Source of the DNA: a virus
Virus record (IMG/VR): IMGVR_UViG_3300023179_000012
Length of the DNA stretch: 64,000 bases
Direction: 5' to 3' (one strand)
Shown here: one piece after another, positions 1-64,000 of the stretch
Layout: each line of letters begins with the position of its first letter
Position numbering within the stretch: the stretch's first letter is position 1
Program-made: the position numbers and the translations under genes
The notes under the pieces: generated by a model
What the model saw: only the letters and a program-made list of their open reading frames with translations
The model's database searches: none
What the model was told of the DNA's origin: nothing

Positions 1-280
1 CATCATCTTGCCATTCGTCCTCATCTGGAACCCATGTTTGATCAGCATCATAATCTTCTTCATCTTCCAGGTCTTCTTCTTCTGAGATCATAATAGTAAA
101 ATTATTTAATATTTCTAACATTAGATCAACTTTAAAACTAATATCATTTATTTGTTTTTTAATCTCATTAATATCTTTAGTGAGTTTTTTTTGATCCTTG
201 ATAATATCCTCATCTTGCTTATATAAGTCTTTATGTGATTGATCAATCTTCTTGTAGATATCATCAAAGTCTCTAGACAT
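1..280 (-). CDS. hypothetical protein, coiled-coil with acidic tail (partial, runs off window)
   Basis: Read by eye from ATG at 280: MSRDFDDIYKKIDQSHKDL...EEEDLEDEEDYDAD; no stop before the window edge. Confidence 0.6.
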   Translation of the reverse strand, partial: MSRDFDDIYKKIDQSHKDLYKQDEDIIKDQKKLTKDINEIKKQINDISFKVDLMLEILNNFTIMISEEEDLEDEEDYDADQTWVPDEDEWQDD

Positions 281-289
281 TGTTTTCTC

Positions 290-601
290 CTATTTTAAGA
301 GTCGATATTCACGAATATCGCCATTTTGGTTTATTTTTTGATCCTCGTAAGGTGAGGCGACTCTTCTGTAAAACTCTTGTTTTATATTCTCTAATACACC
401 AGTTATCATCGCTATCTTATTATAAGAAGGAGATCCCATTAGTCCTCCTAAAACTCTACTAAAACTATAATTAATTCGACCAAGATGACTCGCCATATCA
501 TTGGGATTATTTAGGCTACTTTTAGTATCCTTAATAGATGTAATTAAAATATCTATAGCAGTATCTAAATCTGGTCTTTCATTTTCATTAATATAAGGCA
601 T
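290..601 (-). CDS. conserved phage hypothetical protein (DUF6899-like)
   Basis: C-terminal motif KQEFYRRVASPYEDQKINQNGDI recalled from phage proteins. Confidence 0.5.
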   Translation of the reverse strand: MPYINENERPDLDTAIDILITSIKDTKSSLNNPNDMASHLGRINYSFSRVLGGLMGSPSYNKIAMITGVLENIKQEFYRRVASPYEDQKINQNGDIREYRLLK

Positions 602-606
602 AATAG

Positions 607-1140
607 TTAATCCTCACAAGAACAATTATATTTTAAACAATAACCACATTTTGGGCCAGGGTCAGGATTACCCCAAGCGTTGCTTTCACCATCAAAACTT
701 TCTTTACCAGTATCTATGCACACAAGTTTTGATTTTCCTTTTCTTTTGATTAGACCAATATTATACCAATGGCAATCCCAAAATTTTAGTCCTGTTTTTT
801 CTATAATTTCATCTACAAGTTTTTGTATATCTCTCATTGAGATTTTAGTATTTGCTTTGTATGTTTTTGCATACTCAGTAACATAGCCCCAGTCACTATC
901 TTCATAAAAAATTACGCCATCTTCTTCCGCAAAACTGAGTTTACATACTTTACTATAGATTTTCGGGGCCAGATCAAATTTGCTTAATTTTTTTTGTATA
1001 GTATAAGCCTGTTGTGCCTTTTTTTTATTTCGAAACTCTTTGAATAATAAACCCTTCTTATCTTTAATAGGGTAAACTTGACAATATCCACCCTCATCAA
1101 ACCAGTCACTATAGTCTATAAGATAGTCAGTATTAATCAT
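607..1140 (-). CDS. protein kinase-like / phosphotransferase fold protein
   Basis: Gly-rich loop EGGYCQVY, catalytic-loop-like DCHWYN, DTG (DFG-like). Confidence 0.6.
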   Translation of the reverse strand: MINTDYLIDYSDWFDEGGYCQVYPIKDKKGLLFKEFRNKKKAQQAYTIQKKLSKFDLAPKIYSKVCKLSFAEEDGVIFYEDSDWGYVTEYAKTYKANTKISMRDIQKLVDEIIEKTGLKFWDCHWYNIGLIKRKGKSKLVCIDTGKESFDGESNAWGNPDPGPKCGYCLKYNCSCED

Positions 1141-1441
1141 AAATTTTATCTATAATAGTAGAACCCATAATTTCTTGAGCAACATGAATTGCTTCGTTTA
1201 GATCCGTTGTTTCACACAATTTAATTGGGCCTTTTGGAATATCAATCCAATATGATCCATATACTCCATAAAAAACATTTTCTAGAGAATGATCGTGCAT
1301 TAGAAATTCTGTGGCATCATGGAAGATATCCAAATACCATTCGCCATCCTCATCCTGAACTTCTTTTACCGTATCAACTAATACAAAACGAAAGTTTGGA
1401 TGTTTAAAATCTGGATCACTATGAACAATACCCCGATAAAA
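1133..1441 (-). CDS. hypothetical protein (start uncertain)
   Basis: Downstream part of ORF 1133..1537; start placed approximately to avoid long overlap with the upstream gene. Confidence 0.4.
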   Translation of the reverse strand, partial: FYRGIVHSDPDFKHPNFRFVLVDTVKEVQDEDGEWYLDIFHDATEFLMHDHSLENVFYGVYGSYWIDIPKGPIKLCETTDLNEAIHVAQEIMGSTIIDKIYD

Positions 1442-1442
1442 C

Positions 1443-1805
1443 CTATTTGGTATATTTACCATAACTAGCGTATCCTTTCCAATCTCCAGATAAAAATTCT
1501 TCTCTATTAGAATAGAGGGCAACAACCTTGTCATCACTATTATAAGGATTATCCATTAGTTTTAAAGCATACAGATCATTTCTATCATTTAGTAGACCAT
1601 AAGCAACAGGATAATTAAAAATAGATTGTAGTTTTTGATTTTCTGTTTTTAACTTGGCAACTTCGCTTTCACAACTTAGCCAACGCTGATTATCTTCTTT
1701 GAGTTTGTTCAACTCGTCTTTGGCATTATTAACCACAAAACGATCAGCACCATTTGCCCAAGCAAATTCTATAAGAAACTCAATAGGATCAGAATGTTCA
1801 TTCAT
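1443..1805 (-). CDS. hypothetical protein
   Basis: 120-aa ORF in co-directional gene run. Confidence 0.6.
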   Translation of the reverse strand: MNEHSDPIEFLIEFAWANGADRFVVNNAKDELNKLKEDNQRWLSCESEVAKLKTENQKLQSIFNYPVAYGLLNDRNDLYALKLMDNPYNSDDKVVALYSNREEFLSGDWKGYASYGKYTK

Positions 1806-1823
1806 AATTATTCCTTAATTAAG

Positions 1824-1896
1824 TAGGAGTGGTGGGAGTCGAACCCACACTGTACGGATTTTAAGTCCGTTGTCTCTGCCATTGGACTACACTCCC
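1824..1896 (-). tRNA. tRNA-Leu(TAA), short variable loop
   Basis: Cloverleaf GGGAGTG...CACTCCT-A; anticodon arm ACGGA-CTTAAAA-TCCGT; T-loop TTCGACT. Confidence 0.9.
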
Positions 1897-1985
1897 AAAA
1901 AGTAATCGACTATAATAGTCTTGGATTGAGGTTGATTATGTTGTGCCTCTATCTCTGACATATTATAGCCGACTACAAATTAGAT

Positions 1986-2270
1986 TCAACCGTTGTTGTG
2001 AGCCTTCTTTAGACGGCGAACAATCTCAGCCATAGCCTCGATATTATCGACTGTCTTAGTAGGCTTCGCACGTTCCATAGCAGGAAGTTCCTCACCCTTC
2101 TTAGCCAGAGCAGCCTTTGTACGAGCATAACGAGCCATCGTACTAGCGACCTTCTGACCAGTCTTTGTAGCGATTTCAGCATAAGTCTTGGACGAATAAA
2201 CCGCCTCAAGAAACTGCTCATCACTGCAACGAACACGCTTCTGCTTCTCAACATTAGTAACTTCAGCCAT
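1986..2270 (-). CDS. small basic putative DNA-binding (HTH-like) protein
   Basis: TYAEIATKTGQKVASTMARY helix-turn-helix-like pattern; GGAGG RBS and own promoter upstream. Confidence 0.5.
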   Translation of the reverse strand: MAEVTNVEKQKRVRCSDEQFLEAVYSSKTYAEIATKTGQKVASTMARYARTKAALAKKGEELPAMERAKPTKTVDNIEAMAEIVRRLKKAHNNG

Positions 2271-2347
2271 AATCAACCTCCAAATTAAAATCCAAACTTA
2301 CTTCACGGTTTCGGTCACGCGACCTCATCCACCCGTGTTGTACTATC

Positions 2348-2375
2348 ATTCTATCATAGGTTATCGGCTTGTCAA
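2348..2375 (-). promoter_or_regulatory. sigma70-type promoter with CCGATA spacer motif
   Basis: TTGACA-agccgataacctatga-TAGAAT. Confidence 0.75.
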
Positions 2376-2762
2376 CCCTCGACCTTGAATTTATTTTCGT
2401 TTGTGACAAGATTCCTTATTAAATATTATTTAGTCCAGACTCAGCGATTTGATTTTTATAATTCAATTCGTCTTTACTCATAATAGCAAGAGCGTCTGTT
2501 AAAACTTTATTATGAACTTTTAGATTGGCAATTATCTCGTTAGCCTGATTTAGTGCTTTTGTTAGATGATAAACCTTATTGACTAGTTCATCTGTTACAA
2601 AATTTTTCATTATCATAAAAAGTATCCATAGTTTGGAGATACTATTAATTACACTTTTTGTTTTTATTACCAAAAATTCTTTTCCAGTTTTTATCCCAGG
2701 TTTTTTGGTCAACCCGTCTTGGCCTTCTTTTAGATCCCTTGCCGTTTTGGCTCATACAATTA

Positions 2763-3071
2763 TTACCTAAGTATTTTATCTATTTCTAAAGATTCAAAAG
2801 TCTCTGCATTTTGCTTGATTCTATCTTCAGATATTTTTTCTCTAATTAATAGCGTGGCTGAGTTATTATGGTTTAGAATTTCTTGTAGATTTCTAATAGA
2901 ACAAGTCACTGATTCATTTATTACAGTTCTTAATTCTTTATATGTTGATATCTCGGTATTAAGTCTACTAATTAGATCATTGATATGAAGAACAATTTTT
3001 GGATCTTCATTGTATTTATTTACTAGTCTTTGACTAATCCATTGTAAAAATTGTAAATCTTTGTTTAACAT
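2763..3071 (-). CDS. hypothetical protein
   Basis: 102-aa ORF. Confidence 0.55.
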   Translation of the reverse strand: MLNKDLQFLQWISQRLVNKYNEDPKIVLHINDLISRLNTEISTYKELRTVINESVTCSIRNLQEILNHNNSATLLIREKISEDRIKQNAETFESLEIDKILR

Positions 3072-3142
3072 GAGTAGCCTCGTTTTTGGTTTAGACTACT
3101 TTATAGTATCATCTGGATGGTCAGTTGTAAAACTAGATAATT

Positions 3143-3859
3143 TTAACTTTCAAGTACAAAACTCCAGTATCGACTATCTTCTTTATTTTGCAAAGCATCC
3201 CAGTAGATTGAACGAGCAATATATGATGGAACCTTATGCTTGCCACAGTTTACAACCCAATGACGCTCCATCTTCTTATAAGAATCAGTACCACTCTTGC
3301 TCTTATTGTACTTTAAATGTTCCATATCGTAAAGACGCAACTGATGAACATCTCCGCACAAAACTCTTGCCTCATTAGGATGAATCATTTCAAGAGCAAA
3401 ACTAACCTTAGCCAGACCAATGCCATTAATCTTGTTTACGATTTCATCACGCTTCTTGACATGACCCTTTTTGGTAGTAAAATAAAAATCTTTAGGATTA
3501 TCCCAAAACTTTGTGGCAAAATCCCAAATATATTTTGTACGATTATTGTGTAGACCCACACCACTTTTGTGGAGTTTTTCTCTCAGAATATTCTCATCAC
3601 CAAGCCATTCATCAAAATTCTTGATAGCATTATATCCGGCACAATTGCCTTTCCATGTAGTGTGAACGCTGCAATATGCAAAAAGATAACGACGGAAAAT
3701 ATCCTCCATGTTTTGTGGACGCACACTCTCCCAATATTCTTTATAAGATACCACCTTATCTTTAGCAAAAGTAGCAAAGAAAGTATCGGCTTTCGTCTTG
3801 TCAAGAGTTGTATTTTGAATCTGAATAACAGTGTTTTCAACAATCATGGTTTTCTCCAA
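3143..3859 (-). CDS. HhH-GPD superfamily DNA glycosylase (8-oxoG glycosylase/lyase-like)
   Basis: HhH motif INGIGLAKVSFAL followed by VLCGDVHQLR (catalytic Asp); SGVGLHNNRTKYI. Confidence 0.7.
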   Translation of the reverse strand: MEKTMIVENTVIQIQNTTLDKTKADTFFATFAKDKVVSYKEYWESVRPQNMEDIFRRYLFAYCSVHTTWKGNCAGYNAIKNFDEWLGDENILREKLHKSGVGLHNNRTKYIWDFATKFWDNPKDFYFTTKKGHVKKRDEIVNKINGIGLAKVSFALEMIHPNEARVLCGDVHQLRLYDMEHLKYNKSKSGTDSYKKMERHWVVNCGKHKVPSYIARSIYWDALQNKEDSRYWSFVLES

Positions 3860-3872
3860 TGGGTATGCTGTG

Positions 3873-3901
3873 ATTCTACACTACTGGTATCGGTTTGTCA
3901 A
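3873..3901 (-). promoter_or_regulatory. sigma70-type promoter
   Basis: TTGACA-aaccgataccagtagtg-TAGAAT. Confidence 0.75.
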
Positions 3902-3912
3902 GACTCGTTTCT

Positions 3913-5226
3913 TTAAACGGTTCTCGCAGCACCATGTAGAATTTTAAATGTTGGAAAACGCAAACTAATACCACCTTCTTGATTTTTAGTTTCCTCAAAA
4001 TATTGGACTGTGATAATTTGTCCAAGAATCTTTTTAGGGTTTTGATAAAACTCTTGTCTTTGGTCAATAGCAAATCCACTACCAACCCTAACAATATTAT
4101 CCTTGTGCTTAATCATCACGCAACTAAGCATGGTTTCTTCATGTTCTCTTCCATTCAAGACATATCTAAATGGCCCCATTTCAACATCTACTACTTCATA
4201 CTCATCATCAAAAAACTTTTTAACTTTGAGTAGGTCTTTACTTCGCTTGCCTTTATATGGTTCATCAGCACGAAGCATCACGCCTTCCCAACCATCATTC
4301 TTTGCCGTAACAGTCCACTCAGCAAAATGCTCATCATCTTCAATCAATTCTTGATAAAGAACAGTAAGACATGGACATTCGTTGTTTTTCATAACTTCAG
4401 AAAGGTTATTATAGCGGATAGAATAAGGACGATTCTTTTCTCCTGTTTTGCTATAAAACTCATCGTGAGAGATCATATCAAAAATCTTAAAAGACGGATT
4501 CGGAATAGTATGATCTTTCTTCTTGAGTTGTTTCATAACCCCTTGAAAATCTTCATTACCATCTTCGTCTACTAGACAAAGTTCACCATCAAATACTATA
4601 TTTGTAATGCCAAGAGCCTTAATACCATTAGCAACAACGCCAAGAGTATCAAATTCTTTTCCCGTGCGGGAATACAAAGTAGCGTTCCCATCAGAATCAA
4701 CAACAGCAATACATCTAGCACCGTCGATCTTGCGACTAACATACCATCCATCCTTCCAGTCTACAAGTTTAGGCTCATACTTATCTGCCAGAGCAACACT
4801 AAACTCTGGAATAAGGTCACGAATTGCCTTGTTTATAATCTTGTCACCAGCACGGGTTTTCAAATCCTTATCAATTACACAGTGGATAAGTTCCTCGTAT
4901 TCAGAATACTGTTCAACGAAACTATTCACAGCAGCAATAGCATCATGCCCAGTAATTTTACGACTCTTGAGATCATCCAGCAAAGTAAAGAAATTTTTAT
5001 ATTCATTCTTTCGTGCAACCAGATGATTCTTTTTCTTTAGATTGTCGCTAGTAATATTATACTGCCACAATGGATGGTAGGTATAGAGAAGAATTTTCTT
5101 GGTAAACACAGCACCAGTATTATTGATATGACAATAATCTTGAATAATTCCTTCCTTGTCCTTTGTGCTGCTAGTAGCCCTCAAATCACGAACCATTCCC
5201 CAAACATAATCAAAATCGTGAGTCAT
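3913..5226 (-). CDS. lig: ATP-dependent DNA ligase
   Basis: Motifs KIDGARC (I), DGEL (III), EGVMLR (IV), LLKVK (V), LRFPTF (VI). Confidence 0.95.
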   Translation of the reverse strand: MTHDFDYVWGMVRDLRATSSTKDKEGIIQDYCHINNTGAVFTKKILLYTYHPLWQYNITSDNLKKKNHLVARKNEYKNFFTLLDDLKSRKITGHDAIAAVNSFVEQYSEYEELIHCVIDKDLKTRAGDKIINKAIRDLIPEFSVALADKYEPKLVDWKDGWYVSRKIDGARCIAVVDSDGNATLYSRTGKEFDTLGVVANGIKALGITNIVFDGELCLVDEDGNEDFQGVMKQLKKKDHTIPNPSFKIFDMISHDEFYSKTGEKNRPYSIRYNNLSEVMKNNECPCLTVLYQELIEDDEHFAEWTVTAKNDGWEGVMLRADEPYKGKRSKDLLKVKKFFDDEYEVVDVEMGPFRYVLNGREHEETMLSCVMIKHKDNIVRVGSGFAIDQRQEFYQNPKKILGQIITVQYFEETKNQEGGISLRFPTFKILHGAARTV

Positions 5227-5252
5227 CTAAAGTCTCCTTGTGTGAATAATCC

Positions 5253-5281
5253 AGTATACCACACACTTATCGGCTTGTCAA
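5253..5281 (-). promoter_or_regulatory. sigma70-type promoter
   Basis: TTGACA-agccgataagtgtgtgg-TATACT. Confidence 0.8.
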
Positions 5282-5704
5282 GTCGTTCAACTGTAATTTA
5301 TTTAAATGTTCGCTAACTATATGAGCAGAAATAATTTTGATCAAGCGATATTTTTGATTTTCATTTAATCCTTCTTTTTGACACAGATATTCTAAAGCAT
5401 TAATAATACCATCAATATTATCATTAAATTTACCAAGACCAGTATTACATCTATCACATAACCATCCTCTAAAACTATCATTAGTATGATTATGGTCTAG
5501 TACCCATTTTTTTGGTATTATATGACAACATTCACAATCATTAGGTTTTGGTGGGGCTTTTTTATGAAGTTTATTTCTTATTTTAGTATGTTTTTTGATA
5601 CAGGATCGGCATCTGCTATCTAGATTGTCTTTATGAGATATGTGTTTAGGAAAAGATTTCAGATTCTTTCTTTTCTTACAATATAAACATACTTTACGCG
5701 GCAT
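5267..5704 (-). CDS. endonuclease VII-family HNH nuclease
   Basis: CECC...LDHNHTNDSFRGWLCDRCNTGLG. Confidence 0.85.
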   Translation of the reverse strand: MPRKVCLYCKKRKNLKSFPKHISHKDNLDSRCRSCIKKHTKIRNKLHKKAPPKPNDCECCHIIPKKWVLDHNHTNDSFRGWLCDRCNTGLGKFNDNIDGIINALEYLCQKEGLNENQKYRLIKIISAHIVSEHLNKLQLNDLTSR

Positions 5705-5706
5705 AA

Positions 5707-6408
5707 TTATTTTTGATCTTTTTGATCAATCTCATTATACATTTTTGATCTTTCCTGATTAGATTCTCCTTTATCTAAATCGGTATGATCATAATCCATA
5801 ATGTCTGTGTCAGGAGTTACCCATCTCATGTTTCTTTCTGCTGTCCATAGAGTTTCATTATATTTTCTGTGGATCACCAAATCTTTTTTAATTGTAAAAG
5901 AGGGATCGTGCATAACTAATCTATTGTTAGGCTGAATAGCAAAGTTACCATTATCCATTTTAATAAAATGTCCACATTTATGTTGCGATGGAAATTCACT
6001 AAGAGTAAAATCTGTGTCCCCACTATCTGTTGATCCTGCCCAATCAAGAGTAAACAAATAGCGACCAGTATATTCTACTCGTCGGCGTGAAATAAACTTA
6101 CAAGTATGATTTCTTAATACCGGATAAGAAGTAACTGAAACATGATAACTAAATGAATCCCACAAAACCAATTCATCTAATTCCTGTTGTGGACTATCTT
6201 CTTTCCAACAAAAAGCATGGATCGGCATCCTCCACCATAAACCACCATCCTCCATAATAAAATGGAAAAGTGGTGCTTGTGCTGGTATTGAAGTCATGCC
6301 AAAAATATAACATGGAAACTTTTTATCAAAAGAATCTTCTTGGTTTCTCAAAAAGTTGCCACGAACATATCCACCAATTACTGGTATAGGAGTATTTAAA
6401 TATGACAT
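5707..6408 (-). CDS. conserved phage hypothetical protein
   Basis: YVRGNFLRNQ...PLFHFIMEDGGLWWRMPIHAF resembles an uncharacterised family of aquatic phages (recalled). Confidence 0.55.
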   Translation of the reverse strand: MSYLNTPIPVIGGYVRGNFLRNQEDSFDKKFPCYIFGMTSIPAQAPLFHFIMEDGGLWWRMPIHAFCWKEDSPQQELDELVLWDSFSYHVSVTSYPVLRNHTCKFISRRRVEYTGRYLFTLDWAGSTDSGDTDFTLSEFPSQHKCGHFIKMDNGNFAIQPNNRLVMHDPSFTIKKDLVIHRKYNETLWTAERNMRWVTPDTDIMDYDHTDLDKGESNQERSKMYNEIDQKDQK

Positions 6409-6417
6409 AATAATTCC

Positions 6418-7662
6418 TTAAAAAAGCTCCTTAATTACTTTACCGCTGTTTGCTATCTTCATTGGTCGGCCATTTTTAGATGTGAAGGTTGTTTCAAGAG
6501 ATATTCCTAAACTACTTAAGACGCTAGCCATTAAATCTTGAGAACTATATGGTTCTGTGATAACTTCTTTACCATCCTCATTTGTTTTTCCAACAACCAC
6601 ACCGCCCTTAAATCCAGCCCCACCAACCACAACACTCCAACTTCTAGCCCAATGATCACGACCACCATTACCATTTATATTTGGTGTGCGACCAAACTCT
6701 CCCATCCATATAATAGCAGTATCTTGTAGAAGTCCACGGTCATCTAGATCTTCTACTAAAGCACTCATAGCCTTATCTAATTCTGGAAGTTTATTGTTTT
6801 CTAGTGTTTCAAAGATGTTGGCATGATTATCCCAACCGCCCAAATCTACTTCTATAAAAGGAACACCAGCCTCTACTAATCTTCGTGCCATTAAACAACC
6901 TCGACCAAAACCAGTATTACCATATCGTTCCCTAACTTCTGCTGGTTCTTTTGATACTTTAAATGCTTCCATCTGTTTACTAGTCATTAATTTAACTGTT
7001 TTACTTAGAACCTTTAGATGATCACTAGCAAAATCTCCTCGTTTTTGAGATATGAATTGATCTTCTATAGATTTCAACATTGTTAATCTTTGATTGAGTC
7101 TTTGCTGATCTATACCCATATTTAGATCACGAATATTTCCATTGCTATCAACAACAAATGGAGCATAACTCATTCCTAAAAATCCTGGCCCAACACTACC
7201 TCCACCAACACTAACAAACGGAGGAATCTCTAACGATGGAATCTGATCCATTAATTCATGAGATATAACGCTTCCATAACTAGGATAATCAATAGTAGGA
7301 GAAGGAACATATCCTGTGTGCATATAATATCGACCACGACCATGATCTGCTTCTCTGGTACTCATACTTCGTACAATACTTAACTTATCCATATTTTTAG
7401 CAAGCAAAGGAAGATGCTCACAGATTTGAATTCCATCAATATTAGTATTGATAGGTTTAAATGGCCCTCCTGTTACTGATCCAGGTTTTAAGTCCCACAA
7501 ATCAATAGTGCTTGGGCCACCACTCATCCATAAAAGAATAGCACTCTTATGTCGTTTTTTTAAGTCAGAAGAATTTGCTAGTAAAGTATTGGTAAAATTA
7601 GTTGCTGGAATTGCTAAAGATGAAGCCGCTGCTAAATGACTTAAAAAATGTCGTCTATTCAT
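6418..7662 (-). CDS. DUF1501 family protein with Tat signal peptide
   Basis: MNRRHFL twin-arginine leader; WMSGGPSTIDLWDLKPG, GCLMARRLVEAGVPFIEV, GGWDNH, WMGEFGRTP, GRDHW. Confidence 0.92.
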   Translation of the reverse strand: MNRRHFLSHLAAASSLAIPATNFTNTLLANSSDLKKRHKSAILLWMSGGPSTIDLWDLKPGSVTGGPFKPINTNIDGIQICEHLPLLAKNMDKLSIVRSMSTREADHGRGRYYMHTGYVPSPTIDYPSYGSVISHELMDQIPSLEIPPFVSVGGGSVGPGFLGMSYAPFVVDSNGNIRDLNMGIDQQRLNQRLTMLKSIEDQFISQKRGDFASDHLKVLSKTVKLMTSKQMEAFKVSKEPAEVRERYGNTGFGRGCLMARRLVEAGVPFIEVDLGGWDNHANIFETLENNKLPELDKAMSALVEDLDDRGLLQDTAIIWMGEFGRTPNINGNGGRDHWARSWSVVVGGAGFKGGVVVGKTNEDGKEVITEPYSSQDLMASVLSSLGISLETTFTSKNGRPMKIANSGKVIKELF

Positions 7663-7802
7663 TTCTTTTTCTTTTTTGATGGATTTTCTAGTTTATCTAA
7701 TTTTTTTTGTAATTTATTGAAATATTTATCTTCTGCCAATTTTTTTGGGTCATGGTCTTGTTGCTTCTTAAATTTCTTTAGTACTTTTTTCCAGAACTTC
7801 AT
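7659..7802 (-). CDS. small Lys-rich protein (47 aa)
   Basis: MKFWKKVLKKFKKQQ...; its stop overlaps the DUF1501 ATG (ATGA). Confidence 0.5.
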   Translation of the reverse strand: MKFWKKVLKKFKKQQDHDPKKLAEDKYFNKLQKKLDKLENPSKKKKK

Positions 7803-7804
7803 AA

Positions 7805-8158
7805 TGGATGCGGCGGGAATCGAACCCGCGTCCTAGCATACTTCAAATTATATCTTCTACAAGTTTATTATGTTCATAAGTTTTATGAAAGATTAAAGAA
7901 CAAACAACATTCATCTTTCCGTACCAACTAATCTCATGCTAGAACCCGTTGGCTATTCTAGCAGCCGAAGGATTTTACATCAATCTTTTGAACGCTACCT
8001 TCATCGCTTTCTAAGATTGTTGCTGTTATTTAATTAAGCAGCAAGGGCTAACTGAGTATTGCCAGTTAAAGCATTTAATCGACTTTTAAAGTGGCCGGTC
8101 GATTAACCACTACTTGCTAATATAATCTTCTTTATGTAGTCGAAACCTTTACGCACCC
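7805..8158 (-). ncRNA. ssrA: tmRNA, tag (A)GNTQLALAA
   Basis: 5' GGGTGCG...TTCGAC; 3' T-arm GCGGGTTCGATTCCCGC and CGCATCC-A with G3.U70; tag frame 8063-8034 after TTAACT, ending LALAA-stop. Confidence 0.93.
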
Positions 8159-8355
8159 TTATTATTATACACAAAATCCCTGTTTTGTAAAGTCTCTAGT
8201 TTGAGATAGAGATATTCAAAAAAGACTTTATACATAATCTTTTCTTTCCTCAATAGTTTAATCTCCTCATACTGAATAAGATTAAAACCAAAAGACATAG
8301 ATAAAAGACCAATTATTGTTACATAATATGGCATATGTTTGGATCTGTTAGACAT
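8149..8355 (-). CDS. small membrane protein, hypothetical
   Basis: Hydrophobic YYVTIIGLLSMSFGFNLI segment; lies between tRNA-Ile and tmRNA. Confidence 0.45.
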   Translation of the reverse strand: MSNRSKHMPYYVTIIGLLSMSFGFNLIQYEEIKLLRKEKIMYKVFFEYLYLKLETLQNRDFVYNNKGA

Positions 8356-8370
8356 TATTTTCTTTCTAAG

Positions 8371-8642
8371 TAGGGCGTGTAGGAGTCGAACCTACCTTTT
8401 GAATACCTTATCTTACCACTATAACTTTCGTTACCCAATGGTTTGTGGTCTGGACTTTATCTTTACCATAACTTTCGTTTTAGGTACTGCCTGTCAAGTC
8501 TCTACACCTTACTATTTTAATAGTCTTGGCTCGGTATTAGCATTTTAAAGCCTTCACCGAATTTAAGCAGTTCTACTCTACTGGTTTCCCAGTAGGCACT
8601 CATAATTTTAAGAGTATGTGCAACTACCGGCTGCAACGCCCC
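8371..8642 (-). tRNA. tRNA-Ile(TAT) interrupted by a group I intron (exons 8610-8642 and 8371-8411)
   Basis: Acceptor GGGGCGT/ACGCCCT-A; spliced anticodon arm ATACT-CTT^ATAA-GGTAT; T-arm GTAGG-TTCGACT-CCTAC. Confidence 0.85.
8412..8609 (-). ncRNA. group I self-splicing intron (IC3-like), 198 nt, no ORF
   Basis: IGS AAAATTATGAG; AAATTCGGTGAA...AATACCGAGCCAAG (P4-P6); GGTGTAGAGACT (R); AAAGATAAAGTCC (S); terminal G. Confidence 0.9.
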
Positions 8643-8673
8643 ATATTGTGAAAGATCAACCACCAACACTCGT

Positions 8674-8702
8674 ATTATACCTTATCGACCAATCCCTGTC
8701 AA
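8674..8702 (-). promoter_or_regulatory. sigma70-type promoter for tRNA-Ile/tmRNA unit
   Basis: TTGACA-gggattggtcgataagg-TATAAT. Confidence 0.8.
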
Positions 8703-9250
8703 CCCTTGAGAAATTTTTCGTAATAGTGGCGATAAATACTCATAATGATACCACTAGTTGTTCCAACATTTAAAGACCTAACACTTCCATAAGTAGGAAT
8801 AGTCAAAACACAAGCACAAGCCATAAGAATTTTCTCTGACAATCCAGAATTTTCTTCTCCAAAAATAAAAATTGGCTCATCAATATTAGAAAAATCAAAA
8901 CTAAAAGGATCAAATGTCATGTCTTTGTATTCTGGAATATTATTTTCAATAGCAATTAATGTTCGGCCACTTAATGAATGTGATCTAATAAAATCTTCTT
9001 CAGTTTTATGATAATACATAGGAGTATAGTGGTGAGTTCCTACGCTTCCTCTTTTATCCCATTTCTTTTTACCAACATAATGAACGCTACGAAATCCAAA
9101 AAAATTAGCATTACGAACCATAGTGCTAAGATTAAAATCTCCACCAATATTTACCATAGCAACACTAGCAGGAATACTTTTGTCCTGACAATAGTTCGCA
9201 ATATTCTCGACTGCTAAATCTTTAAGACTGTCTATTACGTTCATCTTCAA
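8699..9250 (-). CDS. SpoU/TrmH-family (SPOUT) RNA 2'-O-methyltransferase
   Basis: NIGGDFNLSTMVRNA, FGEENSGLS, SLNVGTTSGI. Confidence 0.9.
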   Translation of the reverse strand: MKMNVIDSLKDLAVENIANYCQDKSIPASVAMVNIGGDFNLSTMVRNANFFGFRSVHYVGKKKWDKRGSVGTHHYTPMYYHKTEEDFIRSHSLSGRTLIAIENNIPEYKDMTFDPFSFDFSNIDEPIFIFGEENSGLSEKILMACACVLTIPTYGSVRSLNVGTTSGIIMSIYRHYYEKFLKG

Positions 9251-9348
9251 GTTCTTTTAATTCTTTTTCCAAAATTTCTCTTTGCTTATACATTTCTACA
9301 CAATTGTTGCAGAAATCGGAACTGATATATTCTCTAATATCAGCGATC

Positions 9349-9741
9349 TTATTTTTGATCTCCCATATTTTTACGTCTAGATCTGGTACGTTTGGCATTG
9401 GTTTTTTTCGCTTTCTTTTTGGCTGAAAAAACAAAGTCATTGGAACTATCATCCCAAACACAATCAATTAAATCTTGACCAGCAAGTTTAGCCAAACCAA
9501 CATTGTGAATCCAAATCGCAGTCTTTTCGTAAATATCTTCGTTAGCATCCTCATTAAGAATGGGTCTATTTTTATCATCAAAACCAACACACTCTGATTT
9601 GATCAAATTAATCATTTGTTGAAGAGTGATATACTCGTCAAGATTTTCTGTATTTTCATCGTCAGACAGACTATTTGCTGCTGCAACTCTCATTTCAGCA
9701 GCGTAGGCTTCCAAATTGGTAATGGTATAAAGTTCTTCGTC
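9349..9741 (-). CDS. hypothetical protein
   Basis: Likely start MDEELY with GGAG RBS; acidic body and basic tail. Confidence 0.55.
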   Translation of the reverse strand, partial: DEELYTITNLEAYAAEMRVAAANSLSDDENTENLDEYITLQQMINLIKSECVGFDDKNRPILNEDANEDIYEKTAIWIHNVGLAKLAGQDLIDCVWDDSSNDFVFSAKKKAKKTNAKRTRSRRKNMGDQK

Positions 9742-9757
9742 CATTTTTATTCTCCAA

Positions 9758-10027
9758 TTATTTGATATATTTAGATACACCGCCGACAGATTCAGACTGA
9801 TCTTTAATTTGGTCAATCGTATCTTGTAGAGTGGTCTGCCCTCTTGGTAGCCATTTTAAATCATTATACAACGCTGTCAATACCTGTGGAAGCCAGTGTT
9901 GATAAGCAATTTCATATTTATCTGGAAAGTATTCTTTAAGAATAGTTTCTATTGTTGATAAAGATTTTTTTATATCTTCTCTCAGATCAGATATAATTTC
10001 AAGTTGATGTTGATCTTGCTGTTTCAC
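9758..10027 (-). CDS. hypothetical protein
   Basis: 89-aa ORF. Confidence 0.5.
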   Translation of the reverse strand: MKQQDQHQLEIISDLREDIKKSLSTIETILKEYFPDKYEIAYQHWLPQVLTALYNDLKWLPRGQTTLQDTIDQIKDQSESVGGVSKYIK

Positions 10028-10430
10028 GGGGAGCGTCTTTCCTTTTTAGTTTAAGGATTTTATGCTTTGTTTTGTAAATACCAGTATCAGGGTTCTGATA
10101 ATCATGTCCCATATAAATATGGGCAAATCCAGCGTTCTTATCAAGTCCCCATGCTTGAATACCTTTATCATCAACTTTTTCTACCAAAAACTTACCTCTA
10201 TAACCCATAGGAATAAGTTCGCCCTCATGAATAAAATATGGGCCTCCACCAACCTTGATCTTATCTCCTTTTTGTAGTTGACTCCAATGGAAATTAGATT
10301 CAACCTTCATAGTTCTCTTTTCAGTATTTGTAATCTTGAAAGAAAAGATATGATTGCAACTCTTGCAAACGTAGGCTCTAGGCCCACTAAGTTCATTACA
10401 GTTCGGACAAGTCTTTTTACCTTTTGGCAT
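9999..10430 (-). CDS. zinc-ribbon protein
   Basis: N-terminal CPNC-x10-CKSC. Confidence 0.55.
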   Translation of the reverse strand: MPKGKKTCPNCNELSGPRAYVCKSCNHIFSFKITNTEKRTMKVESNFHWSQLQKGDKIKVGGGPYFIHEGELIPMGYRGKFLVEKVDDKGIQAWGLDKNAGFAHIYMGHDYQNPDTGIYKTKHKILKLKRKDAPRETARSTST

Positions 10431-11107
10431 TTTTTGATTCTCCTGTGAAGTATAATCCTAGTATACCACAGTTATCGGTGTTGTCAAGCGGGTTTCTTTA
10501 GAAGTTCTGTCCGTTTTTATCAGAGTCGGGGATAATAGTTAATTTGCCCGGAACATAATGACAAAAATAACTACTATGAATTCTCTTCTTGGTTAACATA
10601 TCTTCTTCAATTTCTACATAAACATTAATACGATATCTATTATCCCAAACATTAATAATCTTAGTTATTAAATGATGTTTGGGTTTTTCAACTTGTTTAA
10701 ATAGCAGGCTCTCAATTTCTAGATCCACTAAAGTTCTCCTTAAAAATTGAATCAATATTAGTCATAAGAACAAAACGGTCTGTTCCACGGTTATCACTAA
10801 TATACATTGTGTCACACTCAAATTCATCTCCAGTATTTCCATCGTGAATAATTACTGGGCTTTGCCAATTAAAATTACCAATATTTTTGAGTTCGTTAGC
10901 CTGTTTATGCAAAAAATCGTATAGTTCCAGCCAAGTTAGTTTATTCATATCATCTACGTTTTTCTCTGTAAAGAATGATGTAACCCCAACCATGTTCGTT
11001 GGCAAAAGTATTGATAGAAATAATTTCTATACCATCATTTACTTCTAGCCAATTATTAATTTCTGAACTATCTGTTTTAATCTTTATATCAAAAATTTTT
11101 ACCTTCA

Positions 11108-11326
11108 TCATCGTGATCTCCTATTTGCTCTGTTAAGTTTACGAATAGTCTCAGTGGCATTTGCTGGAACCATTACCAGACTAGGGGCAGTTTTATGTCC
11201 CCAATCCATAAAGCCCACAGCATGATTTTCTACACTACAATTTTTACAAACAATTTGTCTACCAGTTTCAACCAGAAATTCATAACGATCAAAATCTATA
11301 CTGTCATTACAATAAGTGCAGTTCAT
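11108..11326 (-). CDS. TraR/DksA-like C4 zinc-finger protein
   Basis: CTYCNDSIDFDRYEFLVETGRQIVCKNC; own promoter at 11346-11373. Confidence 0.6.
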   Translation of the reverse strand: MNCTYCNDSIDFDRYEFLVETGRQIVCKNCSVENHAVGFMDWGHKTAPSLVMVPANATETIRKLNRANRRSR

Positions 11327-11346
11327 ATCGACCTCCTGTGAGGGTA

Positions 11347-11814
11347 TTATATCACAGTTATCGACCTTGTCAACTCCAAACTTGAGTCATACGACACAAC
11401 ATATCCATTATTATCGCAAAAATTACCATCATCCATACTATAATAGATGTTTTTTAATCCTACAGCACCCAATAATTTATTACAATTCTCACAGGGTTTA
11501 CTACCTAAAATAATTCCTTTTCTATTAATACGCAGGATACATATACTCCAATTAGGGTCAATGGTATTGTACATATCAAGCAATTTAGAAACAAGATGAG
11601 ATTCAGCATGATAAAAAGGATACTCCTTATATTTGGGAAGATTAAAATCTTCGCCTATTCTGTAAGCCCGTGCATGAGTTTTAATCGGGTTATTTTGGGT
11701 AAAACAAATCATTTTGTTGCCATCAAAGGCAGCAGCATAATGATAACAACGAATAAGAGGATTAGGGTTCCAATTTGCATAGGCTTTACGAATCGTTTTG
11801 TTTAGTATTTTCAT
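11347..11814 (-). CDS. zinc-dependent cytidine/dCMP deaminase-family protein
   Basis: HAE and SKPCENC motifs. Confidence 0.8.
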   Translation of the reverse strand: MKILNKTIRKAYANWNPNPLIRCYHYAAAFDGNKMICFTQNNPIKTHARAYRIGEDFNLPKYKEYPFYHAESHLVSKLLDMYNTIDPNWSICILRINRKGIILGSKPCENCNKLLGAVGLKNIYYSMDDGNFCDNNGYVVSYDSSLELTRSITVI

Positions 11815-11952
11815 CTTTTTTAACCAAAATTCTAGCACCCTCAATAGTTGTAATCATATCATGCTCATCTTGTAAAGATTTTAATGGTAACTTATTTGGT
11901 TCTTTTTGAGAAGATACAAAGTCAGTTAGTCTAATTCTCTGTGGTTCTTTCA

Positions 11953-12366
11953 TCATGTTTTTCTCTCTTGGTTATGATATTCAAGACCTCGTTTCAGGAA
12001 ATGTTCTTCATGTTTGGTAAATCCAAAATATTTACGAGCAAATTCTAGAACAGTTTCTGGCTTAAAACAAGAACAAGAATAAACATCTAAACTAATAAAA
12101 TTAACTGCTTCAATAGCATGAATTTGTATTCCGCTTTCAATCAAACCAACCCATCCACTAACACCATATTTATCAGCATAAATCTCACGACCATGATCTG
12201 TCGGCCCATGAATAACGATTGGTGGAGTCATTCTTGTCATACCAATCTCATCTACAAGACGCTCTAAAAATCTATAGACTAATTCAAGATCGTCCGCTGT
12301 TCCTGGCTTAGTATTATACATATCCAGAAAATAACTGTAACCGAAAGGTTTTGTTTTTGTATTCAT
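11953..12366 (-). CDS. speD: S-adenosylmethionine decarboxylase proenzyme (prokaryotic type)
   Basis: GVSGWVGLIE|SGIQIH...SLDVYSC. Confidence 0.8.
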   Translation of the reverse strand: MNTKTKPFGYSYFLDMYNTKPGTADDLELVYRFLERLVDEIGMTRMTPPIVIHGPTDHGREIYADKYGVSGWVGLIESGIQIHAIEAVNFISLDVYSCSCFKPETVLEFARKYFGFTKHEEHFLKRGLEYHNQERKT

Positions 12367-12515
12367 AATGATCCTTTAGTGTGCTAATAGATATAAACCT
12401 ATATTAGAAAATGCGTAACCACAGTAGGCATAAAACATACCATAATTACCATTTCTTAACTGTTCAAATGCTACATAAGTATAAATTAAACCAGTTAATA
12501 CGATCAGTGGTTTGC

Positions 12516-13433
12516 TCATGCTGCTACTCCTTTGCAGATTTCTTCAAATCTCTCTATAGCATAATCTTTGGCTTTGAGTTCCATGTCAACATCAAAATCT
12601 AATCCATAAGTATTAAAAGGAGTTTCTGCATAATCAGCATGGGCGCGTGGATTATTACCCGGTTTACTTTCACTGTAATGAAATAGTGGCTTATGTCCAT
12701 GCCAAGTATCATGGCAAGCCTTAATTGCAGTTTCTTCGTCTAGTTTATCTGGATGACACTTATGATGAAGATAATCAAATGTGATTGGAATATTGGTTCG
12801 TGCATGAAAGTGAGTGATAAGTTCTAGAACACTCCAACAATTAAGTTTATCATCATTTTCGATTACAAGTCTTGCTTTGCAATTATCGTCAAGTCTATCA
12901 AAATTACGCTTAAATCTTTCGATAATTTCGATATGAGTACCATTCTTATTATGAACGTGCATATTCATTGGTGAAGAATAATTTGCCGGGAGTCCAATAC
13001 GATCAAAGAAACTGCTATAAAAATTCAATTCGACAATAGTTTTATCTATAGCCTTATCGTTCATCGAAGCCAATACATTAAATTCGCTAGGATGACTAGA
13101 AACGCGGACGCCAGTGCGGGAAATAGTCTGTGAAATATTCGTAAACTGATTCTCAATATCCTCATAATTTGGTAAATCCTCCAATTTAACATTTGCTTCA
13201 TCATAAGTAATTAATGGAAAAATATCGCTACTAACACGATAAACATAATTATTTTCGGCACAAAATTCAATCGTCTTATCTGTAACCATAAGATTGTTTT
13301 GAATTCTAGAACCAAGAATTTCCAGTGCTTCTTCTCTAGGCAACGAACTAAAACGCTTATAGGTCATAGTCTGATGACTAAAACCTTGCTCTTTGAGTTT
13401 CAAACTAATGCAGCAAAGACCGTATCTGTTCAT
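12516..13433 (-). CDS. uvsE: UV damage endonuclease
   Basis: YRVSSDIFP, SSHPSEF, ENDDK, FDYLHH, HYSES, AHAD, ELKAK. Confidence 0.93.
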   Translation of the reverse strand: MNRYGLCCISLKLKEQGFSHQTMTYKRFSSLPREEALEILGSRIQNNLMVTDKTIEFCAENNYVYRVSSDIFPLITYDEANVKLEDLPNYEDIENQFTNISQTISRTGVRVSSHPSEFNVLASMNDKAIDKTIVELNFYSSFFDRIGLPANYSSPMNMHVHNKNGTHIEIIERFKRNFDRLDDNCKARLVIENDDKLNCWSVLELITHFHARTNIPITFDYLHHKCHPDKLDEETAIKACHDTWHGHKPLFHYSESKPGNNPRAHADYAETPFNTYGLDFDVDMELKAKDYAIERFEEICKGVAA

Positions 13434-13656
13434 AGAATCTCCTTGGTTGCAAGTATATCACAGTATCGGTCAAAGTCAAGCCGCACCTTGAGGAATTTCT
13501 TCAACAGATAGAACTTTGACCAGAGCAAATTCTATAGAAGGGAAATGTAGTTTAAAACTATAGAGTGCTTCTTCGGATGAAGATCCATCATGTACTTCAT
13601 TAATCAATAAATTTTGTTTTGATAAATCACCGTTCTTAAATACCTGTGCTGTAATA

Positions 13657-14304
13657 TTAAATAGTTTCATTGTTCCACCCAAGAGCCTCACTAATAATAG
13701 GTAGTTGTTGTTTAAAAATATCTTTACATTGATTAGCGATTATCATGTGTTCTTTTTGAGTGCCATGACCAGAACGTAGATTAATATAATGTATCCAATT
13801 TCTTATACTACCACTCATATAAAGCCTTGTTGGTGTTGCTAACGGCAGAACAAATCTAGCACACTCTTTTGCTATACCATCTTTAATCATTCCATTATAA
13901 ATGGCTTTACTTTTTGCAAAATGTTCTCTGATCTTACTATTCCAGCGAAATCGTACTTCGTCATCAATATTGTCTATACTGTTTTGACGATTCTTATTAT
14001 CTTGGCGACGAAGTTCAAACATTGGAATTTCATCTGCTAATAGTGTTGTATCAGCATATCTTTGACTAAATTCTTGAAATGTAAAACTTCTATGACGTAA
14101 AATTTGAGCAGCCAATCCTCTGGTGGTATTGATTTCTAATGTCATAAAAGCCATTTCAAAAATACTCCAATGTTGATGATTAATGCAATATGCTAACAGC
14201 TTGGCGTAATCATCCCGATTTTGTCCACTAGGATTAGATACCCTTGCACAATAACTCATCAATTTTTCTGCATCTGGAGTTACACTGATTAGTTTAACAC
14301 TCAT
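13657..14304 (-). CDS. thyX: FAD-dependent thymidylate synthase
   Basis: RHRSFTFQEFSQRY motif; GIAKECARFVLP. Confidence 0.95.
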   Translation of the reverse strand: MSVKLISVTPDAEKLMSYCARVSNPSGQNRDDYAKLLAYCINHQHWSIFEMAFMTLEINTTRGLAAQILRHRSFTFQEFSQRYADTTLLADEIPMFELRRQDNKNRQNSIDNIDDEVRFRWNSKIREHFAKSKAIYNGMIKDGIAKECARFVLPLATPTRLYMSGSIRNWIHYINLRSGHGTQKEHMIIANQCKDIFKQQLPIISEALGWNNETI

Positions 14305-14809
14305 TAAATAAGTATACCTTTCTAATATGTTCTAAAAATTCTTTTGATGTAAGTGAATTCTTCATTATATTACAGATTTTGCAGCATGGTTGAATATTTG
14401 TTTTAATATATCCCTTATTGCTATCTATTCTATCAATAGTATTGTGTGGATATTGTATACCCTTAATGTATTTAATATCTCGTAATTCTGGTTTTTTGCC
14501 ACAATAAATACAATCTTTTGTTATTATTTCATAAACATCTTCTGGTTTTAAATTAAAATGAATATCTCTTTTTAATGCACTCTGCTTATATGAATTATGT
14601 CTACCATTAGTAAAAGCTTTTTCTGTCGTTCTTGTTCTTCCGTTTTTTCTAGCCTGTTCGGCTCTTAAACATCCACAAGTTTTTAATCTTTTTATGTTCT
14701 CATATGTTCCACGGTGTTTTTTTGAACAAATGGGACAGATACCCATAGCCATTTTTCTGTTTCTATTTTGTGTTTTTTGGTATTCATAGTATGTCTTAAT
14801 AATTTCCAT
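14294..14809 (-). CDS. HNH homing-type endonuclease
   Basis: CIYCG...IDRIDSNKGYIKTNIQPCCKICNIMK; lies directly upstream of thyX. Confidence 0.85.
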   Translation of the reverse strand: MEIIKTYYEYQKTQNRNRKMAMGICPICSKKHRGTYENIKRLKTCGCLRAEQARKNGRTRTTEKAFTNGRHNSYKQSALKRDIHFNLKPEDVYEIITKDCIYCGKKPELRDIKYIKGIQYPHNTIDRIDSNKGYIKTNIQPCCKICNIMKNSLTSKEFLEHIRKVYLFNEC

Positions 14810-15094
14810 TGTTTGGCTCCTATCGGTTAGATACTAATTATATACACCAATATATGCCAAACATCTAATTATATTTGATCTTCCGTATAGGATATTTCAA
14901 ATTCTTCTAGCGGACAAAGTTCTTCATCCCAAAAACCATTTTTTATTCCTCTGCCAAGTATATGACCAGCTTTAATCCATATGTTTTTATAATCCTCTAT
15001 AGACATTCTTTTTATAATCCTACCCCAATCACATATTGTGGCATCAAAAACTTCTGTGCCATTATCAAACCATTCATTTGATTTAGATATAAAT

Positions 15095-15832
15095 TTAACG
15101 TATTTCATCTTTTTTATCGTCATCTCTAAGTCCTTCCATAATTTTATTTTTAAATGACATAACAAAATCATTTGTTTGATAACGGCCTTTATGAAAACCA
15201 AAAGTATTTGATGTGTTATGATTTTCATCTAGTGGATATTCTACAGAAAATTTTCTAGCAATCTCACATGATGGTAATTCTATTCCATTTTCTAACATAA
15301 AAGGCAAAGCCTTACACAGAATAAAACTATCTTCTGGTGAATTACAAAATCCAATTTTAGCGGATGTTTCTATGAATTTTTTACTTCTTAAACTAAAACC
15401 GCCGTTTCCAACTCTGCATACTGATGAACGACACTTATTGGGTAAGGGAGCGTCTGGCCTCCAAGGCGCTCCAATATAATCGTATTGTAAAAAGACATCA
15501 TCCCACAGATGAGGATTACAAATAAAACCATCTTCTTGATAAACCAAACAAAATTCTGTCGTGATATAGTCTTTTAAAGTCAATACCATAAACTGGCTAT
15601 ATCCTTTGTATCCAAAACAACAGGTTCGTTTAAACTCTATTAGATCATGTTTGTGTCGATCAACTTCTGGAGTAATAATTACATATTTACCAAATTGTAT
15701 ATATTGATGAATATATTCCGCATACTTAATAGGCCAAAATAAATTACCTATCGGCGCATAATGATAGAATGATGGATTGGAATTTTGTCTTCCATCAACA
15801 CAAACTAAAGTAACATCTGGTAATGATATCAT
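15095..15832 (-). CDS. DUF5672-like glycosyltransferase-related protein
   Basis: QEDGFICNPHLWDDVFLQYDYIGAPW and VGNGGFSLRS. Confidence 0.75.
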   Translation of the reverse strand: MISLPDVTLVCVDGRQNSNPSFYHYAPIGNLFWPIKYAEYIHQYIQFGKYVIITPEVDRHKHDLIEFKRTCCFGYKGYSQFMVLTLKDYITTEFCLVYQEDGFICNPHLWDDVFLQYDYIGAPWRPDAPLPNKCRSSVCRVGNGGFSLRSKKFIETSAKIGFCNSPEDSFILCKALPFMLENGIELPSCEIARKFSVEYPLDENHNTSNTFGFHKGRYQTNDFVMSFKNKIMEGLRDDDKKDEIR

Positions 15833-15976
15833 TTTGAATTCTTAGAAAAGAGAGTGACCATTTTTATCCATATCGGTTTAAAAAAATATGCTGTGATAAC
15901 ACTAGAAATACCACCAACAATACCGTTTGCTACTGCCACTGGTACAACAAAACAGGTATAAACAATATTTTTCTTT

Positions 15977-16225
15977 TTAGTAGTCACTTATTTCTGCTTT
16001 TTTAATATCTAAACTTTCCCGATGTATTTTCTGATGCTCTAACCACTTATTATCTGTCATATGATTATATATGTCAAATGCTAATTTACTAACACTCTTA
16101 CTAATACCACTAGCCTCTGGAGTATCCAGTTTAGCCCAATAATAAATAGTATTATCTCCGTCTTTTTCTTTTACGGTTTCATAGCCCTTTTCTTTGGCCC
16201 ATTTTTTGATTTCACTCCATAGCAT
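15977..16225 (-). CDS. hypothetical protein
   Basis: 82-aa ORF. Confidence 0.5.
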   Translation of the reverse strand: MLWSEIKKWAKEKGYETVKEKDGDNTIYYWAKLDTPEASGISKSVSKLAFDIYNHMTDNKWLEHQKIHRESLDIKKAEISDY

Positions 16226-17043
16226 TATTCACCTATTAGTTTATCGAGTTCTGTTAGTGCTTCAATGGATTTCATTTTTAAACAAATGGTATGTGAATCT
16301 GTTCCACATTCATTGAGATTAATACGAATATTAGGGATATCTATTGATTTTGACAATGTTTCACATTCAATTCTAACAGATGGTATTTGAGAACCAGCCC
16401 CTATTTCTAGTATGGCAATTTTTTTATCTTTTAATGATTTCAACCACTTATTATATCTGCTATATTGAGATATAACATGGTCGCGGTTAAAATACTTATC
16501 ACCAAACATAAGAACATTAGGTCTTACTATTGTACCACACCTTGAACAAAAAGGCAAGTCTCCCATCAGTCTCATTGTACTATAATCTAGATCCACATTA
16601 GTGGTAAAACGAAAGTTGTTTTCATTACAGTTTTTAGAACACTGTAGCCTATAAATATTTCCATGAATCTCTATAAGTTTATCTTGATCAAATCCCGCTT
16701 TTTGAAATTGTTGATCAACATTTGATGTGTAAATAAAATAATCATGATTAGTTTTTTCTGTCCATTTTTTTAGTATATCGAATCCATAATGAGGATTAGT
16801 TTTTTTATATAAAATTGATCTGTGATAATAAAATCCCCATGCTAATCTTGGGTCATCAATAAATAATTGAGGGTTTGCTAACTTATAAAAATTAAGCCCT
16901 AGTCTTTCATAAAGTGGATAGTGTTTCCAGAATCCATTATTGCTTCTGAAATCTGGTAATCCAGAATCAACACCTATGCCCGCACCAGCACCTATAAATA
17001 TAGCAGAACATTCTTGTATTATTCTGGTGGCTTCTGCTATCAT
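16225..17043 (-). CDS. Sir2-family NAD-dependent deacylase
   Basis: GAGAGIGVDSGLPDFRS, TSNVD, HG, Zn CxxxC...CxxC, RPNVLMFGD. Confidence 0.9.
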   Translation of the reverse strand: MIAEATRIIQECSAIFIGAGAGIGVDSGLPDFRSNNGFWKHYPLYERLGLNFYKLANPQLFIDDPRLAWGFYYHRSILYKKTNPHYGFDILKKWTEKTNHDYFIYTSNVDQQFQKAGFDQDKLIEIHGNIYRLQCSKNCNENNFRFTTNVDLDYSTMRLMGDLPFCSRCGTIVRPNVLMFGDKYFNRDHVISQYSRYNKWLKSLKDKKIAILEIGAGSQIPSVRIECETLSKSIDIPNIRINLNECGTDSHTICLKMKSIEALTELDKLIGE

Positions 17044-17286
17044 ATAAACTCCTATTAGAGTTATATGAAAAGCAGTAAACTGGTCAAGTTTTAGGATTAT
17101 TAGTGTCCCACACCTGACGATGTTTTAAAGCAATAATTTCTACTCGTTGTTGTTTTATGGTATCGCTTTGATAGATAATCAGATCGCAAAGATCTTTGAT
17201 AAGATTTTTTGCATCATTGTCTGAGCATGATTTTAATATTTCTTTTACATTGTCCATACAATCATACTTATGGGGTAATCTCTCTT

Positions 17287-17652
17287 TCATTTTTGTAATT
17301 GTTCGTCTGCTAGTTTTTGTCGTTTATATGAATAGCCAGCAGAAAATCCGTTCATAAACGCTTCTTCAAATTTTTTAATATCATCAATATCACGATAGTA
17401 ATCTTCTCTTTTTCTTAGCCATACTAGAAAAAGTTTTTGTTCATCTGATAGATAATCAAAATTTTGATATATTTCATCATAAGAATAAATAAATTTTTCA
17501 TTGGTATTAATATCTATACAACTAAATTCAACATTAGTAGGTTTACCTTTTTCATAGGTAACAGTATAACCATATACTTTAAGATTTCGACCATAATAAT
17601 CATAAACATATGTACTATCACGAATATTTAATGCTTCTTTAATTGAGATCAT
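17287..17652 (-). CDS. hypothetical protein
   Basis: 121-aa ORF. Confidence 0.5.
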   Translation of the reverse strand: MISIKEALNIRDSTYVYDYYGRNLKVYGYTVTYEKGKPTNVEFSCIDINTNEKFIYSYDEIYQNFDYLSDEQKLFLVWLRKREDYYRDIDDIKKFEEAFMNGFSAGYSYKRQKLADEQLQK

Positions 17653-18256
17653 GTTTTTTGTACCTTTGATAAATCTTATTTATGCCACTAATTAATTCTG
17701 CATCTAAATTATTTAAGATATAAGAATCATCGTTATCTGTAATGTATGCCTGCATTTCATCATTTACAACCTCCTTGGTATATCCTTTATCAAGAATATA
17801 TTTACGGATTTTTCTAAAACGAGACTCATTCTTTTGAATAAATTTATCAATTTCTTGCTTATATTTAGGCGAATAGCCATACATAGCATGGCACAATTCG
17901 TGTCTCAATGTGCTTTTATTTTGAGCGCCTATAATATAGAAACTATCATTTCTATAACGTAAAAGATGTAATAATTCTATTTCTTGTTCAGTTAATGGAT
18001 CGAACAGCCCGTGTTTAAAAGGAATTAGAACAGTGCTAGGAAAGTTAAATCCAACCCATGTATCGCTGTATAAATCGCCTCCGTACTCAACACTGTACCA
18101 ATGTTTGACCGCTCCTAGTGTGAAAATTTTGCCTTGAAAATCTAGATTAGCACTCTCATAATATTCTTGAAAACGAATAAAAGTTTCTCCTAATTCTCTT
18201 TGTGAGTCAGCACTAATCCACACGCTGTTATATGGTTGTTTTTTTAGTTTAAGCAT
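17639..18256 (-). CDS. hypothetical protein with HExxH (zincin-like) motif
   Basis: LRHELCHAMY ... VVNDEMQAY. Confidence 0.5.
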   Translation of the reverse strand: MLKLKKQPYNSVWISADSQRELGETFIRFQEYYESANLDFQGKIFTLGAVKHWYSVEYGGDLYSDTWVGFNFPSTVLIPFKHGLFDPLTEQEIELLHLLRYRNDSFYIIGAQNKSTLRHELCHAMYGYSPKYKQEIDKFIQKNESRFRKIRKYILDKGYTKEVVNDEMQAYITDNDDSYILNNLDAELISGINKIYQRYKKHDLN

Positions 18257-18833
18257 ATTTTGTTTTCAAATTTAAGATCTCTGATCTGTCTTTATCAAAT
18301 ATATAATAACTATAGTATGGATTTTCAGCCAGCAACAAATCCGAATAACCTCTTTTTATAGTTGTAACACCTTCATCACAATCGTATGTTTCAATTATAA
18401 TATCGTTTCTTGTTTTTCGTAATTTAAAAATGGCTTTCCAAACTGTTCCATGCCATATAACTTTTGTAGGAGTCAACAAAGCATTTGCTTGGCTTTCCAT
18501 TTGGCTAAATTCAGAAGAAGGATTTGTATCATGTACAACTATAGTGCCATTATTGTTTAATATTAATAGGCTATTATTTATATCTTTCTCCACTTGTTCT
18601 GCTGTGTGTAGTCCGTCTATAAAAATAATATCAAAAGTATTAGTATTTATTTGAAAAAATTCATCACTAGTCATATTAAAATCATAGTGATCAATTTTAG
18701 AGGGGTCTACGCTGATTTTTGTCTTACAATCTATTTTATCAAAACATATATGTTTTCTAGCAACACCGATTTCTAGATATGATTTATATTCATTATCTTT
18801 AATTAGTTGATTGATAATTGAAATTCTATTCAT
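18249..18833 (-). CDS. class I SAM-dependent methyltransferase (Methyltransf_24-like)
   Basis: YLEIGV; FDIIFIDGLH; IVVHD. Confidence 0.8.
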   Translation of the reverse strand: MNRISIINQLIKDNEYKSYLEIGVARKHICFDKIDCKTKISVDPSKIDHYDFNMTSDEFFQINTNTFDIIFIDGLHTAEQVEKDINNSLLILNNNGTIVVHDTNPSSEFSQMESQANALLTPTKVIWHGTVWKAIFKLRKTRNDIIIETYDCDEGVTTIKRGYSDLLLAENPYYSYYIFDKDRSEILNLKTKYA

Positions 18834-18841
18834 AAACTAAT

Positions 18842-19564
18842 TTAGTTCCATAGATAATGTCTGATTTTAATAAGTTCAATCAACATATCTGTATCTTCTT
18901 CATCATATTGTTGTTCTAAATCATATGCTTTCTTATACAATTTTTGTTGTTTATTAAACTTTTTTTTATCTAGTATTCCATCAATATCACAAAGAATAGG
19001 ATCGCTAAGAGGGTCTTGTCGTTTTGGTCTAATAAATTTCCACCATTCATATAATTCTTTGATTTTACGACTTGCTTTAGCCTGCTCTGTTAATCGACCT
19101 TGATACTTTAGGTGAACCGCCCATCTAAAATAATCGTCTTGTGCTTCTTGACAGCGGCCTTTTACGAAATTATATTTTTTACTACTATCATACCTCATGG
19201 AAAGAGGTAGTTCTAATTCTACAAAATCTACTAACTCATTAAATAAACCATGAAGTATACGATAATCAAGATCATAATATTCTCCTAATTTTAGTCCTGT
19301 ATTTAGATATTGGAGTTTATCAATGAATCTATTACGAATATAAATTCTGATAGTATGATAAAGATCAAATGGAAAATAAACTATGTCTTGTAGTCTATTA
19401 AGAAAGGTTTCGCTTAACCAATATCTGAAAGGTTTATTTTTTTTCTGATTATCGTGCCACTCATCCCATTCTTTCCATTCAAGAGCGTATGGCTTATTTG
19501 AACCTCTAATCCAATTAGCAAATTTACTACAATTCCAATAATGAATTCTTGATTTTATCATTTT
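18842..19564 (-). CDS. conserved phage hypothetical protein
   Basis: Long Trp/Tyr-rich ORF ending LIKIRHYLWN. Confidence 0.55.
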   Translation of the reverse strand, partial: KMIKSRIHYWNCSKFANWIRGSNKPYALEWKEWDEWHDNQKKNKPFRYWLSETFLNRLQDIVYFPFDLYHTIRIYIRNRFIDKLQYLNTGLKLGEYYDLDYRILHGLFNELVDFVELELPLSMRYDSSKKYNFVKGRCQEAQDDYFRWAVHLKYQGRLTEQAKASRKIKELYEWWKFIRPKRQDPLSDPILCDIDGILDKKKFNKQQKLYKKAYDLEQQYDEEDTDMLIELIKIRHYLWN

Positions 19565-19916
19565 ACCAAACATTTGTATATGTGCCTTCTTTTAATTTTG
19601 GTTCGTATGGTTTTATTGTCCAACCGAGTTTCATTAGGTCGGATCTTATTTCATCCGTAGCAACACTTTCTTCTACATAACCCTCTTTATTTACCATGCC
19701 AGAACAATACCAATCAAGATAGACTTCTCCATTATCTCTTAAATCTGCAACTAATCCTCCAGCAAAACGCCACGAACAAGTCCATTCTTCCTTATCGTAA
19801 AAAAATCTATTATTGCATAGTGCAGCATATAGATTTTGACTATATATTATGCTATATTTACATTTGTCTGCTATCCAATCACTCTTACAAAGATCAAGTT
19901 CTAAATTTGGTTTCAT
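19563..19916 (-). CDS. conserved phage hypothetical protein
   Basis: YSQNLYAALCNNRF...WSCSWR-like motif, YLDWYCSG. Confidence 0.55.
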   Translation of the reverse strand: MKPNLELDLCKSDWIADKCKYSIIYSQNLYAALCNNRFFYDKEEWTCSWRFAGGLVADLRDNGEVYLDWYCSGMVNKEGYVEESVATDEIRSDLMKLGWTIKPYEPKLKEGTYTNVW

Positions 19917-20197
19917 CGGTAAATTACAACAGGTTGAAGAATCCATTGAGTAAAAGGTCTATTTATTACTGTTTGTGTTTTACAAAATAGTCTTTGTTGT
20001 TCAACTACCACATTTTGCTGAATGGTATAAGGAACCCACTGATAAACTACTATTGGTTGAGGTTGTTGAACATAAACAATCTGAGTTGGTATAGCGGGTT
20101 GAATACGTTCTTGATATGCTACCCACTCTTGAGCGTATCCATTTGATCCGATACTAATCAGCATTAGCATTACAAAGCATCTTGCTAAGTTTTTCAT
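19913..20197 (-). CDS. secreted/signal-peptide protein, hypothetical
   Basis: MKNLARCFVMLMLISIGSNGYAQ leader; Q/V/P-rich. Confidence 0.5.
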   Translation of the reverse strand: MKNLARCFVMLMLISIGSNGYAQEWVAYQERIQPAIPTQIVYVQQPQPIVVYQWVPYTIQQNVVVEQQRLFCKTQTVINRPFTQWILQPVVIYR

Positions 20198-20943
20198 ATT
20201 ATCTCCTTAATTTTTACTTTTCCCACACCATTCTGGAAAATCAGTAGTTTCTAAATTTCCAAGTAAAAGAGTGGATGGTTTGGTTGACAAGTTACGAATC
20301 GCATAGCATTTGTGACCATCTGAATCGTGACCACAATCTATTATATCGTATTCTGTTACACTATGCAACATTTGAATTAATTGTTCTATACTAGTCATTC
20401 TACATCATATAATTCTGGAAAAAGATCAAGATATAAATCAGCAAACAGAGCATTGTCTCCATCATTAATTTCTAAACCATAAATAGGACTATCTTCTTGG
20501 CTATACTCGTCCATTACGCATCATTTCAAAAGTTCCACAACATATCTTGCGGTATCTGGAATATTATTTCCACCAAGATAATAACTACCAACAAAATCGT
20601 ATATTCGTTTTTGGTTACTTTCCTTGGTGAACTCGTTATAGTATTTTGAATCATACTCCATGTAAATGTATGATCCAACACTATCCAAAAAACTTGAGAT
20701 TCGTCTAAAAATTTCTGTGTTCATTAGATTGGCTCGTAATGGTTGAATTCTTTATATTCGTTCAGTTTAAAACATTGGGTCATTGTGTCCATCAACTTAT
20801 TTGCTTGGAGAGTAAGCAACACCTTGATGCCCTGTATGGTATTTACAATCTCGTCTTTCTCCAAATCATGCTCAAGAATTCCCTCGCTCAATGTTTCAAG
20901 ATTTGCTGACAGAGAATATAGTGAGGAAATTTCATCCTCAAGA

Positions 20944-21627
20944 TCAAATCGGTCTTTCATATTTTATCTCCACAATTCCAGAGTTAATAGTAATAAAAGA
21001 ACAGGAATTTTCTGTCCAACAGCCACAGTTATGGTATTGTACCATATCGGATAGTTTTGTCAATACTGAGTGCGTATGCCCACAGATAACAATATCACAA
21101 TCTTTGTCTTTACAATATTCTATTGCAAGATCCGCTATCTGTTCTGAACATCGTAAAAATGTTTTACTATTTCTTTTTGTTAAATTAGAATAGTAGTATT
21201 CGTTATTATGAAACCTATCGTATCTTTGAATTAGTCTATAAATTTTATCAGCAAACTTTGTGAATATTGGATATTTGGAAATAAAGTTATCAAAAATATC
21301 TCCATGCAAAATAACTATCTTTTTATCTCCGCTATTAGTAAAATATTCATCAACAAAATCCACACCAATAAGATGGCTAACTAATTCTGCTGGCCCGTCG
21401 TGATTACCACTAATCCAAACTACCTTTATATTATCGGACAGTTGGCGTAGTTTCTTTAATATTTTCCAGTGATCTTTGCGTAATCGTCTAAAATCCCAAC
21501 TGTCAAATAAGTCCCCATTAATAATTAGAGTTTGAGTAGATACTTTATCAAGAAATTTAGATAGTTGCTCAACCTGACAAACATCACTACCCAAATGAAC
21601 GTCACTAATTATAACAATTTCATTCAT
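20944..21627 (-). CDS. calcineurin-like metallophosphoesterase (LpxH-like)
   Basis: SDVHLG, NGDLFD, GNHD, HGD, GHTH. Confidence 0.9.
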   Translation of the reverse strand: MNEIVIISDVHLGSDVCQVEQLSKFLDKVSTQTLIINGDLFDSWDFRRLRKDHWKILKKLRQLSDNIKVVWISGNHDGPAELVSHLIGVDFVDEYFTNSGDKKIVILHGDIFDNFISKYPIFTKFADKIYRLIQRYDRFHNNEYYYSNLTKRNSKTFLRCSEQIADLAIEYCKDKDCDIVICGHTHSVLTKLSDMVQYHNCGCWTENSCSFITINSGIVEIKYERPI

Positions 21628-22769
21628 CGTGATTTTTTAATTAGCCATTCAATACAAGTAATTAACATTTCGCAGCATACGAAATAGAAGATTATATTTT
21701 GTATCATTTTACTTTTGTGCTACCTTTAATGTATCTTGGAAAATAAGGACAGTGAACACATTTTCTACCACAGCAAACTTTTCTACTAATAAGAAATTCT
21801 CTACTTAATGGTTGGGTCATTCCAAACTTTCTCTAAATAGTCTAGGGCGAACTTTACTGTATCGTCATCATAAAAACAATCATAATCGCCACCAGATATT
21901 TCTTTATACTTTTCGGGCCAAACTTGATACAGAACATTCATTATCGTCTGACCGTAGCGAAGTTCATTCTCATTTTCGTTATAAATTTTATCAGCACAAT
22001 TTAAAAACTGTTCAAAAGTTATCATGAATGTTTTTTCTTTTTGGGGGATTTGTGCATTTGTTTGAAATAAATTTGTTCTTCAAATCCTTCCTTTACTTTC
22101 AAGAGTTTTTCATCTTATTTAACTTTTTATTTTTGATTTTGAGACTAATAGATTTGTATCCATAAAAATCCATGATAAATGGTAAAGCAGCCAATATCGT
22201 TACGCACAATATTCCAAGTATACAAAAGACATACCATAAAAAGTAAAAATGTAGTTTGTGTAAGGAATCATCTGTCCTGTAAAAGAGTTATCGTATGCTG
22301 GCATAATTAGTCCTTAAATTGTTCTCAAGTAGTGGCTCTTAACTATACCACAGTTATCGGCATTGTCAAGTCTAGACTTGAGTTTCGTTTAAATCTACTA
22401 CTATTTCAGCACCGTCTAACACCCAAATATCCCAAGTATCATGAGGATCACTTCCTGGCAATTGCTTGCGTTTAATATTAAATTTTACATCGAAAATACC
22501 GCTAATTTTTTGCTCACGATATAAGAAATATATAATGGAGTTTTTAATATCATCAGCACTCATCTCTACTCTAGTTTGATTTTTTTGTTTCATAATTTTC
22601 CTTTAGATATTCTACAATCATTCCACTAGCCTGATTAACATTACAACCACCATGATCGTACTGAAATCTTATAATACTAAAAATAGTGTCTTTTTGTTCT
22701 GGTGATAATTTTCCTTTTCCTAAATCAAGATATTCATATCCAATATAATTAGCAACATTTTTTGCAAAT

Positions 22770-23108
22770 TCACCGAATGTCATTTGGATTCTCCAAATAT
22801 CCGCCTATTTCTGGTTCTCCATATTCATTATAATCTGTTTCCATCTGTTCCTTGTGCCATTGTATCACAGTCTCTAGTGCCGTGTCAAGGTCTTTAAAAT
22901 AATGTAGTCTGGAAGGCCCAAGAACATAAGAGTAGATTTGAACCCCTGTGATTTTGCACTCACAATTTTTATCACTCCAGTAATCTCCAAAGTCTAAACC
23001 AATATAGCCTTCGCTACTTTTACAATGACCGTCTGAGTGTTCAAAATAGTGATCATATGCTTCTTTTAAGAGTCTACGAATTTTTAGAAGTTTTTCTTTA
23101 TTTGTCAT
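22770..23108 (-). CDS. hypothetical protein
   Basis: 112-aa ORF. Confidence 0.5.
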   Translation of the reverse strand: MTNKEKLLKIRRLLKEAYDHYFEHSDGHCKSSEGYIGLDFGDYWSDKNCECKITGVQIYSYVLGPSRLHYFKDLDTALETVIQWHKEQMETDYNEYGEPEIGGYLENPNDIR

Positions 23109-24076
23109 GATAATATCTTAAACCAATAGTCTATCATTTCATCAAGAATAGATTGTAAAGTATAATCAGGTTGCCAACCTGTCGCTTGTTTTAATTTAGA
23201 AGAATCTCCCCTCAAATATAATAATTCTTGTGGTCTTAATAGTCTAGTATCAGTTTTTACAAAATCTTTATAGTTAAGTGAGAGTTTATTAAAAACATAG
23301 TCTACCAGATATTGTATGGTATAAGACTGTCCGGTTGAGCATACAAAATCGTTTGGTGATTCTTGATTAAGGATTAACCACATCGCTTTTACATAGTCTT
23401 TAGCGTGTCCCCAATCTCTAGATGAATCTAAGTTGCCAAGAATTAAACTAGAAGATAAACCAAGTTTAATTTTTACCGCCTCTTTACAAACTTTATTAGT
23501 GACAAAATTTGTACCTCGTCGTGGAGATTCATGATTAAATAAAATGCCATTAGAGATAAACATATCATATGAATAACGATAGTTTTTGCAAAGATTGTAT
23601 GAGAATAATTTAGAACAACCATAAGGAGAAACAGGATTCATTGGAGTTGTTTCTCTTTGGTAATCATCAGAATCAATAGAGTTGCCAAACATTTCAGATG
23701 ATGATGCTTGATAAACTCTAGTGTCGGGTTTGATTAACCTAACCGCTTCTAATAAGTTCAATGTGCCTATAGCATTAACTTGAGTAGTATAAATTGGTTG
23801 ATCAAAAGATATTCGTACATGAGACTGTGCTGCTAAATTATAAATCTCATCTGGTGACACATTCTTTATTATTGATAAGAGAGATGAAGAATCTAATAAG
23901 TCTCCATAATATAAGTTAATTTGATCTCTGATATGATCAATTCTATATGTTTGATTTTCAGCAACAGAATTACGTTTTAGAATACCATAAACAGAATATC
24001 CTTGCTCAAGTAAAAATTCAGATAGATAAGAACCATCTTGACCATTTATACCGGTTATTAATGCTTTTTTAGTCAT
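23105..24076 (-). CDS. gmd: GDP-mannose 4,6-dehydratase
   Basis: ALITGINGQDGSYL, YNLAAQSHV, QASSSEMFG, SPYGCSK, FNHESPRRG, RDWGHAKDYV. Confidence 0.95.
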   Translation of the reverse strand: MTKKALITGINGQDGSYLSEFLLEQGYSVYGILKRNSVAENQTYRIDHIRDQINLYYGDLLDSSSLLSIIKNVSPDEIYNLAAQSHVRISFDQPIYTTQVNAIGTLNLLEAVRLIKPDTRVYQASSSEMFGNSIDSDDYQRETTPMNPVSPYGCSKLFSYNLCKNYRYSYDMFISNGILFNHESPRRGTNFVTNKVCKEAVKIKLGLSSSLILGNLDSSRDWGHAKDYVKAMWLILNQESPNDFVCSTGQSYTIQYLVDYVFNKLSLNYKDFVKTDTRLLRPQELLYLRGDSSKLKQATGWQPDYTLQSILDEMIDYWFKILS

Positions 24077-24574
24077 AAATATTCTATGCCATCCAAAGGA
24101 TCATTGTCATAGGGATATTTAAATGGTCCCAAAGCCTTACATCTTTTCTCTTTGATAAAGTTTATCACATCAACGAAACAATTTTCACAAATATCAATGT
24201 CATATTTATAACCATCATGTATACTACCATATCCCCAACAAGCACTAAGTTCAGCCCATGATGGCCCCATATTCATTGTGGTTGCTGATTTTCCGCAAAC
24301 ATCACAATTAACATCATCAATCTCTTGAACGATTTTATCTTTAAAAGTTTTCATTTATTATACCAAGTTACATCTTTATATTTTGGATAATCGACCGGCC
24401 AATACCTTTTGTCAGTATTGTCTGGTGGATAGTATGGTTGAGAATATTGTAGTTGTTCAACTTTTGTAATTAGTTCTTTAACTTGAAGTTCCAGATTAAG
24501 TAGTGATCGTAAAACAACATCAATCTTTTGTTGCTTTGGTGCTTTCTTTTTAGTCTTAACTTTCTTTTTCTTTT

Positions 24575-24871
24575 TCATACTAATATTTTTCCTATTCCTT
24601 CTAGAATATCTTTTCGTACACCTTTACTCATATTACTTAATAGAATATGGTTTTTGAAAAAGATTTCACCTTTCTCCTTTACTATAATCCCAAAAGCATT
24701 TTGTGTCCATGCCTTACTTAATGAATGAACATCTTTAAAGTCAATCTCAACATTAAAACCAAGATCAATTTCTTCTAGAATGGATTGTCTTAATTCAGAT
24801 GCTACTTTGGTACTGCTTAAATTTGTTCCATACATATCTTTGATATCATAGTAAATTAGTGGGCCTTTCAT
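24575..24871 (-). CDS. STAS-like domain protein (DUF4325-like)
   Basis: LSSTKVASELRQSI...VEIDFKDVHSLSKAWTQNAFG. Confidence 0.65.
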   Translation of the reverse strand: MKGPLIYYDIKDMYGTNLSSTKVASELRQSILEEIDLGFNVEIDFKDVHSLSKAWTQNAFGIIVKEKGEIFFKNHILLSNMSKGVRKDILEGIGKILV

Positions 24872-25728
24872 ATAGTATCACCTAACTGCATTAGTAGTTT
24901 TTTATTATGGTTTCCTTGATAATGAACACTTAGTAGTCTAACTTGTTTATTATTTATATCTTCAATATAATATTTGTTGTGGAGTTTATTGATATTTTTA
25001 ATTCTATTTTTTAGTTTGTATGTTTGTTCTCCTAGATAACCATAGGAACGAGATAATTGATGGTCAAATACACAATCTTCGTTATTTATTAGTAATGGTA
25101 TATTTAAATCATGCACATCAACTATTTTTTCGGAGTGTAATAAATAATACAGGGTCATATCGCATATTCCACCAGCAATTTTATTGTTTCTATGCCATAG
25201 TATTTTATCTTGGATTAAATTAAATTTAGTCTTATACTTATAAATATCAAAACATAAATCAATAAATTTATTACAAAAATCTAGATCTAATAAAGCATTA
25301 TGAATTGATCCAACCATATTGAATTGATTATTATATTGACAGTGTTTTTGTAAAGAATAGCATACGTTCTTTGGAAAGTTTATTTTTGAAATATCCTCAA
25401 GAATAAGACAATCACTATCTATATGGAATACTGTAGATATGTTAGTTTGTAATAATAATTCCTTGATATAAAAAATTCTCAAAAAACATTTTAGTTCATA
25501 TCTAGAATTATTTGTTGAGTAATTAACAAAACTACGAGTAAATTCTTTAATACTATTATTAGTTAGATTATCTATATGATAGTGTTTTACTTTCACGTTG
25601 TCTATAAAAATAGAGTTATTTGTATTATCTCCAATGAGAATAATTTCATTCTTTATTGAATTTAAACGAATACATTTTTGGAAATATTCTTGATTACCAA
25701 TATGAAAAACAACGAGTGGTATATTCAT
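24868..25728 (-). CDS. putative glycosyltransferase
   Basis: CFLRIFYI...FHIDSDCLI (DxD) ... HYQG. Confidence 0.55.
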   Translation of the reverse strand: MNIPLVVFHIGNQEYFQKCIRLNSIKNEIILIGDNTNNSIFIDNVKVKHYHIDNLTNNSIKEFTRSFVNYSTNNSRYELKCFLRIFYIKELLLQTNISTVFHIDSDCLILEDISKINFPKNVCYSLQKHCQYNNQFNMVGSIHNALLDLDFCNKFIDLCFDIYKYKTKFNLIQDKILWHRNNKIAGGICDMTLYYLLHSEKIVDVHDLNIPLLINNEDCVFDHQLSRSYGYLGEQTYKLKNRIKNINKLHNKYYIEDINNKQVRLLSVHYQGNHNKKLLMQLGDTI

Positions 25729-26162
25729 CTACCAATGCCTTATAACATTGGCTATAATAAATCCACAAGTTATAAAATTAACTAATATAATACTTAGTTT
25801 GATAGTAAATGCCGTCCATGCTTCATATTGAGTAAGTATAGGAATATCTGGGGCATCATAATCGTCCTGACCAACTCTATGATCTATCGCTCTGGCTAGT
25901 ATGAGTAGTTTCCTATTCATTTTACTGTTTAAGTTTTACCATTACAAATGTTCCAATAAAAGCACCAGATGCTAATGGAATTAGATAATATATGTTTTTA
26001 CTATATGATACAACACCAAATGCCAATAAACTATAAATTACTGATGTAAGAAAAGCAGCGGTAACAGCGTGTCTATTATTGACTGATATGATATACCAAG
26101 CATATAACATATCTATAATAACATATGTAAAAAAAATCATACTTGCAGTTATCAAAGAAAAA

Positions 26163-26603
26163 TCATCCATTAGTTTTATTCCTACAACTATCACAAAGAG
26201 TAGTTATCCATCCTCCTTTATTTGGTTTGCCAGCATTACCACAAACTTCACAAACTTTATAACTATATTCTTCTGCCATACCAACAACACCATCTACATA
26301 ATCATCACCACCACTATAATAGATTCTTAATCCACCATACTTCTCTTTTACTTGATCAAATTTTACATGAGAGTAAGCAAGTTCTTCTTTAATCTTTTCT
26401 GGTTGATCTGCTAGAATTCTTTTCCTATCCTCTATGTTTTCTTCGTGTTGAAATATACGCCAACAAACAGATGACAATAATTCATACCATCCGTTTCCTA
26501 CTTCGCATCCCCAACACATACACGATTCCATGCAACTTTTATTCCTATTGGAGAATAAGTCGGGATACTTTTCATAAAGTTTATCTTGGAGTTCGGCGTC
26601 CAT
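26163..26603 (-). CDS. conserved phage hypothetical protein
   Basis: WGCEVGNGW, QVKEKYGGLRIY, CEVCG...TTLCDSC. Confidence 0.6.
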   Translation of the reverse strand: MDAELQDKLYEKYPDLFSNRNKSCMESCMCWGCEVGNGWYELLSSVCWRIFQHEENIEDRKRILADQPEKIKEELAYSHVKFDQVKEKYGGLRIYYSGGDDYVDGVVGMAEEYSYKVCEVCGNAGKPNKGGWITTLCDSCRNKTNG

Positions 26604-26826
26604 TTTACTTAGTCTTATACTTTTTCTGTTTTTGAAGTGTAGAAAGAATACTCATATATTTTTCAGCATCACTTTTAGTATTAAATTCAGTCACAATAGA
26701 CTGACCATCGCTCTTTGGCAGATTAATAGGCTGACCATTCTGAGTAACAACAAACTTACCATTCTTTTCAATAACACCAAGACTCATAATTATCCTCTGA
26801 GTTAAAAGTAAGAAACCACAAACGTA

Positions 26827-27261
26827 TTATACCAGACTATCGGCATTTGTCAAATCAGACTGTACCATTTTTCCATCACGCACAACATAAATCTTTGCAT
26901 TACCACTATATCTAATATAACTTCGTCCACCATCAATCATATTACCATTATTGAAACTCTTAAAATCATGGTGAGATTTACTATATTGAAGATCGCCGTT
27001 ATCATCTTCTATCATACCAAATGTAAATCTCTCTACTGCGTCAGCACTAAAAATAACGTATGATCCATCTTCATAGTTTGGCGCTATACCAAAATATCTG
27101 TTACCAAACTTTGGATGAGGAGAATTCCTATAGAAAATATCCACAGGACGATCACTAGCGTTATAGTCTGTGGTACAAACATAACTGATTGGAACACCGT
27201 CCTTATCAGAATAATGTTCGATAACCTTCTCAATACTTGTAACAGGGAAGTGTTTAATCAT
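26827..27261 (-). CDS. conserved phage hypothetical protein
   Basis: YSKSHHDF...MIDGGRSYIR. Confidence 0.55.
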   Translation of the reverse strand: MIKHFPVTSIEKVIEHYSDKDGVPISYVCTTDYNASDRPVDIFYRNSPHPKFGNRYFGIAPNYEDGSYVIFSADAVERFTFGMIEDDNGDLQYSKSHHDFKSFNNGNMIDGGRSYIRYSGNAKIYVVRDGKMVQSDLTNADSLV

Positions 27262-27468
27262 TTTCAGTTCTCAAATATTCGTCAATATCAATCTTAAACT
27301 TATCTGTTTCACCTAAAACTACAGCAGCATGGTATAGAATATGATCGCGTGGATCATTTCCATCGACAATATATTCTTCATAACTCAGTTGCTCACTATC
27401 ACTGTCCCAAATATATCTAGCACATTCCATAGCAGCATCAGTATAAAATAGTTCGGTTTGAGTTTTCA

Positions 27469-27936
27469 TTAAATATTCTCCACATTTTTTTCAATAATAT
27501 TAGCAATAGTCGTGAACTTACACCCAGTATCATTTAGTATAGATAGATTCTTATTATCCTTATATTCACCATATTTATCTTTTACTTTATAGATAAACTC
27601 ACCAGTAGAGTCCTTAATTCCTGCCCATTTTTTAACAACGCTAGGTAGCGATCCAGACTGGTTATTGAAAATAACAAATCCATAATTATTGGCAAAGTTT
27701 TTTTCAACCATTTTTTCAATACCGCCAATTGACCCATTAATTAGTTTTTTGGTACGGGTTTTGAGAGTTTTCTTGTGGTTCTTTTTCATTTCATAATTAT
27801 ACAATTCACAAAGAACCCCCAAACAACAATGCCTAACTTGATTCTTTTTATTATACTGCTTGAGGTAGCCTTCGCCCCTTTTATATTTACCACTCCTAAG
27901 AGCCTTAACCCATTTTTTAGCAATTTCTTTTTTCAT
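27469..27936 (-). CDS. conserved phage hypothetical protein
   Basis: KWVKALRSGKYK...CCLGVLCE...LNDTG..F..IANII. Confidence 0.6.
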   Translation of the reverse strand: MKKEIAKKWVKALRSGKYKRGEGYLKQYNKKNQVRHCCLGVLCELYNYEMKKNHKKTLKTRTKKLINGSIGGIEKMVEKNFANNYGFVIFNNQSGSLPSVVKKWAGIKDSTGEFIYKVKDKYGEYKDNKNLSILNDTGCKFTTIANIIEKNVENI

Positions 27937-28143
27937 CGTCTGTTAACCTTTCTTGCTGGATCACGCCTTTTAGGTTTATTATAATGAGTAACACGAATAG
28001 TTTGTTCAAAAGTATATGGATACATATTATTGATTCTCATCTCTGGAATAAGATAAGGATCAGACGGGATTTTGGTTTCAGAATATCCAAAACTTTCCAC
28101 AAACCAACCAATACTACCCAAAGTATTTTTAATCCAGTTATTC

Positions 28144-28626
28144 TCAGCCATACTGAGTCCATTTCCTTTCGGTAATAATGTCCTTAAACTTTTCGCCAGC
28201 AGGAGTAAGTTGAACCATACCATCTACGCAGAAAATACAACCATCTTTATCGCCGGGATTATCATACCTATCCCCACCTTCTTCATCATAACTATCGAAA
28301 TATAGAGTCAAACCAGTGTTCTTATTAAAGGAATTTTTTAGAGCGACTACAAGTTCCTCATACTCTTGAAAAATATCCTCCACAATCTGATCTTCGCTCA
28401 AGCCAAGTCGGATAACAGGATTGGACTTATCATTGGATACCGCATCATACAAAGCATCATTAACCATATCTGGATCATCCCAACCTAGCCAGCGACCAAA
28501 TATTCCCCAACCCACATCTTTAAAATACTTAGATTTTTCAATAGCCTTGATTTCGTCTGGACAGATTTTCTTCAAATCCTTGTATTCGATAACAAAACTT
28601 CCAACAGCAAAACTACCCATTCCCAT
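28144..28626 (-). CDS. hypothetical protein
   Basis: 160-aa ORF with GGAG RBS and promoter at 28654-28681. Confidence 0.6.
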   Translation of the reverse strand: MGMGSFAVGSFVIEYKDLKKICPDEIKAIEKSKYFKDVGWGIFGRWLGWDDPDMVNDALYDAVSNDKSNPVIRLGLSEDQIVEDIFQEYEELVVALKNSFNKNTGLTLYFDSYDEEGGDRYDNPGDKDGCIFCVDGMVQLTPAGEKFKDIITERKWTQYG

Positions 28627-28695
28627 ATTTTTTTCTCCAAGGGCGACAACACCATTGTACCTTGTTATCGGCAGTTGTCAACAGCACCTTTAGGA

Positions 28696-29244
28696 TTATT
28701 TAGTGCTTCGTGGATGACCCTTGGGCAACAAATCATTATCCTGTTTATAGTTAGGATTTGATGGGCGACCATTTCTCAGTAAGTATAAAAACGCATTAAC
28801 TCTTGCTATTGCCCAACCATCCCTACTCATTTTAGGAGCATGACTAGTGCTAAATGCTCCTGCTCCCCTTCTGTATACCGCTTTTAACATACCAAGAGTA
28901 GCCTTACTTCCTTTATCTTTTTTATTATGCTCAGTAACAAGTGATTGTAATCTTTTAATTACCGATTCATCAAGCGAAATGTTTCCCTTGTCATCTTTTG
29001 CACTATCTGGCTTGTTTTTCTTTGATCCTTTTTTCTGATCCTTTTTAGGAGCTGGAGTTTTTCTTGGATCATTTGGCCCAGGTTTTCCATATTGTAATGC
29101 TTCTGCTGTTTCGCCTTTACCGTGCTTACAATGCTGGCGACAACTAAAGCCTGGAACTTGATTTGATTTGCCACAATTACAATAACTCATATCCTTTGCG
29201 GATAAGTATTCTTTTATTGCTTCTAAATATTTATTTGTTTGCAT
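28696..29244 (-). CDS. basic protein, DUF5824-like
   Basis: LKAVYRRGAGAFSTSH...WAIARVNAFL; GGTGTATAAT motif upstream. Confidence 0.5.
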   Translation of the reverse strand: MQTNKYLEAIKEYLSAKDMSYCNCGKSNQVPGFSCRQHCKHGKGETAEALQYGKPGPNDPRKTPAPKKDQKKGSKKNKPDSAKDDKGNISLDESVIKRLQSLVTEHNKKDKGSKATLGMLKAVYRRGAGAFSTSHAPKMSRDGWAIARVNAFLYLLRNGRPSNPNYKQDNDLLPKGHPRSTK

Positions 29245-29293
29245 AGTGTCCTCGCTTCATATTATACACCATCAAAATTTTCATTAAATACTA

Positions 29294-30022
29294 CTAATAG
29301 TCTATTGGTGATAATTTATTATTAGATCTTAGTAATCGAAATTTAAAGTTGTCAAATAATTTTAAAGTATTATAAGAGTTATCAATAGTATATTTTAAGT
29401 ATTTTTCTGAATGATATGTTTGGGGATTTACTATTAGATGATCGTATCTACTACAATAAGTTTTTAGTCCTTGGGTATCTAGTATAGCAAATCTGTCATT
29501 GTATCCATTCCAATGATTAAAATTTGGAATACATATATTATATTTTGTTGATAATATTTGATTATCTAGAGGTTTTTCGAATAAACAATCTGGTCTACAA
29601 AAAAGATACTTTGCATAGGAGGTATTTAGAGAACTTAATATTTCATATATCTTTTTTAATCCATATAGTTGTCTTATTCCATGTTTTGTCAATAGTTCAG
29701 ATTCATTACCCCAATCTTTTGTATACCCACATTTTGATAAAGTTTTTTCTACCCAAGTGTCCAAATTTTTAATGCTCTCGCAATTTGTATCTAAAATAAC
29801 TTTTTGTGTAAAGATAAAATATTTATTAATAGATTTATAATCTATAGGATGATTTTCTTTGGTTGATGGTCTAAAATAATAACTATTATTATAGGTTACT
29901 ATAAAATAATCAATTATATATTTTTGACTCAGACTATCCGTAATATGTTTAGTAAAAAGTTTATAGAGTAAATTGTTATAATTTTTAACTTGACCAAAAA
30001 AACATATGGCAAGATGATTCAT
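29294..30022 (-). CDS. putative glycan-modification protein (DUF7796-like / glycosyltransferase-related)
   Basis: LAICFFGQVK, RPDCLF, YNDRFAI, HSEKYL; lies in glycosyltransferase cluster. Confidence 0.45.
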   Translation of the reverse strand: MNHLAICFFGQVKNYNNLLYKLFTKHITDSLSQKYIIDYFIVTYNNSYYFRPSTKENHPIDYKSINKYFIFTQKVILDTNCESIKNLDTWVEKTLSKCGYTKDWGNESELLTKHGIRQLYGLKKIYEILSSLNTSYAKYLFCRPDCLFEKPLDNQILSTKYNICIPNFNHWNGYNDRFAILDTQGLKTYCSRYDHLIVNPQTYHSEKYLKYTIDNSYNTLKLFDNFKFRLLRSNNKLSPIDY

Positions 30023-30864
30023 AGTTTGTTTACTCTTTTAATAATTTGTTTACAAGTTCCTTCTAAAGTAAAATAATCTTCATAAAGTGTTTGTCCTATG
30101 TATAACATTTTTCTATATTGTTCATTAGAAATATTAACTAATGTATCATATATTTTAGATGTATCAGATATAATTATGGCAAATTCTGTCCAGTTTAATT
30201 CATCGCACCAAGGTAAAAAGAGTTTATCTGTTACAATTACTGGCACACACCCTAATTGAAAAGACTCATATAATCTAAAAGAATTTAATCCATATCCTCT
30301 TGGACATAATAAGAATTTGCTTCTCATAGCATAATATATATATTGAAAATAATTTTGTTTATCAATATATTGTGACCATTTTTTAGTATTAATACTAATA
30401 TTAGGTTTATTTTTTAAATGATCAACCATTCTCTGTCTAATTCGATGAGTAATTGACCCATGAAAAGAACATAACAAATCTCTACTAGATACACGATAGC
30501 ATTTTTTATCATCATCTGGTATTTTTGAACAAACAAGTGGAATAGGTATACCTCCAGAATTACCACCAGCACAAAATTTTTGAGTTTTTTTTGGCAGTTT
30601 TTCTAGAATAGCATCATCATGTTGAGATACTGTAAAATACAGTAAATCATCATTAAGTTCATCTAATATTTTTTGTAATCCATTTAACTTTTTTTGTAAA
30701 TAACATTCTGTCCAATAAACTGGTATAAAAACTTTTGTTGTTAGTATTTGATTATTTATTAAATATTTATAGAAAAATTCTTCTAGGTACTCATTTTTAT
30801 GATATGGAGGATAAGGCAAATGAAAAGAGGTCGGTCTATATATTGATAATTTATCGGTTATCAT
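30019..30864 (-). CDS. exostosin-family (GT47-like) glycosyltransferase
   Basis: SKFLLCPRGYGLNSFRLYESFQLGCVPVIV. Confidence 0.85.
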   Translation of the reverse strand: MITDKLSIYRPTSFHLPYPPYHKNEYLEEFFYKYLINNQILTTKVFIPVYWTECYLQKKLNGLQKILDELNDDLLYFTVSQHDDAILEKLPKKTQKFCAGGNSGGIPIPLVCSKIPDDDKKCYRVSSRDLLCSFHGSITHRIRQRMVDHLKNKPNISINTKKWSQYIDKQNYFQYIYYAMRSKFLLCPRGYGLNSFRLYESFQLGCVPVIVTDKLFLPWCDELNWTEFAIIISDTSKIYDTLVNISNEQYRKMLYIGQTLYEDYFTLEGTCKQIIKRVNKL

Positions 30865-31468
30865 ATAGATTTCTAATCATATCTAATGTTTTAATTTTAT
30901 TTTCTACTCCTACAATCCAATTAGCATGATGTAAAACTATATTTGATGGTATGGTTATTTTTTTATTAGTTGATAACCCAGCAACAAAACCAGTAGTAAA
31001 AAATCTTCTAGATAATTTTTTATGTTTACACATACGAAGAAATCTATTCAGAGTCTTTTGATCACATCCTTGAAAATTAATTTTCATTTTTTCAAACATA
31101 CTCAATGTTTTTGAATTAGCTTTACAAATAAAAACTCCTGAATTATAACTATGAATATCATCTTGACAAGCGATATCATTATCTCCAATTTCAGTTAATA
31201 AAATATCTTTAAGGTTAATATCAAAAAATTGAACATCAACGTCACAGTAAAAAAAGTAGTCGTTAAAATTTTCTAAACACGCTTGAATAAATATTTCTAT
31301 TTTTTTAGCAGTAATTTTACCCCAGCCAGTAGAATAGTAACTAGCAGTTGGACAGTCTTGTTGTTGATATTCAAGGATATGAGGCGTAAAGTCTTTTGAT
31401 AATGTTTTTAAAAAATAATTTTCATATAAGATTTTATGAGATGGTGTGTATAGTGAGTAGATGTTCAT
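30851..31468 (-). CDS. nucleotide-diphospho-sugar transferase (GT77-like)
   Basis: FYCDVDVQF, NSGVF, DQKTLN, HHANW. Confidence 0.75.
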   Translation of the reverse strand: MNIYSLYTPSHKILYENYFLKTLSKDFTPHILEYQQQDCPTASYYSTGWGKITAKKIEIFIQACLENFNDYFFYCDVDVQFFDINLKDILLTEIGDNDIACQDDIHSYNSGVFICKANSKTLSMFEKMKINFQGCDQKTLNRFLRMCKHKKLSRRFFTTGFVAGLSTNKKITIPSNIVLHHANWIVGVENKIKTLDMIRNLYDNR

Positions 31469-32155
31469 TTATCTTAATGTAGATTTGAATCTACCAATAA
31501 TTGAGCCTTGATATGTTAATGGAGGATTCCACCAATACACTTTATGATTATGCAAGAAATGTTGTGCGGACAACTCCCAATCTGAGACTAAATTAAAAGG
31601 AAACCATGTGGAAGATAAATCTTCTACTGTTTTATATCTTAGTAAAGTAGAAGCACCGCCTCTAGATGATGGATTGGGTTTTAGATAGTATTTATTTATA
31701 TTTGGAATTTGTTTGGTCAAACTTGGAAAATCATTAAAATAAATAGCATCCCAATGATCTGGAGTTTGAGATAAATTAGAAAAGAAAAGATTCTCAAAAT
31801 CTTCACAAAGTATCACATCATCTTCAAAAATAATACAATAGTCAAAATTATGAGATAGTAATTCTTTAAATACCATACCAAATTTAATGGTTACAGAAAT
31901 TTCAGCAATAGTTAGTATTGGTTTATGATGCCTTAATCCTTTGTTGCCCCATAAACTAACCTTTTGATTCCACTTATTTGGATTAGACTGTTTAGGTTGA
32001 TATAACTTATTAATAAGTTCTCCGGTCAACTCATTTTGATCGTAGTTTTCATAAAAAGTATAGTCTGTAAAATTATATTGGTTTAGTTGCTGGATTACAG
32101 ATTGTTTTCTAGACTTTAAACGCTTATAATGTAAAATTATAGTTTTTGGTAACAT
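31469..32155 (-). CDS. glycosyltransferase family 25-like
   Basis: IILHYKRLKSRK...YCIIFEDDVIL. Confidence 0.75.
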   Translation of the reverse strand: MLPKTIILHYKRLKSRKQSVIQQLNQYNFTDYTFYENYDQNELTGELINKLYQPKQSNPNKWNQKVSLWGNKGLRHHKPILTIAEISVTIKFGMVFKELLSHNFDYCIIFEDDVILCEDFENLFFSNLSQTPDHWDAIYFNDFPSLTKQIPNINKYYLKPNPSSRGGASTLLRYKTVEDLSSTWFPFNLVSDWELSAQHFLHNHKVYWWNPPLTYQGSIIGRFKSTLR

Positions 32156-32522
32156 TATTAGTAAAAATTATTCCCTTATTTTTTTTCACCAGCATGGGAT
32201 GGTCAAATTTTACTATATTACTAACTACCCATCCATATTTACACTTATCTGGATTCCAGCCATAAAATTTATCATCTTCTTTTACTCTGTGTCTATTATA
32301 GTCAGAAAGCCACAGTCTTTTATCTGTATAAAGAAAACTATGACTAAAAGTAATTGTGCCAATAATACGAGATTTAAATTGACCATTTTTCCCAGGAGTT
32401 TCAATCAATGCTAATTCCACCCCCTCATACTTTATGGGTAGTGGATAGGATCGTGTCTCAACACTTTTAGTGCCATCTATTAAAAGACGCGACCAAGGAA
32501 TCTGAATGTTTAAACCAGTCAA
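32124..32522 (-). CDS. ASCH-domain protein
   Basis: GLNIQIPWSRLLIDGTKSVETRSY. Confidence 0.8.
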   Translation of the reverse strand: MTGLNIQIPWSRLLIDGTKSVETRSYPLPIKYEGVELALIETPGKNGQFKSRIIGTITFSHSFLYTDKRLWLSDYNRHRVKEDDKFYGWNPDKCKYGWVVSNIVKFDHPMLVKKNKGIIFTNNVTKNYNFTL

Positions 32523-33161
32523 TTAATTGTCCTCTGGAGGTTCTGGAGCAACCATCCAATGAGTAACAAATTTAAGAGTTGGATACGGTTGTAATCCGGC
32601 GGGATCATCTTCTAGATATGCTATCATATCCACATATTTGTTATCATTTATATTTCTACAGACGATGAATCTGCCTACTGGTGGTAGTGGATATTCTTTT
32701 ATTGATTTCCATTCCTTATTCATATATTAAAGTCCAGCATTTCATTACCATCTTCATCCTCATATCCGTAGGTCATATTCTCAATAATTCCACGGATTCT
32801 TTCGTTATAGGTTTCTTCATCAACGCTTTCCAACCAACCATCAAGAAGTTCATAGGCAATTTCTCTGTGCATAGCGTTCTTGAATTCTATAGGCCAATCT
32901 TTTTCTTTAAAGATTTGACGAATTTGATACGCAGTATATTCATCAAAAATATTTGACATAATTTACTCCTTATATAATCCAACTGTCAGATCATCTTTGG
33001 TATAGTTTTCATTACGATTATATGCTGGAAAATTTCCATGAAAAAGAGGATCAATCATCTTAATAAAATTATCAGTATATTCAGCACCAATCCAAAAATC
33101 ATCAAAGACTTTAACTTTTTCCACACTATTATTACGAACCACAACAAAAACCCAATTCATA

Positions 33162-33347
33162 TCAAGTCTCCAAAAATTTGTTGATGAAATCGGCCAAGCC
33201 CTTGAGTTCTTCTCTGGACATTTTGAATCTCATAACATCCCAAGAAATAGCATTACAAATCTCAAGATCAACAGAATCTTGATTCTTTTCAAGATCAAAT
33301 CTGAAAACATCAGCCTTGTAAAAGTCTGCTTTGATAAGATCGTTCAT
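33162..33347 (-). CDS. small protein, GLADFI paralog family
   Basis: C-terminus SREELKGLADFINKFL. Confidence 0.65.
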   Translation of the reverse strand: MNDLIKADFYKADVFRFDLEKNQDSVDLEICNAISWDVMRFKMSREELKGLADFINKFLET

Positions 33348-34149
33348 ATTGTAACCTCAATATGCCACTTATTACCATGAAGTTCAGCAACAACTCCCAT
33401 ATTCAATTTAACCAGTTCGGATACAATTTCCGCCAATCTTTGAGTTTCGTTAATATAAAGATAAATCATTTGGCATCCTCATGGAAAGAGTTATCAAAAC
33501 TCTGAAAAAGACCATCAACTTCGTCCACAGTCCAAGGATAATTGGGACTATCGTTTTCGTAATGCTTCAAATGTTCGCTCAAACATTCAAGAGCATCCAA
33601 AATCATTGTCATATCATGTTTTTCAATGTAGTAGTTCACAAATTTCTCCAATGGGTAAGCCGTTAGTATACTACGTTATCGTCAGTTGTCAAGAGCAACT
33701 AAAAAGAAAGTGGCGACAACTTTTAATTCACGTCATATTTTCTCCAGAAGATATGTGCTTGACATTTTGGACAAACATAGTTCCATTTTTTAGGGCCACA
33801 AATATGGCAAACTGTACGATAAAGTTTAAACATTCAGCAAATTCTCCTTTTAGATAGTCACAATAAGATTCTAAGTCTACTACTTTCAAGTGTCGTTGTT
33901 TGTATTCTGATTTGGTCATTTAGATAATATCCGCCTCCATAAAATCCATATCCAGATATAGTTCGTCCCAATCTGCCTGAGTAACATTTCCCACTACCAA
34001 ATAATTATCATCCTTAGAATAGTCTTGATTTCTATCATACTTAATATAAAAACCCTCAGACTCATCAGACTTCATCTGATTAAGATCAATAACCAGTTCG
34101 TTAGCCTCTTTATAGCCAGTAACATTACTAAAGCACTTAATAAGACTCA

Positions 34150-34362
34150 TCATTTTTCTCCAATGGTTTTGTAAATAAAATCGGCCAAACCCCTTAGATT
34201 ATCTCTGGTGGTTTGAAAAGCCACACAACTATCGTTACGATCATTGTAGACGGAAACATAACAAGAACACCCACCTTGCATAAACATTTCTACACTAATA
34301 TCTTTATCAATAGTATACTGAGGATTATCAATGCTCATCATATAATCATCTTTCATACTCAT
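34150..34362 (-). CDS. small protein, GLADFI paralog family
   Basis: C-terminus TRDNLRGLADFIYKTI. Confidence 0.65.
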   Translation of the reverse strand: MSMKDDYMMSIDNPQYTIDKDISVEMFMQGGCSCYVSVYNDRNDSCVAFQTTRDNLRGLADFIYKTIGEK

Positions 34363-34532
34363 TTATTGTCCTTTCAATTAATATTAGTAGTTCGTCATAG
34401 TCCAATTTATCTGCTCTAGACTCGTAAGGAAACTCATGCCAATTATAAATTCTGATTAGATACGGATTTTTCTTTAGACTTTGATTATAATGAACTTCCA
34501 CAAGATAACCATTGTAGTCCATTTCGCCTAAT

Positions 34533-34736
34533 TTAGTTGGTATCATTCTTGTCAATAACTTTATAAATAAAATCGGCTAAACCCCTAAGTTCCTCCCTAT
34601 TCAAAGGAGCATGAGCAAATTTGCTACTAAGAATCAAATCATAAGGATAGTCTTTGAGTTTATCACTTTTTCGCTCATAGTTCTTACTAACGTGCAAAAC
34701 AAAATGGTCGCCACGAAAAGTAGACAACTGTTTCAT
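34533..34736 (-). CDS. small protein, GLADFI paralog family
   Basis: C-terminus NREELRGLADFIYKVI. Confidence 0.65.
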   Translation of the reverse strand: MKQLSTFRGDHFVLHVSKNYERKSDKLKDYPYDLILSSKFAHAPLNREELRGLADFIYKVIDKNDTN

Positions 34737-35050
34737 TTCTTAACCTTTTTCTGTGATAGTCTTGTTTCGCTTTTTCTTGACTGAGGTGCTTTAGGAATGA
34801 TATTATCAATATTCCTATTAAAATCCCTAGTTCTTTTAACCAGTTCTTTTCCAACATTCAATTTCTTTTTAGGCTTAGGTTTTTCGTACTTAACACAAAA
34901 AACATCCATTTCTTCAATATAAGCATTACGCCAGTAGTTATCATAAGATTCTAAATACGATTCTGCTACTTCTCTCGAAATGCAAATCATTTCTAGTTCT
35001 TCCCTAATACTACCAGCACCATGTTCAGAAAATATAGCATAAACTTTCAT
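34733..35050 (-). CDS. hypothetical protein
   Basis: 105-aa ORF. Confidence 0.5.
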   Translation of the reverse strand: MKVYAIFSEHGAGSIREELEMICISREVAESYLESYDNYWRNAYIEEMDVFCVKYEKPKPKKKLNVGKELVKRTRDFNRNIDNIIPKAPQSRKSETRLSQKKVKK

Positions 35051-35559
35051 TTGTTTTTTCGCTTTTCTTTAATCTCGTATTCTTCTTGGCTTAAATATCT
35101 TTGAGTTTTTATATCAAATGAAGAAAACTGTCCCATTCCCAAACATTCACCACAACTTGTTTTTTCCATTTTCGGCCCAGCAGCACCATATTCTTGAAGA
35201 AAAATTTGGTATTGATTTTCGGCTTTGTCGCAATAAGAATAAGCATCACCGTGTTCTAGTTTAACACACTCTTTGCATTTGTCAACCATTAAGTGTTTAT
35301 TCAAATAAAGTTGAACTTTAGCCATAAACATTGTTCGATTAACATCTTCAACTCTTTCGCCGGTTCCTTTACAGTATATGCAAGTTAATAGATGATCTTG
35401 ATATTTTTGATTATAGTATGCTTCTAGCCTCTTTTGTTTTAGATAATCGTACAGATTGTATTTGTCCCAATATGCAGGGAATAAAATTATAGCAATAATC
35501 AGAGCGATTGTAGAAATAAACGCTAAGTATTCTGTAAAAGTCCAGTTCATATTTTTCAT
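35047..35559 (-). CDS. membrane-anchored protein with DnaJ-type zinc finger
   Basis: N-terminal TM segment; CIYCKGTG and CGECLGMG repeats. Confidence 0.6.
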   Translation of the reverse strand: MKNMNWTFTEYLAFISTIALIIAIILFPAYWDKYNLYDYLKQKRLEAYYNQKYQDHLLTCIYCKGTGERVEDVNRTMFMAKVQLYLNKHLMVDKCKECVKLEHGDAYSYCDKAENQYQIFLQEYGAAGPKMEKTSCGECLGMGQFSSFDIKTQRYLSQEEYEIKEKRKNK

Positions 35560-36364
35560 TCTGGTTTCTCCACCAATTTAACAACACTTCCATCCTTAAA
35601 TTTAATTTCAATCCAAGTTTTCCAAGGACTATTAAATCCAGTATAATGTATAGTATACACTCCCACTATAGGACAGGTTTTCTTGCCCAATCGCCCCATT
35701 AGATAATTAATTAGTTGATTCATTCCTGTTCCTTGTTTTGTTTCTTATGATATTCTATACCAGATTCAAATCCAGCCGCAAAATAATTAAAAGAATTTGG
35801 TACACTCTTATACCATCCTTCCCCAAGCCATATTGGTTGTATATTTTTTTGACACTGTTCGTATTGACTAGTTAAGAATTCTATAAACTCTTGTTTAATC
35901 ATACTTTCAAGAATATCTTTAGTGATAATAGTATCTTCTATCTGTTGTTTAGAGAATTTCATTTTGTATCAAGGCCCATATTTACCATCGCTAAATCCCT
36001 CCTTATACCCATCATCATATGCTGTTTCTATAACTATTCTGAGTAATGCCAACAATTCTTTAGGAATAGTTAGATTTTTGTTTCTTACAAATATTTGATT
36101 AATATTGTGTTTTTCGATCCAATTCTCAAATTCTTTATTATTCATTTTTGGACAATTTCTTATAAGTTAATGGAGTAGGATGTTGTTTTCGTTCTGTGGC
36201 CGCAACTAATTCTCCGTCCTCGTTCATTACTGGTTTAGTTTTACCATTTTCTATAATTAGATGAAATGCCTCGCCAGTTTCAGTATCCGCCCAAACTACC
36301 CAATTTAATGGATTACCATGAGCATCAAAAACAGAATATGAACAATGTTCGGGAACTTTAAGTA

Positions 36365-37186
36365 TCATTTTTTCTCTGGTTGATTCACAGAAGTAATGAA
36401 ATTCTCAAGATTTTGAATATAATCTACTAATTCTGGAATAGTATTTAAATATCCATGTCTAATAACAGCACTATACATATTAATATTTTTTGCCCCTTCA
36501 ATATCCCCAAATGTTGGATTAGCAGTAACCATCAATGTTTCTGTTGGCTTAAAATTTGTGTCTTTTTCTATGGTCTTATAAGCATCAAAATGAGGTTTGT
36601 ACACTTTGTGTTTATTTAAGTTAATAATATAGTTCCAATAAATATTGTTAGATTCTGATATGGTTTTAATTAAATCATAAGAACCATTGCTTAATGCTAC
36701 ACAATAATATCCATTATCTTGCAAGAGTTTTATTCCTGCTGCACTATCTTCGTGGGCCGTTAAAGCATACCAACTATTAGGGAAAGAGTATGGAGAAAAA
36801 TCTTTTTTATTTACATGATCTACATAGTCTTGTATTTCTGTTCTGGATATATTGCTCATATCGAAAACAGTACCAAAACAATCAAAAGCAATACATTGAA
36901 TCATTTCTTTCACCCCCCAACTATCTAAAGTAATTGGTTGACCATTTTCATCAAGACCAAGTATGGGCCTAGCATAATTCCATGCCTTATAGTCTAAATG
37001 ATGCTTCCATCTATTGTCTGGTAAATTATTTTCATCCATCCATTGTTTATATGCTGTATGAGCGGCATGACTGGACTTGAATCGTTCAATTAGAGTAAAT
37101 TCAAAAGTATCAGTACGACGAATAATATCAGCCCCATAAACCAGTTCGTTCCCTTGTGGTTGGCCGTATTTCTCAGAGTATTTCAT
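36365..37186 (-). CDS. HAD-superfamily hydrolase (haloacid dehalogenase type II-like) with about 95-aa N-terminal extension
   Basis: FDCFGTVFD, LSNG, YKPH, GDIEGAKNINM. Confidence 0.8.
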   Translation of the reverse strand: MKYSEKYGQPQGNELVYGADIIRRTDTFEFTLIERFKSSHAAHTAYKQWMDENNLPDNRWKHHLDYKAWNYARPILGLDENGQPITLDSWGVKEMIQCIAFDCFGTVFDMSNISRTEIQDYVDHVNKKDFSPYSFPNSWYALTAHEDSAAGIKLLQDNGYYCVALSNGSYDLIKTISESNNIYWNYIINLNKHKVYKPHFDAYKTIEKDTNFKPTETLMVTANPTFGDIEGAKNINMYSAVIRHGYLNTIPELVDYIQNLENFITSVNQPEKK

Positions 37187-37555
37187 TTAACAATAATCCT
37201 TACATTTTAAATGAATATTGTGATTATAATCATAATTGTGTTTTTTGCTAATTGTTTCAACGATATCAATAGATTTATAGTAGTTTGAATCAAGAAGTTT
37301 AGAAGATATGAGATTCAAAAGTAATTTTGGTCTTAGAGACTCGCAAATGATTTCATAAGCATAATCTTCTTTGTTAATAGTTCCAAATCCATAAACACAA
37401 AAATATTTATCTGAACTTGGTAGTTCATCAGTAAATACTTGTAAATCTCGTATAGATGATAAATGTGTAGTGGATGATTCAAAAGATTGAATTCTTTTAT
37501 TAAAACCATCAATAAATGCGTTAGCCGCACTTTCATAATCTCTATAAATGGTCAT
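37187..37555 (-). CDS. hypothetical protein
   Basis: 122-aa ORF. Confidence 0.5.
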   Translation of the reverse strand: MTIYRDYESAANAFIDGFNKRIQSFESSTTHLSSIRDLQVFTDELPSSDKYFCVYGFGTINKEDYAYEIICESLRPKLLLNLISSKLLDSNYYKSIDIVETISKKHNYDYNHNIHLKCKDYC

Positions 37556-37767
37556 TGGTTTCTTTCCACTAATTTTTCAATTCCACCAACAGGCCCATTA
37601 ACTATCTCCATCATTACTTTATTACATTCTAAAATATCTTGATAAATAGTTACCATTTCTTCATAGTTTTCAAATCTAGAAGATAAGCGAAGTTTGCCCA
37701 ATTTTTTTAGACTGTCTAACTGTTCATTTAGTACGGTTTTAATATCGTCAATATCTTCTTTGTTCAT
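37552..37767 (-). CDS. small protein, paralog of 40651..40896
   Basis: DIDDIK..L.EQLDSL..LGK.RL...Y.DILECNKVMMEI shared. Confidence 0.7.
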   Translation of the reverse strand: MNKEDIDDIKTVLNEQLDSLKKLGKLRLSSRFENYEEMVTIYQDILECNKVMMEIVNGPVGGIEKLVERNQ

Positions 37768-39381
37768 TTATTTTCCTCCAACCATTCATAGAAAACCTTA
37801 TTAGCCTCAAGATAACTATCGAAGTAAGCCACTTTCTTAAACTTAAAAGGCCCAATCATTCTTAAAATTAGTCGCCCGGGCATATAATTCTTGTTGTTTA
37901 CTCATCTTTTAAGAAGCCTTCGTTTATTTTAACTCTGATACCATCAGTATGAAATATACTAAAATCCGTTTGATATAATGGAAGATTAACTCCAATAACT
38001 TTATTGGTTTTTCCGCATCTAACCAAACTAATATCAGCACCTTCTCCCGGTATCCATTCACCATAAGTAGCAGCAGTAGTATCTAACAATAGTTCTATTC
38101 TATCATTTTCTTTGTCTATCCATAAAGATGCACAAGGCTTATATCTTGTTGCTTCTTTTATCCAAGAGTCCCAATCAAAATTATCCATTATCATAAACCT
38201 TTTCTTTACTTACTAAAATCTCGTCGTTTTTATATTTTTGATTAAATTGTTCATCATCCCAACAAAATTCTTTTTGACAAACTTTCATCAAAAAACTCTT
38301 ATTGGGTTTATGATTGGTATATAAAGTATCACCAGTGCTAGTATCAACAACCACATAAATAAATTTGTTTTTCATAGACTTCCTTTTTGTATTGAAAATG
38401 CCCCAATTATCTGACGTTGAAACCCTAAAATACGGGAAACAGAGGTCAAGGACATTACCTCCCGGCGATCAACCCGGTGGTGACTGTTAGTTCAGTTCTT
38501 CTCCAGTATTATACTCAATTACCGGCTTTTTACAAGCCTCTATCATTCTTTCTAGGTTCCACTGCAACCCCTCTAAATCATCAGATATTGGATGAGCCAA
38601 ACTTTCAGAAATATTAACAATATCCCCGTTTTCATCACAATAAATCTCATGAATACCGTAACTAATATCAGTATCTCCAAGAGGAATTTTAGTTACCGTT
38701 TTTACTACTCTATAAGACCAAGACATTACTCTATCTCCAAAATATTTATATACAATTCGGTAGTTAATATATCAACATCCTCAATCTCGTCTTCTGAAAA
38801 CATATCGTACAGATTTGCTCTAGAAAACTCACTAATATCACCAATATGAGTTGGCGATTCAATATCATTAGTATTTTTCCAAAACTTTAATTGTTGTTCA
38901 AGAAATTCTATAACTTTAAGTTGTTTGTTTGAGGGTTTCATTTTTAGAATCTTTTGATTGTTGTGAACTAAAAACTAGATACAGATTTGCCAGATCATCA
39001 AGAGAATAACCTTTATTATGACGTATTCCCCAGTTTGTCTTATCTTTCATATTTTTGTGCATAAGAGATAACGAATCTAGAATCATTTCATAAAAATACT
39101 TCTTTAGATTTTCTTGATCCACACTTATCGCTCTGAGTGCGGACTGAATCTTATCATGGTTTATACTCATATTATGTCTTTCTTTTGGGTAACTTTTTAG
39201 ATTCTACAGTAGGTTTGTTTTGTTCATTTATTTCTGGTAATTCCAAAGTATCAACCTCTGCTGATCTTATAGCATCAAGCATCTTATTCAAATGCTGTAG
39301 TCTCTCGACCAACTCCTGACCAACATTAGTTTGTTTATCGGTACTCATGGTAGTTGTAGTTTAACAGAAATTTTTCTTTTG

Positions 39382-39567
39382 TCAATCCGGTATTCCGCTC
39401 TCTAGTCTATATAACATAGCCTCTATTTGATCGTAGTTTTGCTCTATAATCATTTGTCGTGGAGTTTTATTGTAAAATGCCGGATTAGGAGAGTCCAACC
39501 AAGCATCAATAAATTCTTCTTGTACTATTCTTTTTAGTCTTTCTTTAAGTTTTTCTGTAGTTATCAT
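39382..39567 (-). CDS. stand-alone antitoxin Xre/MbcA/ParS C-terminal (DUF2384-like) domain
   Basis: AWLDSPNPAFYNKTPRQMI...QIEAMLYRLESG. Confidence 0.75.
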   Translation of the reverse strand: MITTEKLKERLKRIVQEEFIDAWLDSPNPAFYNKTPRQMIIEQNYDQIEAMLYRLESGIPD

Positions 39568-40101
39568 TGTAATCCTAATTCTTGATCTAAATCACTCAAT
39601 CGTTGTAATGCCGCTAATCTTTTCTTTTGGCTTCTATAAATATCTACTGACCTATTATGTAAATCAACAATGTATTCTGCTGTTTCTTTATCTATGCTAC
39701 CATCTGGAATAATATATTCAAACTCATCAACTCTTTCAGTTTCACCCACCTTATTTTTATAGAGTATCTTTTCTGTCGGCAGTATAATTCTGCACCAACA
39801 TTCTTCTCCAACATTACAGGTGGTTAATTTCCAGGGTACAGTTAAACTATAACTTTGGGCTTCATCGTAACTGTCAAATATTTTTTCGCTCATTTTGATA
39901 CCACAACAGTAACACCATCAAAAACAAACTTATCTAATGTATCAGTAATATACATCGGATGTTGAGTTGGTTTATTAATTACATGAAAGTGCATAATTAG
40001 TTCATTATCTAGTGATAGATTTTGCGACTCTTGAAGATATTTGGCAATAGCGACTTTTACATCTTCTACGGTCAAATCTATTTCGGTTTTGTTTTGTATT
40101 T

Positions 40102-40485
40102 TCATATTGGTTGTGTTCCATATAATTTTTCTGCAAACCATCTTGCACGATCTTTATCAGACGTTAGATTCAAATCCACGCTCTTTCGCTCATTGTAATC
40201 TAGTTTCCAGTATTTGTCAATAGCAAACTTTTCCCAAGTGGACAAATCATAATCAGTCATAGAATTTCTATAACTTGATGGCTTGTTTTCATCATACATA
40301 TGCTTAAAAACATCTCGTACAATAACAACTTTAGTATTACTATTAAGACTATCCCAGTTGTCACTAATCCAATCTTGAACTGCTCCCGGCACATAAGTAT
40401 GCCTACCTAAAGCGTACCTTAATGCTGCTGTAACCATAATACTTCCATTAGTATCACAATTGAATTTATTTTTTTTCGTTTTCAT
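40102..40485 (-). CDS. hypothetical protein
   Basis: ALRYALGRHTYVP motif common in phage hypotheticals. Confidence 0.5.
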   Translation of the reverse strand: MKTKKNKFNCDTNGSIMVTAALRYALGRHTYVPGAVQDWISDNWDSLNSNTKVVIVRDVFKHMYDENKPSSYRNSMTDYDLSTWEKFAIDKYWKLDYNERKSVDLNLTSDKDRARWFAEKLYGTQPI

Positions 40486-40650
40486 CAGCATAATCCTTAT
40501 ATAACTTATAATTCATTCCAGATACAAATCCACACTGAAAATAATAAAAGTCATTATCATTTCCTTCGTGGTCGCCATCCAACCACAATTCTCTTGCTAG
40601 TTTTTTAGCACTCTCATATCTTTCTCTGATAATATCTAGTTCATCTGAAC

Positions 40651-40896
40651 TCATATCATTCTTTCTACTGTTCCTCTTGGGCCTTCAATAATCTCCATCA
40701 TTACCTTATTACATTCCAGAATATCTTCATAAATAGTTCGCAATTGTTCGTAGCCTTCTAACTTAGGAGGTAATCGAAATTTACCCAACCTATTTAGGCT
40801 GTCCAACTGTTCTTTGAGAATAAATTTAATATCGTCAATATCTTGTTTATTCAGAGTTGTGGGTTCTTTTCCCATATTGGTATCTATTCTAGCCAT
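40651..40896 (-). CDS. small protein, paralog of 37552..37767
   Basis: Near-collinear similarity to 37552..37767. Confidence 0.7.
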   Translation of the reverse strand: MARIDTNMGKEPTTLNKQDIDDIKFILKEQLDSLNRLGKFRLPPKLEGYEQLRTIYEDILECNKVMMEIIEGPRGTVERMI

Positions 40897-41769
40897 TTGT
40901 TGCCCATTACTTCCCTATTTACCATAATTAAAGAATTGATTATTAGTTTTTAGGGGGTCGATTTGTCGCAAACGATTCAAAATAACGGTCAAATTTCTTG
41001 CTTCTGGAATGATTTTTTCATGTAGAGTATCACCAACAACCCTTTTCAAGAGGGCGATTTCTTTATCGGTCAACAATACATTTCTATACATAATTCACTA
41101 TACCTATTAAGAAAAATACCCGTACTACCAGTAACCAGTATACCAGAGTAACCACTGGTTGTCAACTGGGTTTATCGGCCATTTCCATTAGTGGCCTTTA
41201 ATCGTTTTTTCACCACCGGCATATTCAATAAGTAAAAATATGGCGATTTTTCTACCAAACAAGAATTATAAGGTAAAAAACCTACTGATTCGGTAGAGGC
41301 TGGGATTCTTGAGAGGTATAAACGGGGGTATTAAGGTTCTTGTGACCAAGACTCATATAGTATTCTACCACAAATTTACTAGTAAACATAGTAATTATTG
41401 TGAAAACTCCCACAATTATCATGCCTTTTATGAAAGGTTCGTGAAATTCATTGTTCATCATCAGTTTCTCCATATTCTTGGTATAAATAGATATAAAGAA
41501 TCATATAACAAATTATGCAGAGAGGAATGATAATGTGTCCATAATCTTTCATATATCCTAGATTGTAGTGACCCATAATTTGTTAACCTGTTAGTGTTCT
41601 ATTCGGGGTGAGAGGAATATTATTTTTGTTTATGTTCTTTATTGTCAATTCCAAAGTATTCTAATACTGATTTGCATGTGCCACAAGTTCCTTTTTTCTT
41701 TCGGTTCTTGTTACTATTATAATTACATTTGGCTTTGTGTTTTTTCTTATTTGATTTTGTCATAAAATT

Positions 41770-41809
41770 TCGCTGACTGTGACCATCAAATCCAAACCGA
41801 AAGGTTGGG
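41770..41809 (+). repeat. repeat family 2 (TCGCTGACT + hairpin), GAAA-loop variant
   Basis: TCGCTGACTGT...CCAAACC-GAAA-GGTTGGG. Confidence 0.7.
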
Positions 41810-42094
41810 CTGGAACAATATGAGATTATTCTGTATCTTTGTGTTCAAGTTTCGGAATCATGCTAGTATCATCATATGATATGCTTTTGATATCAATTAC
41901 AAGAACAGGAGTTTTGTCTGGACTACTCTGTTGAAATTTCTGAACTAAACTATTAATATCAGACAATATCTTTTCGCCGCTAATCCCCTTATTCAAAACA
42001 TAATATCTCATAAGACTTCATTATCTCGCTGACTACGACCAAAAAAACCAATCTTGGTATATAGGGTGATACAATTTCAAAGACCCTAAAAAAT

Positions 42095-42142
42095 TCGCTG
42101 ACTACAACCACCAGAACAAAATCCGTAGGATTGGGCGAGACT
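42095..42142 (+). repeat. repeat family 2
   Basis: TCGCTGACTA...AAATCC-GTA-GGATTGGGCGAGACT. Confidence 0.85.
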
Positions 42143-42725
42143 ATGATAAGTCATCTTTATAATCTTCCTCAAGAATTACAGAATAATTATCTTCCATAAA
42201 TTTAACATCATCATTACTCTGTTTCTCAATAAATGGTTTTTCTATAATCACATATTCTGGTTCAAAGAATATGGAATATAGTATGCAAGAGGTTCCAATT
42301 ATTGTTAGGATTATAATAACGGTTAACAGAGCCAATGTAGAGTCTTATGTTTAGGGGATAATGTCCTGATGTTCGAGTATTATAGATTGTATATATTCTT
42401 CGGTTGTTATGTAATTGTATTCCATAGTGCTTTTATTCTGATTTAGTTGACAATCAACAACTGGCATGGTATAGTGATGTTTGTTAATATGAATGTCCAA
42501 TGTTTTAACGTCGGGCAAACTTACTATAACCAATGGCCAAATATAGTTATTGATTATCATAGAATCATGATGGCGAGCAACAATGAATCTGTTGAATACC
42601 AGCCGCGATTCCAAAACCAAAAGCAATGAAAAATGCTACGGCCAAAACGATCTCCTTAAAATGGTTTACTACTACTTCGAATCCACCACACTCACCCGTA
42701 TTGTAACATACGCGGCGTTGTGACG

Positions 42726-42750
42726 CAACTCCTTGGTTCATAAGGACTTA
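42726..42750. repeat. solitary 25-bp palindrome of the 78-bp element family
   Basis: CAACTCCTT-GGTTCAT-AAGGACTTA, preceded by a GC-core spacer; no left partner. Confidence 0.7.
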
Positions 42751-42976
42751 CAATCACGATCCTCAATCAAAATTTTTTATTAAGATGGTTTTCGTCCTTG
42801 ACAACCACTGGTTTCTCTAATACTCTTATGCAGAGAGTTAAGTAACACTATAGAGATAAGAAGTACAATAGATACAATATAGAGTATTATAGAATCTATG
42901 TATCTTACATCAACTCTAACACCACCAACTTGACAACTCTCCTCCCTGCATTACTATAAATCACACTCACAGTTGG

Positions 42977-43177
42977 TTAGATTTTAGTCAAATCCAAATT
43001 CCAGTTTTTCTTGGCAAACCGTTTTAGAGGATGCAAACCTTTTTCACCAACATGAAATGAATAAAATTCTTTACTCTTGTCAGGATGATAAATTTTTGCA
43101 AGGCTACCTCCATTACTATATTCAATATTATAGCCTAGTTTTTCTAATTGTTTCAGTACTTGATGAACATTTTTCAT
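42977..43177 (-). CDS. HicA/YcfA-like small protein
   Basis: VLKQLEKLGY...GGSLAKIYHP...FH pattern; canonical GSH replaced by GSL. Confidence 0.45.
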   Translation of the reverse strand: MKNVHQVLKQLEKLGYNIEYSNGGSLAKIYHPDKSKEFYSFHVGEKGLHPLKRFAKKNWNLDLTKI

Positions 43178-43584
43178 GATAGATATCCTTGGTCTTTAAA
43201 GTAACCCAGAGTTGTTATAAGATATGGCACAAGATTCTTGTTTCTATAAAGATTCAAGATCTCATCATAACTAGCCCAAAAGTATTCACTATGCTCATAG
43301 TTTAGAATAACATTTGGATTAAAGATTCTAGAAGCAAAAACAACCTTGCTACTGTTGTTCTTGTAACTAATAGTACAGGATACCAAACTGTCTAATAGTA
43401 ATCCTGTTTCTTCTAGCGTTTCTCTCCGCACAGTTTGCTCTAGACTTTCATCACCATCTTTTCCACCACCCGGTAAACAATATTTATTTGGTTGCCAAGG
43501 TGCTGTGCTTCCCCGCTTTAGTAACAATACTTTATTATTGTGAAAGATTCCAATAGTTGCTGATCTTTGAGTTTTAACTATCAT
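43174..43584 (-). CDS. NUDIX hydrolase
   Basis: LPGGGKDGDESLEQTVRRETLEETGL Nudix box. Confidence 0.9.
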   Translation of the reverse strand: MIVKTQRSATIGIFHNNKVLLLKRGSTAPWQPNKYCLPGGGKDGDESLEQTVRRETLEETGLLLDSLVSCTISYKNNSSKVVFASRIFNPNVILNYEHSEYFWASYDEILNLYRNKNLVPYLITTLGYFKDQGYLS

Positions 43585-44116
43585 ATTAAAATTCCTTATT
43601 GGGTGGAAAATCTTTTACCGAATACAATTCCACAGTCTCATTATAATCAAGACCCAAATATTGACTTAATTCAGTATCCACAAGAGAGTCCCAATATTCT
43701 TTAGGATCAGTACCATGTTCACTATTATAAGTAATCTTAAGTGTCACATAGGATGTTTTTAGCATTATTCAAACTCCTTGATTGATAGAATGTTTTCAGA
43801 ACCAAAGTCACCGAAGAATTCAGGATCAGTATATAGTTTATCATTTAAATATTCTGGAATATGACTATCCTTAATATCATCATCAATAACCAATTCCATA
43901 TTAATAGTAATAACCTTCATTCTTCTCCCCTTTGAATTCTATCAAGATAAATATTTGCCGTTCTAATATAAGCCTTAAGACTCTCAAGATACTGCTGATT
44001 ATTAGTATCCTGATAGAATCTCACTTGATCACCAATCTTATTGGCCACATAAAGAAGAGCCTCACTATTATTCATAGAATTTTTCCTTTCTGCAAAATCA
44101 CAAAGACCTTGGTTTT

Positions 44117-44165
44117 TCGCTGACTATCACTAAGACCGCCAAATCCGCAGGATTGAGTAAGACTT
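44117..44165 (+). repeat. repeat family 2
   Basis: TCGCTGACTA...AAATCC-GCA-GGATTGAGTAAGACT. Confidence 0.85.
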
Positions 44166-44223
44166 ATATTAGATTTGAAAAATAGAAATACAGATTATAA
44201 TCCTATTATTCTATTATTATTCC

Positions 44224-44248
44224 TAAGTCCTTTAGCATCAACCACTTA
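44224..44248. repeat. solitary 25-bp palindrome of the 78-bp element family
   Basis: TAAGTCCTT-TAGCATC-AACCACTTA. Confidence 0.75.
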
Positions 44249-44316
44249 CGTTTCATTGTATCGTCTACTAGGTCGCTTGTCCATCACCATTTTTAAGAAT
44301 CTTCGACAAAGTTTCG

Positions 44317-44394
44317 TAACCCATTGTGGATATTGGACTTACGACAAAATTTCGCCGCCGGGTTTGTCATAAGTCCTTGTCTGACAAGCACTTA
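44317..44394. repeat. 78-bp element E1
   Basis: TAACCCATT-N7-TTGGACTTA / 28 bp / TAAGTCCTT-N7-AAGCACTTA. Confidence 0.85.
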
Positions 44395-44411
44395 CAACAA
44401 ATGGCGTGAGG

Positions 44412-44458
44412 GTGGAAACCGCCGTAGGTTATTCCCTCTTTCCCTACGGCGGCTCCAC
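44412..44458 (-). terminator. strong hairpin downstream of DUF932 gene
   Basis: CCGCCGTAGG/CCTACGGCGG stem extended by GTGGA/TCCAC; weak U-tract. Confidence 0.55.
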
Positions 44459-44476
44459 TATCTCCACGAAAGAGCA

Positions 44477-45421
44477 TCAGATTGCGTTGGCAAACTCTAG
44501 AGCAGATTCCAACGCCTTATTATTATCATTGGCATTTTGACCGAACCACAAACTATCAAGGCGATTATCAGTGGTGCGACCCTTACCATAGTTCAGATAT
44601 TCATTGAACCCGTTATAGGCGGCCCACCAAGTACCGCGAACATTAGCCGCAGTCTGTTTCGGGCCTTCGATACGAGCCAGAATATCATCCATAATATTAC
44701 GGGTACGAGTCTTAATATCCTCGTCAGCACCCTTAATATTCAGGACAACCTTAACATACTTCTCAATATCCTTCTGGTTGAAACTCTTGCTAGCAAGGAA
44801 CCGATACTGTTCCGCAGTAGCCTCAAAACCAGCGTTAATATTATCCATAATATCGCGGACTTGTTCCAGATTCTTCTGGCTGGAGCGAGTGTGGCGAATA
44901 CGGATCAGTTTGCTATCATTATGCTTGTGAGCATACGACAGCGTGTTCACGCAGACCACGCGAATCGGAGTGTATCCGACACGAATAGCCGTTGTACCGT
45001 CGTGACTATTACTCAGCAGGATAAACTTGCTAACCTCATCACCCGGAACAATCTCGCTATTATCTCGGTTGAGTTGAGCAAGCACCCAGACCTTTTGACC
45101 GAGATGCAGCGATCCGGCAGTATGGATCGAACACTCGTTAGCGTCGAGGAAAGGCTGGAACCAATCAAACGCATCCTTATTCTGGAGCGGAGTATAACGA
45201 GGGCCGACAACGCCAAGGATGCTGCCATCGCTCTTGCGATAGGTCGCACGATGGTTCACAGGCGTACCGTCAACGGTCTGCAAATCCTTCAGACCTACTT
45301 CCCAATCCAGACCAGCAGCGACGATAGCATCATTCACATTGATACCCTCGTCAACGCTATTGCCAAGGCCATGCCAAGGCGTCTCACCAACAAACATCAT
45401 CTTTTCAACAGCAGCAGGCAT
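44477..45421 (-). CDS. DUF932-family phage/plasmid protein (TIGR03299-like)
   Basis: TPWHGLG, AAGLDWEV, YTPLQN, NSHDGTT, TPIRVVCVNTL, GTWWAAYN. Confidence 0.9.
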   Translation of the reverse strand: MPAAVEKMMFVGETPWHGLGNSVDEGINVNDAIVAAGLDWEVGLKDLQTVDGTPVNHRATYRKSDGSILGVVGPRYTPLQNKDAFDWFQPFLDANECSIHTAGSLHLGQKVWVLAQLNRDNSEIVPGDEVSKFILLSNSHDGTTAIRVGYTPIRVVCVNTLSYAHKHNDSKLIRIRHTRSSQKNLEQVRDIMDNINAGFEATAEQYRFLASKSFNQKDIEKYVKVVLNIKGADEDIKTRTRNIMDDILARIEGPKQTAANVRGTWWAAYNGFNEYLNYGKGRTTDNRLDSLWFGQNANDNNKALESALEFANAI

Positions 45422-45523
45422 AACTAACTCCTTCGTGTTTAACTTCTTCGTTCCGATGCACTGATTCTACCATCTAGTATCGTCTAGTCAAGCGGCAAAA
45501 CTTGTGAAAAAATTTTTTTGTTC

Positions 45524-45601
45524 TAAGTCATTGATTGGCAAGTACTTACGCTTCGGCCGCCGCCACCAACTGGACGTAAGTCCTTTAGTGATCTAGGTTT
45601 A
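45524..45601. repeat. 78-bp element E2
   Basis: TAAGTCATT-GATTGGC-AAGTACTTA / 28 / TAAGTCCTT-N7-CTAGGTTTA; contains perfect IHF consensus AATCAATGACTTA. Confidence 0.9.
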
Positions 45602-46088
45602 GGAGCGGAACCCCGAGATCACGCTTGCAGAGTTTAGAACCATCCTCATCATTACGATAAGCACATTCGTTAGGCAGATAGCAATACACACCAACACAAT
45701 GAGAACACGAGTATTCATCCTTGATTACTTTTTTAATATGTTTTACGGTTCCACCAGAACAGATTAAATCGTCTAATATAATATATTGAAAAGGGGCCAC
45801 TCCCTCGGTACGAAACTCTGAATAGCATTGTTCCCCCTTTCTTACCACAACAATATTCTTGTTGAGTAACTCTGCGATTTGTGGAACCACCATCAATCCA
45901 CTTACACCGCAGCAGGCAATACTATCAAAGTCTTTGGCAATCTTTCGCAGATCACACACGGCCTTAATAATAATCTTATTTCTAGCCTTATGATTTAAAA
46001 CGTGACAGGTATGGCTAGCACCCTGAATATATTTTCCTTCTGTAGTTTTACGAACATCCTCAATCTGATTATTCAAAATATTGGTCAT
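45585..46088 (-). CDS. type I phosphoribosyltransferase
   Basis: PRPP-binding loop YIILDDLICSGGTV; VVVRK. Confidence 0.85.
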   Translation of the reverse strand: MTNILNNQIEDVRKTTEGKYIQGASHTCHVLNHKARNKIIIKAVCDLRKIAKDFDSIACCGVSGLMVVPQIAELLNKNIVVVRKGEQCYSEFRTEGVAPFQYIILDDLICSGGTVKHIKKVIKDEYSCSHCVGVYCYLPNECAYRNDEDGSKLCKRDLGVPLLNLDH

Positions 46089-46093
46089 AAAAA

Positions 46094-46184
46094 CGATGGA
46101 CGGCCGGATTCGAACCGACTAAGAAAGGAAAGATAAAGCGATATGCTTATAATAGAATACTTGTCCCACCAAGTTGCATCCATC
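46094..46184 (-). ncRNA. tRNA-like RNA lacking a recognisable anticodon arm
   Basis: Acceptor GATGGAT/GTCCATC-G; T-arm GTCGG-TTCGAAT-CCGGC; 39-nt AT-rich centre. Confidence 0.55.
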
Positions 46185-46197
46185 AGACGAGAAAGGG

Positions 46198-46365
46198 CTA
46201 TTCGTTATCTAGTTCATCCACTACATTATGATAATAGTGTTCGTACTCTTTTTCATCCTCAAAATCATCATAATCTGGTTCGTCAGAATAGTCAGCATAA
46301 TCATAGAGTTCTTCTGAATCTTCCACAATACGATCATAATCAAACTCATATTCATTTTCAAACAT
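46198..46365 (-). CDS. small hyper-acidic protein (55 aa, 25 D/E)
   Basis: MFENEYEFDYDRIVED...; AAGGAG RBS; promoter TTGACA-16-TATGAT. Confidence 0.7.
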   Translation of the reverse strand: MFENEYEFDYDRIVEDSEELYDYADYSDEPDYDDFEDEKEYEHYYHNVVDELDNE

Positions 46366-46416
46366 AGCCACTTTCTCCTTTTCCACTATCATACACCAAC
46401 GAACACGATTGTCAAG

Positions 46417-46487
46417 TAGGGGCCGAAGGTAACGCTCCTTCTTCAATAGATTAAAAGTCTATTGCATCACTTTAATGCTTGACCCCC
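46417..46487 (-). tRNA. tRNA-Lys(TTT), atypical T-loop
   Basis: Anticodon arm ATAGA-CTTTTAA-TCTAT; T-loop AGCGTTA; A at position 8. Confidence 0.75.
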
Positions 46488-46546
46488 GCGAGGAAATCCA
46501 TTATACCAAGTATTATCGGTTTGTCAAGACCAAAAACTTGAATCTT

Positions 46547-46584
46547 TCGCTGACTATCGCCAAGACTGCAAATCCGAAGGATAG
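46547..46584 (+). repeat. repeat family 2
   Basis: TCGCTGACTA...AAATCC-GAA-GGATAGG. Confidence 0.85.
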
Positions 46585-46591
46585 GGTAAAA

Positions 46592-46662
46592 CAAAGGCGG
46601 AGGGAATCGAACCCTCATCTACGGTTTTGGAGACCGTCATTCTACCGTTGAACTACGCCAAT
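46592..46662 (-). tRNA. tRNA-Trp(CCA), two acceptor-stem mismatches
   Basis: ACGGT-CTCCAAA-ACCGT; acceptor ATTGGCG/CGCCTTT. Confidence 0.75.
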
Positions 46663-46743
46663 GTTCGTAACTCAGACCGTCAGCCTCCGGTTTGCTATCA
46701 TACTCTATTATCGACAAGAAGCAAGTGAATTCTTTAGTTTTTC

Positions 46744-46821
46744 TAAGTCTAATCGTACCAAGCACTTATAACTATATCGCGCCGCCATATTTTACCTAAG
46801 TCCTTTATCTATAAGCGGATA
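46744..46821. repeat. 78-bp element E3
   Basis: TAAGTCTAA-N7-AAGCACTTA / 28 / TAAGTCCTT-N7-AAGCGGATA; right edge overlaps tRNA-Gly 3' end. Confidence 0.85.
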
Positions 46822-46884
46822 GAGAGAATCGAACTCTCGTCAACTGATTGGAAATCAGTGGCTCTACCATTGAGCTACATCCGC
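46814..46884 (-). tRNA. tRNA-Gly(TCC)
   Basis: ACTGA-TTTCCAA-TCAGT; acceptor GCGGATG/TATCCGC-T. Confidence 0.9.
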
Positions 46885-46887
46885 AAA

Positions 46888-46974
46888 CGGAATCTGAGGG
46901 ATTCGAACCCCCGGAGGATTTTAACCCTCGGCGGTTTAGTAAACCGCTGCCTTAAACCACTCGGCCAAGATTCC
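46888..46974 (-). tRNA. tRNA-Ser(ACT)
   Basis: GCGGT-TTACTAA-ACCGC; long variable arm; G discriminator. Confidence 0.85.
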
Positions 46975-46977
46975 AAA

Positions 46978-47049
46978 CTGGCTCGGTAGGACTCGAACCT
47001 ACAACCGGGCGGTTAACAGCCGCCAGCTCGACCATTGAGCTACGAGCCA
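46978..47049 (-). tRNA. tRNA-Asn(GTT)
   Basis: GGCGG-CTGTTAA-CCGCC. Confidence 0.92.
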
Positions 47050-47052
47050 ATA

Positions 47053-47123
47053 TTCCGGGACTACGATTTGAACGTAGAATAAAGGATCCAAAGTCCTCTG
47101 TGATACCGTTTCACCATCCCGGA
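47053..47123 (-). tRNA. tRNA-Gln(TTG)
   Basis: AGGA-CTTTGGA-TCCT; acceptor TCCGGGA/TCCCGGA. Confidence 0.88.
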
Positions 47124-47124
47124 G

Positions 47125-47196
47125 AGCCGACAGAGGGAATCGAACCCCCGACAGGTTGTTTACAAAACAACTACTCTACCACTGAGTTACGTCGGC
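47125..47196 (-). tRNA. tRNA-Thr(TGT)
   Basis: GTTGT-TTTGTAA-ACAAC. Confidence 0.92.
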
Positions 47197-47198
47197 AA

Positions 47199-47399
47199 TC
47201 ATTCATTCATCCCTTTAAGGATTCCAACAATAACAGCCACTCCAAATAAAATACCCAAACCACCAGCACTAAAACACGCTGATACAATCATAAATCCAAG
47301 AACTATCATTACTAAAGTGCCACAACCATTATTATCTGATGGTGGTAATCGTCTGGCATCTCTACCAGCGTCTCGCCAAAGTCCATACGGGAAATACAT
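47199..47399 (-). CDS. small membrane protein
   Basis: Two hydrophobic segments. Confidence 0.55.
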   Translation of the reverse strand: MYFPYGLWRDAGRDARRLPPSDNNGCGTLVMIVLGFMIVSACFSAGGLGILFGVAVIVGILKGMNE

Positions 47400-47867
47400 A
47401 TTTCACCTAAATATCATACTCGTTACGCCATAGTTTGTCAATAGCGTTTCGTGTACGGAGCCGCTTGGGCCTGTTGTCCATAGTTGTATCTCGGTATTCC
47501 TTGTGTCCCGTAGGCACTTCCCACGGTTTCTTGACCTTGATTTTGATAACTTTGCGGCGTCGTGGAATATCGTCGTTGTTCTGGAGCGTAATCATGCCAT
47601 TGTCCGTTTTCGTGAAGATAAAATACTTTGTCTACATTAGGATCGTAAGCCATTAAACAATATTGTATAGGATGCTTTACTGGCGTCAAATGCTTTTGTA
47701 TTATGGGTATTTTGATATCACCCTTTTGATAATCCTTTAATCCAGTATACGCTAGCCCTAAGACAGCAACCACTACGCCAATCCATTGTATCATACCATT
47801 TCCTTTTGTCAATCGTCGCTTCATAGATAGTTTATCGACCACGACGAGAAAAAACTTTAATCGTTCC

Positions 47868-47945
47868 TAAGTCATTGATTTGCAAGTACTTAGGATTAGA
47901 TGGCCGGGCCGCCCTTGTCCTAAGTCGTTTAGGATCAAGGGGTTA
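47868..47945. repeat. 78-bp element E4
   Basis: TAAGTCATT-GATTTGC-AAGTACTTA / 28 / TAAGTCGTT-N7-AAGGGGTTA; perfect IHF consensus. Confidence 0.9.
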
Positions 47946-47948
47946 CGA

Positions 47949-48191
47949 TTATTCATTATCGTCGCGGCTTAGTTCCCATCCTGCGGCTCTCACAATACTT
48001 TTTGTAGAGATTACATTAGTTTTAGAATCAGCACTAATATAGTCTCTATATCCACGTTCATCAGCATAAAAATATTCATCAATAATATCAAACTTATTAG
48101 TCATTAGCAGTCCCGTGATACTAGCCTCAAGAGCATCCTTACGACTAATAACAACTTCAAGAGTATTACTCTTTACATAAAACTTAGGCAT
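47949..48191 (-). CDS. hypothetical protein
   Basis: GGAG RBS; 80 aa. Confidence 0.6.
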   Translation of the reverse strand: MPKFYVKSNTLEVVISRKDALEASITGLLMTNKFDIIDEYFYADERGYRDYISADSKTNVISTKSIVRAAGWELSRDDNE

Positions 48192-48365
48192 GGTTCATCT
48201 CCGTTCCCAAATACTTCATATCCTCATCACAATCCGCACAAACCGGCGTACCAGTATCTTGATACCACCACGGCGTTACATTGATTTCATCCTCACAAGA
48301 AACACAACGCCAAACGTGACGGATTTTAGTATCATCAATAACTTGCCAGATTTCCATGATAACTC

Positions 48366-49070
48366 CTAGTGGGCAGGAAAGAGAACATTAGCCAGACCGC
48401 GAACACACAAGTCACACGATATACTATCCTTCGTGCCAGTGCAAGTAATAACAGACCGACCACGACGAATCTCGGGACAAGTTACAAACTTTGTGCCGTT
48501 CAGCACAACCAGTTTCGGCAAAGATTTACGCCAAGCCTCGGCCTTGATTTTGCTCTTGGGTCGCTTGGGTGCAATCTTCATATCGCTATCACACCATGCA
48601 AACTTTTTGAAACCTTGTGCAAGAGCCTCACCCATATCATTATCATCATGCACACTAGCATATACATTCATATACTTTTCCAGACTAACAAGCCGGGAAT
48701 CGTAGATATGAGTATAAAACCACATATCGGGCAGCGTGTCACCATCGGCAAGAATACTCTCACACGCCCACGTTACATTAGCAACATAGTCTAGGTCAAG
48801 TTCGCCATTGAGAAACCAGTCGCCACGCTCATGCCAGCGAATAGACTTTTTACGCTTTTTGGCGTCCAGAATCATAGCACGGATTTTGTTTTTCTCCGTG
48901 ACTACGTTAGCAAAACCAGCAACGCGAGCATTTTTATACTGATTCTCGGTAGCCTCGGCATAGCATCCATTATTGAGATAGTCACAGTCTGGAGGGCAAG
49001 TATCGCCAACCGGACGCGAAACCACAATGCAACCCTTACCCAACTTATCGTTACCGTCTGCTGTTTTCAT
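48366..49070 (-). CDS. Gp88-like phage protein
   Basis: TCPPDC...GCYA, IRWHERGD, WFYTH, FVTCPE, CDLC. Confidence 0.65.
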   Translation of the reverse strand: MKTADGNDKLGKGCIVVSRPVGDTCPPDCDYLNNGCYAEATENQYKNARVAGFANVVTEKNKIRAMILDAKKRKKSIRWHERGDWFLNGELDLDYVANVTWACESILADGDTLPDMWFYTHIYDSRLVSLEKYMNVYASVHDDNDMGEALAQGFKKFAWCDSDMKIAPKRPKSKIKAEAWRKSLPKLVVLNGTKFVTCPEIRRGRSVITCTGTKDSISCDLCVRGLANVLFPAH

Positions 49071-49152
49071 GGCTTTCTCCCTTGGTCTACCGATTCTACA
49101 TTATAGTATCGGCACGGTCAAGCGAAAAACTGTGATAAAAATATTTTTGTTG

Positions 49153-49230
49153 TAAATCCTTGTGGCATCAGCACTTAGAGCAAAACCGGCCCTCCGAATT
49201 CGTCATAAGTCCTTATGCTTCAATAACTTA
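49153..49230. repeat. 78-bp element E5
   Basis: TAAATCCTT-N7-CAGCACTTA / 28 / TAAGTCCTT-N7-AATAACTTA; ends 2 bp from tRNA-Asp 3' end. Confidence 0.9.
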
Positions 49231-49231
49231 G

Positions 49232-49305
49232 CGAGAGCGACGGGACTCGAACCCGCAACCTCTAGCGTGACAGGCTAGCGATCTAACCGATTGATCTACG
49301 CTCCC
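49232..49305 (-). tRNA. tRNA-Asp(GTC)
   Basis: CTAGC-CTGTCAC-GCTAG. Confidence 0.93.
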
Positions 49306-49676
49306 GAATTATAAATTATGATACCAGCATGTATTTCACTATGACAATTTTTACATACTAATATACATTTATCTAATTCTTTTTTTATTTTAGTTTCATT
49401 TTTAGAGAATGACGTATTCTTTATCTTACTTATATTAAAATCTTTTTTAGATGGATGAATATGATGAAAATCTAAAGATCCAATATATTTATTATATCCA
49501 CATATAATACAAGAACTACCCTTATATTCAACACATTTTGCCTTAAAGGCTCTCTGTCGATCTAGAGTATTCTGATGATTACACTTCCTACAATAACTTT
49601 GTATTTTCCCCTTACGATTACCAGATTTTACCTTATATGGTTTCTTTTCTATTTGACCACATTTTACGCATTTCAT
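49296..49676 (-). CDS. HNH endonuclease between two tRNA genes
   Basis: CIICGY...LDFHH...ELDKCILVCKNCHSEIH; much lower GC than flanks (by eye). Confidence 0.88.
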   Translation of the reverse strand: MKCVKCGQIEKKPYKVKSGNRKGKIQSYCRKCNHQNTLDRQRAFKAKCVEYKGSSCIICGYNKYIGSLDFHHIHPSKKDFNISKIKNTSFSKNETKIKKELDKCILVCKNCHSEIHAGIIIYNSGA

Positions 49677-49729
49677 ATTTTACCTCATGGATAGAATCTA
49701 AATATCTATCCATATTATACACCAATAAA

Positions 49730-49802
49730 TACTGCCGGAAGGATTTGCACCCTCGTGAGTCAACTTAGAAGGTTGATGCCTAATCTACTCGGCCACGGCA
49801 GC
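49730..49802 (-). tRNA. tRNA-Arg(TCT)
   Basis: TCAAC-CTTCTAA-GTTGA; T-loop TGCAAAT. Confidence 0.85.
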
Positions 49803-49866
49803 ATAAAACCGATAGCCGCCAGTTATTCACCAGCGGTCTATCGGATATTATAACATTATATTATGC

Positions 49867-50121
49867 TCAGGCAACAGCCTCGGCTTCCGATTCAACCTTG
49901 CCATTATGAGCATCCCCAGCCTGCTTCGCAGTCACACCAGTGACCCTAGCACGCCATACCTTATAACCCTGCTCGCTAAAAGCCTTGACTTCTCCAGCCT
50001 TGACGTTAGCATGAACGTCGCTGGGCAGAGCATCGGTCAGACAGGTGGAGATCGAATCCACCACAACCTCACGGTCAAGATCATCGGCAACAATATCAAC
50101 AACAAAAGAAAACTTCTTCAT
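49867..50121 (-). CDS. hypothetical protein
   Basis: Likely start MKKFSFVVDIV with GGAAAGG RBS. Confidence 0.6.
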   Translation of the reverse strand: MKKFSFVVDIVADDLDREVVVDSISTCLTDALPSDVHANVKAGEVKAFSEQGYKVWRARVTGVTAKQAGDAHNGKVESEAEAVA

Positions 50122-50314
50122 GGTAAAACCTTTCCAAGTAATAGTAGTAAACCCAACAAACACATTATACAAGAACCACAATCGCTTGTCAAGTTGCCAA
50201 TCCGAACTTTCTTAGTGTTGGGATCGGTTGGTCGCTTGTCTTGCGATGCTATCAGTATACCATTGTTATCGTCATTGTCAACAGCGGCTCGTGAATGTTT
50301 TTTTGCTTTTTTCC

Positions 50315-50392
50315 TAAATCATTGAACCATAAGCACTTACGTCAAAATCCCGCCGCCGTCCTTGCTCTAAGTCCTTTAGTAGCAAGGCTTTA
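50315..50392. repeat. 78-bp element E6
   Basis: TAAATCATT-N7-AAGCACTTA / 28 / TAAGTCCTT-N7-AAGGCTTTA. Confidence 0.9.
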
Positions 50393-50394
50393 AG

Positions 50395-50769
50395 TCAAGA
50401 GAGATAACCCTCACAACCCAAAGAGGTCAGATCACGCAGCAACCCTTCAGCCGCGTCGGGAGTCTTAGCGGTGAGAGTGATGGGATTACCACCACCAATC
50501 AAGAAGCCGCCAGCGTCCCACCGACCCACCATACCATCGGTCCAATCCTTCGATTCCTTGAGTCCCCAGCCGGTGTGCTGTCGAACAGCCTTGATGCAAG
50601 AGATACGGTTGTCCAAATCCATACCCTTGGTGATCGTAACCATTCGACGCTGGTTCACACCCAAGACCATCTCAAAAGCCTGCGTGATACGCTCTCTAAT
50701 ATCCTCCCTAGCATAGAAAGAAAGTTCCATAGCCTCACGAACACTCAGTTGCAGATTGATCATATTCAA
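50395..50769 (-). CDS. protein with ribosomal L7/L12 C-terminal-like domain
   Basis: NRISCIKAVRQHTGWGLKESKDWTD matches L7/L12 KxxxIKxVRxxTGLGLKEAK. Confidence 0.75.
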   Translation of the reverse strand: MNMINLQLSVREAMELSFYAREDIRERITQAFEMVLGVNQRRMVTITKGMDLDNRISCIKAVRQHTGWGLKESKDWTDGMVGRWDAGGFLIGGGNPITLTAKTPDAAEGLLRDLTSLGCEGYLS

Positions 50770-51191
50770 ACCCTTTCTTCCAAAATGTAAACTTGTTTGC
50801 CGTTAGTTAATAGAGTAGCATACTCGCTACCGTCCCAAATGAATTCGTTATTGTCGCTTTCTCGTCGCCAGTGCGGATCACGAAGTGGATTATAAAACAA
50901 CTTCTCAAGATTGTCAACAGGCAGAGCGGGATAAAAATCCTTCCTCAACATAACTTCTTCACATCTTACCCACCCACTAACATCATGCACACCAGCCTCA
51001 AACACCTGTTTAGCCTTATTCGGCCTATTCCACAACTTACAACCCCGCATCTCTAACTGATATTTTTTGGGGTCAACGTAGTATACATCAACTGTTTCCC
51101 CACCCTGCTTAACCTTTATTTGCCAGTGCATATAATGCTGGCCATTACTCAGGTGAAATCGAACTTCGCCATGTAGTTTGTTCTGTTTCAT
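50766..51191 (-). CDS. conserved phage hypothetical protein
   Basis: VRFHLSNGQHYMHWQIK...YNP..DPHW. Confidence 0.6.
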   Translation of the reverse strand: MKQNKLHGEVRFHLSNGQHYMHWQIKVKQGGETVDVYYVDPKKYQLEMRGCKLWNRPNKAKQVFEAGVHDVSGWVRCEEVMLRKDFYPALPVDNLEKLFYNPLRDPHWRRESDNNEFIWDGSEYATLLTNGKQVYILEERV

Positions 51192-51239
51192 GCTTATACT
51201 ATACCTTATCGACCAATCGTTGTCAAGACCTTTAAACTT

Positions 51240-51286
51240 TCGCTGACTACAGCCACTCTAGCCAAATCCGAAGGATTAGGAGAAAC
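51240..51286 (+). repeat. repeat family 2
   Basis: TCGCTGACTA...CCAAATCC-GAA-GGATTAGG. Confidence 0.85.
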
Positions 51287-51368
51287 AAGGCTGGCTTCCG
51301 CCATACTCGACCAGCATTTCAGATAGCCTCTTTTGATATCATTGTGGCTATCCCCAAGCCTTGCTCCC
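51279..51368 (-). ncRNA. candidate structured small RNA (3-way junction)
   Basis: Own promoter at 51371-51399; stems GCAAGG/CCTTGT, GATAGCC/GGCTATC, GCTGG/CCAGC; no ORF. Confidence 0.55.
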
Positions 51369-51419
51369 TAAGTCTACCAGTATTATCGGCGTTTGTCAAA
51401 TGGATTCTTTAAAAAATCC

Positions 51420-51497
51420 TAAGTCGTTACTGGATAAGCACTTAGATCAAATTCGCGGCCGCGGCCTCGTCGTAAGTCCTTTAATACCAATCACTTA
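51420..51497. repeat. 78-bp element E7
   Basis: TAAGTCGTT-N7-AAGCACTTA / 28 / TAAGTCCTT-N7-AATCACTTA. Confidence 0.9.
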
Positions 51498-51605
51498 GGT
51501 GCCACCAACCACAAGTACCACACCAGTACCACCACACACCATACTTATCTAGCCTATATGCCATATCATTGTTTTCACCACACACACAAATATCACTAAG
51601 AGTTT

Positions 51606-51860
51606 TCATGTTGGATAATCCTCTGGATAATCTGTTGCTGGTCGCTCTGGTTTTGGTTGACCCTCGTATGGCATCCACCACGGAGCATCCATACGATCCA
51701 CAAGACCGGGACTTTCTTCACAAATAAGAATATGCGGACTCACAGGATCATCACGATGAATCTCATACCGTCCACGCCACACACCAATATCTGGCCCAAA
51801 GTAGTAAACCTTCTGGCCGTTGATAGGGCGACGATAACCAAAAAAACTAAGCCATTCCAT
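51606..51860 (-). CDS. hypothetical protein
   Basis: 84-aa ORF in co-directional run. Confidence 0.55.
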   Translation of the reverse strand: MEWLSFFGYRRPINGQKVYYFGPDIGVWRGRYEIHRDDPVSPHILICEESPGLVDRMDAPWWMPYEGQPKPERPATDYPEDYPT

Positions 51861-51863
51861 TAT

Positions 51864-52106
51864 TTAGCCCTCCCTACGTTTTCCGGTAGCCCTTGTAATA
51901 ATCAAGCACTGAGTACCAGTATCATTATCCGTAAACTTCACACACTCATGAGGCCCATAATACCAAACATCATTCTTTGAGAAGTTGAACACAATCTCTT
52001 CGGTTTTCAGATCGGTATCATTATACCCACCCTCATACCCAAGAGTCAATACCCTCATATCAGCCGGATAGTTTTTCAACTGCTCAATCAGTTCATTAAC
52101 GGTCAT
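51864..52106 (-). CDS. conserved phage hypothetical protein
   Basis: MTVNELIEQLKNYPADMRV...GYEGGY. Confidence 0.65.
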   Translation of the reverse strand: MTVNELIEQLKNYPADMRVLTLGYEGGYNDTDLKTEEIVFNFSKNDVWYYGPHECVKFTDNDTGTQCLIITRATGKRREG

Positions 52107-52278
52107 TTTTACCTCCCATCGTCCCTATAAAGCATCCACCAAGAGGCTGGCATATAACCTTCGTTAGCGAGTCGTGTGCTTTGCTCTCTAGTTTCACCAC
52201 ATGCTCGCCAACACAAATAGCGAACTTCCCAACTATCGTTTTCAGGAAACTGCGGAAATGTCCAGTATGGATCACTCA

Positions 52279-52542
52279 TTATTCATCCTCCGATGGAAAC
52301 AGTTCATCCCAATGACTAGGGCTAATGCCAGACAGCAGAATCTCACGATCATCCGCACTAAGATGCGGAAAACAGTTTTGGATACTCTCTCCATTTATCC
52401 AACGATTAGCATCGCTCAGTTTGGTAGTTATACTGAACGGATGATTATCGAATAGACACTCTCCAGAGAAAGTTATATTTTCACCATCAGCACTAACGCT
52501 ACGAGTAACCCGGTCAGAAAAAGCAAATCGTGTTCCAAGCAT
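52279..52542 (-). CDS. hypothetical protein
   Basis: IQNCFPHLSADDREILLSGI motif; GGAG RBS; promoter upstream. Confidence 0.65.
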   Translation of the reverse strand: MLGTRFAFSDRVTRSVSADGENITFSGECLFDNHPFSITTKLSDANRWINGESIQNCFPHLSADDREILLSGISPSHWDELFPSEDE

Positions 52543-52621
52543 ATGTTCTCTCCTTTGGTTGTATTCTACTATCTAGTATCGGCTCTGTCAATAGGGAAAC
52601 TTGAAGAGATTTTGCTTACCA

Positions 52622-52699
52622 TAAAGCGTTTTTGCGTAAGCACTTGCGTCAAAGCCGCGGCCTCCACCTCTCCGTAAGTCCTTACGGGACAAGGCTTTA
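52622..52699. repeat. 78-bp element E8
   Basis: TAAAGCGTT-N7-AAGCACTTG / 28 / TAAGTCCTT-N7-AAGGCTTTA. Confidence 0.88.
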
Positions 52700-52704
52700 T
52701 AAAA

Positions 52705-53130
52705 ACCAGCGAATCTTTTACGCCCCGATTCTATTACCCATATGGCAACCCTGTTACGGACCATAGGAAACCGCCCACGGAAACCTTCCTAAGATTGGTC
52801 ATGACTCAATCTATCTGGCTCTTGGGGACGGTTACTGGTTGTGTTGCTTCGCAACTTATATTGTGTGGTATTCTTGTGTGTACTAAAAAATACCCAAAAA
52901 ACCTATACTGGGAAACGGCTATCCAGTACTTGCCGACGATTTTTAACTTTTCATTGACAGAATCAGTAAAACTGTATGTTGGTCGTGGTGAGGACGCGAT
53001 CCCCCATAGATTGGTACTTCTATCCAACGTATAACCCCGTTGGCAACTCCCCCAGTCTTTCAGAGAAAGTTTATCGAAATAGGTTATCCCAATCTAGTCC
53101 TAGGCATGGACCCACGAAAGTTTGTATTGT
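52705..53130 (-). ncRNA. candidate large structured ncRNA (about 420 nt)
   Basis: Dense hairpins at 52711-31, 52741-64, 52765-90, 52843-55, 52867-94, 52906-28, 53024-43; no convincing RBS-led ORF. Confidence 0.5.
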
Positions 53131-53133
53131 CAA

Positions 53134-53232
53134 GGGCGAAGGATGGAATCGAACCACCTCTAAGCATTTGGTTGCCTACTCCACCAGTTTGGTGTCTCGG
53201 ACTTCTCGTGCTACCATTACACTACATTCGCC
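53134..53232 (-). ncRNA. tRNA-like RNA with expanded, non-canonical anticodon domain
   Basis: Acceptor GGCGAA(T)G/CTTCGCC; D-arm GTGT-AATGGTA-GCAC; T-arm GGTGG-TTCGATT-CCATC; 49-nt centre. Confidence 0.6.
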
Positions 53233-53240
53233 ATATTTTA

Positions 53241-53362
53241 GGGACGGATGGATTCGTTGATGCTTTGGCGTCACAGGCAACTGCCTCAGCCCGCGCTCTC
53301 AACTTGACCATCTACTTCACTGCCGTTTTACCGGGAAGTTGCTCACGCAACCTAGCAGTCCC
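53241..53362 (-). ncRNA. candidate structured small RNA
   Basis: GGGAC/GTCCC closing stem; GTTGC-GTGA-GCAAC GNRA hairpin; GATGG/CCATC and GTTGA/TCAAC stems. Confidence 0.55.
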
Positions 53363-53454
53363 TATTGTATTGTCAATGATCGGCTGAACTCTTGTATTCT
53401 ACAGTCTATTATCGACCTGTCAATAGGGTTTTCTTGAAAAAATATTTTTTAACG

Positions 53455-53532
53455 TAAGATATTGAGAAGCAAGCACTTACGACGATCCCGGCCCGGCGAG
53501 TTTGCCCTAAGTCCTCTTGTGCTAAGAACTTA
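53455..53532. repeat. 78-bp element E9
   Basis: TAAGATATT-N7-AAGCACTTA / 28 / TAAGTCCTC-N7-AAGAACTTA. Confidence 0.88.
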
Positions 53533-53544
53533 GAGCGAACCCTT

Positions 53545-53727
53545 TTAGTAGTCGGCCTCAATAGGCTCATCACACCTATAGTTAGAATCTATCAAAACTT
53601 CTGGACGAAACTTGCTCAGTTTCTCGTCTCTGCAATCCACACAAACCCGTGCCAGCGGAATACCCCTAGCATCGCTCTCCCACCAACTATTCTTTTGAGA
53701 TCCACACGGACAATACTTTGTTATCAT
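53545..53727 (-). CDS. small Cys-containing phage protein
   Basis: CPCGSQKNSWWESDARGIPLARVCVDC. Confidence 0.6.
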   Translation of the reverse strand: MITKYCPCGSQKNSWWESDARGIPLARVCVDCRDEKLSKFRPEVLIDSNYRCDEPIEADY

Positions 53728-54206
53728 GCTTGTACCTCGTCATCAGAAAAAAAGTTTTCCATGTCGAACTCATTCCATAAAGCAACAGGAATCATATCCT
53801 TACTCTTATACTCAATATAGTTGTCAACTCCATTATCATAGAGTCCACAAAAAGACATACCCGGCTCGAAATAGGATGCTTTTACATTGTATCCCAAATC
53901 TACCAGTTCGTTATACAGTCCAATAGGAGGACTCCAAGCAGAGTCAAAAGAACAACTAGCCTGATTACCAACAACAGTAGCCTTCAAGCCGTGCCATTCT
54001 TCTCGTTCCGTACCCTCGTCAGCCCCAATATCCCACTTTACTCCCCAGTTATTCACACAAAAATCCCACCAACCATCGCCAATATCTGCGGGCATAGGAA
54101 TAAACTCGTTACACACAGTTCCCTTGTTGTATGTTTTCACAAATCGGTCGAGCATAGAGGGATCGGAGTGTTCAACGGTCAACTTGTTCAAGCACCAGTT
54201 AGGCAT
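53724..54206 (-). CDS. DUF1281/YubB ferredoxin-like domain protein
   Basis: MPNWCLNKL, WCVNNWGVKWDI-like, FDSAWSPP, YFEPGMSFCG. Confidence 0.75.
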   Translation of the reverse strand: MPNWCLNKLTVEHSDPSMLDRFVKTYNKGTVCNEFIPMPADIGDGWWDFCVNNWGVKWDIGADEGTEREEWHGLKATVVGNQASCSFDSAWSPPIGLYNELVDLGYNVKASYFEPGMSFCGLYDNGVDNYIEYKSKDMIPVALWNEFDMENFFSDDEVQA

Positions 54207-54458
54207 ATTATCCTCAGTTAGTAGTAGTGGTCAAAGCAGAATACTTACCATCACGCCTAGCAGCCTCAAGAGCATCACAGAAAAAATCACTAAAATCTTC
54301 CATAACGCTCAAAGCATCTTCTCTAGTACCATCCAGAATAGCATCAGTAAATACTATCACAAAATCAGCAACCCGCTCACGAACCATCACAATCTCTTTT
54401 TTGCTCAACATCTCTCTCCCCTTTTCAATCTTTATACCAAAACCCAATCCGTTGTCAA

Positions 54459-54531
54459 TAGCCCCACGGAGGATCGAACTCCGATCTCCGGGATGAAAGC
54501 CCGGTATACTAAACCATTATACTATGGGGCC
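54459..54531 (-). tRNA. tRNA-Glu(TTC)
   Basis: CCGGG-CTTTCAT-CCCGG. Confidence 0.92.
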
Positions 54532-54733
54532 GAGACTCGCTCAATCCAAATATAGTCACCATATTTAGCCTGTGCTTTTTTCATAGCATCAAACTCGCTC
54601 AAAGCGACAATGTAGCCAGCAAACTTATTGTTTGCAAATACACGCCAAGTATAACCAGCATAGCAGTTAGCAGTAGTCATAGCGTTATTCTAATCTATTA
54701 TCGGCACTTGTCAAGAGAAGTCTTTAGTTTTTC

Positions 54734-54811
54734 TAAGTTGTTGCAGTATAAGGACTTACAACAAATCCGGCCCCGCAGCCATGCCCTAAGTCCTTGTTTA
54801 ACAAAGACTTA
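54734..54811. repeat. 78-bp element E10
   Basis: TAAGTTGTT-N7-AAGGACTTA / 28 / TAAGTCCTT-N7-AAAGACTTA. Confidence 0.9.
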
Positions 54812-54828
54812 GAGCAACTGGCCGAGAA

Positions 54829-55239
54829 TCAGAACAGAAGACTAGCAAGGCCGGTTTTGAACGCGACCCCACCAAGGAGGGGACGACGCACATTGCGTGT
54901 ACGCTCCGCGTAGAAGTTGCGAATCTTACCGTCCGGAGTTTGAGCAGTCACAAGATGACGGCTACGCTCAAAGTTCGGATCATTTCTACGATACCTACTT
55001 TTACTATTCAGTCGAGCAAGATAATCGTCAGAAAATCGGTGAACACCAATAACCCTAGCCATAAAACGTTCAGGATCACCAGTAACAGGCTGCACATATT
55101 CAAAGTTATAAACACCACCAACCCTAGCATTTGTCAGACTATCACGAAGACCACTATACAGATGGAAAACGCTAAAAGCCACAATGCCAGAAACCGCACC
55201 AACAACCGCACACAAACCAATCAGAACTTCGTTAGTCAT
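54829..55239 (-). CDS. membrane-anchored hypothetical protein
   Basis: Likely start MTNEVLIGLCAVVGAVSG (TM). Confidence 0.6.
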   Translation of the reverse strand: MTNEVLIGLCAVVGAVSGIVAFSVFHLYSGLRDSLTNARVGGVYNFEYVQPVTGDPERFMARVIGVHRFSDDYLARLNSKSRYRRNDPNFERSRHLVTAQTPDGKIRNFYAERTRNVRRPLLGGVAFKTGLASLLF

Positions 55240-55331
55240 CAGACACCCTTTCGTTGTGAAAATCAAACACCTAGTACGCACATTCTACAGTATTATCGTC
55301 GTGTGTCAAGCCCAAACTTTAGAGATTTTGG

Positions 55332-55637
55332 TCACTCGCCATCATCATAATAGCCGTAACCATCATCACTATGAAAATCCTCACAACAGTCTACATCTTC
55401 GCCAAAATAACCGTAATCCTCATCGGTTCCCCATCCAGCGGAAGACAATGCACTCTCAGTATCGCCATCCATACTATCATCATACGAATCATCCCAACTG
55501 TTCTCCAACTCCTCGCCATCAATCTCGCCGTAAAAATCATTGTAATCGTCATAGTTCGACGCATCAACATCATCAGCGTAGTTCATATCATCCTCATAAG
55601 AGTTATCGGGATCGAACAGGGGGTCAGGATGGCTCAT
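55332..55637 (-). CDS. hyper-acidic protein (101 aa, 37 D/E, no K/R)
   Basis: MSHPDPLFDPDNSYEDD...; GGAG RBS; promoter at 55664-55691. Confidence 0.75.
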   Translation of the reverse strand: MSHPDPLFDPDNSYEDDMNYADDVDASNYDDYNDFYGEIDGEELENSWDDSYDDSMDGDTESALSSAGWGTDEDYGYFGEDVDCCEDFHSDDGYGYYDDGE

Positions 55638-55722
55638 CTTAGGTTTCTCCGTTGTGTGATCCGATTCTATATCTATTATCGACGTTGTCAAGTGTAGAAC
55701 TTTAAAAATATCTTTTTTGTTC

Positions 55723-55800
55723 TAAATCCTTATATAGCAAGTACTTACGATTCGCCCGGCGGCGCCACTCTAACGTAAGTCCTTATTTTCCAAAGAGTTA
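55723..55800. repeat. 78-bp element E11
   Basis: TAAATCCTT-N7-AAGTACTTA / 28 / TAAGTCCTT-N7-AAAGAGTTA. Confidence 0.9.
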
Positions 55801-55802
55801 GA

Positions 55803-56060
55803 TTATTTGAGAATATATTCTATTTCTTGTCCATTCGCAATCATAGCAGCATATATCTCAATACGCTTATCTTTCTCCCGTTTCTCAATCTGATGGTCGG
55901 TTTCTGTTACATCACGAGAATCGCACTTTCGCTCAAGATCAGCCAGGGTAACACCATCGGTACGATGGTCACGAAAATCCTCCGGCAACCACGAGTTAGG
56001 CACCACCACAATATCCCGCACAACTCGCTCAAACTCAGCAATCAGTTCATAACCGTTCAT
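55803..56060 (-). CDS. hypothetical protein
   Basis: Likely start MNGYELIAEF with AAGGAG RBS. Confidence 0.6.
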   Translation of the reverse strand: MNGYELIAEFERVVRDIVVVPNSWLPEDFRDHRTDGVTLADLERKCDSRDVTETDHQIEKREKDKRIEIYAAMIANGQEIEYILK

Positions 56061-56130
56061 TTTCTTCTCCTTGGTTGTGAGGCAGTCTATCAAAATCTTT
56101 TTGGCTTGTCAACAGCAAAATCCCACTTTT

Positions 56131-56178
56131 TCGCTGACTACAGCCACACTGACCAAATCCGTAGGATTGGCTGAGACT
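56131..56178 (+). repeat. repeat family 2
   Basis: TCGCTGACTA...CCAAATCC-GTA-GGATTGGCTGAGACT. Confidence 0.85.
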
Positions 56179-56400
56179 AATCGAAATCTCTCATAGCCTG
56201 TCGCTTCTGGTCACTGCGAGTGCGAAGTCGCTTGGGTCGGTTGTCGTGCTGACCAGATCCAGACATATGGCTAGAATGACCCTTACCCATCTCCCACACT
56301 GGACGAATGTTCAGCCGAATCGCGTCGTATTTCTTTCGCTTGCTCATACTCGTATCCTACCATATATTATCGGCTAGTCAATAGAGAATCTTTATTTTTC

Positions 56401-56478
56401 TAAGTCTTTGATACACAAGTACTTACGAAAAAATCGCCGCGCCCGGCTCGACGTAAGTCCTTGCCGGGGTTAGAGTTA
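56401..56478. repeat. 78-bp element E12
   Basis: TAAGTCTTT-N7-AAGTACTTA / 28 / TAAGTCCTT-N7-TTAGAGTTA. Confidence 0.9.
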
Positions 56479-56553
56479 CGAGTTAACCACCCATGCGGCA
56501 GCACACCCAACAACAAAACTTATTACAAATACGCAAATATCCAAAACTTTCAT
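56476..56553 (-). CDS. 25-aa single-TM microprotein
   Basis: MKVLDICVFVISFVVGCAAAWVVNS; ATGA overlap with upstream ORF. Confidence 0.5.
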   Translation of the reverse strand: MKVLDICVFVISFVVGCAAAWVVNS

Positions 56554-56654
56554 TCTTTTCCCCTTATAGGATAAACCAAATCACGAACACTATAACTAGC
56601 AAACACACCGATAATAAATCCCACACCGATTTGTACCCAGTTAATATCGGCCAT
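56550..56654 (-). CDS. 34-aa single-TM microprotein
   Basis: MADINWVQIGVGFIIGVFASYSVRDLVYPIRGKE. Confidence 0.5.
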   Translation of the reverse strand: MADINWVQIGVGFIIGVFASYSVRDLVYPIRGKE

Positions 56655-56668
56655 CCCTAGCCCCTTTC

Positions 56669-56752
56669 TTAAATGTTTTTCCCGTACTCAATAATAGCAC
56701 ACATTACTCCTGCAAAAATAATCAGGAATAGCATACTAATAAAATAACCCAT
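56669..56752 (-). CDS. 27-aa single-TM microprotein
   Basis: MGYFISMLFLIIFAGVMCAIIEYGKNI; TGATG overlap with upstream ORF. Confidence 0.5.
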   Translation of the reverse strand: MGYFISMLFLIIFAGVMCAIIEYGKNI

Positions 56753-57060
56753 CACGATACCACCATCCCATCAATAAAAGGGTATTCCTTACCATTAATC
56801 TTAACATACCAAGTAAAATCCCTCTGGTAAACCCGTACCGGGCTATACTGGTTAATCCTATCCTTAGTGGTAACAGTTTGCCAACCCCCACTATTAAGGG
56901 TATAGGTGCCATCATCCCGAATCTTTACAACGTATGTACTGTGCAACTTAATAGCCACAGTATTATCGCTCAGGATTTCCGCATAGGTATTATTACCAAT
57001 CTTTCGGCTATCCTTATTCCGCTTGCCACGAACCATCTTAATCGCTTCGGCGTGTGTCAT
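56752..57060 (-). CDS. conserved phage hypothetical protein
   Basis: LHSTYVV...TLNSGGWQTVTTKDRIN. Confidence 0.65.
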   Translation of the reverse strand: MTHAEAIKMVRGKRNKDSRKIGNNTYAEILSDNTVAIKLHSTYVVKIRDDGTYTLNSGGWQTVTTKDRINQYSPVRVYQRDFTWYVKINGKEYPFIDGMVVS

Positions 57061-57161
57061 TTTCTTTTCTCCTTACTTCTATTATCGGTATTTTACAGGC
57101 TAAACTTGAGAAAGTCAAGAAAATAATCCTGTGCCAAATGCGAATATTTTTTAGAATGTCC

Positions 57162-57239
57162 TAAGTCCTTATGGGGCAAGTACTTACGCAAAAATCGCCA
57201 CGGCCCCCGCGTCATAAGTCTTTACGCGGAAAGGCTTTA
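57162..57239. repeat. 78-bp element E13
   Basis: TAAGTCCTT-N7-AAGTACTTA / 28 / TAAGTCTTT-N7-AAGGCTTTA; ends 3 bp from IHF/HU stop. Confidence 0.92.
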
Positions 57240-57241
57240 TG

Positions 57242-57523
57242 TCAACTGTTCAACTGTTCAGCCATAACTTTACCCGGCTTGAATCGCACCACACGCCGCT
57301 GTCCGATCATCACGGCTTCGCCCGTGCGAGGATTGCGGGCCTTGCGAGGTGCGGTCACCTTTACGGTGAACACCCCGAAGTTTCGCAGTTCGATGCGTCC
57401 AGTTTCGACCAGCGTTGCTATCATATTGTCCAGAGTAGCCTGCACGATCTCGCGTGCCTGCTGACCCGTAACGCCAACCCGCTCCGCAACCTGTTCGACC
57501 ATACCACGCTTCGTTCCGATCAT
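57242..57523 (-). CDS. IHF/HU-family DNA-bending protein
   Basis: TKRGMVEQVA...GRIELRNFGVF...ARNPRTGE...VVRFKPGK; intercalating Pro in RNP retained. Confidence 0.95.
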   Translation of the reverse strand: MIGTKRGMVEQVAERVGVTGQQAREIVQATLDNMIATLVETGRIELRNFGVFTVKVTAPRKARNPRTGEAVMIGQRRVVRFKPGKVMAEQLNS

Positions 57524-57573
57524 TTCACTTTCTCCGTTGTGATGTTTCTATTCTACAGCCACTATTCTAAAAA

Positions 57574-57750
57574 TCAAGAGCAAAAATCTGCTGGCTCGGG
57601 ATACATTTCTTCCCACAACCCAGTCACTTCGGCATAATCAAACGGGTCGCAATCAACCTCGTCGATAGGTTCGACCATAGGCTCGATCATACCATCGTCA
57701 GCGAGTTGAGAGAGGATAGCGTTGATGGTATCGGTGTCATCGAGGATCAT
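57574..57750 (-). CDS. small acidic protein (58 aa, 17 D/E, no K/R)
   Basis: MILDDTDTINAILSQLADDG...; GGAG RBS; promoter upstream. Confidence 0.6.
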   Translation of the reverse strand: MILDDTDTINAILSQLADDGMIEPMVEPIDEVDCDPFDYAEVTGLWEEMYPEPADFCS

Positions 57751-57881
57751 ATCGTTTCTCCGTTGGGGTGATGCGATGATTCTACAGTTATTATCGACAA
57801 ATGCAAGCCCACACCTTGAGAATAATCCTATGCCAAACTAAAAATATTTTCTGACACGGTATTTTCTTGGATCATTTTCTC

Positions 57882-57959
57882 TAAGTGCTTGTGCAGAAAG
57901 GACTTAGGAAAAATCCGGCCCGGCGTCCTCGCCGTAAGTCTTTACGGATCAAGGACTTG
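57882..57959. repeat. 78-bp element E14
   Basis: TAAGTGCTT-N7-AAGGACTTA / 28 / TAAGTCTTT-N7-AAGGACTTG. Confidence 0.9.
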
Positions 57960-58570
57960 CGTCATTATTTAGATAACACGCAATAACATAGGCCAACATA
58001 ACTAATAATAAATGTAAGTGCAGCAAGCATTATAATATTCCTTTATTTGGCGTGAATAAATACGTTTTTACTAGCGGTCTGATTTGTTACAGTCACAATC
58101 CAGTTTTTTCCGCTACCATCTTCCCGAAGAATACCGTTGATGATACCAACGTGTACATTACCCTTGGGATCAGTAACAGTGCCATACTTTCCAGACCGCA
58201 TAGCACTCATAATCTTATCAAGACTATTCATTATACTATAACCTTTCAGTTAGCGTTAGCAGGCTCAAAAATATCCAGAACATTACACTTGTCAACATAG
58301 ATTGAACGATATCCATGCTCACACTTGACGGTGAGAAGAATACGCTCTCCAAACTGACGCACCCTAGTCACAACGCCGTCAACAACCTCTCCGTTGTTAT
58401 ACTCGGCATGAACAGCATAACCAGCCATGGGAACCTTACTCGTCATTCTACCCTTTCTTTCTCTCTTCTATTATCGACATTATACAGGCGATTCTTTAGG
58501 TTGCAAGCAAAATCTTTGGATTTTTGTGTCAAGATTTTTTGACAAAACTTTTCTGTTTTTCGGTATGGTT

Positions 58571-58586
58571 TGGCATACCGTTTGCT
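58571..58586 (+). promoter_or_regulatory. sigma54-type -24/-12 motif
   Basis: TGGCATACCGTTTGCT (GG-N10-GC); C(-12) is 15 bp before E15. Confidence 0.65.
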
Positions 58587-58600
58587 GATGCGATTTTCCC

Positions 58601-58678
58601 TAAGTCGTTACGCTGTAAGTACTTACGTCAAATTCGCTGCGCCCATATCGTCGTAAGTCCTTACGCCGTATGGGTTTG
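58601..58678. repeat. 78-bp element E15
   Basis: TAAGTCGTT-N7-AAGTACTTA / 28 / TAAGTCCTT-N7-ATGGGTTTG. Confidence 0.9.
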
Positions 58679-59170
58679 CGTCAACTCTGTCCCGGATAGA
58701 TTCTTCCGCTCTTGAGTCGCTGTACAAGCGTATCGTAATCGTCAGTCGTGAACAGCGTATAATAAGCATCCCGCTCCTGCACGATCCACTTGCGAGTGTA
58801 TCCGTTCCACACACTAGCCACGACCACACCGAGAGAGTTAGCCAGAGATACGATTTCAGCATTCATTTTCAAGATACTCCCATCCAAGATGCTTTTTCCA
58901 CACAGTAATCATAGAATATATCGTTCAAAACTTCAAGATGGTTTTTTTCGGTCAAACGACGACGAGCAAGGATAGCATCGCACTCTGCGAAAAACTTACC
59001 CGTGGACACTTCATATACAATCGTACACGCATACGATTCGCTTCCCCAAATCCTAGCCTTAACATCAACGAACTTCTTCAACATCTGTTTTCTCCTCTTC
59101 TCTCTTCTATTATCGACATTCTATCAGACTTTCTTCAACATTTCAAGAGGGCAAAAAAGATTTTTGTAGC

Positions 59171-59186
59171 AGCAAATATCGTGCCA
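59171..59186 (-). promoter_or_regulatory. sigma54-type -24/-12 motif
   Basis: TGGCACGATATTTGCT on minus strand, adjacent to E16 left edge. Confidence 0.65.
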
Positions 59187-59190
59187 ATCA

Positions 59191-59268
59191 TAAGTCGTTG
59201 TCTGATAAGCACTTAGGCACAAGTCGTGCCGCCGAGTTCGACGCAAGTCCTTACGCCACAAGGATTTA
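59191..59268. repeat. 78-bp element E16
   Basis: TAAGTCGTT-N7-AAGCACTTA / 28 / CAAGTCCTT-N7-AAGGATTTA. Confidence 0.9.
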
Positions 59269-59323
59269 CGTCGAATTGTTGTACAGTAGTGTACAGGCTT
59301 ATATCCCCATAATAGGGGGCTTA

Positions 59324-59647
59324 TTACCCCTCCCACCCAAAGGGGGATACTTCCTCACCGCAAGCCTGAATAGCGGCATACTGTTCGATTAGAGCCTCTA
59401 CACGTTCACGCGATCCAGGTTTGCCAACCTTCACGATCATGGTATCCTCACCACCAACCATGCGAGAATCTACCTTCTCGCTCTTGCTCTTGCCGATATT
59501 CTTCAATGCGGTGCGATTGAACTTCAGCACCTTTTCGCTGCGAATCGTTCCACCATCTGCGTTAGTTTTGTCGCAAGGGATAGCGATACCAACGAAGCAC
59601 ATACGGGCAACTCGCTCAGCATCACGAACAATCTTAGGCTTTTTCAT
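59324..59647 (-). CDS. hypothetical basic protein
   Basis: 107 aa; AGGAG RBS. Confidence 0.6.
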   Translation of the reverse strand: MKKPKIVRDAERVARMCFVGIAIPCDKTNADGGTIRSEKVLKFNRTALKNIGKSKSEKVDSRMVGGEDTMIVKVGKPGSRERVEALIEQYAAIQACGEEVSPFGWEG

Positions 59648-60024
59648 TTTCTTTCTTTCTCCTTTGGATGATGGATCGTACTAAACTTTTCCCTGTGACG
59701 CAACCCCTCAAATGAGGGACGCTTCGCGCTCCTTGCGAAACTTGATGGCGTACAGTTCGTCCACAACAACGCGAACCACGGTATCCATGCTGACACTCTT
59801 GTGGGTATAGTATCCACAATGGATAGCGAACAGGCTATACGTACCGGGAACACCGGATGGTATCGACCCCACACTGTGGGGGTGAAGGGTAAAACCCGCA
59901 TTGTAAGCGTAACGGCGAATACTCTTGCGAATCGTTTCAATTTTTGGGATTCTCATCTCTATCTCTCTTTCTCTTTCCAGTATTATACCAAACTTTTTCG
60001 ACAGCACAACCCCCACAACGGGGG

Positions 60025-60201
60025 TCACCATCCGTTTCTCCGACACTCATCGGCCCAATCCCGATCCTCTTGACGGGTACGATCATTATACCCGTATCCA
60101 CCATAGGTAAGGTAGTTATCCTTCATGGCATCGTATCCATCATCCGAATCGTGAACATCGTCAAAATCTTCGTAATCGTACAGGGGGTCAGGGCAACTCA
60201 T
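60025..60201 (-). CDS. small acidic protein, paralog of 55332..55637 (58 aa)
   Basis: MSCPDPLYDYEDFDDVHDSDDGY... vs MSHPDPLFD...HSDDGY. Confidence 0.6.
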   Translation of the reverse strand: MSCPDPLYDYEDFDDVHDSDDGYDAMKDNYLTYGGYGYNDRTRQEDRDWADECRRNGW

Positions 60202-60232
60202 TTTTCACTCTCTCTTTCTTACCTCTATATAG

Positions 60233-60248
60233 TGCATGTTCTGTGCCA
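60233..60248 (-). promoter_or_regulatory. sigma54-type -24/-12 motif upstream of ORF at 60201
   Basis: TGGCACAGAACATGCA. Confidence 0.6.
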
Positions 60249-60355
60249 AAAGTCGAAAAATATTTTTGTGCGACTTTCTCGACGATTTCCGCAGGCTGTC
60301 ACCTTGGCACTATGTCATATTGGCAAAGTCTGCCATTTTTGGCTGCCGTATTGTT

Positions 60356-60371
60356 TGGCACGATATCTGCT
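60356..60371 (+). promoter_or_regulatory. sigma54-type -24/-12 motif
   Basis: TGGCACGATATCTGCT; 15 bp before E17. Confidence 0.65.
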
Positions 60372-60385
60372 GTGGTCATTTGATC

Positions 60386-60463
60386 TAAGTCGTTATGCCA
60401 CAAGTACTTACGTCGAATCCGCGGCCGCGAATTTTTCGTAAGTCCTTACGCCGTAAGGGTTTG
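60386..60463. repeat. 78-bp element E17
   Basis: TAAGTCGTT-N7-AAGTACTTA / 28 / TAAGTCCTT-N7-AAGGGTTTG. Confidence 0.9.
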
Positions 60464-61215
60464 CATCAAGTCGTTGTACAGTAGTGTACAGGCGTACACC
60501 CCACTACAGTGGGGATGCACAAGCGTACACTGAGCCGAATGGTACGTTATGCTGATTAGCATATACTGAACGAGCATCCGCCCAATCCTTAGCAAGTACC
60601 ATGCCAAGGTAGAAATCATTTTCCGAATTGTAGATATAGTAGGTTTTCATGATTAGGAGATCAGTTCCATATCCTCATTGTAGCACTCGTACTCATCTCC
60701 GTCAATCTCTACGTGCCACACATCACCCTCATCGAAATGCCAGCGAATGATTCGACCAATCTTTCCGTCAACCTTCACCTTATCACCAAGAGCAAACTGC
60801 ATTTTCTTTCTCCTTACTTCTTATATCGGTATTCTATCAAATATTTTTTAGATTATCTACCCCCTTATCGGGGGATCGTAATCAGATCACCAAAATGTGA
60901 GAACGTCAACTTGAGAACCCTATTCGGATATTTCTCATCGATATACTTCTGTGCAGTGCTTTTCCGATTATCGGTAGCACTCACACCCTGTACAACTGTA
61001 CCGTTCTCATCAATCACCTTCCAAACCTTCTTTTGAACGATACGCGGAAGGCTTTGGATGAAATCGTTGATATGAGTAACCTTTTCCATTTTTCTTTCTC
61101 TCTTTCTTTCTTCTCTTTTCTCTTGTGCTTTCATTATACAGTATATATCGGCCATTGCAAGCGAAATCTTTTGAAAAAATAAAAAATAATTCTGTGCCAA
61201 ATCAAAAAAACTTTT

Positions 61216-61231
61216 TGGTATACCGTTTGCT
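61216..61231 (+). promoter_or_regulatory. sigma54-type -24/-12 motif
   Basis: TGGTATACCGTTTGCT; 15 bp before E18. Confidence 0.65.
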
Positions 61232-61245
61232 CTCTCGATTTCTTC

Positions 61246-61323
61246 TAAACCCTTATACCACAAGCACTTACACGCTCTTCGGCGTGACAAACAAGACGTA
61301 AGTCCTTATAATATCAGCACTTA
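61246..61323. repeat. 78-bp element E18
   Basis: TAAACCCTT-N7-AAGCACTTA / 28 / TAAGTCCTT-N7-CAGCACTTA. Confidence 0.9.
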
Positions 61324-61515
61324 GAGAGAGGGGGTTTTTCTGTTTCTTCTCCAGTCTCAAAACCTCTGACCCTAAACCCGCGGTGGTCCAAACATAGTAA
61401 GCAAACCATATATAATTGGCCAGTTTAATGACAAGTTTCCCCATTATTAAATAAAAAAACAGGCACCAATTATGAGTTGATGCCCGTTTCTTTAGTATTC
61501 TACAGATTCTTTACT

Positions 61516-61740
61516 TCAAACGTCCGAAACCGACTCGACCTTTGGAGCTGATGGTCTACGACCTCTTGGCTTGGCAATTGACAACTTTCGCCTCTGACGT
61601 CTAACCATTCCCACAGTAATTTGTCGGCTACCATCAATCTTGTTTAAATAAGTGGCAATTTCCTCGTCCTTCATATTTTTGCTGTTATTAGCAATAAAGT
61701 CTGTTTCTTCTTTTGTCCACTTTTTATAAGTTTTTGACAT
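61516..61740 (-). CDS. small HTH/Myb-like DNA-binding protein
   Basis: KKWTKEETDFI...DEEIATYL...VRRQRRKL; last minus-strand gene before the strand switch. Confidence 0.55.
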   Translation of the reverse strand: MSKTYKKWTKEETDFIANNSKNMKDEEIATYLNKIDGSRQITVGMVRRQRRKLSIAKPRGRRPSAPKVESVSDV

Positions 61741-61945
61741 TTTATCCTCCTGCATAAGTTGCTTATTGTGTATCAAACATCTATAATAGTATAAATGTCA
61801 CAAAATTCTGGTCAAGGTAAACCCATGAAAAATTCTAAAAACATACATACAATATCATCAACTTTAAAAACAGTTGCTAGCGAAAACCTTGTAACAGAAG
61901 CAGAGTTACAAAACCTAGACGATAAACCGCTAGAGGAACTACTTA

Positions 61946-62596
61946 ATGAGCAAAAACAAGAAAACGCCCAAGAAAAAGACCAATTTACCCAACAACATAA
62001 CGGATGAAGAATTTATAACAGTATGGGAAAAAATTAGTAAAAAATTAGGCTATAAATTTAAGTTTGGGTATCATAGTCACGAGGATATGAAGCAACAGGC
62101 CGCCATATTCGCCTTGGAAGGACTTAAAAATTATGATAATAAAAGGCCCCTAGAAAATTTCTTATGGACCCACGTGAGAAATCGACTCTTTAATTACAAA
62201 AGAGATAACTATCAAAGGCCCGATAAACCCTGCTTCACCTGTCCTTTTTACAAACCAAATGATAGTGCTTGTTCTAGTGGTTGTTCAGAATTTAAAAACA
62301 AAAGTGATTGTGAATTATTCGCCTCATGGAGCAAACGAAACGATACCAAAAAAAATATTATGAAACCAGTTGGTATAGATAATGTTAACGAAAATAGTAC
62401 CGAAATAGTTGACTTTAATCTTCTGGACGCTATTAGTAACAAAGAAATTATTAAAATTATAGATAATAATATTAGTATTAAAAATCGCCCCATATTTCTC
62501 AAATTGCTAGGAGGCAGCAAAGTTTCTAAGCTTGAAGTTAACAAACTAGTCAAAGAAATAAAAAAAATATTAAAAGACAATGACATCAACTCCTAA
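61946..62596 (+). CDS. sigma70-family (region 2) phage sigma factor-like protein with Cys-rich insert
   Basis: HEDMKQQAAIFALEGLKNYDNKRPLENFLWTHVRNRLFNYKRD, then CFTCPFY...CSSGC...C. Confidence 0.7.
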   Translation: MSKNKKTPKKKTNLPNNITDEEFITVWEKISKKLGYKFKFGYHSHEDMKQQAAIFALEGLKNYDNKRPLENFLWTHVRNRLFNYKRDNYQRPDKPCFTCPFYKPNDSACSSGCSEFKNKSDCELFASWSKRNDTKKNIMKPVGIDNVNENSTEIVDFNLLDAISNKEIIKIIDNNISIKNRPIFLKLLGGSKVSKLEVNKLVKEIKKILKDNDINS

Positions 62597-63398
62597 AAAA
62601 CGTGGACAACTCAGCTTGGATGAAGAAAAATACATCCGAGATAATATACAAACTCTTACTGTAGAACAAATTGCCGAAAGTTTAAATCGTAATGTTGCCC
62701 CGATTAAAAGATACATTAGCGAAACCAAGAACCTAGCCCCTTCTGCTGAAGACGATCTGCTAAAGCAAAAACTATATAGTAAAACCTTTTGGTTTGAAAT
62801 TAAAAAGCAGTTTGATGAGGATAGTGGCGAATTAGAATACTTTGAAAATATATGGATAAATTTAATGAAGCAATTTCGAGAGGATGTGCTTCCTGCTGAA
62901 GAACTTCAGATCAAACAATTTATTACCATAGATATTCTTATTAATAGGAGTATGAAAGAACGAAAACGACATATTGCTGAAACTGAAAAATTACAACGAC
63001 TAGTTGATGCTGAATATGAAAAACCAGACGATCAAAGAGATGTTCCTCGATTGGCCAATCTTGAAACTCAATTAAGTTTCGCACGAAATAGTATCGCTAA
63101 TTACACTAACGAATATACCAAACTGCTTGGCGAACAACAAAAGATAAGTAAAGACTTAAAGGCTACCCGCGAACAACGTATTAAAAGAATAGAAGATGGT
63201 AAGAGTAGTTGGGTAGGATTAATTCGTATGCTTGAAGATGAGGATGTTAGAGAGAAAGAGGGTCGTGAGATGGAAATTATTCGTCTTGCCACAGACAAAG
63301 CACGAGAAAATCTAATGAGCTATCATGAATTTCAAGATGGTAAATTAGATATTCCACTATTAACCCCAGAATCAGTATTAAAAAATGAATCAACGTAA
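62580..63398 (+). CDS. hypothetical protein, N-terminal HTH plus coiled coil
   Basis: LTVEQIAESLNRNVAPIKRYI; long helical C-terminal part. Confidence 0.55.
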   Translation: MTSTPKKRGQLSLDEEKYIRDNIQTLTVEQIAESLNRNVAPIKRYISETKNLAPSAEDDLLKQKLYSKTFWFEIKKQFDEDSGELEYFENIWINLMKQFREDVLPAEELQIKQFITIDILINRSMKERKRHIAETEKLQRLVDAEYEKPDDQRDVPRLANLETQLSFARNSIANYTNEYTKLLGEQQKISKDLKATREQRIKRIEDGKSSWVGLIRMLEDEDVREKEGREMEIIRLATDKARENLMSYHEFQDGKLDIPLLTPESVLKNEST

Positions 63399-63651
63399 CT
63401 ATAACGATCCACAATATAAAAAGTGGAGAACCGATGTTTATAAAAGAGACAAATTCCAATGTCAGTGGCCAAATTGCACCTTCAAGAAAAAATTACATGC
63501 TCATCATATTTATAAATGGGCCGATTTCCCCGCTTTAAGATTCGTATTAGACAATGGCATATCTCTCTGCAAAATTCATCATGACATGATTAAAAACCAA
63601 GAAGAAATATATGCTCCAGTATTTAGTAAAATTTTAGCGAGTAAAAAATGA
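63385..63651 (+). CDS. HNH endonuclease
   Basis: WRTDVYKRDKFQCQWPNC...LHAHHI...DNGISLCKIHH. Confidence 0.85.
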   Translation: MNQRNYNDPQYKKWRTDVYKRDKFQCQWPNCTFKKKLHAHHIYKWADFPALRFVLDNGISLCKIHHDMIKNQEEIYAPVFSKILASKK

Positions 63652-64000
63652 TAGATAATGAATTTACTATTATTGTTGATACGCGAGAGCAAAAGCCTTG
63701 GAGCTTTGAGCATCATGCTAAAGCCGTTCATAAATTAGATACTGGAGACTATAGTATAGAAGGTTATCAGGATCTATTAGCCATAGAACGCAAATGTAAT
63801 GTTTCCGAATTCGCTAATAATATTACAGAAAGTCGATTTGTTGATGTTATAGAAAGACTTAGTAAAATTAAATATGCATTTATACTGTTCGAATTTGATA
63901 TGAAACACGTTATGGATTATCCTATTGGCAGCAATATACCAAAACGATTATGGGATAAAATTCGTATTAGTCCAGCTTTTCTCATTAAAAATATTGTAGA
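63648..64000 (+). CDS. ERCC4/XPF-domain nuclease (partial)
   Basis: Read by eye: IIVDTREQKP...LDTGDYSIEG...IERK. Confidence 0.85.
   Translation, partial: MIDNEFTIIVDTREQKPWSFEHHAKAVHKLDTGDYSIEGYQDLLAIERKCNVSEFANNITESRFVDVIERLSKIKYAFILFEFDMKHVMDYPIGSNIPKRLWDKIRISPAFLIKNIV

Follow-up and report, generated by a model that had tools for sequence, protein, structure and literature searches.

The question raised by positions 8371–8642 of a 64,000-nucleotide stretch of virus DNA (IMG/VR record IMGVR_UViG_3300023179_000012; hereafter, the window) is what interrupts a tRNA gene there, and whether the interruption serves the phage or only itself. A preliminary description, made from the sequence alone, had read the segment as a tRNA-Ile(UAU) gene split by a group I intron and had suggested that decoding of AUA might be gated by splicing. 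The present analysis supports the former and not the latter. At a probability of roughly 85%, we regard the locus as a phage tRNA(UAU) gene split by a selfish or neutral, ORF-less 198-nt IC3-type intron from a family that dwells mostly in tRNA(UAA) genes. The parts of the locus are as follows.

8642–8610, minus strand: 5' exon of tRNA(UAU), 33 nt, ending ...ACUCUU and the same as in intronless alleles; it comprises the acceptor strand (8642–8636), the D arm, the 5' strand of the anticodon stem (AUACU) and C32, U33 and U34 (8612–8610)
8609–8412, minus strand: group I intron, IC3-like, between U34 and A35, 198 nt, without an ORF; first letters AAAAUUAUGAGUGC (AAAA-UUAU-GAG-UGC), last letters ...GUGGUAAG
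8411–8371, minus strand: 3' exon, 41 nt, first letters AUAAGGUAU, no CCA encoded; it comprises A35, U36, A37 and A38, the stem strand GGUAU, a 7-nt variable region, the T arm, the 3' acceptor strand and the discriminator A (8371)

The rejoined exons form a 74-nt tRNA with the loop CU-UAU-AA. After splicing in silico, this product was called tRNA-Ile(tat) by ARAGORN at default settings, in agreement with the preliminary description. The unspliced gene was reported as tRNA-Ile(tat) with a 198-nt intron only when introns were allowed and the threshold was relaxed. The tRNA most likely accepts isoleucine and reads AUA: its amino acid was assigned by the anticodon alone, and A73, A37 and A38 are all present. 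The geometry of the tRNA is non-canonical, with U8 standing alone between the acceptor and D stems where two bases are canonical, two bases after the D stem and a variable region of 7 nt. This odd form is kept in many intronless copies, including a compensatory change in the D stem from GCAG/UUGC to GCCG/UGGC. The exons of intron-bearing relatives also differ from those of the window in pairs. In the relative L131, acceptor pair G3-C70 is replaced by C3-G70 and the T stem GUAGG/CCUAC by GUUGG/CCAAC, and in L028, L086 and L257 the anticodon stem AUACU/GGUAU is replaced by ACACU/GGUGU or GCACU/GGUGC. Such paired differences are as expected for a working tRNA. A second tRNA(UAU) subtype (...AAGGUAAGCCGGUUGCAUCCG...), in which the D stem is poorly paired, was also observed among IMG/VR relatives.

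The intron was recognized by the Rfam model Intron_gpI (RF00028) with 58.4 bits against a gathering score of 50 (E value, 2.4e-14; full model, 1–253) at 8621–8432, when the region was searched alone (511-base search). The call of a 198-nt group I intron at 34/35 of a tRNA with anticodon UAU is upheld. The intron went unreported when all 64 kb of the window were searched with Rfam, both in gathering mode and in E-value mode; we presume that this is due to speed filters, which are stricter on more sequence. Since default ARAGORN and long-stretch Rfam both miss the split gene, phage tRNA sets, and the codon-usage arguments built on them, are under-counted. Long-stretch Rfam scans will under-count introns of this kind.

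The anatomy of the intron, as read from its sequence and from an alignment of 57 distinct tRNA-borne introns of the same family, is listed below.

8601–8599, minus strand: 3' strand of P1, the internal guide GAG, pairing with exon CUU (8612–8610)
8605–8602, minus strand: P10 guide UUAU, four pairs with the 3' exon AUAA (8411–8408)
8595–8578, minus strand: P2 hairpin, 7 bp, with GAAA tetraloop L2 (8588–8585); 7 of 7 pairs with compensatory changes in the family
8570–8565, minus strand: 5' strand of P3, pairing with 8492–8487; 6 of 6 pairs with compensatory changes in the family
8560–8555 / 8536–8531, minus strand: P4, invariant in 57 sequences
8552–8550 / 8541–8539, minus strand: P5, with compensatory changes in the family
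8530–8528 / 8508–8506, minus strand: P6, from the family alignment and RNAalifold
8524–8521 / 8514–8511, minus strand: P6a, from the family alignment and RNAalifold
8502–8497 (GAGACU, A8501 bulged) / 8456–8452 (AGUCC), minus strand: P7, read from the sequence
8486–8464, minus strand: P8 hairpin, stem from the family alignment, carrying CCUAAA...UAUGG
8448–8445 / 8419–8416, minus strand: long-range stem of P9, CCAC/GUGG, with compensatory changes
8434–8421, minus strand: inner hairpin of P9, GUAAC-GAAA-GUUAU, with loop L9 at 8429–8426 and compensatory changes
8412, minus strand: omega-G, the last base of the intron; G in 57 of 57 aligned introns, with a junction that agrees with the intronless allele

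RNAalifold analysis of this alignment recovered P2, P3, P4, P5, P6/P6a, P8 and the P9 domain, with 44 pairs in total, 29 of which showed compensatory changes; the window intron has a standard pair at all 44 consensus positions. In group I introns, the guanosine-binding site lies in P7, a pseudoknot helix. Both strands of P7 are invariant in the 57 sequences, and covariation is therefore silent for or against this helix. The motif CCUAAA...UAUGG in P8 resembles the 11-nt GAAA-tetraloop receptor and, by comparison with the Azoarcus intron structure, is a candidate for one. A repeat, ACGAAAGUUAU, present in both P8 and P9, was considered as a possible duplication and rejected, as it belongs to two distinct GAAA-capped hairpins that vary independently in the family alignment.

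At the 5' splice site, U34 (U8610) forms a wobble with G8601, next to U33-A and C32-G, and this pairing of CUU with GAG, like that of AUAA with UUAU in P10, was read where the preliminary description had put it. P1 is short, consisting of three pairs, a U.U mismatch and one further pair, and the Rfam alignment of the window intron takes another P1 register without U.G at the junction. Placement of the splice junctions depends on homology and on the intronless allele, not on the strength of P1. The GAG guide is retained in all U34-hosted members of the family, in the arrangement CUU/...GAG (the slash marking the junction). P5 is a simple hairpin without P5abc, P2 is present, and L2 and L9 are both GAAA, as in IC3 introns of bacterial tRNAs. 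Assignment to IC3 was made by homology to tRNA(UAA) introns and by matching core strings by eye to Williams' Azoarcus and Thr.3Ug seeds. The Leu.3Ug type is defined by a tRNA-Leu(UAA) host; the host here has the anticodon UAU, although the intron is of the same sequence family.

To locate uninterrupted counterparts, IMG/VR was scanned for the joined anticodon arm. At least 120 loci were found, and ARAGORN identified an uninterrupted tRNA-Ile(tat) in at least 109 of them, although these loci are not independent samples and several come from closely related contigs. The earlier statement that UAU anticodons are rare is therefore untrue for phages, of which at least 109 IMG/VR contigs carry this same tRNA family. 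In seven loci the tRNA gene is identical to the joined exons of the window over 74 of 74 nt. Four syntenic relatives (L194, L213, L215, and L242) have flanks 72–91% identical to those of the window, the same neighbouring genes, and an uninterrupted tRNA at the same place, which in L215 is 8119–8192. They align to window positions 10500–8606 and then 8411–7800 without a gap on the relative's side, which indicates that the 198 bases are a precise insertion or deletion. With 8412–8609 precisely absent from these relatives and with the 74/74-nt intronless alleles, both junctions proposed earlier proved right, and the synteny with IMG/VR viral contigs bears out the phage origin of the window.

Copies of tRNA(UAU) with the intron were rare, comprising the window, L131, L028/L133, L086/L255, L259, and L257, that is, four IMG/VR contigs, or seven loci over all collections with the window included. 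The closest, L131, is a 187-kb contig that is 82% identical to the window around the locus and carries an intron 99% identical to that of the window. Nine further matches to the pattern CTCTTAAA..TTATGAGTGC, besides the true ones, were rejected as chance matches in coding DNA, and the metagenome matches L256 and L258 were likewise discarded as chance matches inside protein-coding sequence.

The window also contains an intact 74-nt tRNA(UAA) gene (1823–1896), so that tRNA(UAU) is split and tRNA(UAA) is not; the reverse was seen in L020, L056, L090, and L101, where the intron lies in tRNA(UAA) and tRNA(UAU) is intact. In L133, both tRNAs bear introns. Within a single phage group, then, each of the two genes occurs both with its site filled and with it empty. 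The gene at 1823–1896 (minus strand) is called 'tRNA-Leu(taa)', but has a short variable loop rather than the long arm of a bacterial tRNA-Leu. The same intron family occurs in its short tRNA(UAA) homologues of the phage contigs L043, L074, L121, and L123.

The relatives of the intron itself were sought in deposited phage genomes by BlastN. The best match, with 81% identity, was in a 735-kb uncultured phage (LR756501), and a weaker one was in Agrobacterium phage Atu_ph07; both homologues lie inside tRNA-Leu(UAA) genes at the classical U34/A35 site. These homologous introns agree with the resemblance to the tRNA-Leu(UAA) IC3 intron noted in the preliminary description. When the 3-kb neighbourhood was searched against the same genomes, matches were obtained through the intron only, and the intronless tRNA gave no match. 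These results indicate a phage without a close cultured relative in that collection. Scanning of IMG/VR for two invariant core strings yielded at least 119 loci, and among the matches listed, 64 of 121 contexts were tRNA(UAA) genes with introns of 191–215 nt. Uncultured phages commonly carry group I introns of this tRNA-borne family. About 42 of the 121 core-pattern matches listed lay outside tRNA genes. Capsid genes of Pelagibacter phage HTVC120P (L002, 19433–20607) and of a deep-sea podovirus (KT997847, L004) are also interrupted by this intron core; their records each annotate two separate 'capsid protein' CDS.

Further members of the family were found in Gln(UUG), Glu(UUC), Arg(UCU), Thr(UGU), and CAU tRNAs. 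ARAGORN at a relaxed threshold often miscalled the anticodons of intron-bearing genes (as SeC, Stop, Phe, or Arg-acg), and junctions were re-derived by the CUU/...G/ rule, by which these hosts were placed, together with the conserved 3' end. In the CAU tRNAs the intron site is one base earlier. For the remaining hosts, the triplet 5' of GAG and the start of the 3' exon compare as follows.

Host UAA: guide triplet UUU, 3' exon start AAA
Host UAU: guide triplet UAU, 3' exon start AUA
Host UUG: guide triplet UCG, 3' exon start UGG
Host UUC: guide triplet AGG, 3' exon start UCA
Host UCU: guide triplet UAG, 3' exon start CUA
Host UGU: guide triplet UAC, 3' exon start GUA

Across these six host types, the triplet co-varies with anticodon positions 35–37. 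This covariation is strong comparative evidence that the introns of the family splice in each setting, and it also indicates that the UAU anticodon is no artefact of a misplaced junction. The rule is not absolute, since in the first of two intron-bearing genes of L254, a tRNA(UAA), the guide UAU next to GAG is mismatched to A36. The two genes of L254 (metagenome contig Ga0222713_10012296, approximately 3800–4300) adjoin each other. The family forms a natural series in which one ribozyme is re-aimed at six anticodons by a three-base guide; the series includes occupied as well as unoccupied sites and a nuclease partner that is present in some loci only, and should be of use in work on host switching by group I introns. 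Its members, at 191–215 nt, are very small natural ribozymes for which self-splicing is predicted. The window intron had been called one of the smallest of its class, which is true in relative terms only, 198 nt being typical of this phage family.

Among known systems, the tRNA-Leu(UAA) intron shares with the window intron the U34/A35 site (CUU/A...), the P1 pairing of CUU with GAG and the core blocks; it differs in its host anticodon (UAA instead of UAU) and P10 guide (UUU instead of UAU), and the window intron resides in a phage. The Anabaena intron, at 249 nt, is longer than that of the window. The 205-nt intron of Azoarcus pre-tRNA-Ile(CAU) (Ile2.5Ug) is likewise small, ORF-less, of the IC3 type and in an isoleucine tRNA, and its L9 is also GAAA. 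It lies, however, after position 36 of a CAU (lysidine) tRNA and uses the guide GUG for exon CAU, whereas that of the window lies after position 34 of a UAU tRNA, and the chemistry by which AUA is read differs between the two tRNAs. In Williams' seed alignment, the Azoarcus and window introns share the strings AAAUUCGG.GAA, CCGAGCCAAG, GAAGGUGUAGAGACU, CCUAA...UAUGG, and AUAGUCCAG, and the Azoarcus L2 is a GAAA loop, as in the window.

The nearest work in print catalogues 21 kinds of intron-split bacterial tRNA (Williams, 2020; bioRxiv 10.1101/2020.01.27.920355), including '3Ug' introns of Arg, Thr, Lys, and Ser tRNAs at the same site as that of the window. These share a U34 tRNA and CUU before the splice site with the window intron, but the catalogue is of bacterial genomes. 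The guide of the Thr.3Ug seed, UAC followed by GAG, is that of the phage UGU-hosted intron L072. Ile(UAU) was absent from the 26 seed sequences of that source. Accordingly, the host tRNA, described earlier as unusual, is so in comparison with the four classical cases (Leu, fMet, Ile, and Arg), but less so beside these 21 kinds.

A tree was computed for the introns after removal of the guide columns. In it, all four UAU-hosted introns formed one clade (98/93), which sits in a group that also holds other host-switched introns, and this whole group is nested among UAA-hosted ones. The window intron therefore probably descends from a family whose usual hosts are phage tRNA(UAA) genes. The two introns of L133 fell in different clades. 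The pattern suggests, within the sampled data, a single transfer to tRNA(UAU), made possible because both tRNAs share C32-U33-U34, and a single U-to-A change in the P10 guide between UAA and UAU hosts matches the A36-to-U36 difference between their anticodons. The route of this host switch is inferred from these comparisons of sequences.

A candidate partner for mobility was found beside some of the intron-bearing genes. L131 and L133 each have a convergent ORF, at 8407–8973 in L131, that terminates no more than a few bases from the 3' end of the tRNA; both ORFs matched HNH endonuclease PHROGs (E values, 6e-22 and 5e-21) and were 63% identical to each other. By TBlastN, an HNH gene stood beside tRNA(UAU) in four of seven intron-bearing loci (L131, L133, L028, and L257) and in none of 112 intronless ones, a tally in which the loci are not independent of each other. 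The 580 bases that L131 has in excess of the window lie precisely between the tRNA gene and the following ORF. In the window, 8159–8370 contains no HNH gene and just a 68-aa ORF without a family match. The joint pattern of intron and HNH gene fits collaborative homing. Collaborative homing was reportedly described by Zeng, Bonocora and Shub in 2009 for a cyanophage psbA intron with the free-standing nuclease F-CphI. As in that system, the relatives of the window have an ORF-less intron beside a free-standing nuclease gene, which occurs in intron-bearing loci only; unlike in that system, the target is a tRNA gene and not a protein gene, the nuclease is of the HNH type and absent from the window, and homing is suggested by association. 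After the intron-bearing tRNA(UAA) of L043, L074, L121, L123, and L133, the reverse complement of a C-terminus resembling ...IVEK* was observed. As the C-termini are alike, the HNH family of the tRNA(UAU) loci may also accompany introns at the Leu site.

The events at the window locus can be proposed as follows. The precursor would be transcribed off the minus strand, and the intron would fold through P2–P9, with the GAAA loops L2 and L9 probably docking in the manner of Azoarcus. The exon end C32-U33-U34 would pair with GAG, and free guanosine would attack after U34. The guide UUAU would hold the 3' exon AUAA in P10, and the exons would be joined after omega-G 8412, giving a 74-nt tRNA the same as that of the uninterrupted gene in related phages. 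We infer splicing of the window intron from its anatomy. With the nuclease gene absent from the window, the intron is a stranded copy, and the tRNA can function only as long as splicing continues.

Three other explanations were weighed against this reading of a selfish or neutral intron in a working tRNA gene. If the intron were a regulatory gate, AUA decoding would be timed or conditioned by splicing and would be independent of TilS once the ribozyme fires. No AUA-specific tRNA other than the host was seen in the window, where ATA is a common codon, and the intron lineage is an old one that has stayed intact in tRNA(UAU), the path between the introns of the window and L133 having a length of 0.22 changes per site. 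However, at least 109 IMG/VR contigs have the same tRNA family without an intron, seven with identical exons, compared with four that have one, and gated decoding is therefore unsupported. Empty-site relatives keep the same neighbours, the HNH association in relatives points to selfish mobility, and the intron contains nothing beyond the standard core that would suggest a sensor. A gate, as put forward in the preliminary description, is thus considered improbable.

Slightly less probable again is a decaying pseudogene, in which splicing by the ribozyme has stopped and the tRNA has been lost. A weak P1, the unusual tRNA geometry and the lack of a homing nuclease in the window would be in keeping with decay, but all invariant core columns are intact along with the 44 consensus pairs, the exons are identical to intronless alleles, and in the closest relative, L131, the exons differ by paired compensatory changes beside a nearly identical intron. 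Least probable of all is an origin without intron transposition, by which an intron-bearing tRNA(UAA) was duplicated and its anticodon changed. The two anticodons are one base apart, the loops share CUU and the final A, and L133 has intron-bearing copies of both tRNAs. Against this, the exons are unrelated beyond general tRNA features, with the tRNA(UAA) of the window (1823–1896) differing in the acceptor stem, D arm, and anticodon stem; most tRNA(UAU) genes of the family lack an intron; and the two introns of L133 belong to different clades.

A broader reading, which joins the family and its nuclease, is offered tentatively and is rather more doubtful than probable. According to it, small phage introns might re-target among C32-U33-U34 tRNA genes by the three-base P10 guide alone and be spread together with a free-standing HNH nuclease whose targets are tRNA genes without an intron. 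The copy in the window would then not be inert and would shield the AUA tRNA gene from the nuclease of co-infecting relatives. The anticodon-loop site would be favoured both as a nuclease target and for allowing the guide to be reset by one mutation.

The surroundings of the split gene were also characterized. Proteins encoded by the window include a DNA ligase of phage type, a thymidylate synthase, and endonuclease VII; the window also has a tmRNA gene and twelve genes for tRNAs, most of which read A-ending codons with U34. In its ORFs, ATA accounts for 30% of Ile codons and 24 per 1000 codons. The phage setting, the set of U34-reader tRNAs and the usage of ATA together make a phage-borne AUA reader plausible. 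Features of this context are listed below.

7802–8158, minus strand: tmRNA with the tag GNTQLALAA (Rfam, 132 bits), lying downstream of the split tRNA at a distance of 212 bases
8699–9250, minus strand: ORF for a SpoU-family RNA 2'-O-methyltransferase (Pfam PF00588; E value, 2e-23), 56 bases upstream of the split tRNA
46416–46487, minus strand: tRNA-Lys(UUU), Rfam 40.7 bits, missed by default ARAGORN
46887–46975: tRNA-Ser with the unusual anticodon ACU, adjoining tRNA-Lys(UUU)

The synteny of tRNA(UAU) and tmRNA is kept in relatives, and the tmRNA tag of L133 is GEVNLALAA. The SpoU ORF is found at the same place in relatives (9303–9848 in L131). As a candidate TrmL (the position-34 2'-O-methylase), it reached no NCBIfam equivalog cut-off and gave weak matches to RlmB, TrmH, and TrmL. 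The methyltransferase may modify the phage's own tRNAs.

A 2014 review placed every phage intron then known in protein genes (PMC3984707), and introns in phage tRNA genes were called unreported in 2019 (PMC6784885). The latter study described 'enigmatic' introns in tRNA genes of Lak megaphages, present or absent among close relatives (Devoto, 2019; PMC6784885). The Lak introns were left unclassified, one of them looking tRNA-like, whereas that of the window is a clear group I ribozyme. Our literature search yielded no account of group I introns residing in phage tRNA genes or in tRNA-Ile(UAU). The statements of 2014 and 2019, set against the present family of tRNA-borne group I introns, mark a gap in the literature.

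The same type of intron, with the UAU guide, was also observed in a Paludibacteraceae MAG from horse faeces, in a different and more canonical-looking tRNA(UAU), where the assembly breaks inside the intron. Contigs C120 and C172 of MAG JAKSLB01 (L260/L262/L264 and L261) hold three intron-split tRNA genes: an Arg(UCU) gene with a 294-nt intron, a tRNA(UAU) gene with a contig break in the intron, and a short tRNA(UAA) gene whose intron has an HNH-like ORF. The repeated introns seem to break the assembly of JAKSLB01, and its split-tRNA contig is probably a phage or prophage binned into the MAG.

Follow-up and report, generated by a model that had tools for sequence, protein, structure and literature searches.

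Introduction

TF1 of Bacillus phage SPO1 is a phage HU-family protein that has preferred sites in the early region and needs hydroxymethyluracil DNA; it is not known to have regular, fixed-geometry paired sites of the kind described here. The accessory sites of serine-recombinase res sites comprise two or three dimer sites, some with HU or IHF between them. How large phages that have not been cultured control their early genes is an almost unexplored field. In T4-type phages, the PeSLs (promoter-early stem-loops) are described as conserved motifs linked to promoters and associated with indels (PMC2839356, PMC4122927). Here we analyzed a stretch of 64,000 nucleotides (the window; IMG/VR record IMGVR_UViG_3300023179_000012) from a lake phage of ~230 kb, in which a first-pass annotation made from the sequence alone had described 18 copies of a double-palindrome element. 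The closest protein matches to any cultured phage were at 32% identity or less, and these phages are not T4-like.

Anatomy of the element

The window was scanned with TAAGTCCTT-N7-AAGNACTTA allowing up to 3 mismatches, which gave 64 strand-matches against 0.5 expected, all confined to 42.7-61.3 kb. All 18 complete copies of the first-pass annotation (E1-E18) were recovered, each with the 25+28+25 layout, and the 53 bp claimed between palindrome centres was exact in all 18 double palindromes. Its positions needed correction for E2, E12 and E15, which had been registered 53 bp too far left by taking their single good palindrome as the right-hand one; because the typical spacer comes after that palindrome, it is the left-hand one. 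Palindrome 2 of these three copies has a degenerate outer half of TAAACC type. Two reported half copies were also present, in the form of single palindromes. The coding strand of the array is the minus strand and the elements are as follows.

44317..44394, minus strand, E1 double-dyad, the array's last element, without a strong promoter after it
45524..45601, minus strand, E2 in corrected register, upstream of the DUF932 cassette promoter
46744..46821, minus strand, E3, upstream of the tRNA-Trp cassette
47868..47945, minus strand, E4
49153..49230, minus strand, E5, upstream of the GP88/DUF7227 cassette
50315..50392, minus strand, E6
51420..51497, minus strand, E7
52622..52699, minus strand, E8
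53455..53532, minus strand, E9
54734..54811, minus strand, E10
55723..55800, minus strand, E11, upstream of the acidic-protein cassette
56401..56478, minus strand, E12 in corrected register
57162..57239, minus strand, E13, starting 3 bp past the stop of the IHF-like gene
57882..57959, minus strand, E14, upstream of the cassette with the IHF-like gene
58601..58678, minus strand, E15 in corrected register
59191..59268, minus strand, E16, followed 4 nt on by a sigma54-like TGGCAC-N5-TTGCT
60386..60463, minus strand, E17
61246..61323, minus strand, E18, the array's first element in the direction of transcription
44224..44248, no strand assigned, single palindrome at the array end, 69 bp beyond E1
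42726..42750, no strand assigned, isolated single palindrome outside the GC-raised array

The A-tract, the G/C-only core and the weak CG(A/T)C...G(A/T)CG symmetry that had been described for the spacers were real. The symmetry is each palindrome extended outward to ~39 bp (TTGnCG...CGnCAA), and a 14-bp core of G/C only lies between the extended palindromes. The inner halves had been called best conserved, and within the window they are; in the family-wide set, which was collected with a seed pattern, inner-half conservation is partly a product of that seed. Where lineages were collected without the motif, drift affects the N4 positions and leaves only the TAA/TT skeleton fixed.

Position relative to promoters

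With minus as the coding strand, the promoters read leftward and have the elements on their upstream side. The first-pass annotation had missed the strand and the promoter link, as well as the IHF-type skeleton with its in-array IHF-like gene and the interchangeable second element type described below. The promoters are separated from the elements by an A/T tract and were located as follows.

45464..61160, minus strand, sigma70-type promoters of TTGACA-16/17-TAGAAT type, 19-43 nt downstream of elements
45491, 47812, 49121, 50281, 51399, 52591, 53423, 54714, 55691, 56381, 57118, 58506, 59146 and 61160, minus strand, starts of the first hexamers

Many of these promoters carry CGATAATAGA between the hexamers or just after them. 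Promoter-like sites on the coding strand numbered 88 against 36.9 expected, and terminator-like sites in the array showed no enrichment (13 found, 13.1 expected). With one element per promoter-led cassette, the earlier view of the repeats as structuring the early region is reasonable, the cassettes being putatively early. Some promoters within cassettes have no element, so the element is not required for promoter function as such.

The promoter link was then followed across 533 elements at 112 loci. A strong sigma70-like promoter was found on one flank only (191 on the right, 147 on the left, none on both), and elements shared a single orientation relative to the promoter within each of the 112 loci. 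Distances from the element end to the -35 box fell into clusters of 19-21 nt and 29-32 nt that differ by one helical turn; a periodicity statistic on the element-promoter distance was without a peak at 10.5 bp, and helical phasing of this distance is only suggestive. On the other side, the stop codon of the upstream gene was 5-6 nt before the element in 32 of the 81 elements with a nearby ORF end, and the remaining stops were within ~40 nt before the element or 13-23 nt inside it.

Distribution and a second element type

The element was found in more than 100 IMG/VR contigs of uncultured phages (210-245 kb). Complete relatives restrict it to a single 17-22-kb array with raised GC (~44% vs 33% elsewhere), a rise that early-gene codon adaptation to a GC-richer host explains as well as the recombination considered below. 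Of 418 pairs at 115 related loci (~1 Mb), 412 were spaced at 53 bp, 5 at 54 bp and 1 at 52 bp; no other spacing occurred in the range 44-63 bp. The value was also 53 bp in 16 of 17 pairs from loci fetched via protein instead of motif, and constant spacing therefore holds outside the window genome. The element was not found in bacterial chromosomes; the sole genome matches were small MAG contigs, themselves phage arrays.

Comparison of the window array with that of a close relative, G006, showed collinear blocks, mostly at 70-84% nucleotide identity. At five orthologous junctions both flanks align; in place of the 78-bp element G006 has a 42-bp double palindrome (type 2) in which TGCCA-N3-TGGCA occurs twice, giving 13-bp palindromes with a 29-bp period. 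The orthologous swap showed no target duplications. Every array has one element type only, and type does not track overall genome relatedness. These single-type arrays imply a matching, putative trans-acting factor; among genes co-varying with element type, only metabolic genes and unannotated small ORFs came up. The 13-bp palindromes and 29-bp period rule out type 2 as an IHF site, so the general solution for the slot would be a double dyad for some protein and not IHF per se. The double-dyad slot thus points to a candidate docking system for a regulatory or DNA-bending protein.

Base pairing, recombination and mobility of the repeats

Variable arm positions were assessed for base pairing. 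None of the three dyads had an excess of complementary pairs at these positions, and deficits were found at positions 59/73 (z = -8.5), 63/69 (z = -7.5) and 6/20 (z = -5.5). Typical arms also have 1-3 central mismatches. Arms without compensatory changes argue for duplex protein sites and not hairpins, and the first-pass proposal that invariant length with free sequence means a protein-DNA architecture was supported by this lack of covariation together with the family-wide fixed geometry and the fixed place upstream of promoters. An RNA-level signal, in which transcribed hairpins terminate, process or stabilise the upstream mRNA, would fit an element that begins at or a few nt from the upstream stop codon in an array where separate terminators were not seen, and on the coding strand a short run of T comes after the G/C core of the spacer, with two spacers flagged by a terminator scan. 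However, this run, 3-4 nt in length, lies within the element instead of after a stable stem, the arms are mismatched at their centres, and symmetric pairs are avoided: it is sequence that is conserved and not pairing, which makes an RNA signal very improbable.

Gene order was compared across six genomes, in which cassettes had been gained, lost and in one case reordered. BLAST homology blocks started within 20 bp of the upstream edge of an element in 78 of 354 cases, ~5-10x more commonly than elsewhere, and block ends were enriched just before this edge. Cassette turnover with breakpoints at the upstream edge indicates shuffling at or beside the elements, probably by ordinary recombination. 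The repeats might accordingly be a recombination module, crossover points that shuffle promoter-gene cassettes through ordinary homologous recombination or an unrecognised site-specific system, a role proposed for the T4-type PeSL motifs, and the raised GC of the array fits frequent recombination. We consider this unlikely. The first-pass annotation had offered a dedicated recombination site as an alternative while seeing no recombinase gene; a tyrosine recombinase (PF00589 above cut-off) was absent from the window and from five complete relatives, and the same five relatives had no serine recombinase (PF00239) and no Y1 transposase or RAYT (PF01797), leaving the dedicated site unsupported. 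A homology patch needs no 53-bp geometry, dyad symmetry, G/C core or set promoter distance, and the variable loops and spacers reduce homology between copies. The exact type swap with both flanks kept calls for selection that maintains a single type in each genome, something that a passive crossover site leaves unaccounted for. In our reading, the service of the repeats as homology patches for cassette gain, loss and reordering is a by-product. An integron attC or cassette array was rejected (no IntI-type integrase in the window or the five complete relatives, cassettes with their own promoters, sequence conserved and pairing not), as was a serine-resolvase res site (no cognate serine recombinase, PF00239, in the five complete relatives). 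Least credible, on a par with an RNA signal, is a selfish miniature mobile element (MITE- or REP/BIME-like) filling intergenic spaces. The multi-copy, roughly palindromic ~90-bp form would suit such an element, as would the unrelated second family that fills the same slots in relatives, but all complete genomes examined have one array each, orientation and distance to the promoter are constant, no transposase was found, bacterial chromosomes gave no copies and the orthologous swap left no target duplications.

An IHF-type skeleton and an IHF-like gene

Conservation was measured over 446 unique elements. A2, T23, T24, A55, A56, T76 and T77 were 100% conserved, and A3 and the AA/TT at 8-9, 17-18, 61-62 and 70-71 were 89-98% conserved. 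The most conserved skeleton, TAA-N4-TT-N7-AA-N4-TTA, is two inverted IHF core motifs (YAA-N4-TTR); diverged lineages retain it alone, with free N4 bases, and by itself it gave 25 matches in the window vs 0.9 in shuffles. YAA-N4-TTR is present in all four half-sites, a full WATCAANNNNTTR match was found in E2 and E4 only, and the elements do not conserve the WATC of the E. coli IHF consensus. The inner half-sites of the window and many relatives conserve GT/AC within N4 and a flanking CG, both outside the IHF consensus, and these bases look like base-specific reading by another protein.

T44 of the IHF TTR element is 6 bp from the nearest kink (PMC5829579). Applied to the element, this register implied that the two proline kinks of an HU/IHF-type dimer would be between T8 and T9 and between A17 and A18, 9 bp apart, a geometry compatible with an IHF site given the 7-bp gap between half-sites. 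The array itself encodes a protein of this family.

57242..57523, minus strand, IHF-like gene in an array cassette, encoding a 93-aa HU/IHF-family protein nearer IHF than HU

The IHF-like gene scored 97 bits with PF00216, and 75 bits with IHF models vs 38 bits with HU models. Homologues at 64-84% identity sat inside window-type arrays at 21 of 21 loci examined, whereas 797 kb of type-2 loci and 5 type-2 genomes yielded none. Five complete element-bearing genomes had no HU/IHF gene, so a phage IHF cannot be the general binder and a host protein would be needed. The conserved IHF-type skeleton and the 9-bp kink register make a DNA bender of the HU/IHF family the leading candidate binder, be it a host protein or the IHF-like protein encoded in the phage array.

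Discussion

On balance we lean slightly towards the element being the protein-docking part of a modular early-promoter cassette, with its two palindromes as putative duplex sites. This reading draws on the anatomy, the promoter linkage, the lack of a base-pairing signal, the conservation in the family, the type swap and the mosaic boundaries. Each unit on the minus strand runs from the previous stop codon through palindrome 1, a G/C core with short conserved flanks and palindrome 2 to an UP-like A/T-tract, which is followed by a sigma70 promoter close to consensus, a Shine-Dalgarno site and then small genes or tRNAs. In the mechanism that we infer, from binding through binder and bending to an effect on transcription, a symmetric protein, most simply as two dimers or one tetramer, would bind the two palindromes, which are five helical turns apart and so place both sites on the same DNA face. 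Sharp bends at both sites, in phase with each other, would compact the ~90 bp immediately ahead of the promoter into a tight loop. This loop could boost or set promoter activity from a fixed position, could give the phage one handle on all early promoters and could insulate the cassette from the read-through and supercoiling of the preceding one, a role proposed because the array has no excess of intrinsic terminators.

More tentatively, and with more doubt than belief, the elements may form a cis/trans specificity system for the whole early programme of lytic jumbo lake phages. It would place a docking module with a 14-bp G/C core in one fixed slot ahead of every early promoter, and would have at least two mutually exclusive module types, ~18 copies kept uniform by concerted evolution and a candidate tetramer-like factor that switches, insulates or times all early cassettes, here an HU/IHF-type bender forming a double U-turn. 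If true, a virulent phage would have 'immunity-type' logic in its early region, and if the binder is of IHF type, promoters preceded by paired U-turns in phase would represent a new architecture.

The element is a sharply defined cis-element (12 invariant bases, exact geometry, hundreds of natural variants and two interchangeable types) that is open to synthesis and direct assay, with a concrete candidate binder family and an expressible 93-aa protein. The window and G006 form a natural swap in which the module is separable from the promoter, making a comparative search for the trans-factor feasible. The modular cassette also helps explain the exchange of blocks of small early genes and tRNAs, and it broadens the 'regulatory cassette' idea, known from T4-type PeSLs, to include a protein-docking form.

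Like PeSLs, the window elements join a conserved composite motif to a sigma70-type early promoter (PMC2839356, PMC4122927) and recur among small variable genes, in a plastic region associated with indels and shuffling from one relative to another. In a PeSL the promoter is preceded by a short G/C stem-loop that is interpreted as a terminator, whereas the upstream part here is a ~90-bp pair of dyads, each of 25 bp (39 bp when extended), with a 53-bp period and two interchangeable sequence types, without covariation or terminator features, terminator-like sites being at chance. REP/BIME repeats of enterobacteria share the palindrome pairs with a linker between genes, and some BIMEs bind IHF, but REPs are G/C-rich hairpins found genome-wide and linked to RAYT transposases; the single array per genome, the absence of covariation and the absence of a RAYT (PF01797) from the five complete relatives speak against this identity. 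Res sites resemble the element in having several dimer-binding dyads at fixed spacing over ~90-120 bp and differ in that the window half-sites are unrelated to theirs, one element serves each promoter and nothing in it suggests a crossover core. TF1 offers the parallel of a phage-encoded HU/IHF-family homodimer acting on its own early-promoter region, although most relatives here are without an HU/IHF-type gene. IHF sites (WATCAANNNNTTR) and IHF-assisted promoters share the YAA-N4-TTR half-sites, the implied kinks 9 bp apart, an extended site of ~39 bp close to the IHF footprint and, through the gene in the array, an IHF-like protein. Known IHF sites are asymmetric, single and carry WATC, whereas the window cores, without a conserved WATC and with the extra conserved GT/AC and flanking CG, form a true dyad by inversion, come in pairs at 53 bp and recur ~18 times.

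The double-palindrome array and its register

The palindrome pattern TAAGTCCTT-N7-AAGNACTTA, allowing up to three mismatches, matched the window 64 times with both strands counted, as compared to 0.5 expected, and all 64 matches fell between 42.7 and 61.3 kb. The first-pass annotation had described an array of 18 elements (E1-E18) of 25 + 28 + 25 bp. Aligned in register, 18 of 18 copies bore out this design, and the observation of a double-palindrome array was confirmed with three corrections of register. The positions first assigned to E2, E12 and E15 were each 53 bp too far left. At these copies the typical spacer follows the good palindrome, which is therefore the first on the plus strand and not the second. 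The other palindrome has a degenerate outer half of the TAAACC type, which is common across the family.

Corrected spans of three elements
45524-45601, E2
56401-56478, E12
58601-58678, E15

The anatomy of the element was derived from 446 unique copies. Each palindrome reached outwards to about 39 bp (TTGnCG ... CGnCAA), leaving between the extended palindromes a 14-bp G/C-only core with the consensus GGCCGGCC, itself a dyad. The invariant positions were TAA-N4-TT-N7-AA-N4-TTA, and GT/AC was additionally kept in the inner halves in the window and in many relatives. Where lineages had been collected by other means than the motif, the N4 bases were free to drift, and what persisted was the skeleton with its 53-bp period, the G/C core and the TTTGACG flank. 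The skeleton alone matched the window 25 times as compared to 0.9 times in shuffles, and 24 of the 25 matches were within the array.

Spacing, orientation and promoter linkage

IMG/VR contigs of up to 244 kb carried the exact inner pattern with 28-bp spacing in more than 115 stretches. Five complete relatives of 223-244 kb had their palindromes limited to one region, with 15-25 elements over 17-22 kb. Neighbouring palindromes were 53 bp apart in 412 cases, 54 bp in 5 and 52 bp in 1, with no other value between 44 and 63 bp. The spacing was also 53 bp in 16 of 17 cases from loci fetched via a protein, and hence free of motif bias. A strong promoter was found on exactly one side of the element, the right in 191 cases and the left in 147, and never on both. 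Orientation was assigned by promoter side and not by the spacer A/T tracts, which gave mixed strands within loci; it was uniform within 112 of 112 loci.

On the coding (minus) strand an A/T-tract region comes next after the element, and a near-consensus sigma70 promoter, TTGACA-16/17-TAGAAT, comes after that. The distance from the element end to the -35 box was mainly 19-21 or 29-32 nt, one helical turn between the classes, with a formal periodicity test on this distance not sharp. Promoter-like sites were enriched (88 vs 36.9 expected), the best nearly all on the minus strand, and terminator-like sites were not (13 vs 13.1 expected). The TGA of the conserved TTGACG flank, located 5-6 nt ahead of the element, was among the most frequent stop codons of the upstream gene, together with stops at, or just within, the first bases of the element. 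With upstream genes running up to the element itself, the intergenic space consists wholly of element, A/T tract, promoter and leader.

The array was marked by a rise in GC content from about 0.33 to about 0.44 (0.41-0.45 over 44000-62000, 0.27-0.36 elsewhere in the window), and raised array GC was also seen in 5 of 5 complete relatives. This might reflect adaptation of the early genes to a host of higher GC, at a stage when the phage has yet to make tRNAs of its own. The minus strand carries the genes, ten tRNAs and one tmRNA; Rfam matches in the window were to tRNAs and one tmRNA only, and the ten tRNA genes are held by array cassettes. The window is part of the genome of a large, uncultured phage, and its products include a DNA ligase, an endonuclease, a Sir2-like protein and HNH endonucleases. 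Megablast gave no nucleotide match between the window and cultured phages, distant blastn matches to them were restricted to tRNA and HNH pieces, and the best protein identity to any cultured phage was 32% or less. Two array genes were recorded in passing.

50395-50769, minus, gene of the early array that weakly matches the C-terminal domain of ribosomal protein L7/L12 (PF00542, 26.9 bits, barely above cut-off)
49296-49676, minus, HNH endonuclease gene between tRNA-Asp and tRNA-Arg within one cassette, with 68-73% nucleotide identity to HNH genes of Yersinia and Klebsiella jumbo phages and Lak phages

Duplex site, folded strand, recombination site or host repeat

An element built of palindromes could act as a folded strand or as duplex DNA. 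Complementarity was measured for every arm pair of both palindromes and for the spacer part of the central dyad. No palindrome arm pair showed excess complementarity, and several were significantly below expectation (z = -8.5, -7.5 and -5.5). Positive covariation was limited to two G/C-core pairs, which would leave too small a loop for a hairpin to form. Perfect symmetry is avoided in the elements. The missing excess of arm complementarity indicates that the elements are read as duplex DNA by something symmetric. The protein-DNA architecture proposed from the invariant length was thus supported and sharpened by the lack of arm pairing, the fixed spacing and the promoter linkage. Together these data support a reading of the element as a putative upstream docking module of early promoters.

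The first-pass annotation had also offered a recombination site that shuffles promoter-gene cassettes. This reading was not supported, as no tyrosine recombinase (PF00589), serine recombinase (PF00239) or Y1 transposase (PF01797) was found in the five complete relatives. Between relatives, cassettes were gained and lost and one cassette was transposed between genomes; cassette clustering excluded the promoter region, the inclusion of which lumped cassettes. Starts of homology blocks were 5-10 times more common within 20 bp of the upstream edge of an element than elsewhere. We read this as recombination that probably uses, or is bounded by, the repeats, and do not regard it as the purpose of the element. 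A host repeat was the other reading considered. Searching 185,579 bacterial and archaeal species genomes for the motif yielded 11 stretches. Six are phage arrays on small MAG contigs, which had been binned to four different phyla, and the others are chance matches; the host-repeat reading was rejected on this basis. No description of such an element was found in literature on the half-site words or the element concept.

Two side observations concern MAG sequences. One mis-binned array contig was placed in a Planctomycetota MAG. A 1.67-Mb Gammaproteobacteria MAG contig of GC 0.65 (locus L119, 6430-6545) holds an AT-rich intergenic repeat, CCTAAGTCCTTATCTNTCCGGAATTTACG, in two copies 84 bp apart with AAAGGACTTACG between them. 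This repeat has the word TAAGTCCTT in common with the phage element and is probably unrelated to it.

A second element type in the same slots

The corresponding slots in some relatives are filled by an unrelated 42-bp double palindrome (type 2), TGCCA-N3-TGGCA twice with a 16-bp G/C-rich spacer, found in 93 IMG/VR stretches. Two complete genomes, G006 and G007, carry type 2 in one array and no type 1, the element of the window. The arrays of the window and G006 are collinear, with matching blocks mostly at 70-84% nucleotide identity. At the junction ahead of the DUF932 cassette the upstream gene aligns as far as its TAA stop, the first three bases of palindrome 1. Alignment is absent over exactly the element and picks up again at the A/T tract, continuing over both promoter boxes (-35 and -10), the leader and the gene. 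A swap of the same kind was seen at four more orthologous junctions between the window and G006. Element type does not track overall relatedness. G006 had 216 reciprocal best hits with the type-1 genome G001 and 130 with type-2 G007.

A discrete module that exists as a single type in each genome and is exchanged at many sites with the flanks kept is as expected of cis-sites that depend on one trans-acting factor and stay uniform through concerted evolution. Genes co-varying with element type were sought in four complete genomes and the window. Those that tracked it were a ribonucleotide-reductase class swap, a sulfotransferase, a SpoU methylase and unannotated small ORFs, and none had a recognisable DNA-binding domain. 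The type-1 ribonucleotide reductase is of the B12 type (class II-like; G001 91344-93536), G006 and G007 have a different large-subunit type (G006 counterpart at 146051-147703), and this swap happens to follow element type in four genomes. The array itself has a single type-1-specific gene.

55332-55640, minus, cassette after E11, gene for a 102-aa protein of mostly Asp, Glu and Tyr

This gene is present in type-1 G001 and G005 and absent from type-2 G006 and G007. The protein is predicted to be disordered, and its extreme acidity and disorder ruled it out as a DNA binder. It looks like a DNA mimic and could target a host DNA-binding protein.

An HU/IHF-type bender as candidate binder

The array contains a gene of the HU/IHF family.

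57242-57523, minus, IHF-like gene (PF00216, 97 bits; IHF alpha/beta models 75 vs HU models 38 bits)

The best solved relatives of the protein are IHF. In HU/IHF proteins the proline spacing is 9 bp. Read from the centre outwards, the half-site is YAA-N4-TTA, corresponding to CAA-N4-TTR, the core of the IHF consensus. T44 of the IHF TTR element lies 6 bp from the nearest kink (PMC5829579), and applying this distance to the element implies kinks at T8|T9 and A17|A18, which are 9 bp apart only because the half-site gap is 7 bp. Homologues of the gene with 64-84% identity were within type-1 arrays in 21 of 21 loci examined and typically end about 9 bp ahead of the next element. The nearest cellular relatives, outside the phage clade at about 60% identity, were HU/IHF proteins of Planctomycetota (Tautonia, Isosphaeraceae and Planctomycetaceae; proteins P0068-P0120), a relatedness that hints at the host or a gene donor.

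An HU/IHF-type bender, from host or phage, is the leading candidate binder, a tentative choice that we hold possible rather than probable. It is a candidate and not established because the gene is missing in relatives, with no HU/IHF gene in 115 seed loci or in five complete relatives, because the WATC part of the IHF consensus is not conserved, and because conservation of GT/AC and of the flanking CG adds further constraints, all points that we counted against the IHF reading. The same absences ruled out the IHF-like gene as a universal partner. No HU/IHF gene was found in the type-2 genomes.

Further motifs near the elements

Three other motifs were noted beside the elements. The sigma54-type motif TGGCAY-N5-TTGCW occurred 11 times in the window vs 3.4 expected, and six copies clustered beside E15-E18 (58571-61231) on both strands. 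The one at 59171 begins 4 nt past E16 on the coding strand. Such motifs also adjoin elements in type-2 loci, for example L192. A sigma54 enhancer reading was unsupported, as no PF00158 activator was found in five genomes covering both types. The motif CGATAATAGA had seven exact copies, all on the coding strand within or just past array promoters, and 18 matches vs 6.1 expected at up to one mismatch. Its role may be that of a further operator or of an overlapping -10 box; the orthologous G006 promoter retains a CCGATA variant of it. At E13, E14 and E18 the stretch from element to promoter contains the third motif, TTGGCACAGRATTAT (4 matches vs 0.5 expected).

Positions of the three motifs
58571, plus, sigma54-type
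59171, minus, sigma54-type
60233, minus, sigma54-type
60356, plus, sigma54-type
60591, minus, sigma54-type
61216, plus, sigma54-type
46704, minus, CGATAATAGA, exact
53405, minus, CGATAATAGA, exact
54694, minus, CGATAATAGA, exact
55672, minus, CGATAATAGA, exact
57078, minus, CGATAATAGA, exact
58467, minus, CGATAATAGA, exact
59106, minus, CGATAATAGA, exact
57123-57137, minus, TTGGCACAGRATTAT
57822-57836, minus, TTGGCACAGRATTAT
61186-61200, minus, TTGGCACAGRATTAT

Comparison with known systems

This analysis showed that the arms lack a pairing signal, set out the IHF-type skeleton with its register, traced where the IHF-like gene occurs, quantified the breakpoints and documented a swap between the two element types that is precise to the base. 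Among described systems, the promoter-early stem-loop (PeSL) cassette of T4-type phages comes closest. The phage element fails the stem-loop criterion of the PeSL, and its upstream part differs in kind. Cassette shuffling at repeats is a consequence that has also been described for PeSLs (PMC2839356, PMC4122927).

Follow-up and report, generated by a model that had tools for sequence, protein, structure and literature searches.

Which protein reads the motifs that accompany the early genes of a large uncultured freshwater phage (IMG/VR record IMGVR_UViG_3300023179_000012)? In this phage, repeat elements lie between the first early genes, and most of the adjoining motifs point against these genes. 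The motifs, their conservation, their positions and their orientation can be read directly from the DNA. An initial annotation of the window, i.e., the whole stretch of 64,000 nucleotides analysed here, had interpreted them as sigma-54-type -24/-12 sites, locked in register with 78-bp elements and either driving antisense transcription or forming a poised roadblock over the early genes. Our preferred answer, put forward tentatively, is that the motifs are docking sites of the host sigma-54 RNA polymerase holoenzyme and may act as activator-gated promoters, mostly in antisense orientation.

Between 57.0 and 61.4 kb, six matches to TGGCAY-N5-TTGCW (motif A) are found, three on each strand. The plus-strand sites reported earlier are all present: 58571-58586 at element E15 (one mismatch to TGGCAC-N5-TTGCW; 24.6 bits), 60356-60371 at E17 (one mismatch; 21.3 bits) and 61216-61231 at E18 (a TGGTAT variant with two mismatches; 20.9 bits). 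They are antisense to every gene of the array and to all of their neighbours, unlike a typical sigma-54-dependent promoter, which precedes a gene in the same direction. On the minus strand, the two known matches at 59171-59186 (perfect consensus, no mismatches; 25.8 bits; 4 nt after E16) and 60233-60248 (one mismatch; 17.5 bits) are joined by a copy that the first reading had missed, at 60591-60606 within a small ORF of 48 aa (60504-60650; one mismatch; 20.6 bits; predicted start 60580). These three are sense copies and make up half of those in the window, and only 59171 and 60233 are placed upstream of a gene in the same direction. The degenerate plus-strand copy described at E14 (57852-57867) exists as well, with two mismatches, and is decayed, having lost both GG and GC and scoring below 8 bits.

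The weight matrix behind these scores was built from related contigs only and then applied to the window. The scan against a shuffled background, as proposed in the initial annotation, yielded six matches of at least 17.5 bits in the 57.0-61.4 kb region, compared with 0.03 expected at 14 bits or more from first-order Markov shuffles, where the maximum in 200 shuffles was a single match at that threshold. Across the whole window, allowing up to two mismatches, the excess is weak (29 found vs. 19.6 expected). The exact consensus was counted 145 times in about 1 Mb of related IMG/VR contigs, with fewer than one copy expected by chance, and a slightly looser pattern gave 155 distinct copies; 64% of the exact copies are no more than 60 nt away from an element. 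Searches with the reversed pattern gave no match, as against 20 and 39 forward matches.

The refined logo from the relatives, ttTGGCAY-R-n-n-ATTTGCt, coincides with the published sigma-54 consensus TGGCAC-N5-TTGCW, and its best-conserved positions are GG and GC (about 2.2 bits each) exactly 10 nt apart, as in RpoN -24/-12 promoters, which share the core consensus and likewise conserve these doublets best (PMC12316311). Across homologous sites, both doublets are kept while spacer and flanks vary; the ortholog of the E17 site in L117 retains GG and GC and differs in three of the five spacer bases, and in the relatives' logo the N5 spacer and the 14-nt linker to the element drift (0.01-0.4 bits). 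The motif is a real sigma-54-type -24/-12 element under selection. Most motif A copies are single and asymmetric; in the relatives they also occur in both orientations and away from elements, and some are followed by an intrinsic terminator within about 8 nt. Complete related genomes carry two to seven copies and a sixth relative, 86% complete, carries 12; the sites are therefore dispensable. Two readings that involve sigma-70 were rejected. The phage's own sigma-70-family factor is unlikely as the reader, the conserved blocks being about 11 bp apart instead of about 23 bp, and TTGGCA taken as a -35 hexamer has no -10 hexamer 16-18 nt downstream.

The elements concerned are E14 (57882-57958), which contains four TAAGnnCTTA-like half-sites forming two 25-bp dyads 53 bp apart, E15 (58601-58677), E16 (59191-59267), E17 (60386-60462) and E18 (61246-61322), the last of the array. 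The -12 C at 58585, 60370 and 61230 lies 15 nt before the base that precedes the TAAG of E15, E17 and E18, respectively; between the 16-mer and TAAG (58601, 60386 and 61246) there are 14 nt, and the spacing at E14 is identical. The predicted plus-strand starts (58597, 60382 and 61242), 12 nt downstream of the -12 C, fall 3-4 nt before the element. Thus, the reported 15-nt spacing holds at all four elements, its rigidity does not. In the relatives, two classes of motif-element spacing exist, 8-10 and 14-15 nt, half a helical turn apart, and 293 of the 376 oriented elements (78%) have no motif within 70 nt, which contradicts a rigid lock. Where a motif is present, it lies almost always on the promoter side (83 of 376 oriented elements; three on the other side), and copies next to elements in the relatives are antisense by about 2:1. 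All four plus-strand copies are members of a single, longer repeat family (D3, 125 nt, and D8, which includes the decayed E14 copy) and share their register because of common descent, not through four independent events. What was termed a register reflects one longer repeat module. An RNA hairpin as the function of the element was discarded, since changes at the variable positions of the arms are one-sided and leave only 37-69% of them paired.

The surrounding early-gene array is equipped with sigma-70-type promoters, e.g., that of the E15 unit on the minus strand (58479-58506; TTGCAA, 16 nt, TATAAT) and similar ones at 57090-57118, 59118-59146 and 61133-61160. The predicted start of the E16 motif (59160, minus strand) is located upstream of the sigma-70-type promoter at 59146-59118. 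The copy at 60233 occupies a promoter position of its own: its predicted start, 60222, leaves 21 nt to the ATG (60201) of the gene 60025-60201, with 31 nt between the 3' end of the motif and the ATG, and no sigma-70-type promoter was detected on the minus strand between 60385 and 60201. This layout is shared with L117 and L014, and the copy appears to be the only promoter of that gene. It also resembles the classical enhancer layout of RpoN promoters, with its 21-nt leader and the two-dyad element E17 138-215 bp upstream. No other copy has an element at the distance typical of enhancers, 80-200 bp upstream; the antisense copies have theirs downstream (+4 to +82), although the element does consist of two dyads 53 bp apart. 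The array further contains, on the minus strand, a gene for an HU/IHF-family DNA-binding protein (57242-57523; PF00216, E = 5.9e-28); of the IHF-like bends invoked in the initial annotation, the presence of this gene is the confirmed part. Its motif-rich end adjoins a divergent plus-strand gene at 61946-62596 for a candidate sigma-70-family sigma factor (Sigma70_r2, 19 bits, below the cut-off); in three relatives, its homologues exceed that cut-off.

In the mechanism that we infer, sigma-54 would be the reader, the sites would fire and the antisense RNA would have an effect on the array. The motifs are part of an extended form of the intergenic module, found in the first ~4 kb of the early-gene array, in which they are flanked by the 78-bp element and by the next gene's sigma-70-type promoter. 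Sense copies would offer a second, sigma-70-independent route for the expression of some early genes. The commoner antisense copies would initiate just before the element, read across it and enter the preceding gene from its 3' end, which would counteract early transcription or insulate it as soon as an enhancer-binding ATPase of the host becomes active. The antisense drive suggested in the initial annotation is consistent with the three plus-strand copies that it had flagged; as a general role it is limited by the sense copies of the window. Several observations speak against the sigma-54 promoter explanation: the antisense orientation of two thirds of the copies next to elements, overlapping pairs that look more like operator arrays than like promoters, the terminators close behind some copies, the conservation of a related motif without the -12 GC (motif B, see below), the variable copy number, and the lack of RpoN and activator domains in the relatives searched (see below). 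Unlike in RpoN promoters, most phage copies are antisense or mutually overlapping, some stand immediately before a terminator or a protein-binding palindrome, and neither an activator gene nor a recognisable enhancer was found.

The search for the sigma-54 machinery covered ten related contigs, including five complete genomes, and detected neither an RpoN DNA-binding domain nor an enhancer-binding ATPase (Sigma54_activat domain). The AAA+ activators whose search had been recommended are missing from this set, and the weak AAA+ matches to Sigma54_activat belong to RuvB-like proteins. The lack of a phage-encoded activator would suit a holoenzyme that binds without firing; replicating phage DNA would then act as a decoy that sequesters the host's sigma-54 polymerase, or poised closed complexes would mark the borders of cassettes. 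We consider this alternative unlikely. It would profit from the flexible orientation of the sites and from overlapping pairs that pack them at maximal density, up to eight sites within 170 bp in unrelated phages. A precedent exists in E. coli and Salmonella, where intragenic and antisense sigma-54 sites match the consensus, bind inactive holoenzyme and occupy conserved, non-random positions (PMC4591121, PMC3844500); the holoenzyme is known to form inactive closed complexes at many places outside promoters (PMC4591121). Like the phage motifs, these sites lie away from ordinary promoter positions and some are antisense; in contrast, they are scattered inside host genes and mostly sense, whereas the phage copies are intergenic and repeat-borne (PMC4591121, PMC3844500). 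However, intragenic sigma-54 binding in E. coli left the expression of overlapping genes unchanged (PMC4591121), a finding that counts against non-firing complexes and leaves the proposed roadblock over early genes unsupported in its stated form. Moreover, non-firing binding needs neither the strong antisense bias nor the fixed side of the element, it does not account for the true promoter position of the 60233 copy, and two to seven copies in complete relatives are few for a decoy.

A second alternative, which we likewise regard as doubtful, is an operator for a DNA-binding protein other than sigma-54, of phage or host origin, that reads TTTGGCAY at about -60 to -110 of the neighbouring sigma-70-type early promoters and regulates them. 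It draws on a related motif B, whose -24-only copies, noted earlier, were recovered on the minus strand in sense orientation at 57120-57138 (E13), where a -24-like TTTGGCAY and then an A/T-rich stretch immediately precede the -35 hexamer, and at 57820-57837 (E14) and 61183-61201 (E18), where it is arranged back to back with motif A, namely the decayed copy and the copy at 61216, respectively, each time 21 bp centre-to-centre. In relatives, motif B is conserved in 46 copies with the consensus TTTGGCAYGRAATTATATTT, at a fixed distance of about 22 nt from the downstream -35 hexamer. It keeps TTTGGCAY-R-n-n-ATT and lacks the -12 GC, so that TTTGGCA may be all that the reader requires. Together, motifs A and B make up inverted TGCCA...TGGCA pairs with a separation of 21 or 33 bp, i.e., two or three helical turns, and four TTGGCW repeats in the E17 spacer are conserved in L117. 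Besides, copies of motif A interdigitate into 35-bp palindromes, a symmetry typical of sites bound by dimeric proteins; an RNA hairpin was dismissed for the motif pairs, their complementarity being confined to the motif letters and not extending to the N5 spacer. Still, every informative position of motif A equals the sigma-54 consensus, with GG and GC strongest, and the single, asymmetric state of most copies does not suit an operator of this kind.

The distribution of the interdigitated pairs bears on the same point. They were found at 110 or more further IMG/VR loci, and at least 91 of the pair-bearing contigs share no DNA similarity with the clade studied here and span GC contents of 28-66%. 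No protein family was found near the pairs in more than 20 of those loci. Since so many unrelated contigs of such different composition carry the pairs without a shared neighbouring family, a conserved host reader, presumably sigma-54 RNA polymerase, is favoured over a clade-specific phage protein. One unrelated phage bears four tandem pairs (eight sites) within 170 bp. The genes around the pairs in unrelated phages are mostly co-directional rather than divergent, according to a crude ORF test.

That nothing reads the motif itself and it merely travels in a repeat module mediating recombination and shuffling of early-gene cassettes is improbable: membership of the plus-strand copies in the 125-nt family, the decay of the E14 copy and the likeness of the small variable genes and their individual promoters to T4-type PeSL regions (PMC2839356) agree with it, but linker and N5 drift while GG and GC persist, and the motif occurs in both orientations and also away from elements. 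The array does combine strong sigma-70-type promoters and stem-loops between small variable early genes, with hairpin-forming C and G runs at the unit boundaries. T4-type PeSL cassettes are likewise repeated modules between small variable early genes with strong sigma-70-type promoters, and both are a likely substrate for modular shuffling (PMC2839356). A PeSL cassette comprises a sigma-70 promoter and a terminator hairpin, whereas the present module additionally carries the 78-bp four-site dsDNA element and the sigma-54-type site.

To our knowledge, sigma-54 is usually treated as a host route for stress and metabolism that phages ignore. The sigma-54 consensus described here is a selected part of an early-gene control module in more than 100 related freshwater phage contigs. 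The only phage precedent found for a sigma-54-type promoter is a single one in Pseudomonas phage YuA, with a mapped start (Ceyssens et al., 2008, as cited in PMC10914365). YuA uses host sigma-54 for part of its transcription and encodes none itself, a use that is predicted for the present phage; YuA has one sense promoter, whereas here several copies per genome, mostly antisense, lie in a repeat module in more than 100 uncultured contigs (PMC10914365). If sigma-54 reads the sites, the phage programme or its shut-off would be tied to host signalling that depends on ATPase activators, or that system would be titrated. As a broader and rather speculative extension, which we hold to be unlikely, many unrelated uncultured phages, the present clade among them, may carry dense holoenzyme docking sites, be they single, back to back or interdigitated in 35-bp palindromes, without an activator of their own, either as a sponge that disarms sigma-54-dependent stress responses or as a host-signal-gated antisense switch that turns off early cassettes; in the latter version, the 78-bp element would be the operator at +1.

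Further searches gave few leads. To identify the host, the tmRNA was compared by BLAST with about 900 genomes of three phyla and matched the conserved 3' end only, Rfam returned only tRNAs and a tmRNA, the cyanophage marker psbA is absent from the five complete relatives, and megablast and blastn against INPHARED gave no match. A protein search with the DNA ligase gave only 30-34% identity, to large Bacillus siphophages. Matches of the element pattern in bacterial genomes are mostly due to chance, and GTAAG-NN-CTTAC is not enriched in a candidate Planctomycetota MAG (three matches vs. seven for the control). Contigs with multiple matches proved to be pieces of phage DNA that had been binned into freshwater MAGs from several phyla. 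The candidate MAG, a freshwater Planctomycetota genome and a weak host lead, does contain an RpoN DNA-binding domain.

From position 1 to ~61.4 kb of the window, every gene lies on the minus strand, including those for a tmRNA (7802-8158; tag peptide GNTQLALAA), a SIR2-family protein (16225-17043), a GT47 exostosin-like glycosyltransferase (30019-30864), a DUF932 protein (44477-45421) and a Kyanoviridae Gp96-like protein (56752-57060); ten tRNA genes accompany the single tmRNA gene. No DNA-level resemblance to the window was found in the phage database, and the related IMG/VR contigs measure 229-244 kb, with direct terminal repeats in four of the five examined. Exactly along the early array with the elements (44000-61400), the GC content climbs from ~32% to ~44%; beyond 62 kb it is back at 33%. 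This array of small genes, many of them preceded by a sigma-70-type promoter, also contains a phage HU/IHF-family gene (57242-57523) and features 18 intergenic elements of 77-78 bp, of which E13 to E18 start at 57162, 57882, 58601, 59191, 60386 and 61246. Beyond E18, on its right, come a small leftward gene (61516-61776, minus strand), a divergent promoter region and the phage's putative sigma-70-family sigma factor gene (61946-62596, plus strand), whose Sigma70_r2 match is below the cut-off, with homologues in three relatives above it.

The sigma-54-type -24/-12 sites (motif A, TGGCAC-N5-TTGCW) listed in the initial annotation were all recovered. On the plus strand, the copies at 58571 and 60356 (one mismatch each) and at 61216 (two mismatches) precede the TAAG of E15, E17 and E18, respectively, with 14 nt in between, and a decayed copy occupies the equivalent place at E14. 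The minus strand carries a perfect match at 59171, a copy with one mismatch at 60233 and, newly added, a copy at 60591 inside a 48-aa ORF. Over the whole window, 29 matches with up to two mismatches compare with 19.6 expected, which is not striking; because of this modest excess, a weight matrix was built from related contigs only and then applied to the window. The matrix scan proposed earlier bore the motif out, as six matches of at least 17.5 bits were obtained between 57.0 and 61.4 kb versus 0.03 expected at 14 bits or more. Besides, the E17 unit has four TTGGCW repeats with 15-19-bp spacing (60300-60360, plus strand) between its antisense and its sense motif, in a block which includes a TGGCA-N5-TGCCA palindrome and is conserved in the related locus L117.

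Scanning IMG/VR with the inner element arms yielded 117 loci (~1 Mb) with 524 elements, in which the exact TGGCAY-N5-TTGCW occurs 145 times versus less than one copy expected from composition; 64% of these copies lie at most 60 nt from an element edge, a zone making up 6% of the sequence. A slightly looser pattern gave 155 distinct copies, and the reversed pattern had no match in whole related genomes versus 20 and 39 forward matches. The logo obtained by iterative refinement is ttTGGCAY-R-n-n-ATTTGCt, with GG and GC, exactly 10 nt apart, as its strongest positions (~2.2 bits each) and little information in the spacer and in the linker to the element. It agrees with the published sigma-54 promoter consensus (PMC12316311). 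Judged from this sequence comparison, selection keeps the motif core. Complete genomes hold two to seven copies each, in three of five mainly on the array side of the sigma-factor gene and at most ~12 kb away from it, and one 122-kb relative features 12 co-oriented antisense copies, one per ~1-kb unit.

When 376 distinct elements were oriented by coding strand, a promoter-side motif pointed into the element (antisense) in 57 cases and away from it (sense) in 26, and only three elements had the motif on the other side. Two spacings recur among the antisense copies, 8-10 nt and 14-15 nt, half a helical turn apart; in the window, the element-adjacent ones all have the 14-nt spacing and are members of a single 125-nt repeat family. 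The register lock described in the initial annotation therefore results from common descent as parts of a longer module and is no rigid structural coupling. The usual distance from a sense copy to the start codon is 100-150 nt, and the interval contains a small CCTTAC-N7-GTAAGG palindrome as well as a TTGCAA-N17-TATAAT promoter. This palindrome, found between the sense motifs and the early-promoter -35 (e.g., in L052, L063 and L109), shares its GTAAG half-sites with the 78-bp element. In three units without a sigma-70-type promoter (60233 in the window, and the loci L117 and L014), the sense copy is separated from the start codon by 31-49 nt. The copies previously regarded as "-24-only" do exist and represent a separate conserved motif (motif B, TTTGGCAYGRAATTATATTT), which is -24-like and lacks the GC; its 46 conserved copies are in sense orientation, ~22 nt upstream of the -35 and often back to back with an antisense motif A.

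Two overlapping opposed copies can also form a 35-bp palindrome, the interdigitated pair (TGGCAY-N5-TTGC-N5-GCAA-N5-RTGCCA), which was found in at least 120 stretches of IMG/VR versus less than one expected by chance. At least 91 of at least 110 further pair loci (L175-L284) show no DNA similarity to this clade, and their GC content ranges from 28% to 66%. Among the matches listed, the element is present in only 16, and no protein family occurs within 4 kb of the pairs in more than 20 loci, a terminase-like 433-aa ORF being found there in 20. Given that such different phages share the motif, a conserved host protein is a more probable reader than one encoded by a phage; to our knowledge, sigma-54 is the only protein with this specificity. 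In ten phage contigs (five complete), neither an RpoN DNA-binding domain nor the Sigma54_activat domain of an enhancer-binding ATPase was detected; weak AAA+ matches, considered as sigma-54 activators, belonged to RuvB-like proteins.

Tentatively, and with somewhat less than even confidence, we favor a reading in which host sigma-54 holoenzyme docks at the motif A copies and a host activator gates its firing. The sense copies would then enable sigma-70-independent expression; from the antisense copies, transcription would begin 3-4 nt short of the element and continue into the preceding gene, resulting in interference or insulation. The sequences themselves establish the motif, its selection, its side and its orientation, and from these the docking, the firing and the part played by antisense RNA are inferred. 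A different DNA-binding protein recognising TTTGGCAY appears about half as likely as this activator-gated reading by sigma-54. A non-firing decoy role is given the same weight. In some unrelated phages four pairs are stacked within 170 bp (e.g., in tandem at L196:418-596, beside other repeated motifs), which looks like an operator array or sponge and counts against a simple promoter role. The poised roadblock over early genes, also raised in the initial annotation, is weakened because intragenic sigma-54 binding in E. coli was without effect on overlapping genes (PMC4591121). An RNA-hairpin reading of the element and the motif pairs is contradicted by element arms without covariation, in which changes at variable positions affect a single side and 37-69% stay paired, and by face-to-face motif pairs whose complementarity is confined to the motif letters and spares the spacers; both rather look like double-stranded DNA sites for proteins.

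Pseudomonas phage YuA is known to have a sigma-54-like promoter with a mapped start (PMC10914365), and T4-type phages feature repeated promoter cassettes between small early genes, termed PeSLs (PMC2839356). In our literature search, we came across no account of sigma-54-type sites that form part of a repeat module and are antisense-biased, or of interdigitated sigma-54-type pairs across many phages.

With regard to the host, comparison of the tmRNA with ~900 bacterial genomes matched only the conserved 3' end, and bacterial contigs with multiple element hits were pieces of phage DNA that had been binned into freshwater MAGs; these MAGs represent different phyla and originate from Lake Mendota and Lake Lanier. 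For the phage DUF1501 gene (6418-7662, minus strand; 358 bits), the best match shows 48% identity along the entire length and comes from a Planctomycetota MAG of freshwater origin (~45% GC), which contains 98 paralogues and an RpoN gene and in which the element palindrome is not enriched. This match hints, though weakly, that the host may belong to Planctomycetota or a related phylum.

Further signals were observed in the array. The early promoters share a conserved CGATAAT/CGATATAAGAAG block after the -10 (57090-57075, 58479-58465 and others), which is a candidate for an initial-transcribed-region signal or for a second -10. A promoter-like TTGTCA...TATGGT site in a block conserved with L007 and L036 (61405-61434, minus strand, and 61330-61400) could represent the array's first leftward promoter; at the place of E18, these two loci feature two tandem plus-strand motif copies followed by three to four terminator-like hairpins. 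Moreover, a 16-bp palindrome of two TGTACA units, part of a 117-nt repeat, immediately precedes E16 and E17 in the direction of the genes (59280-59295 and 60475-60490), and other unit boundaries are marked by hairpins of C and G runs.
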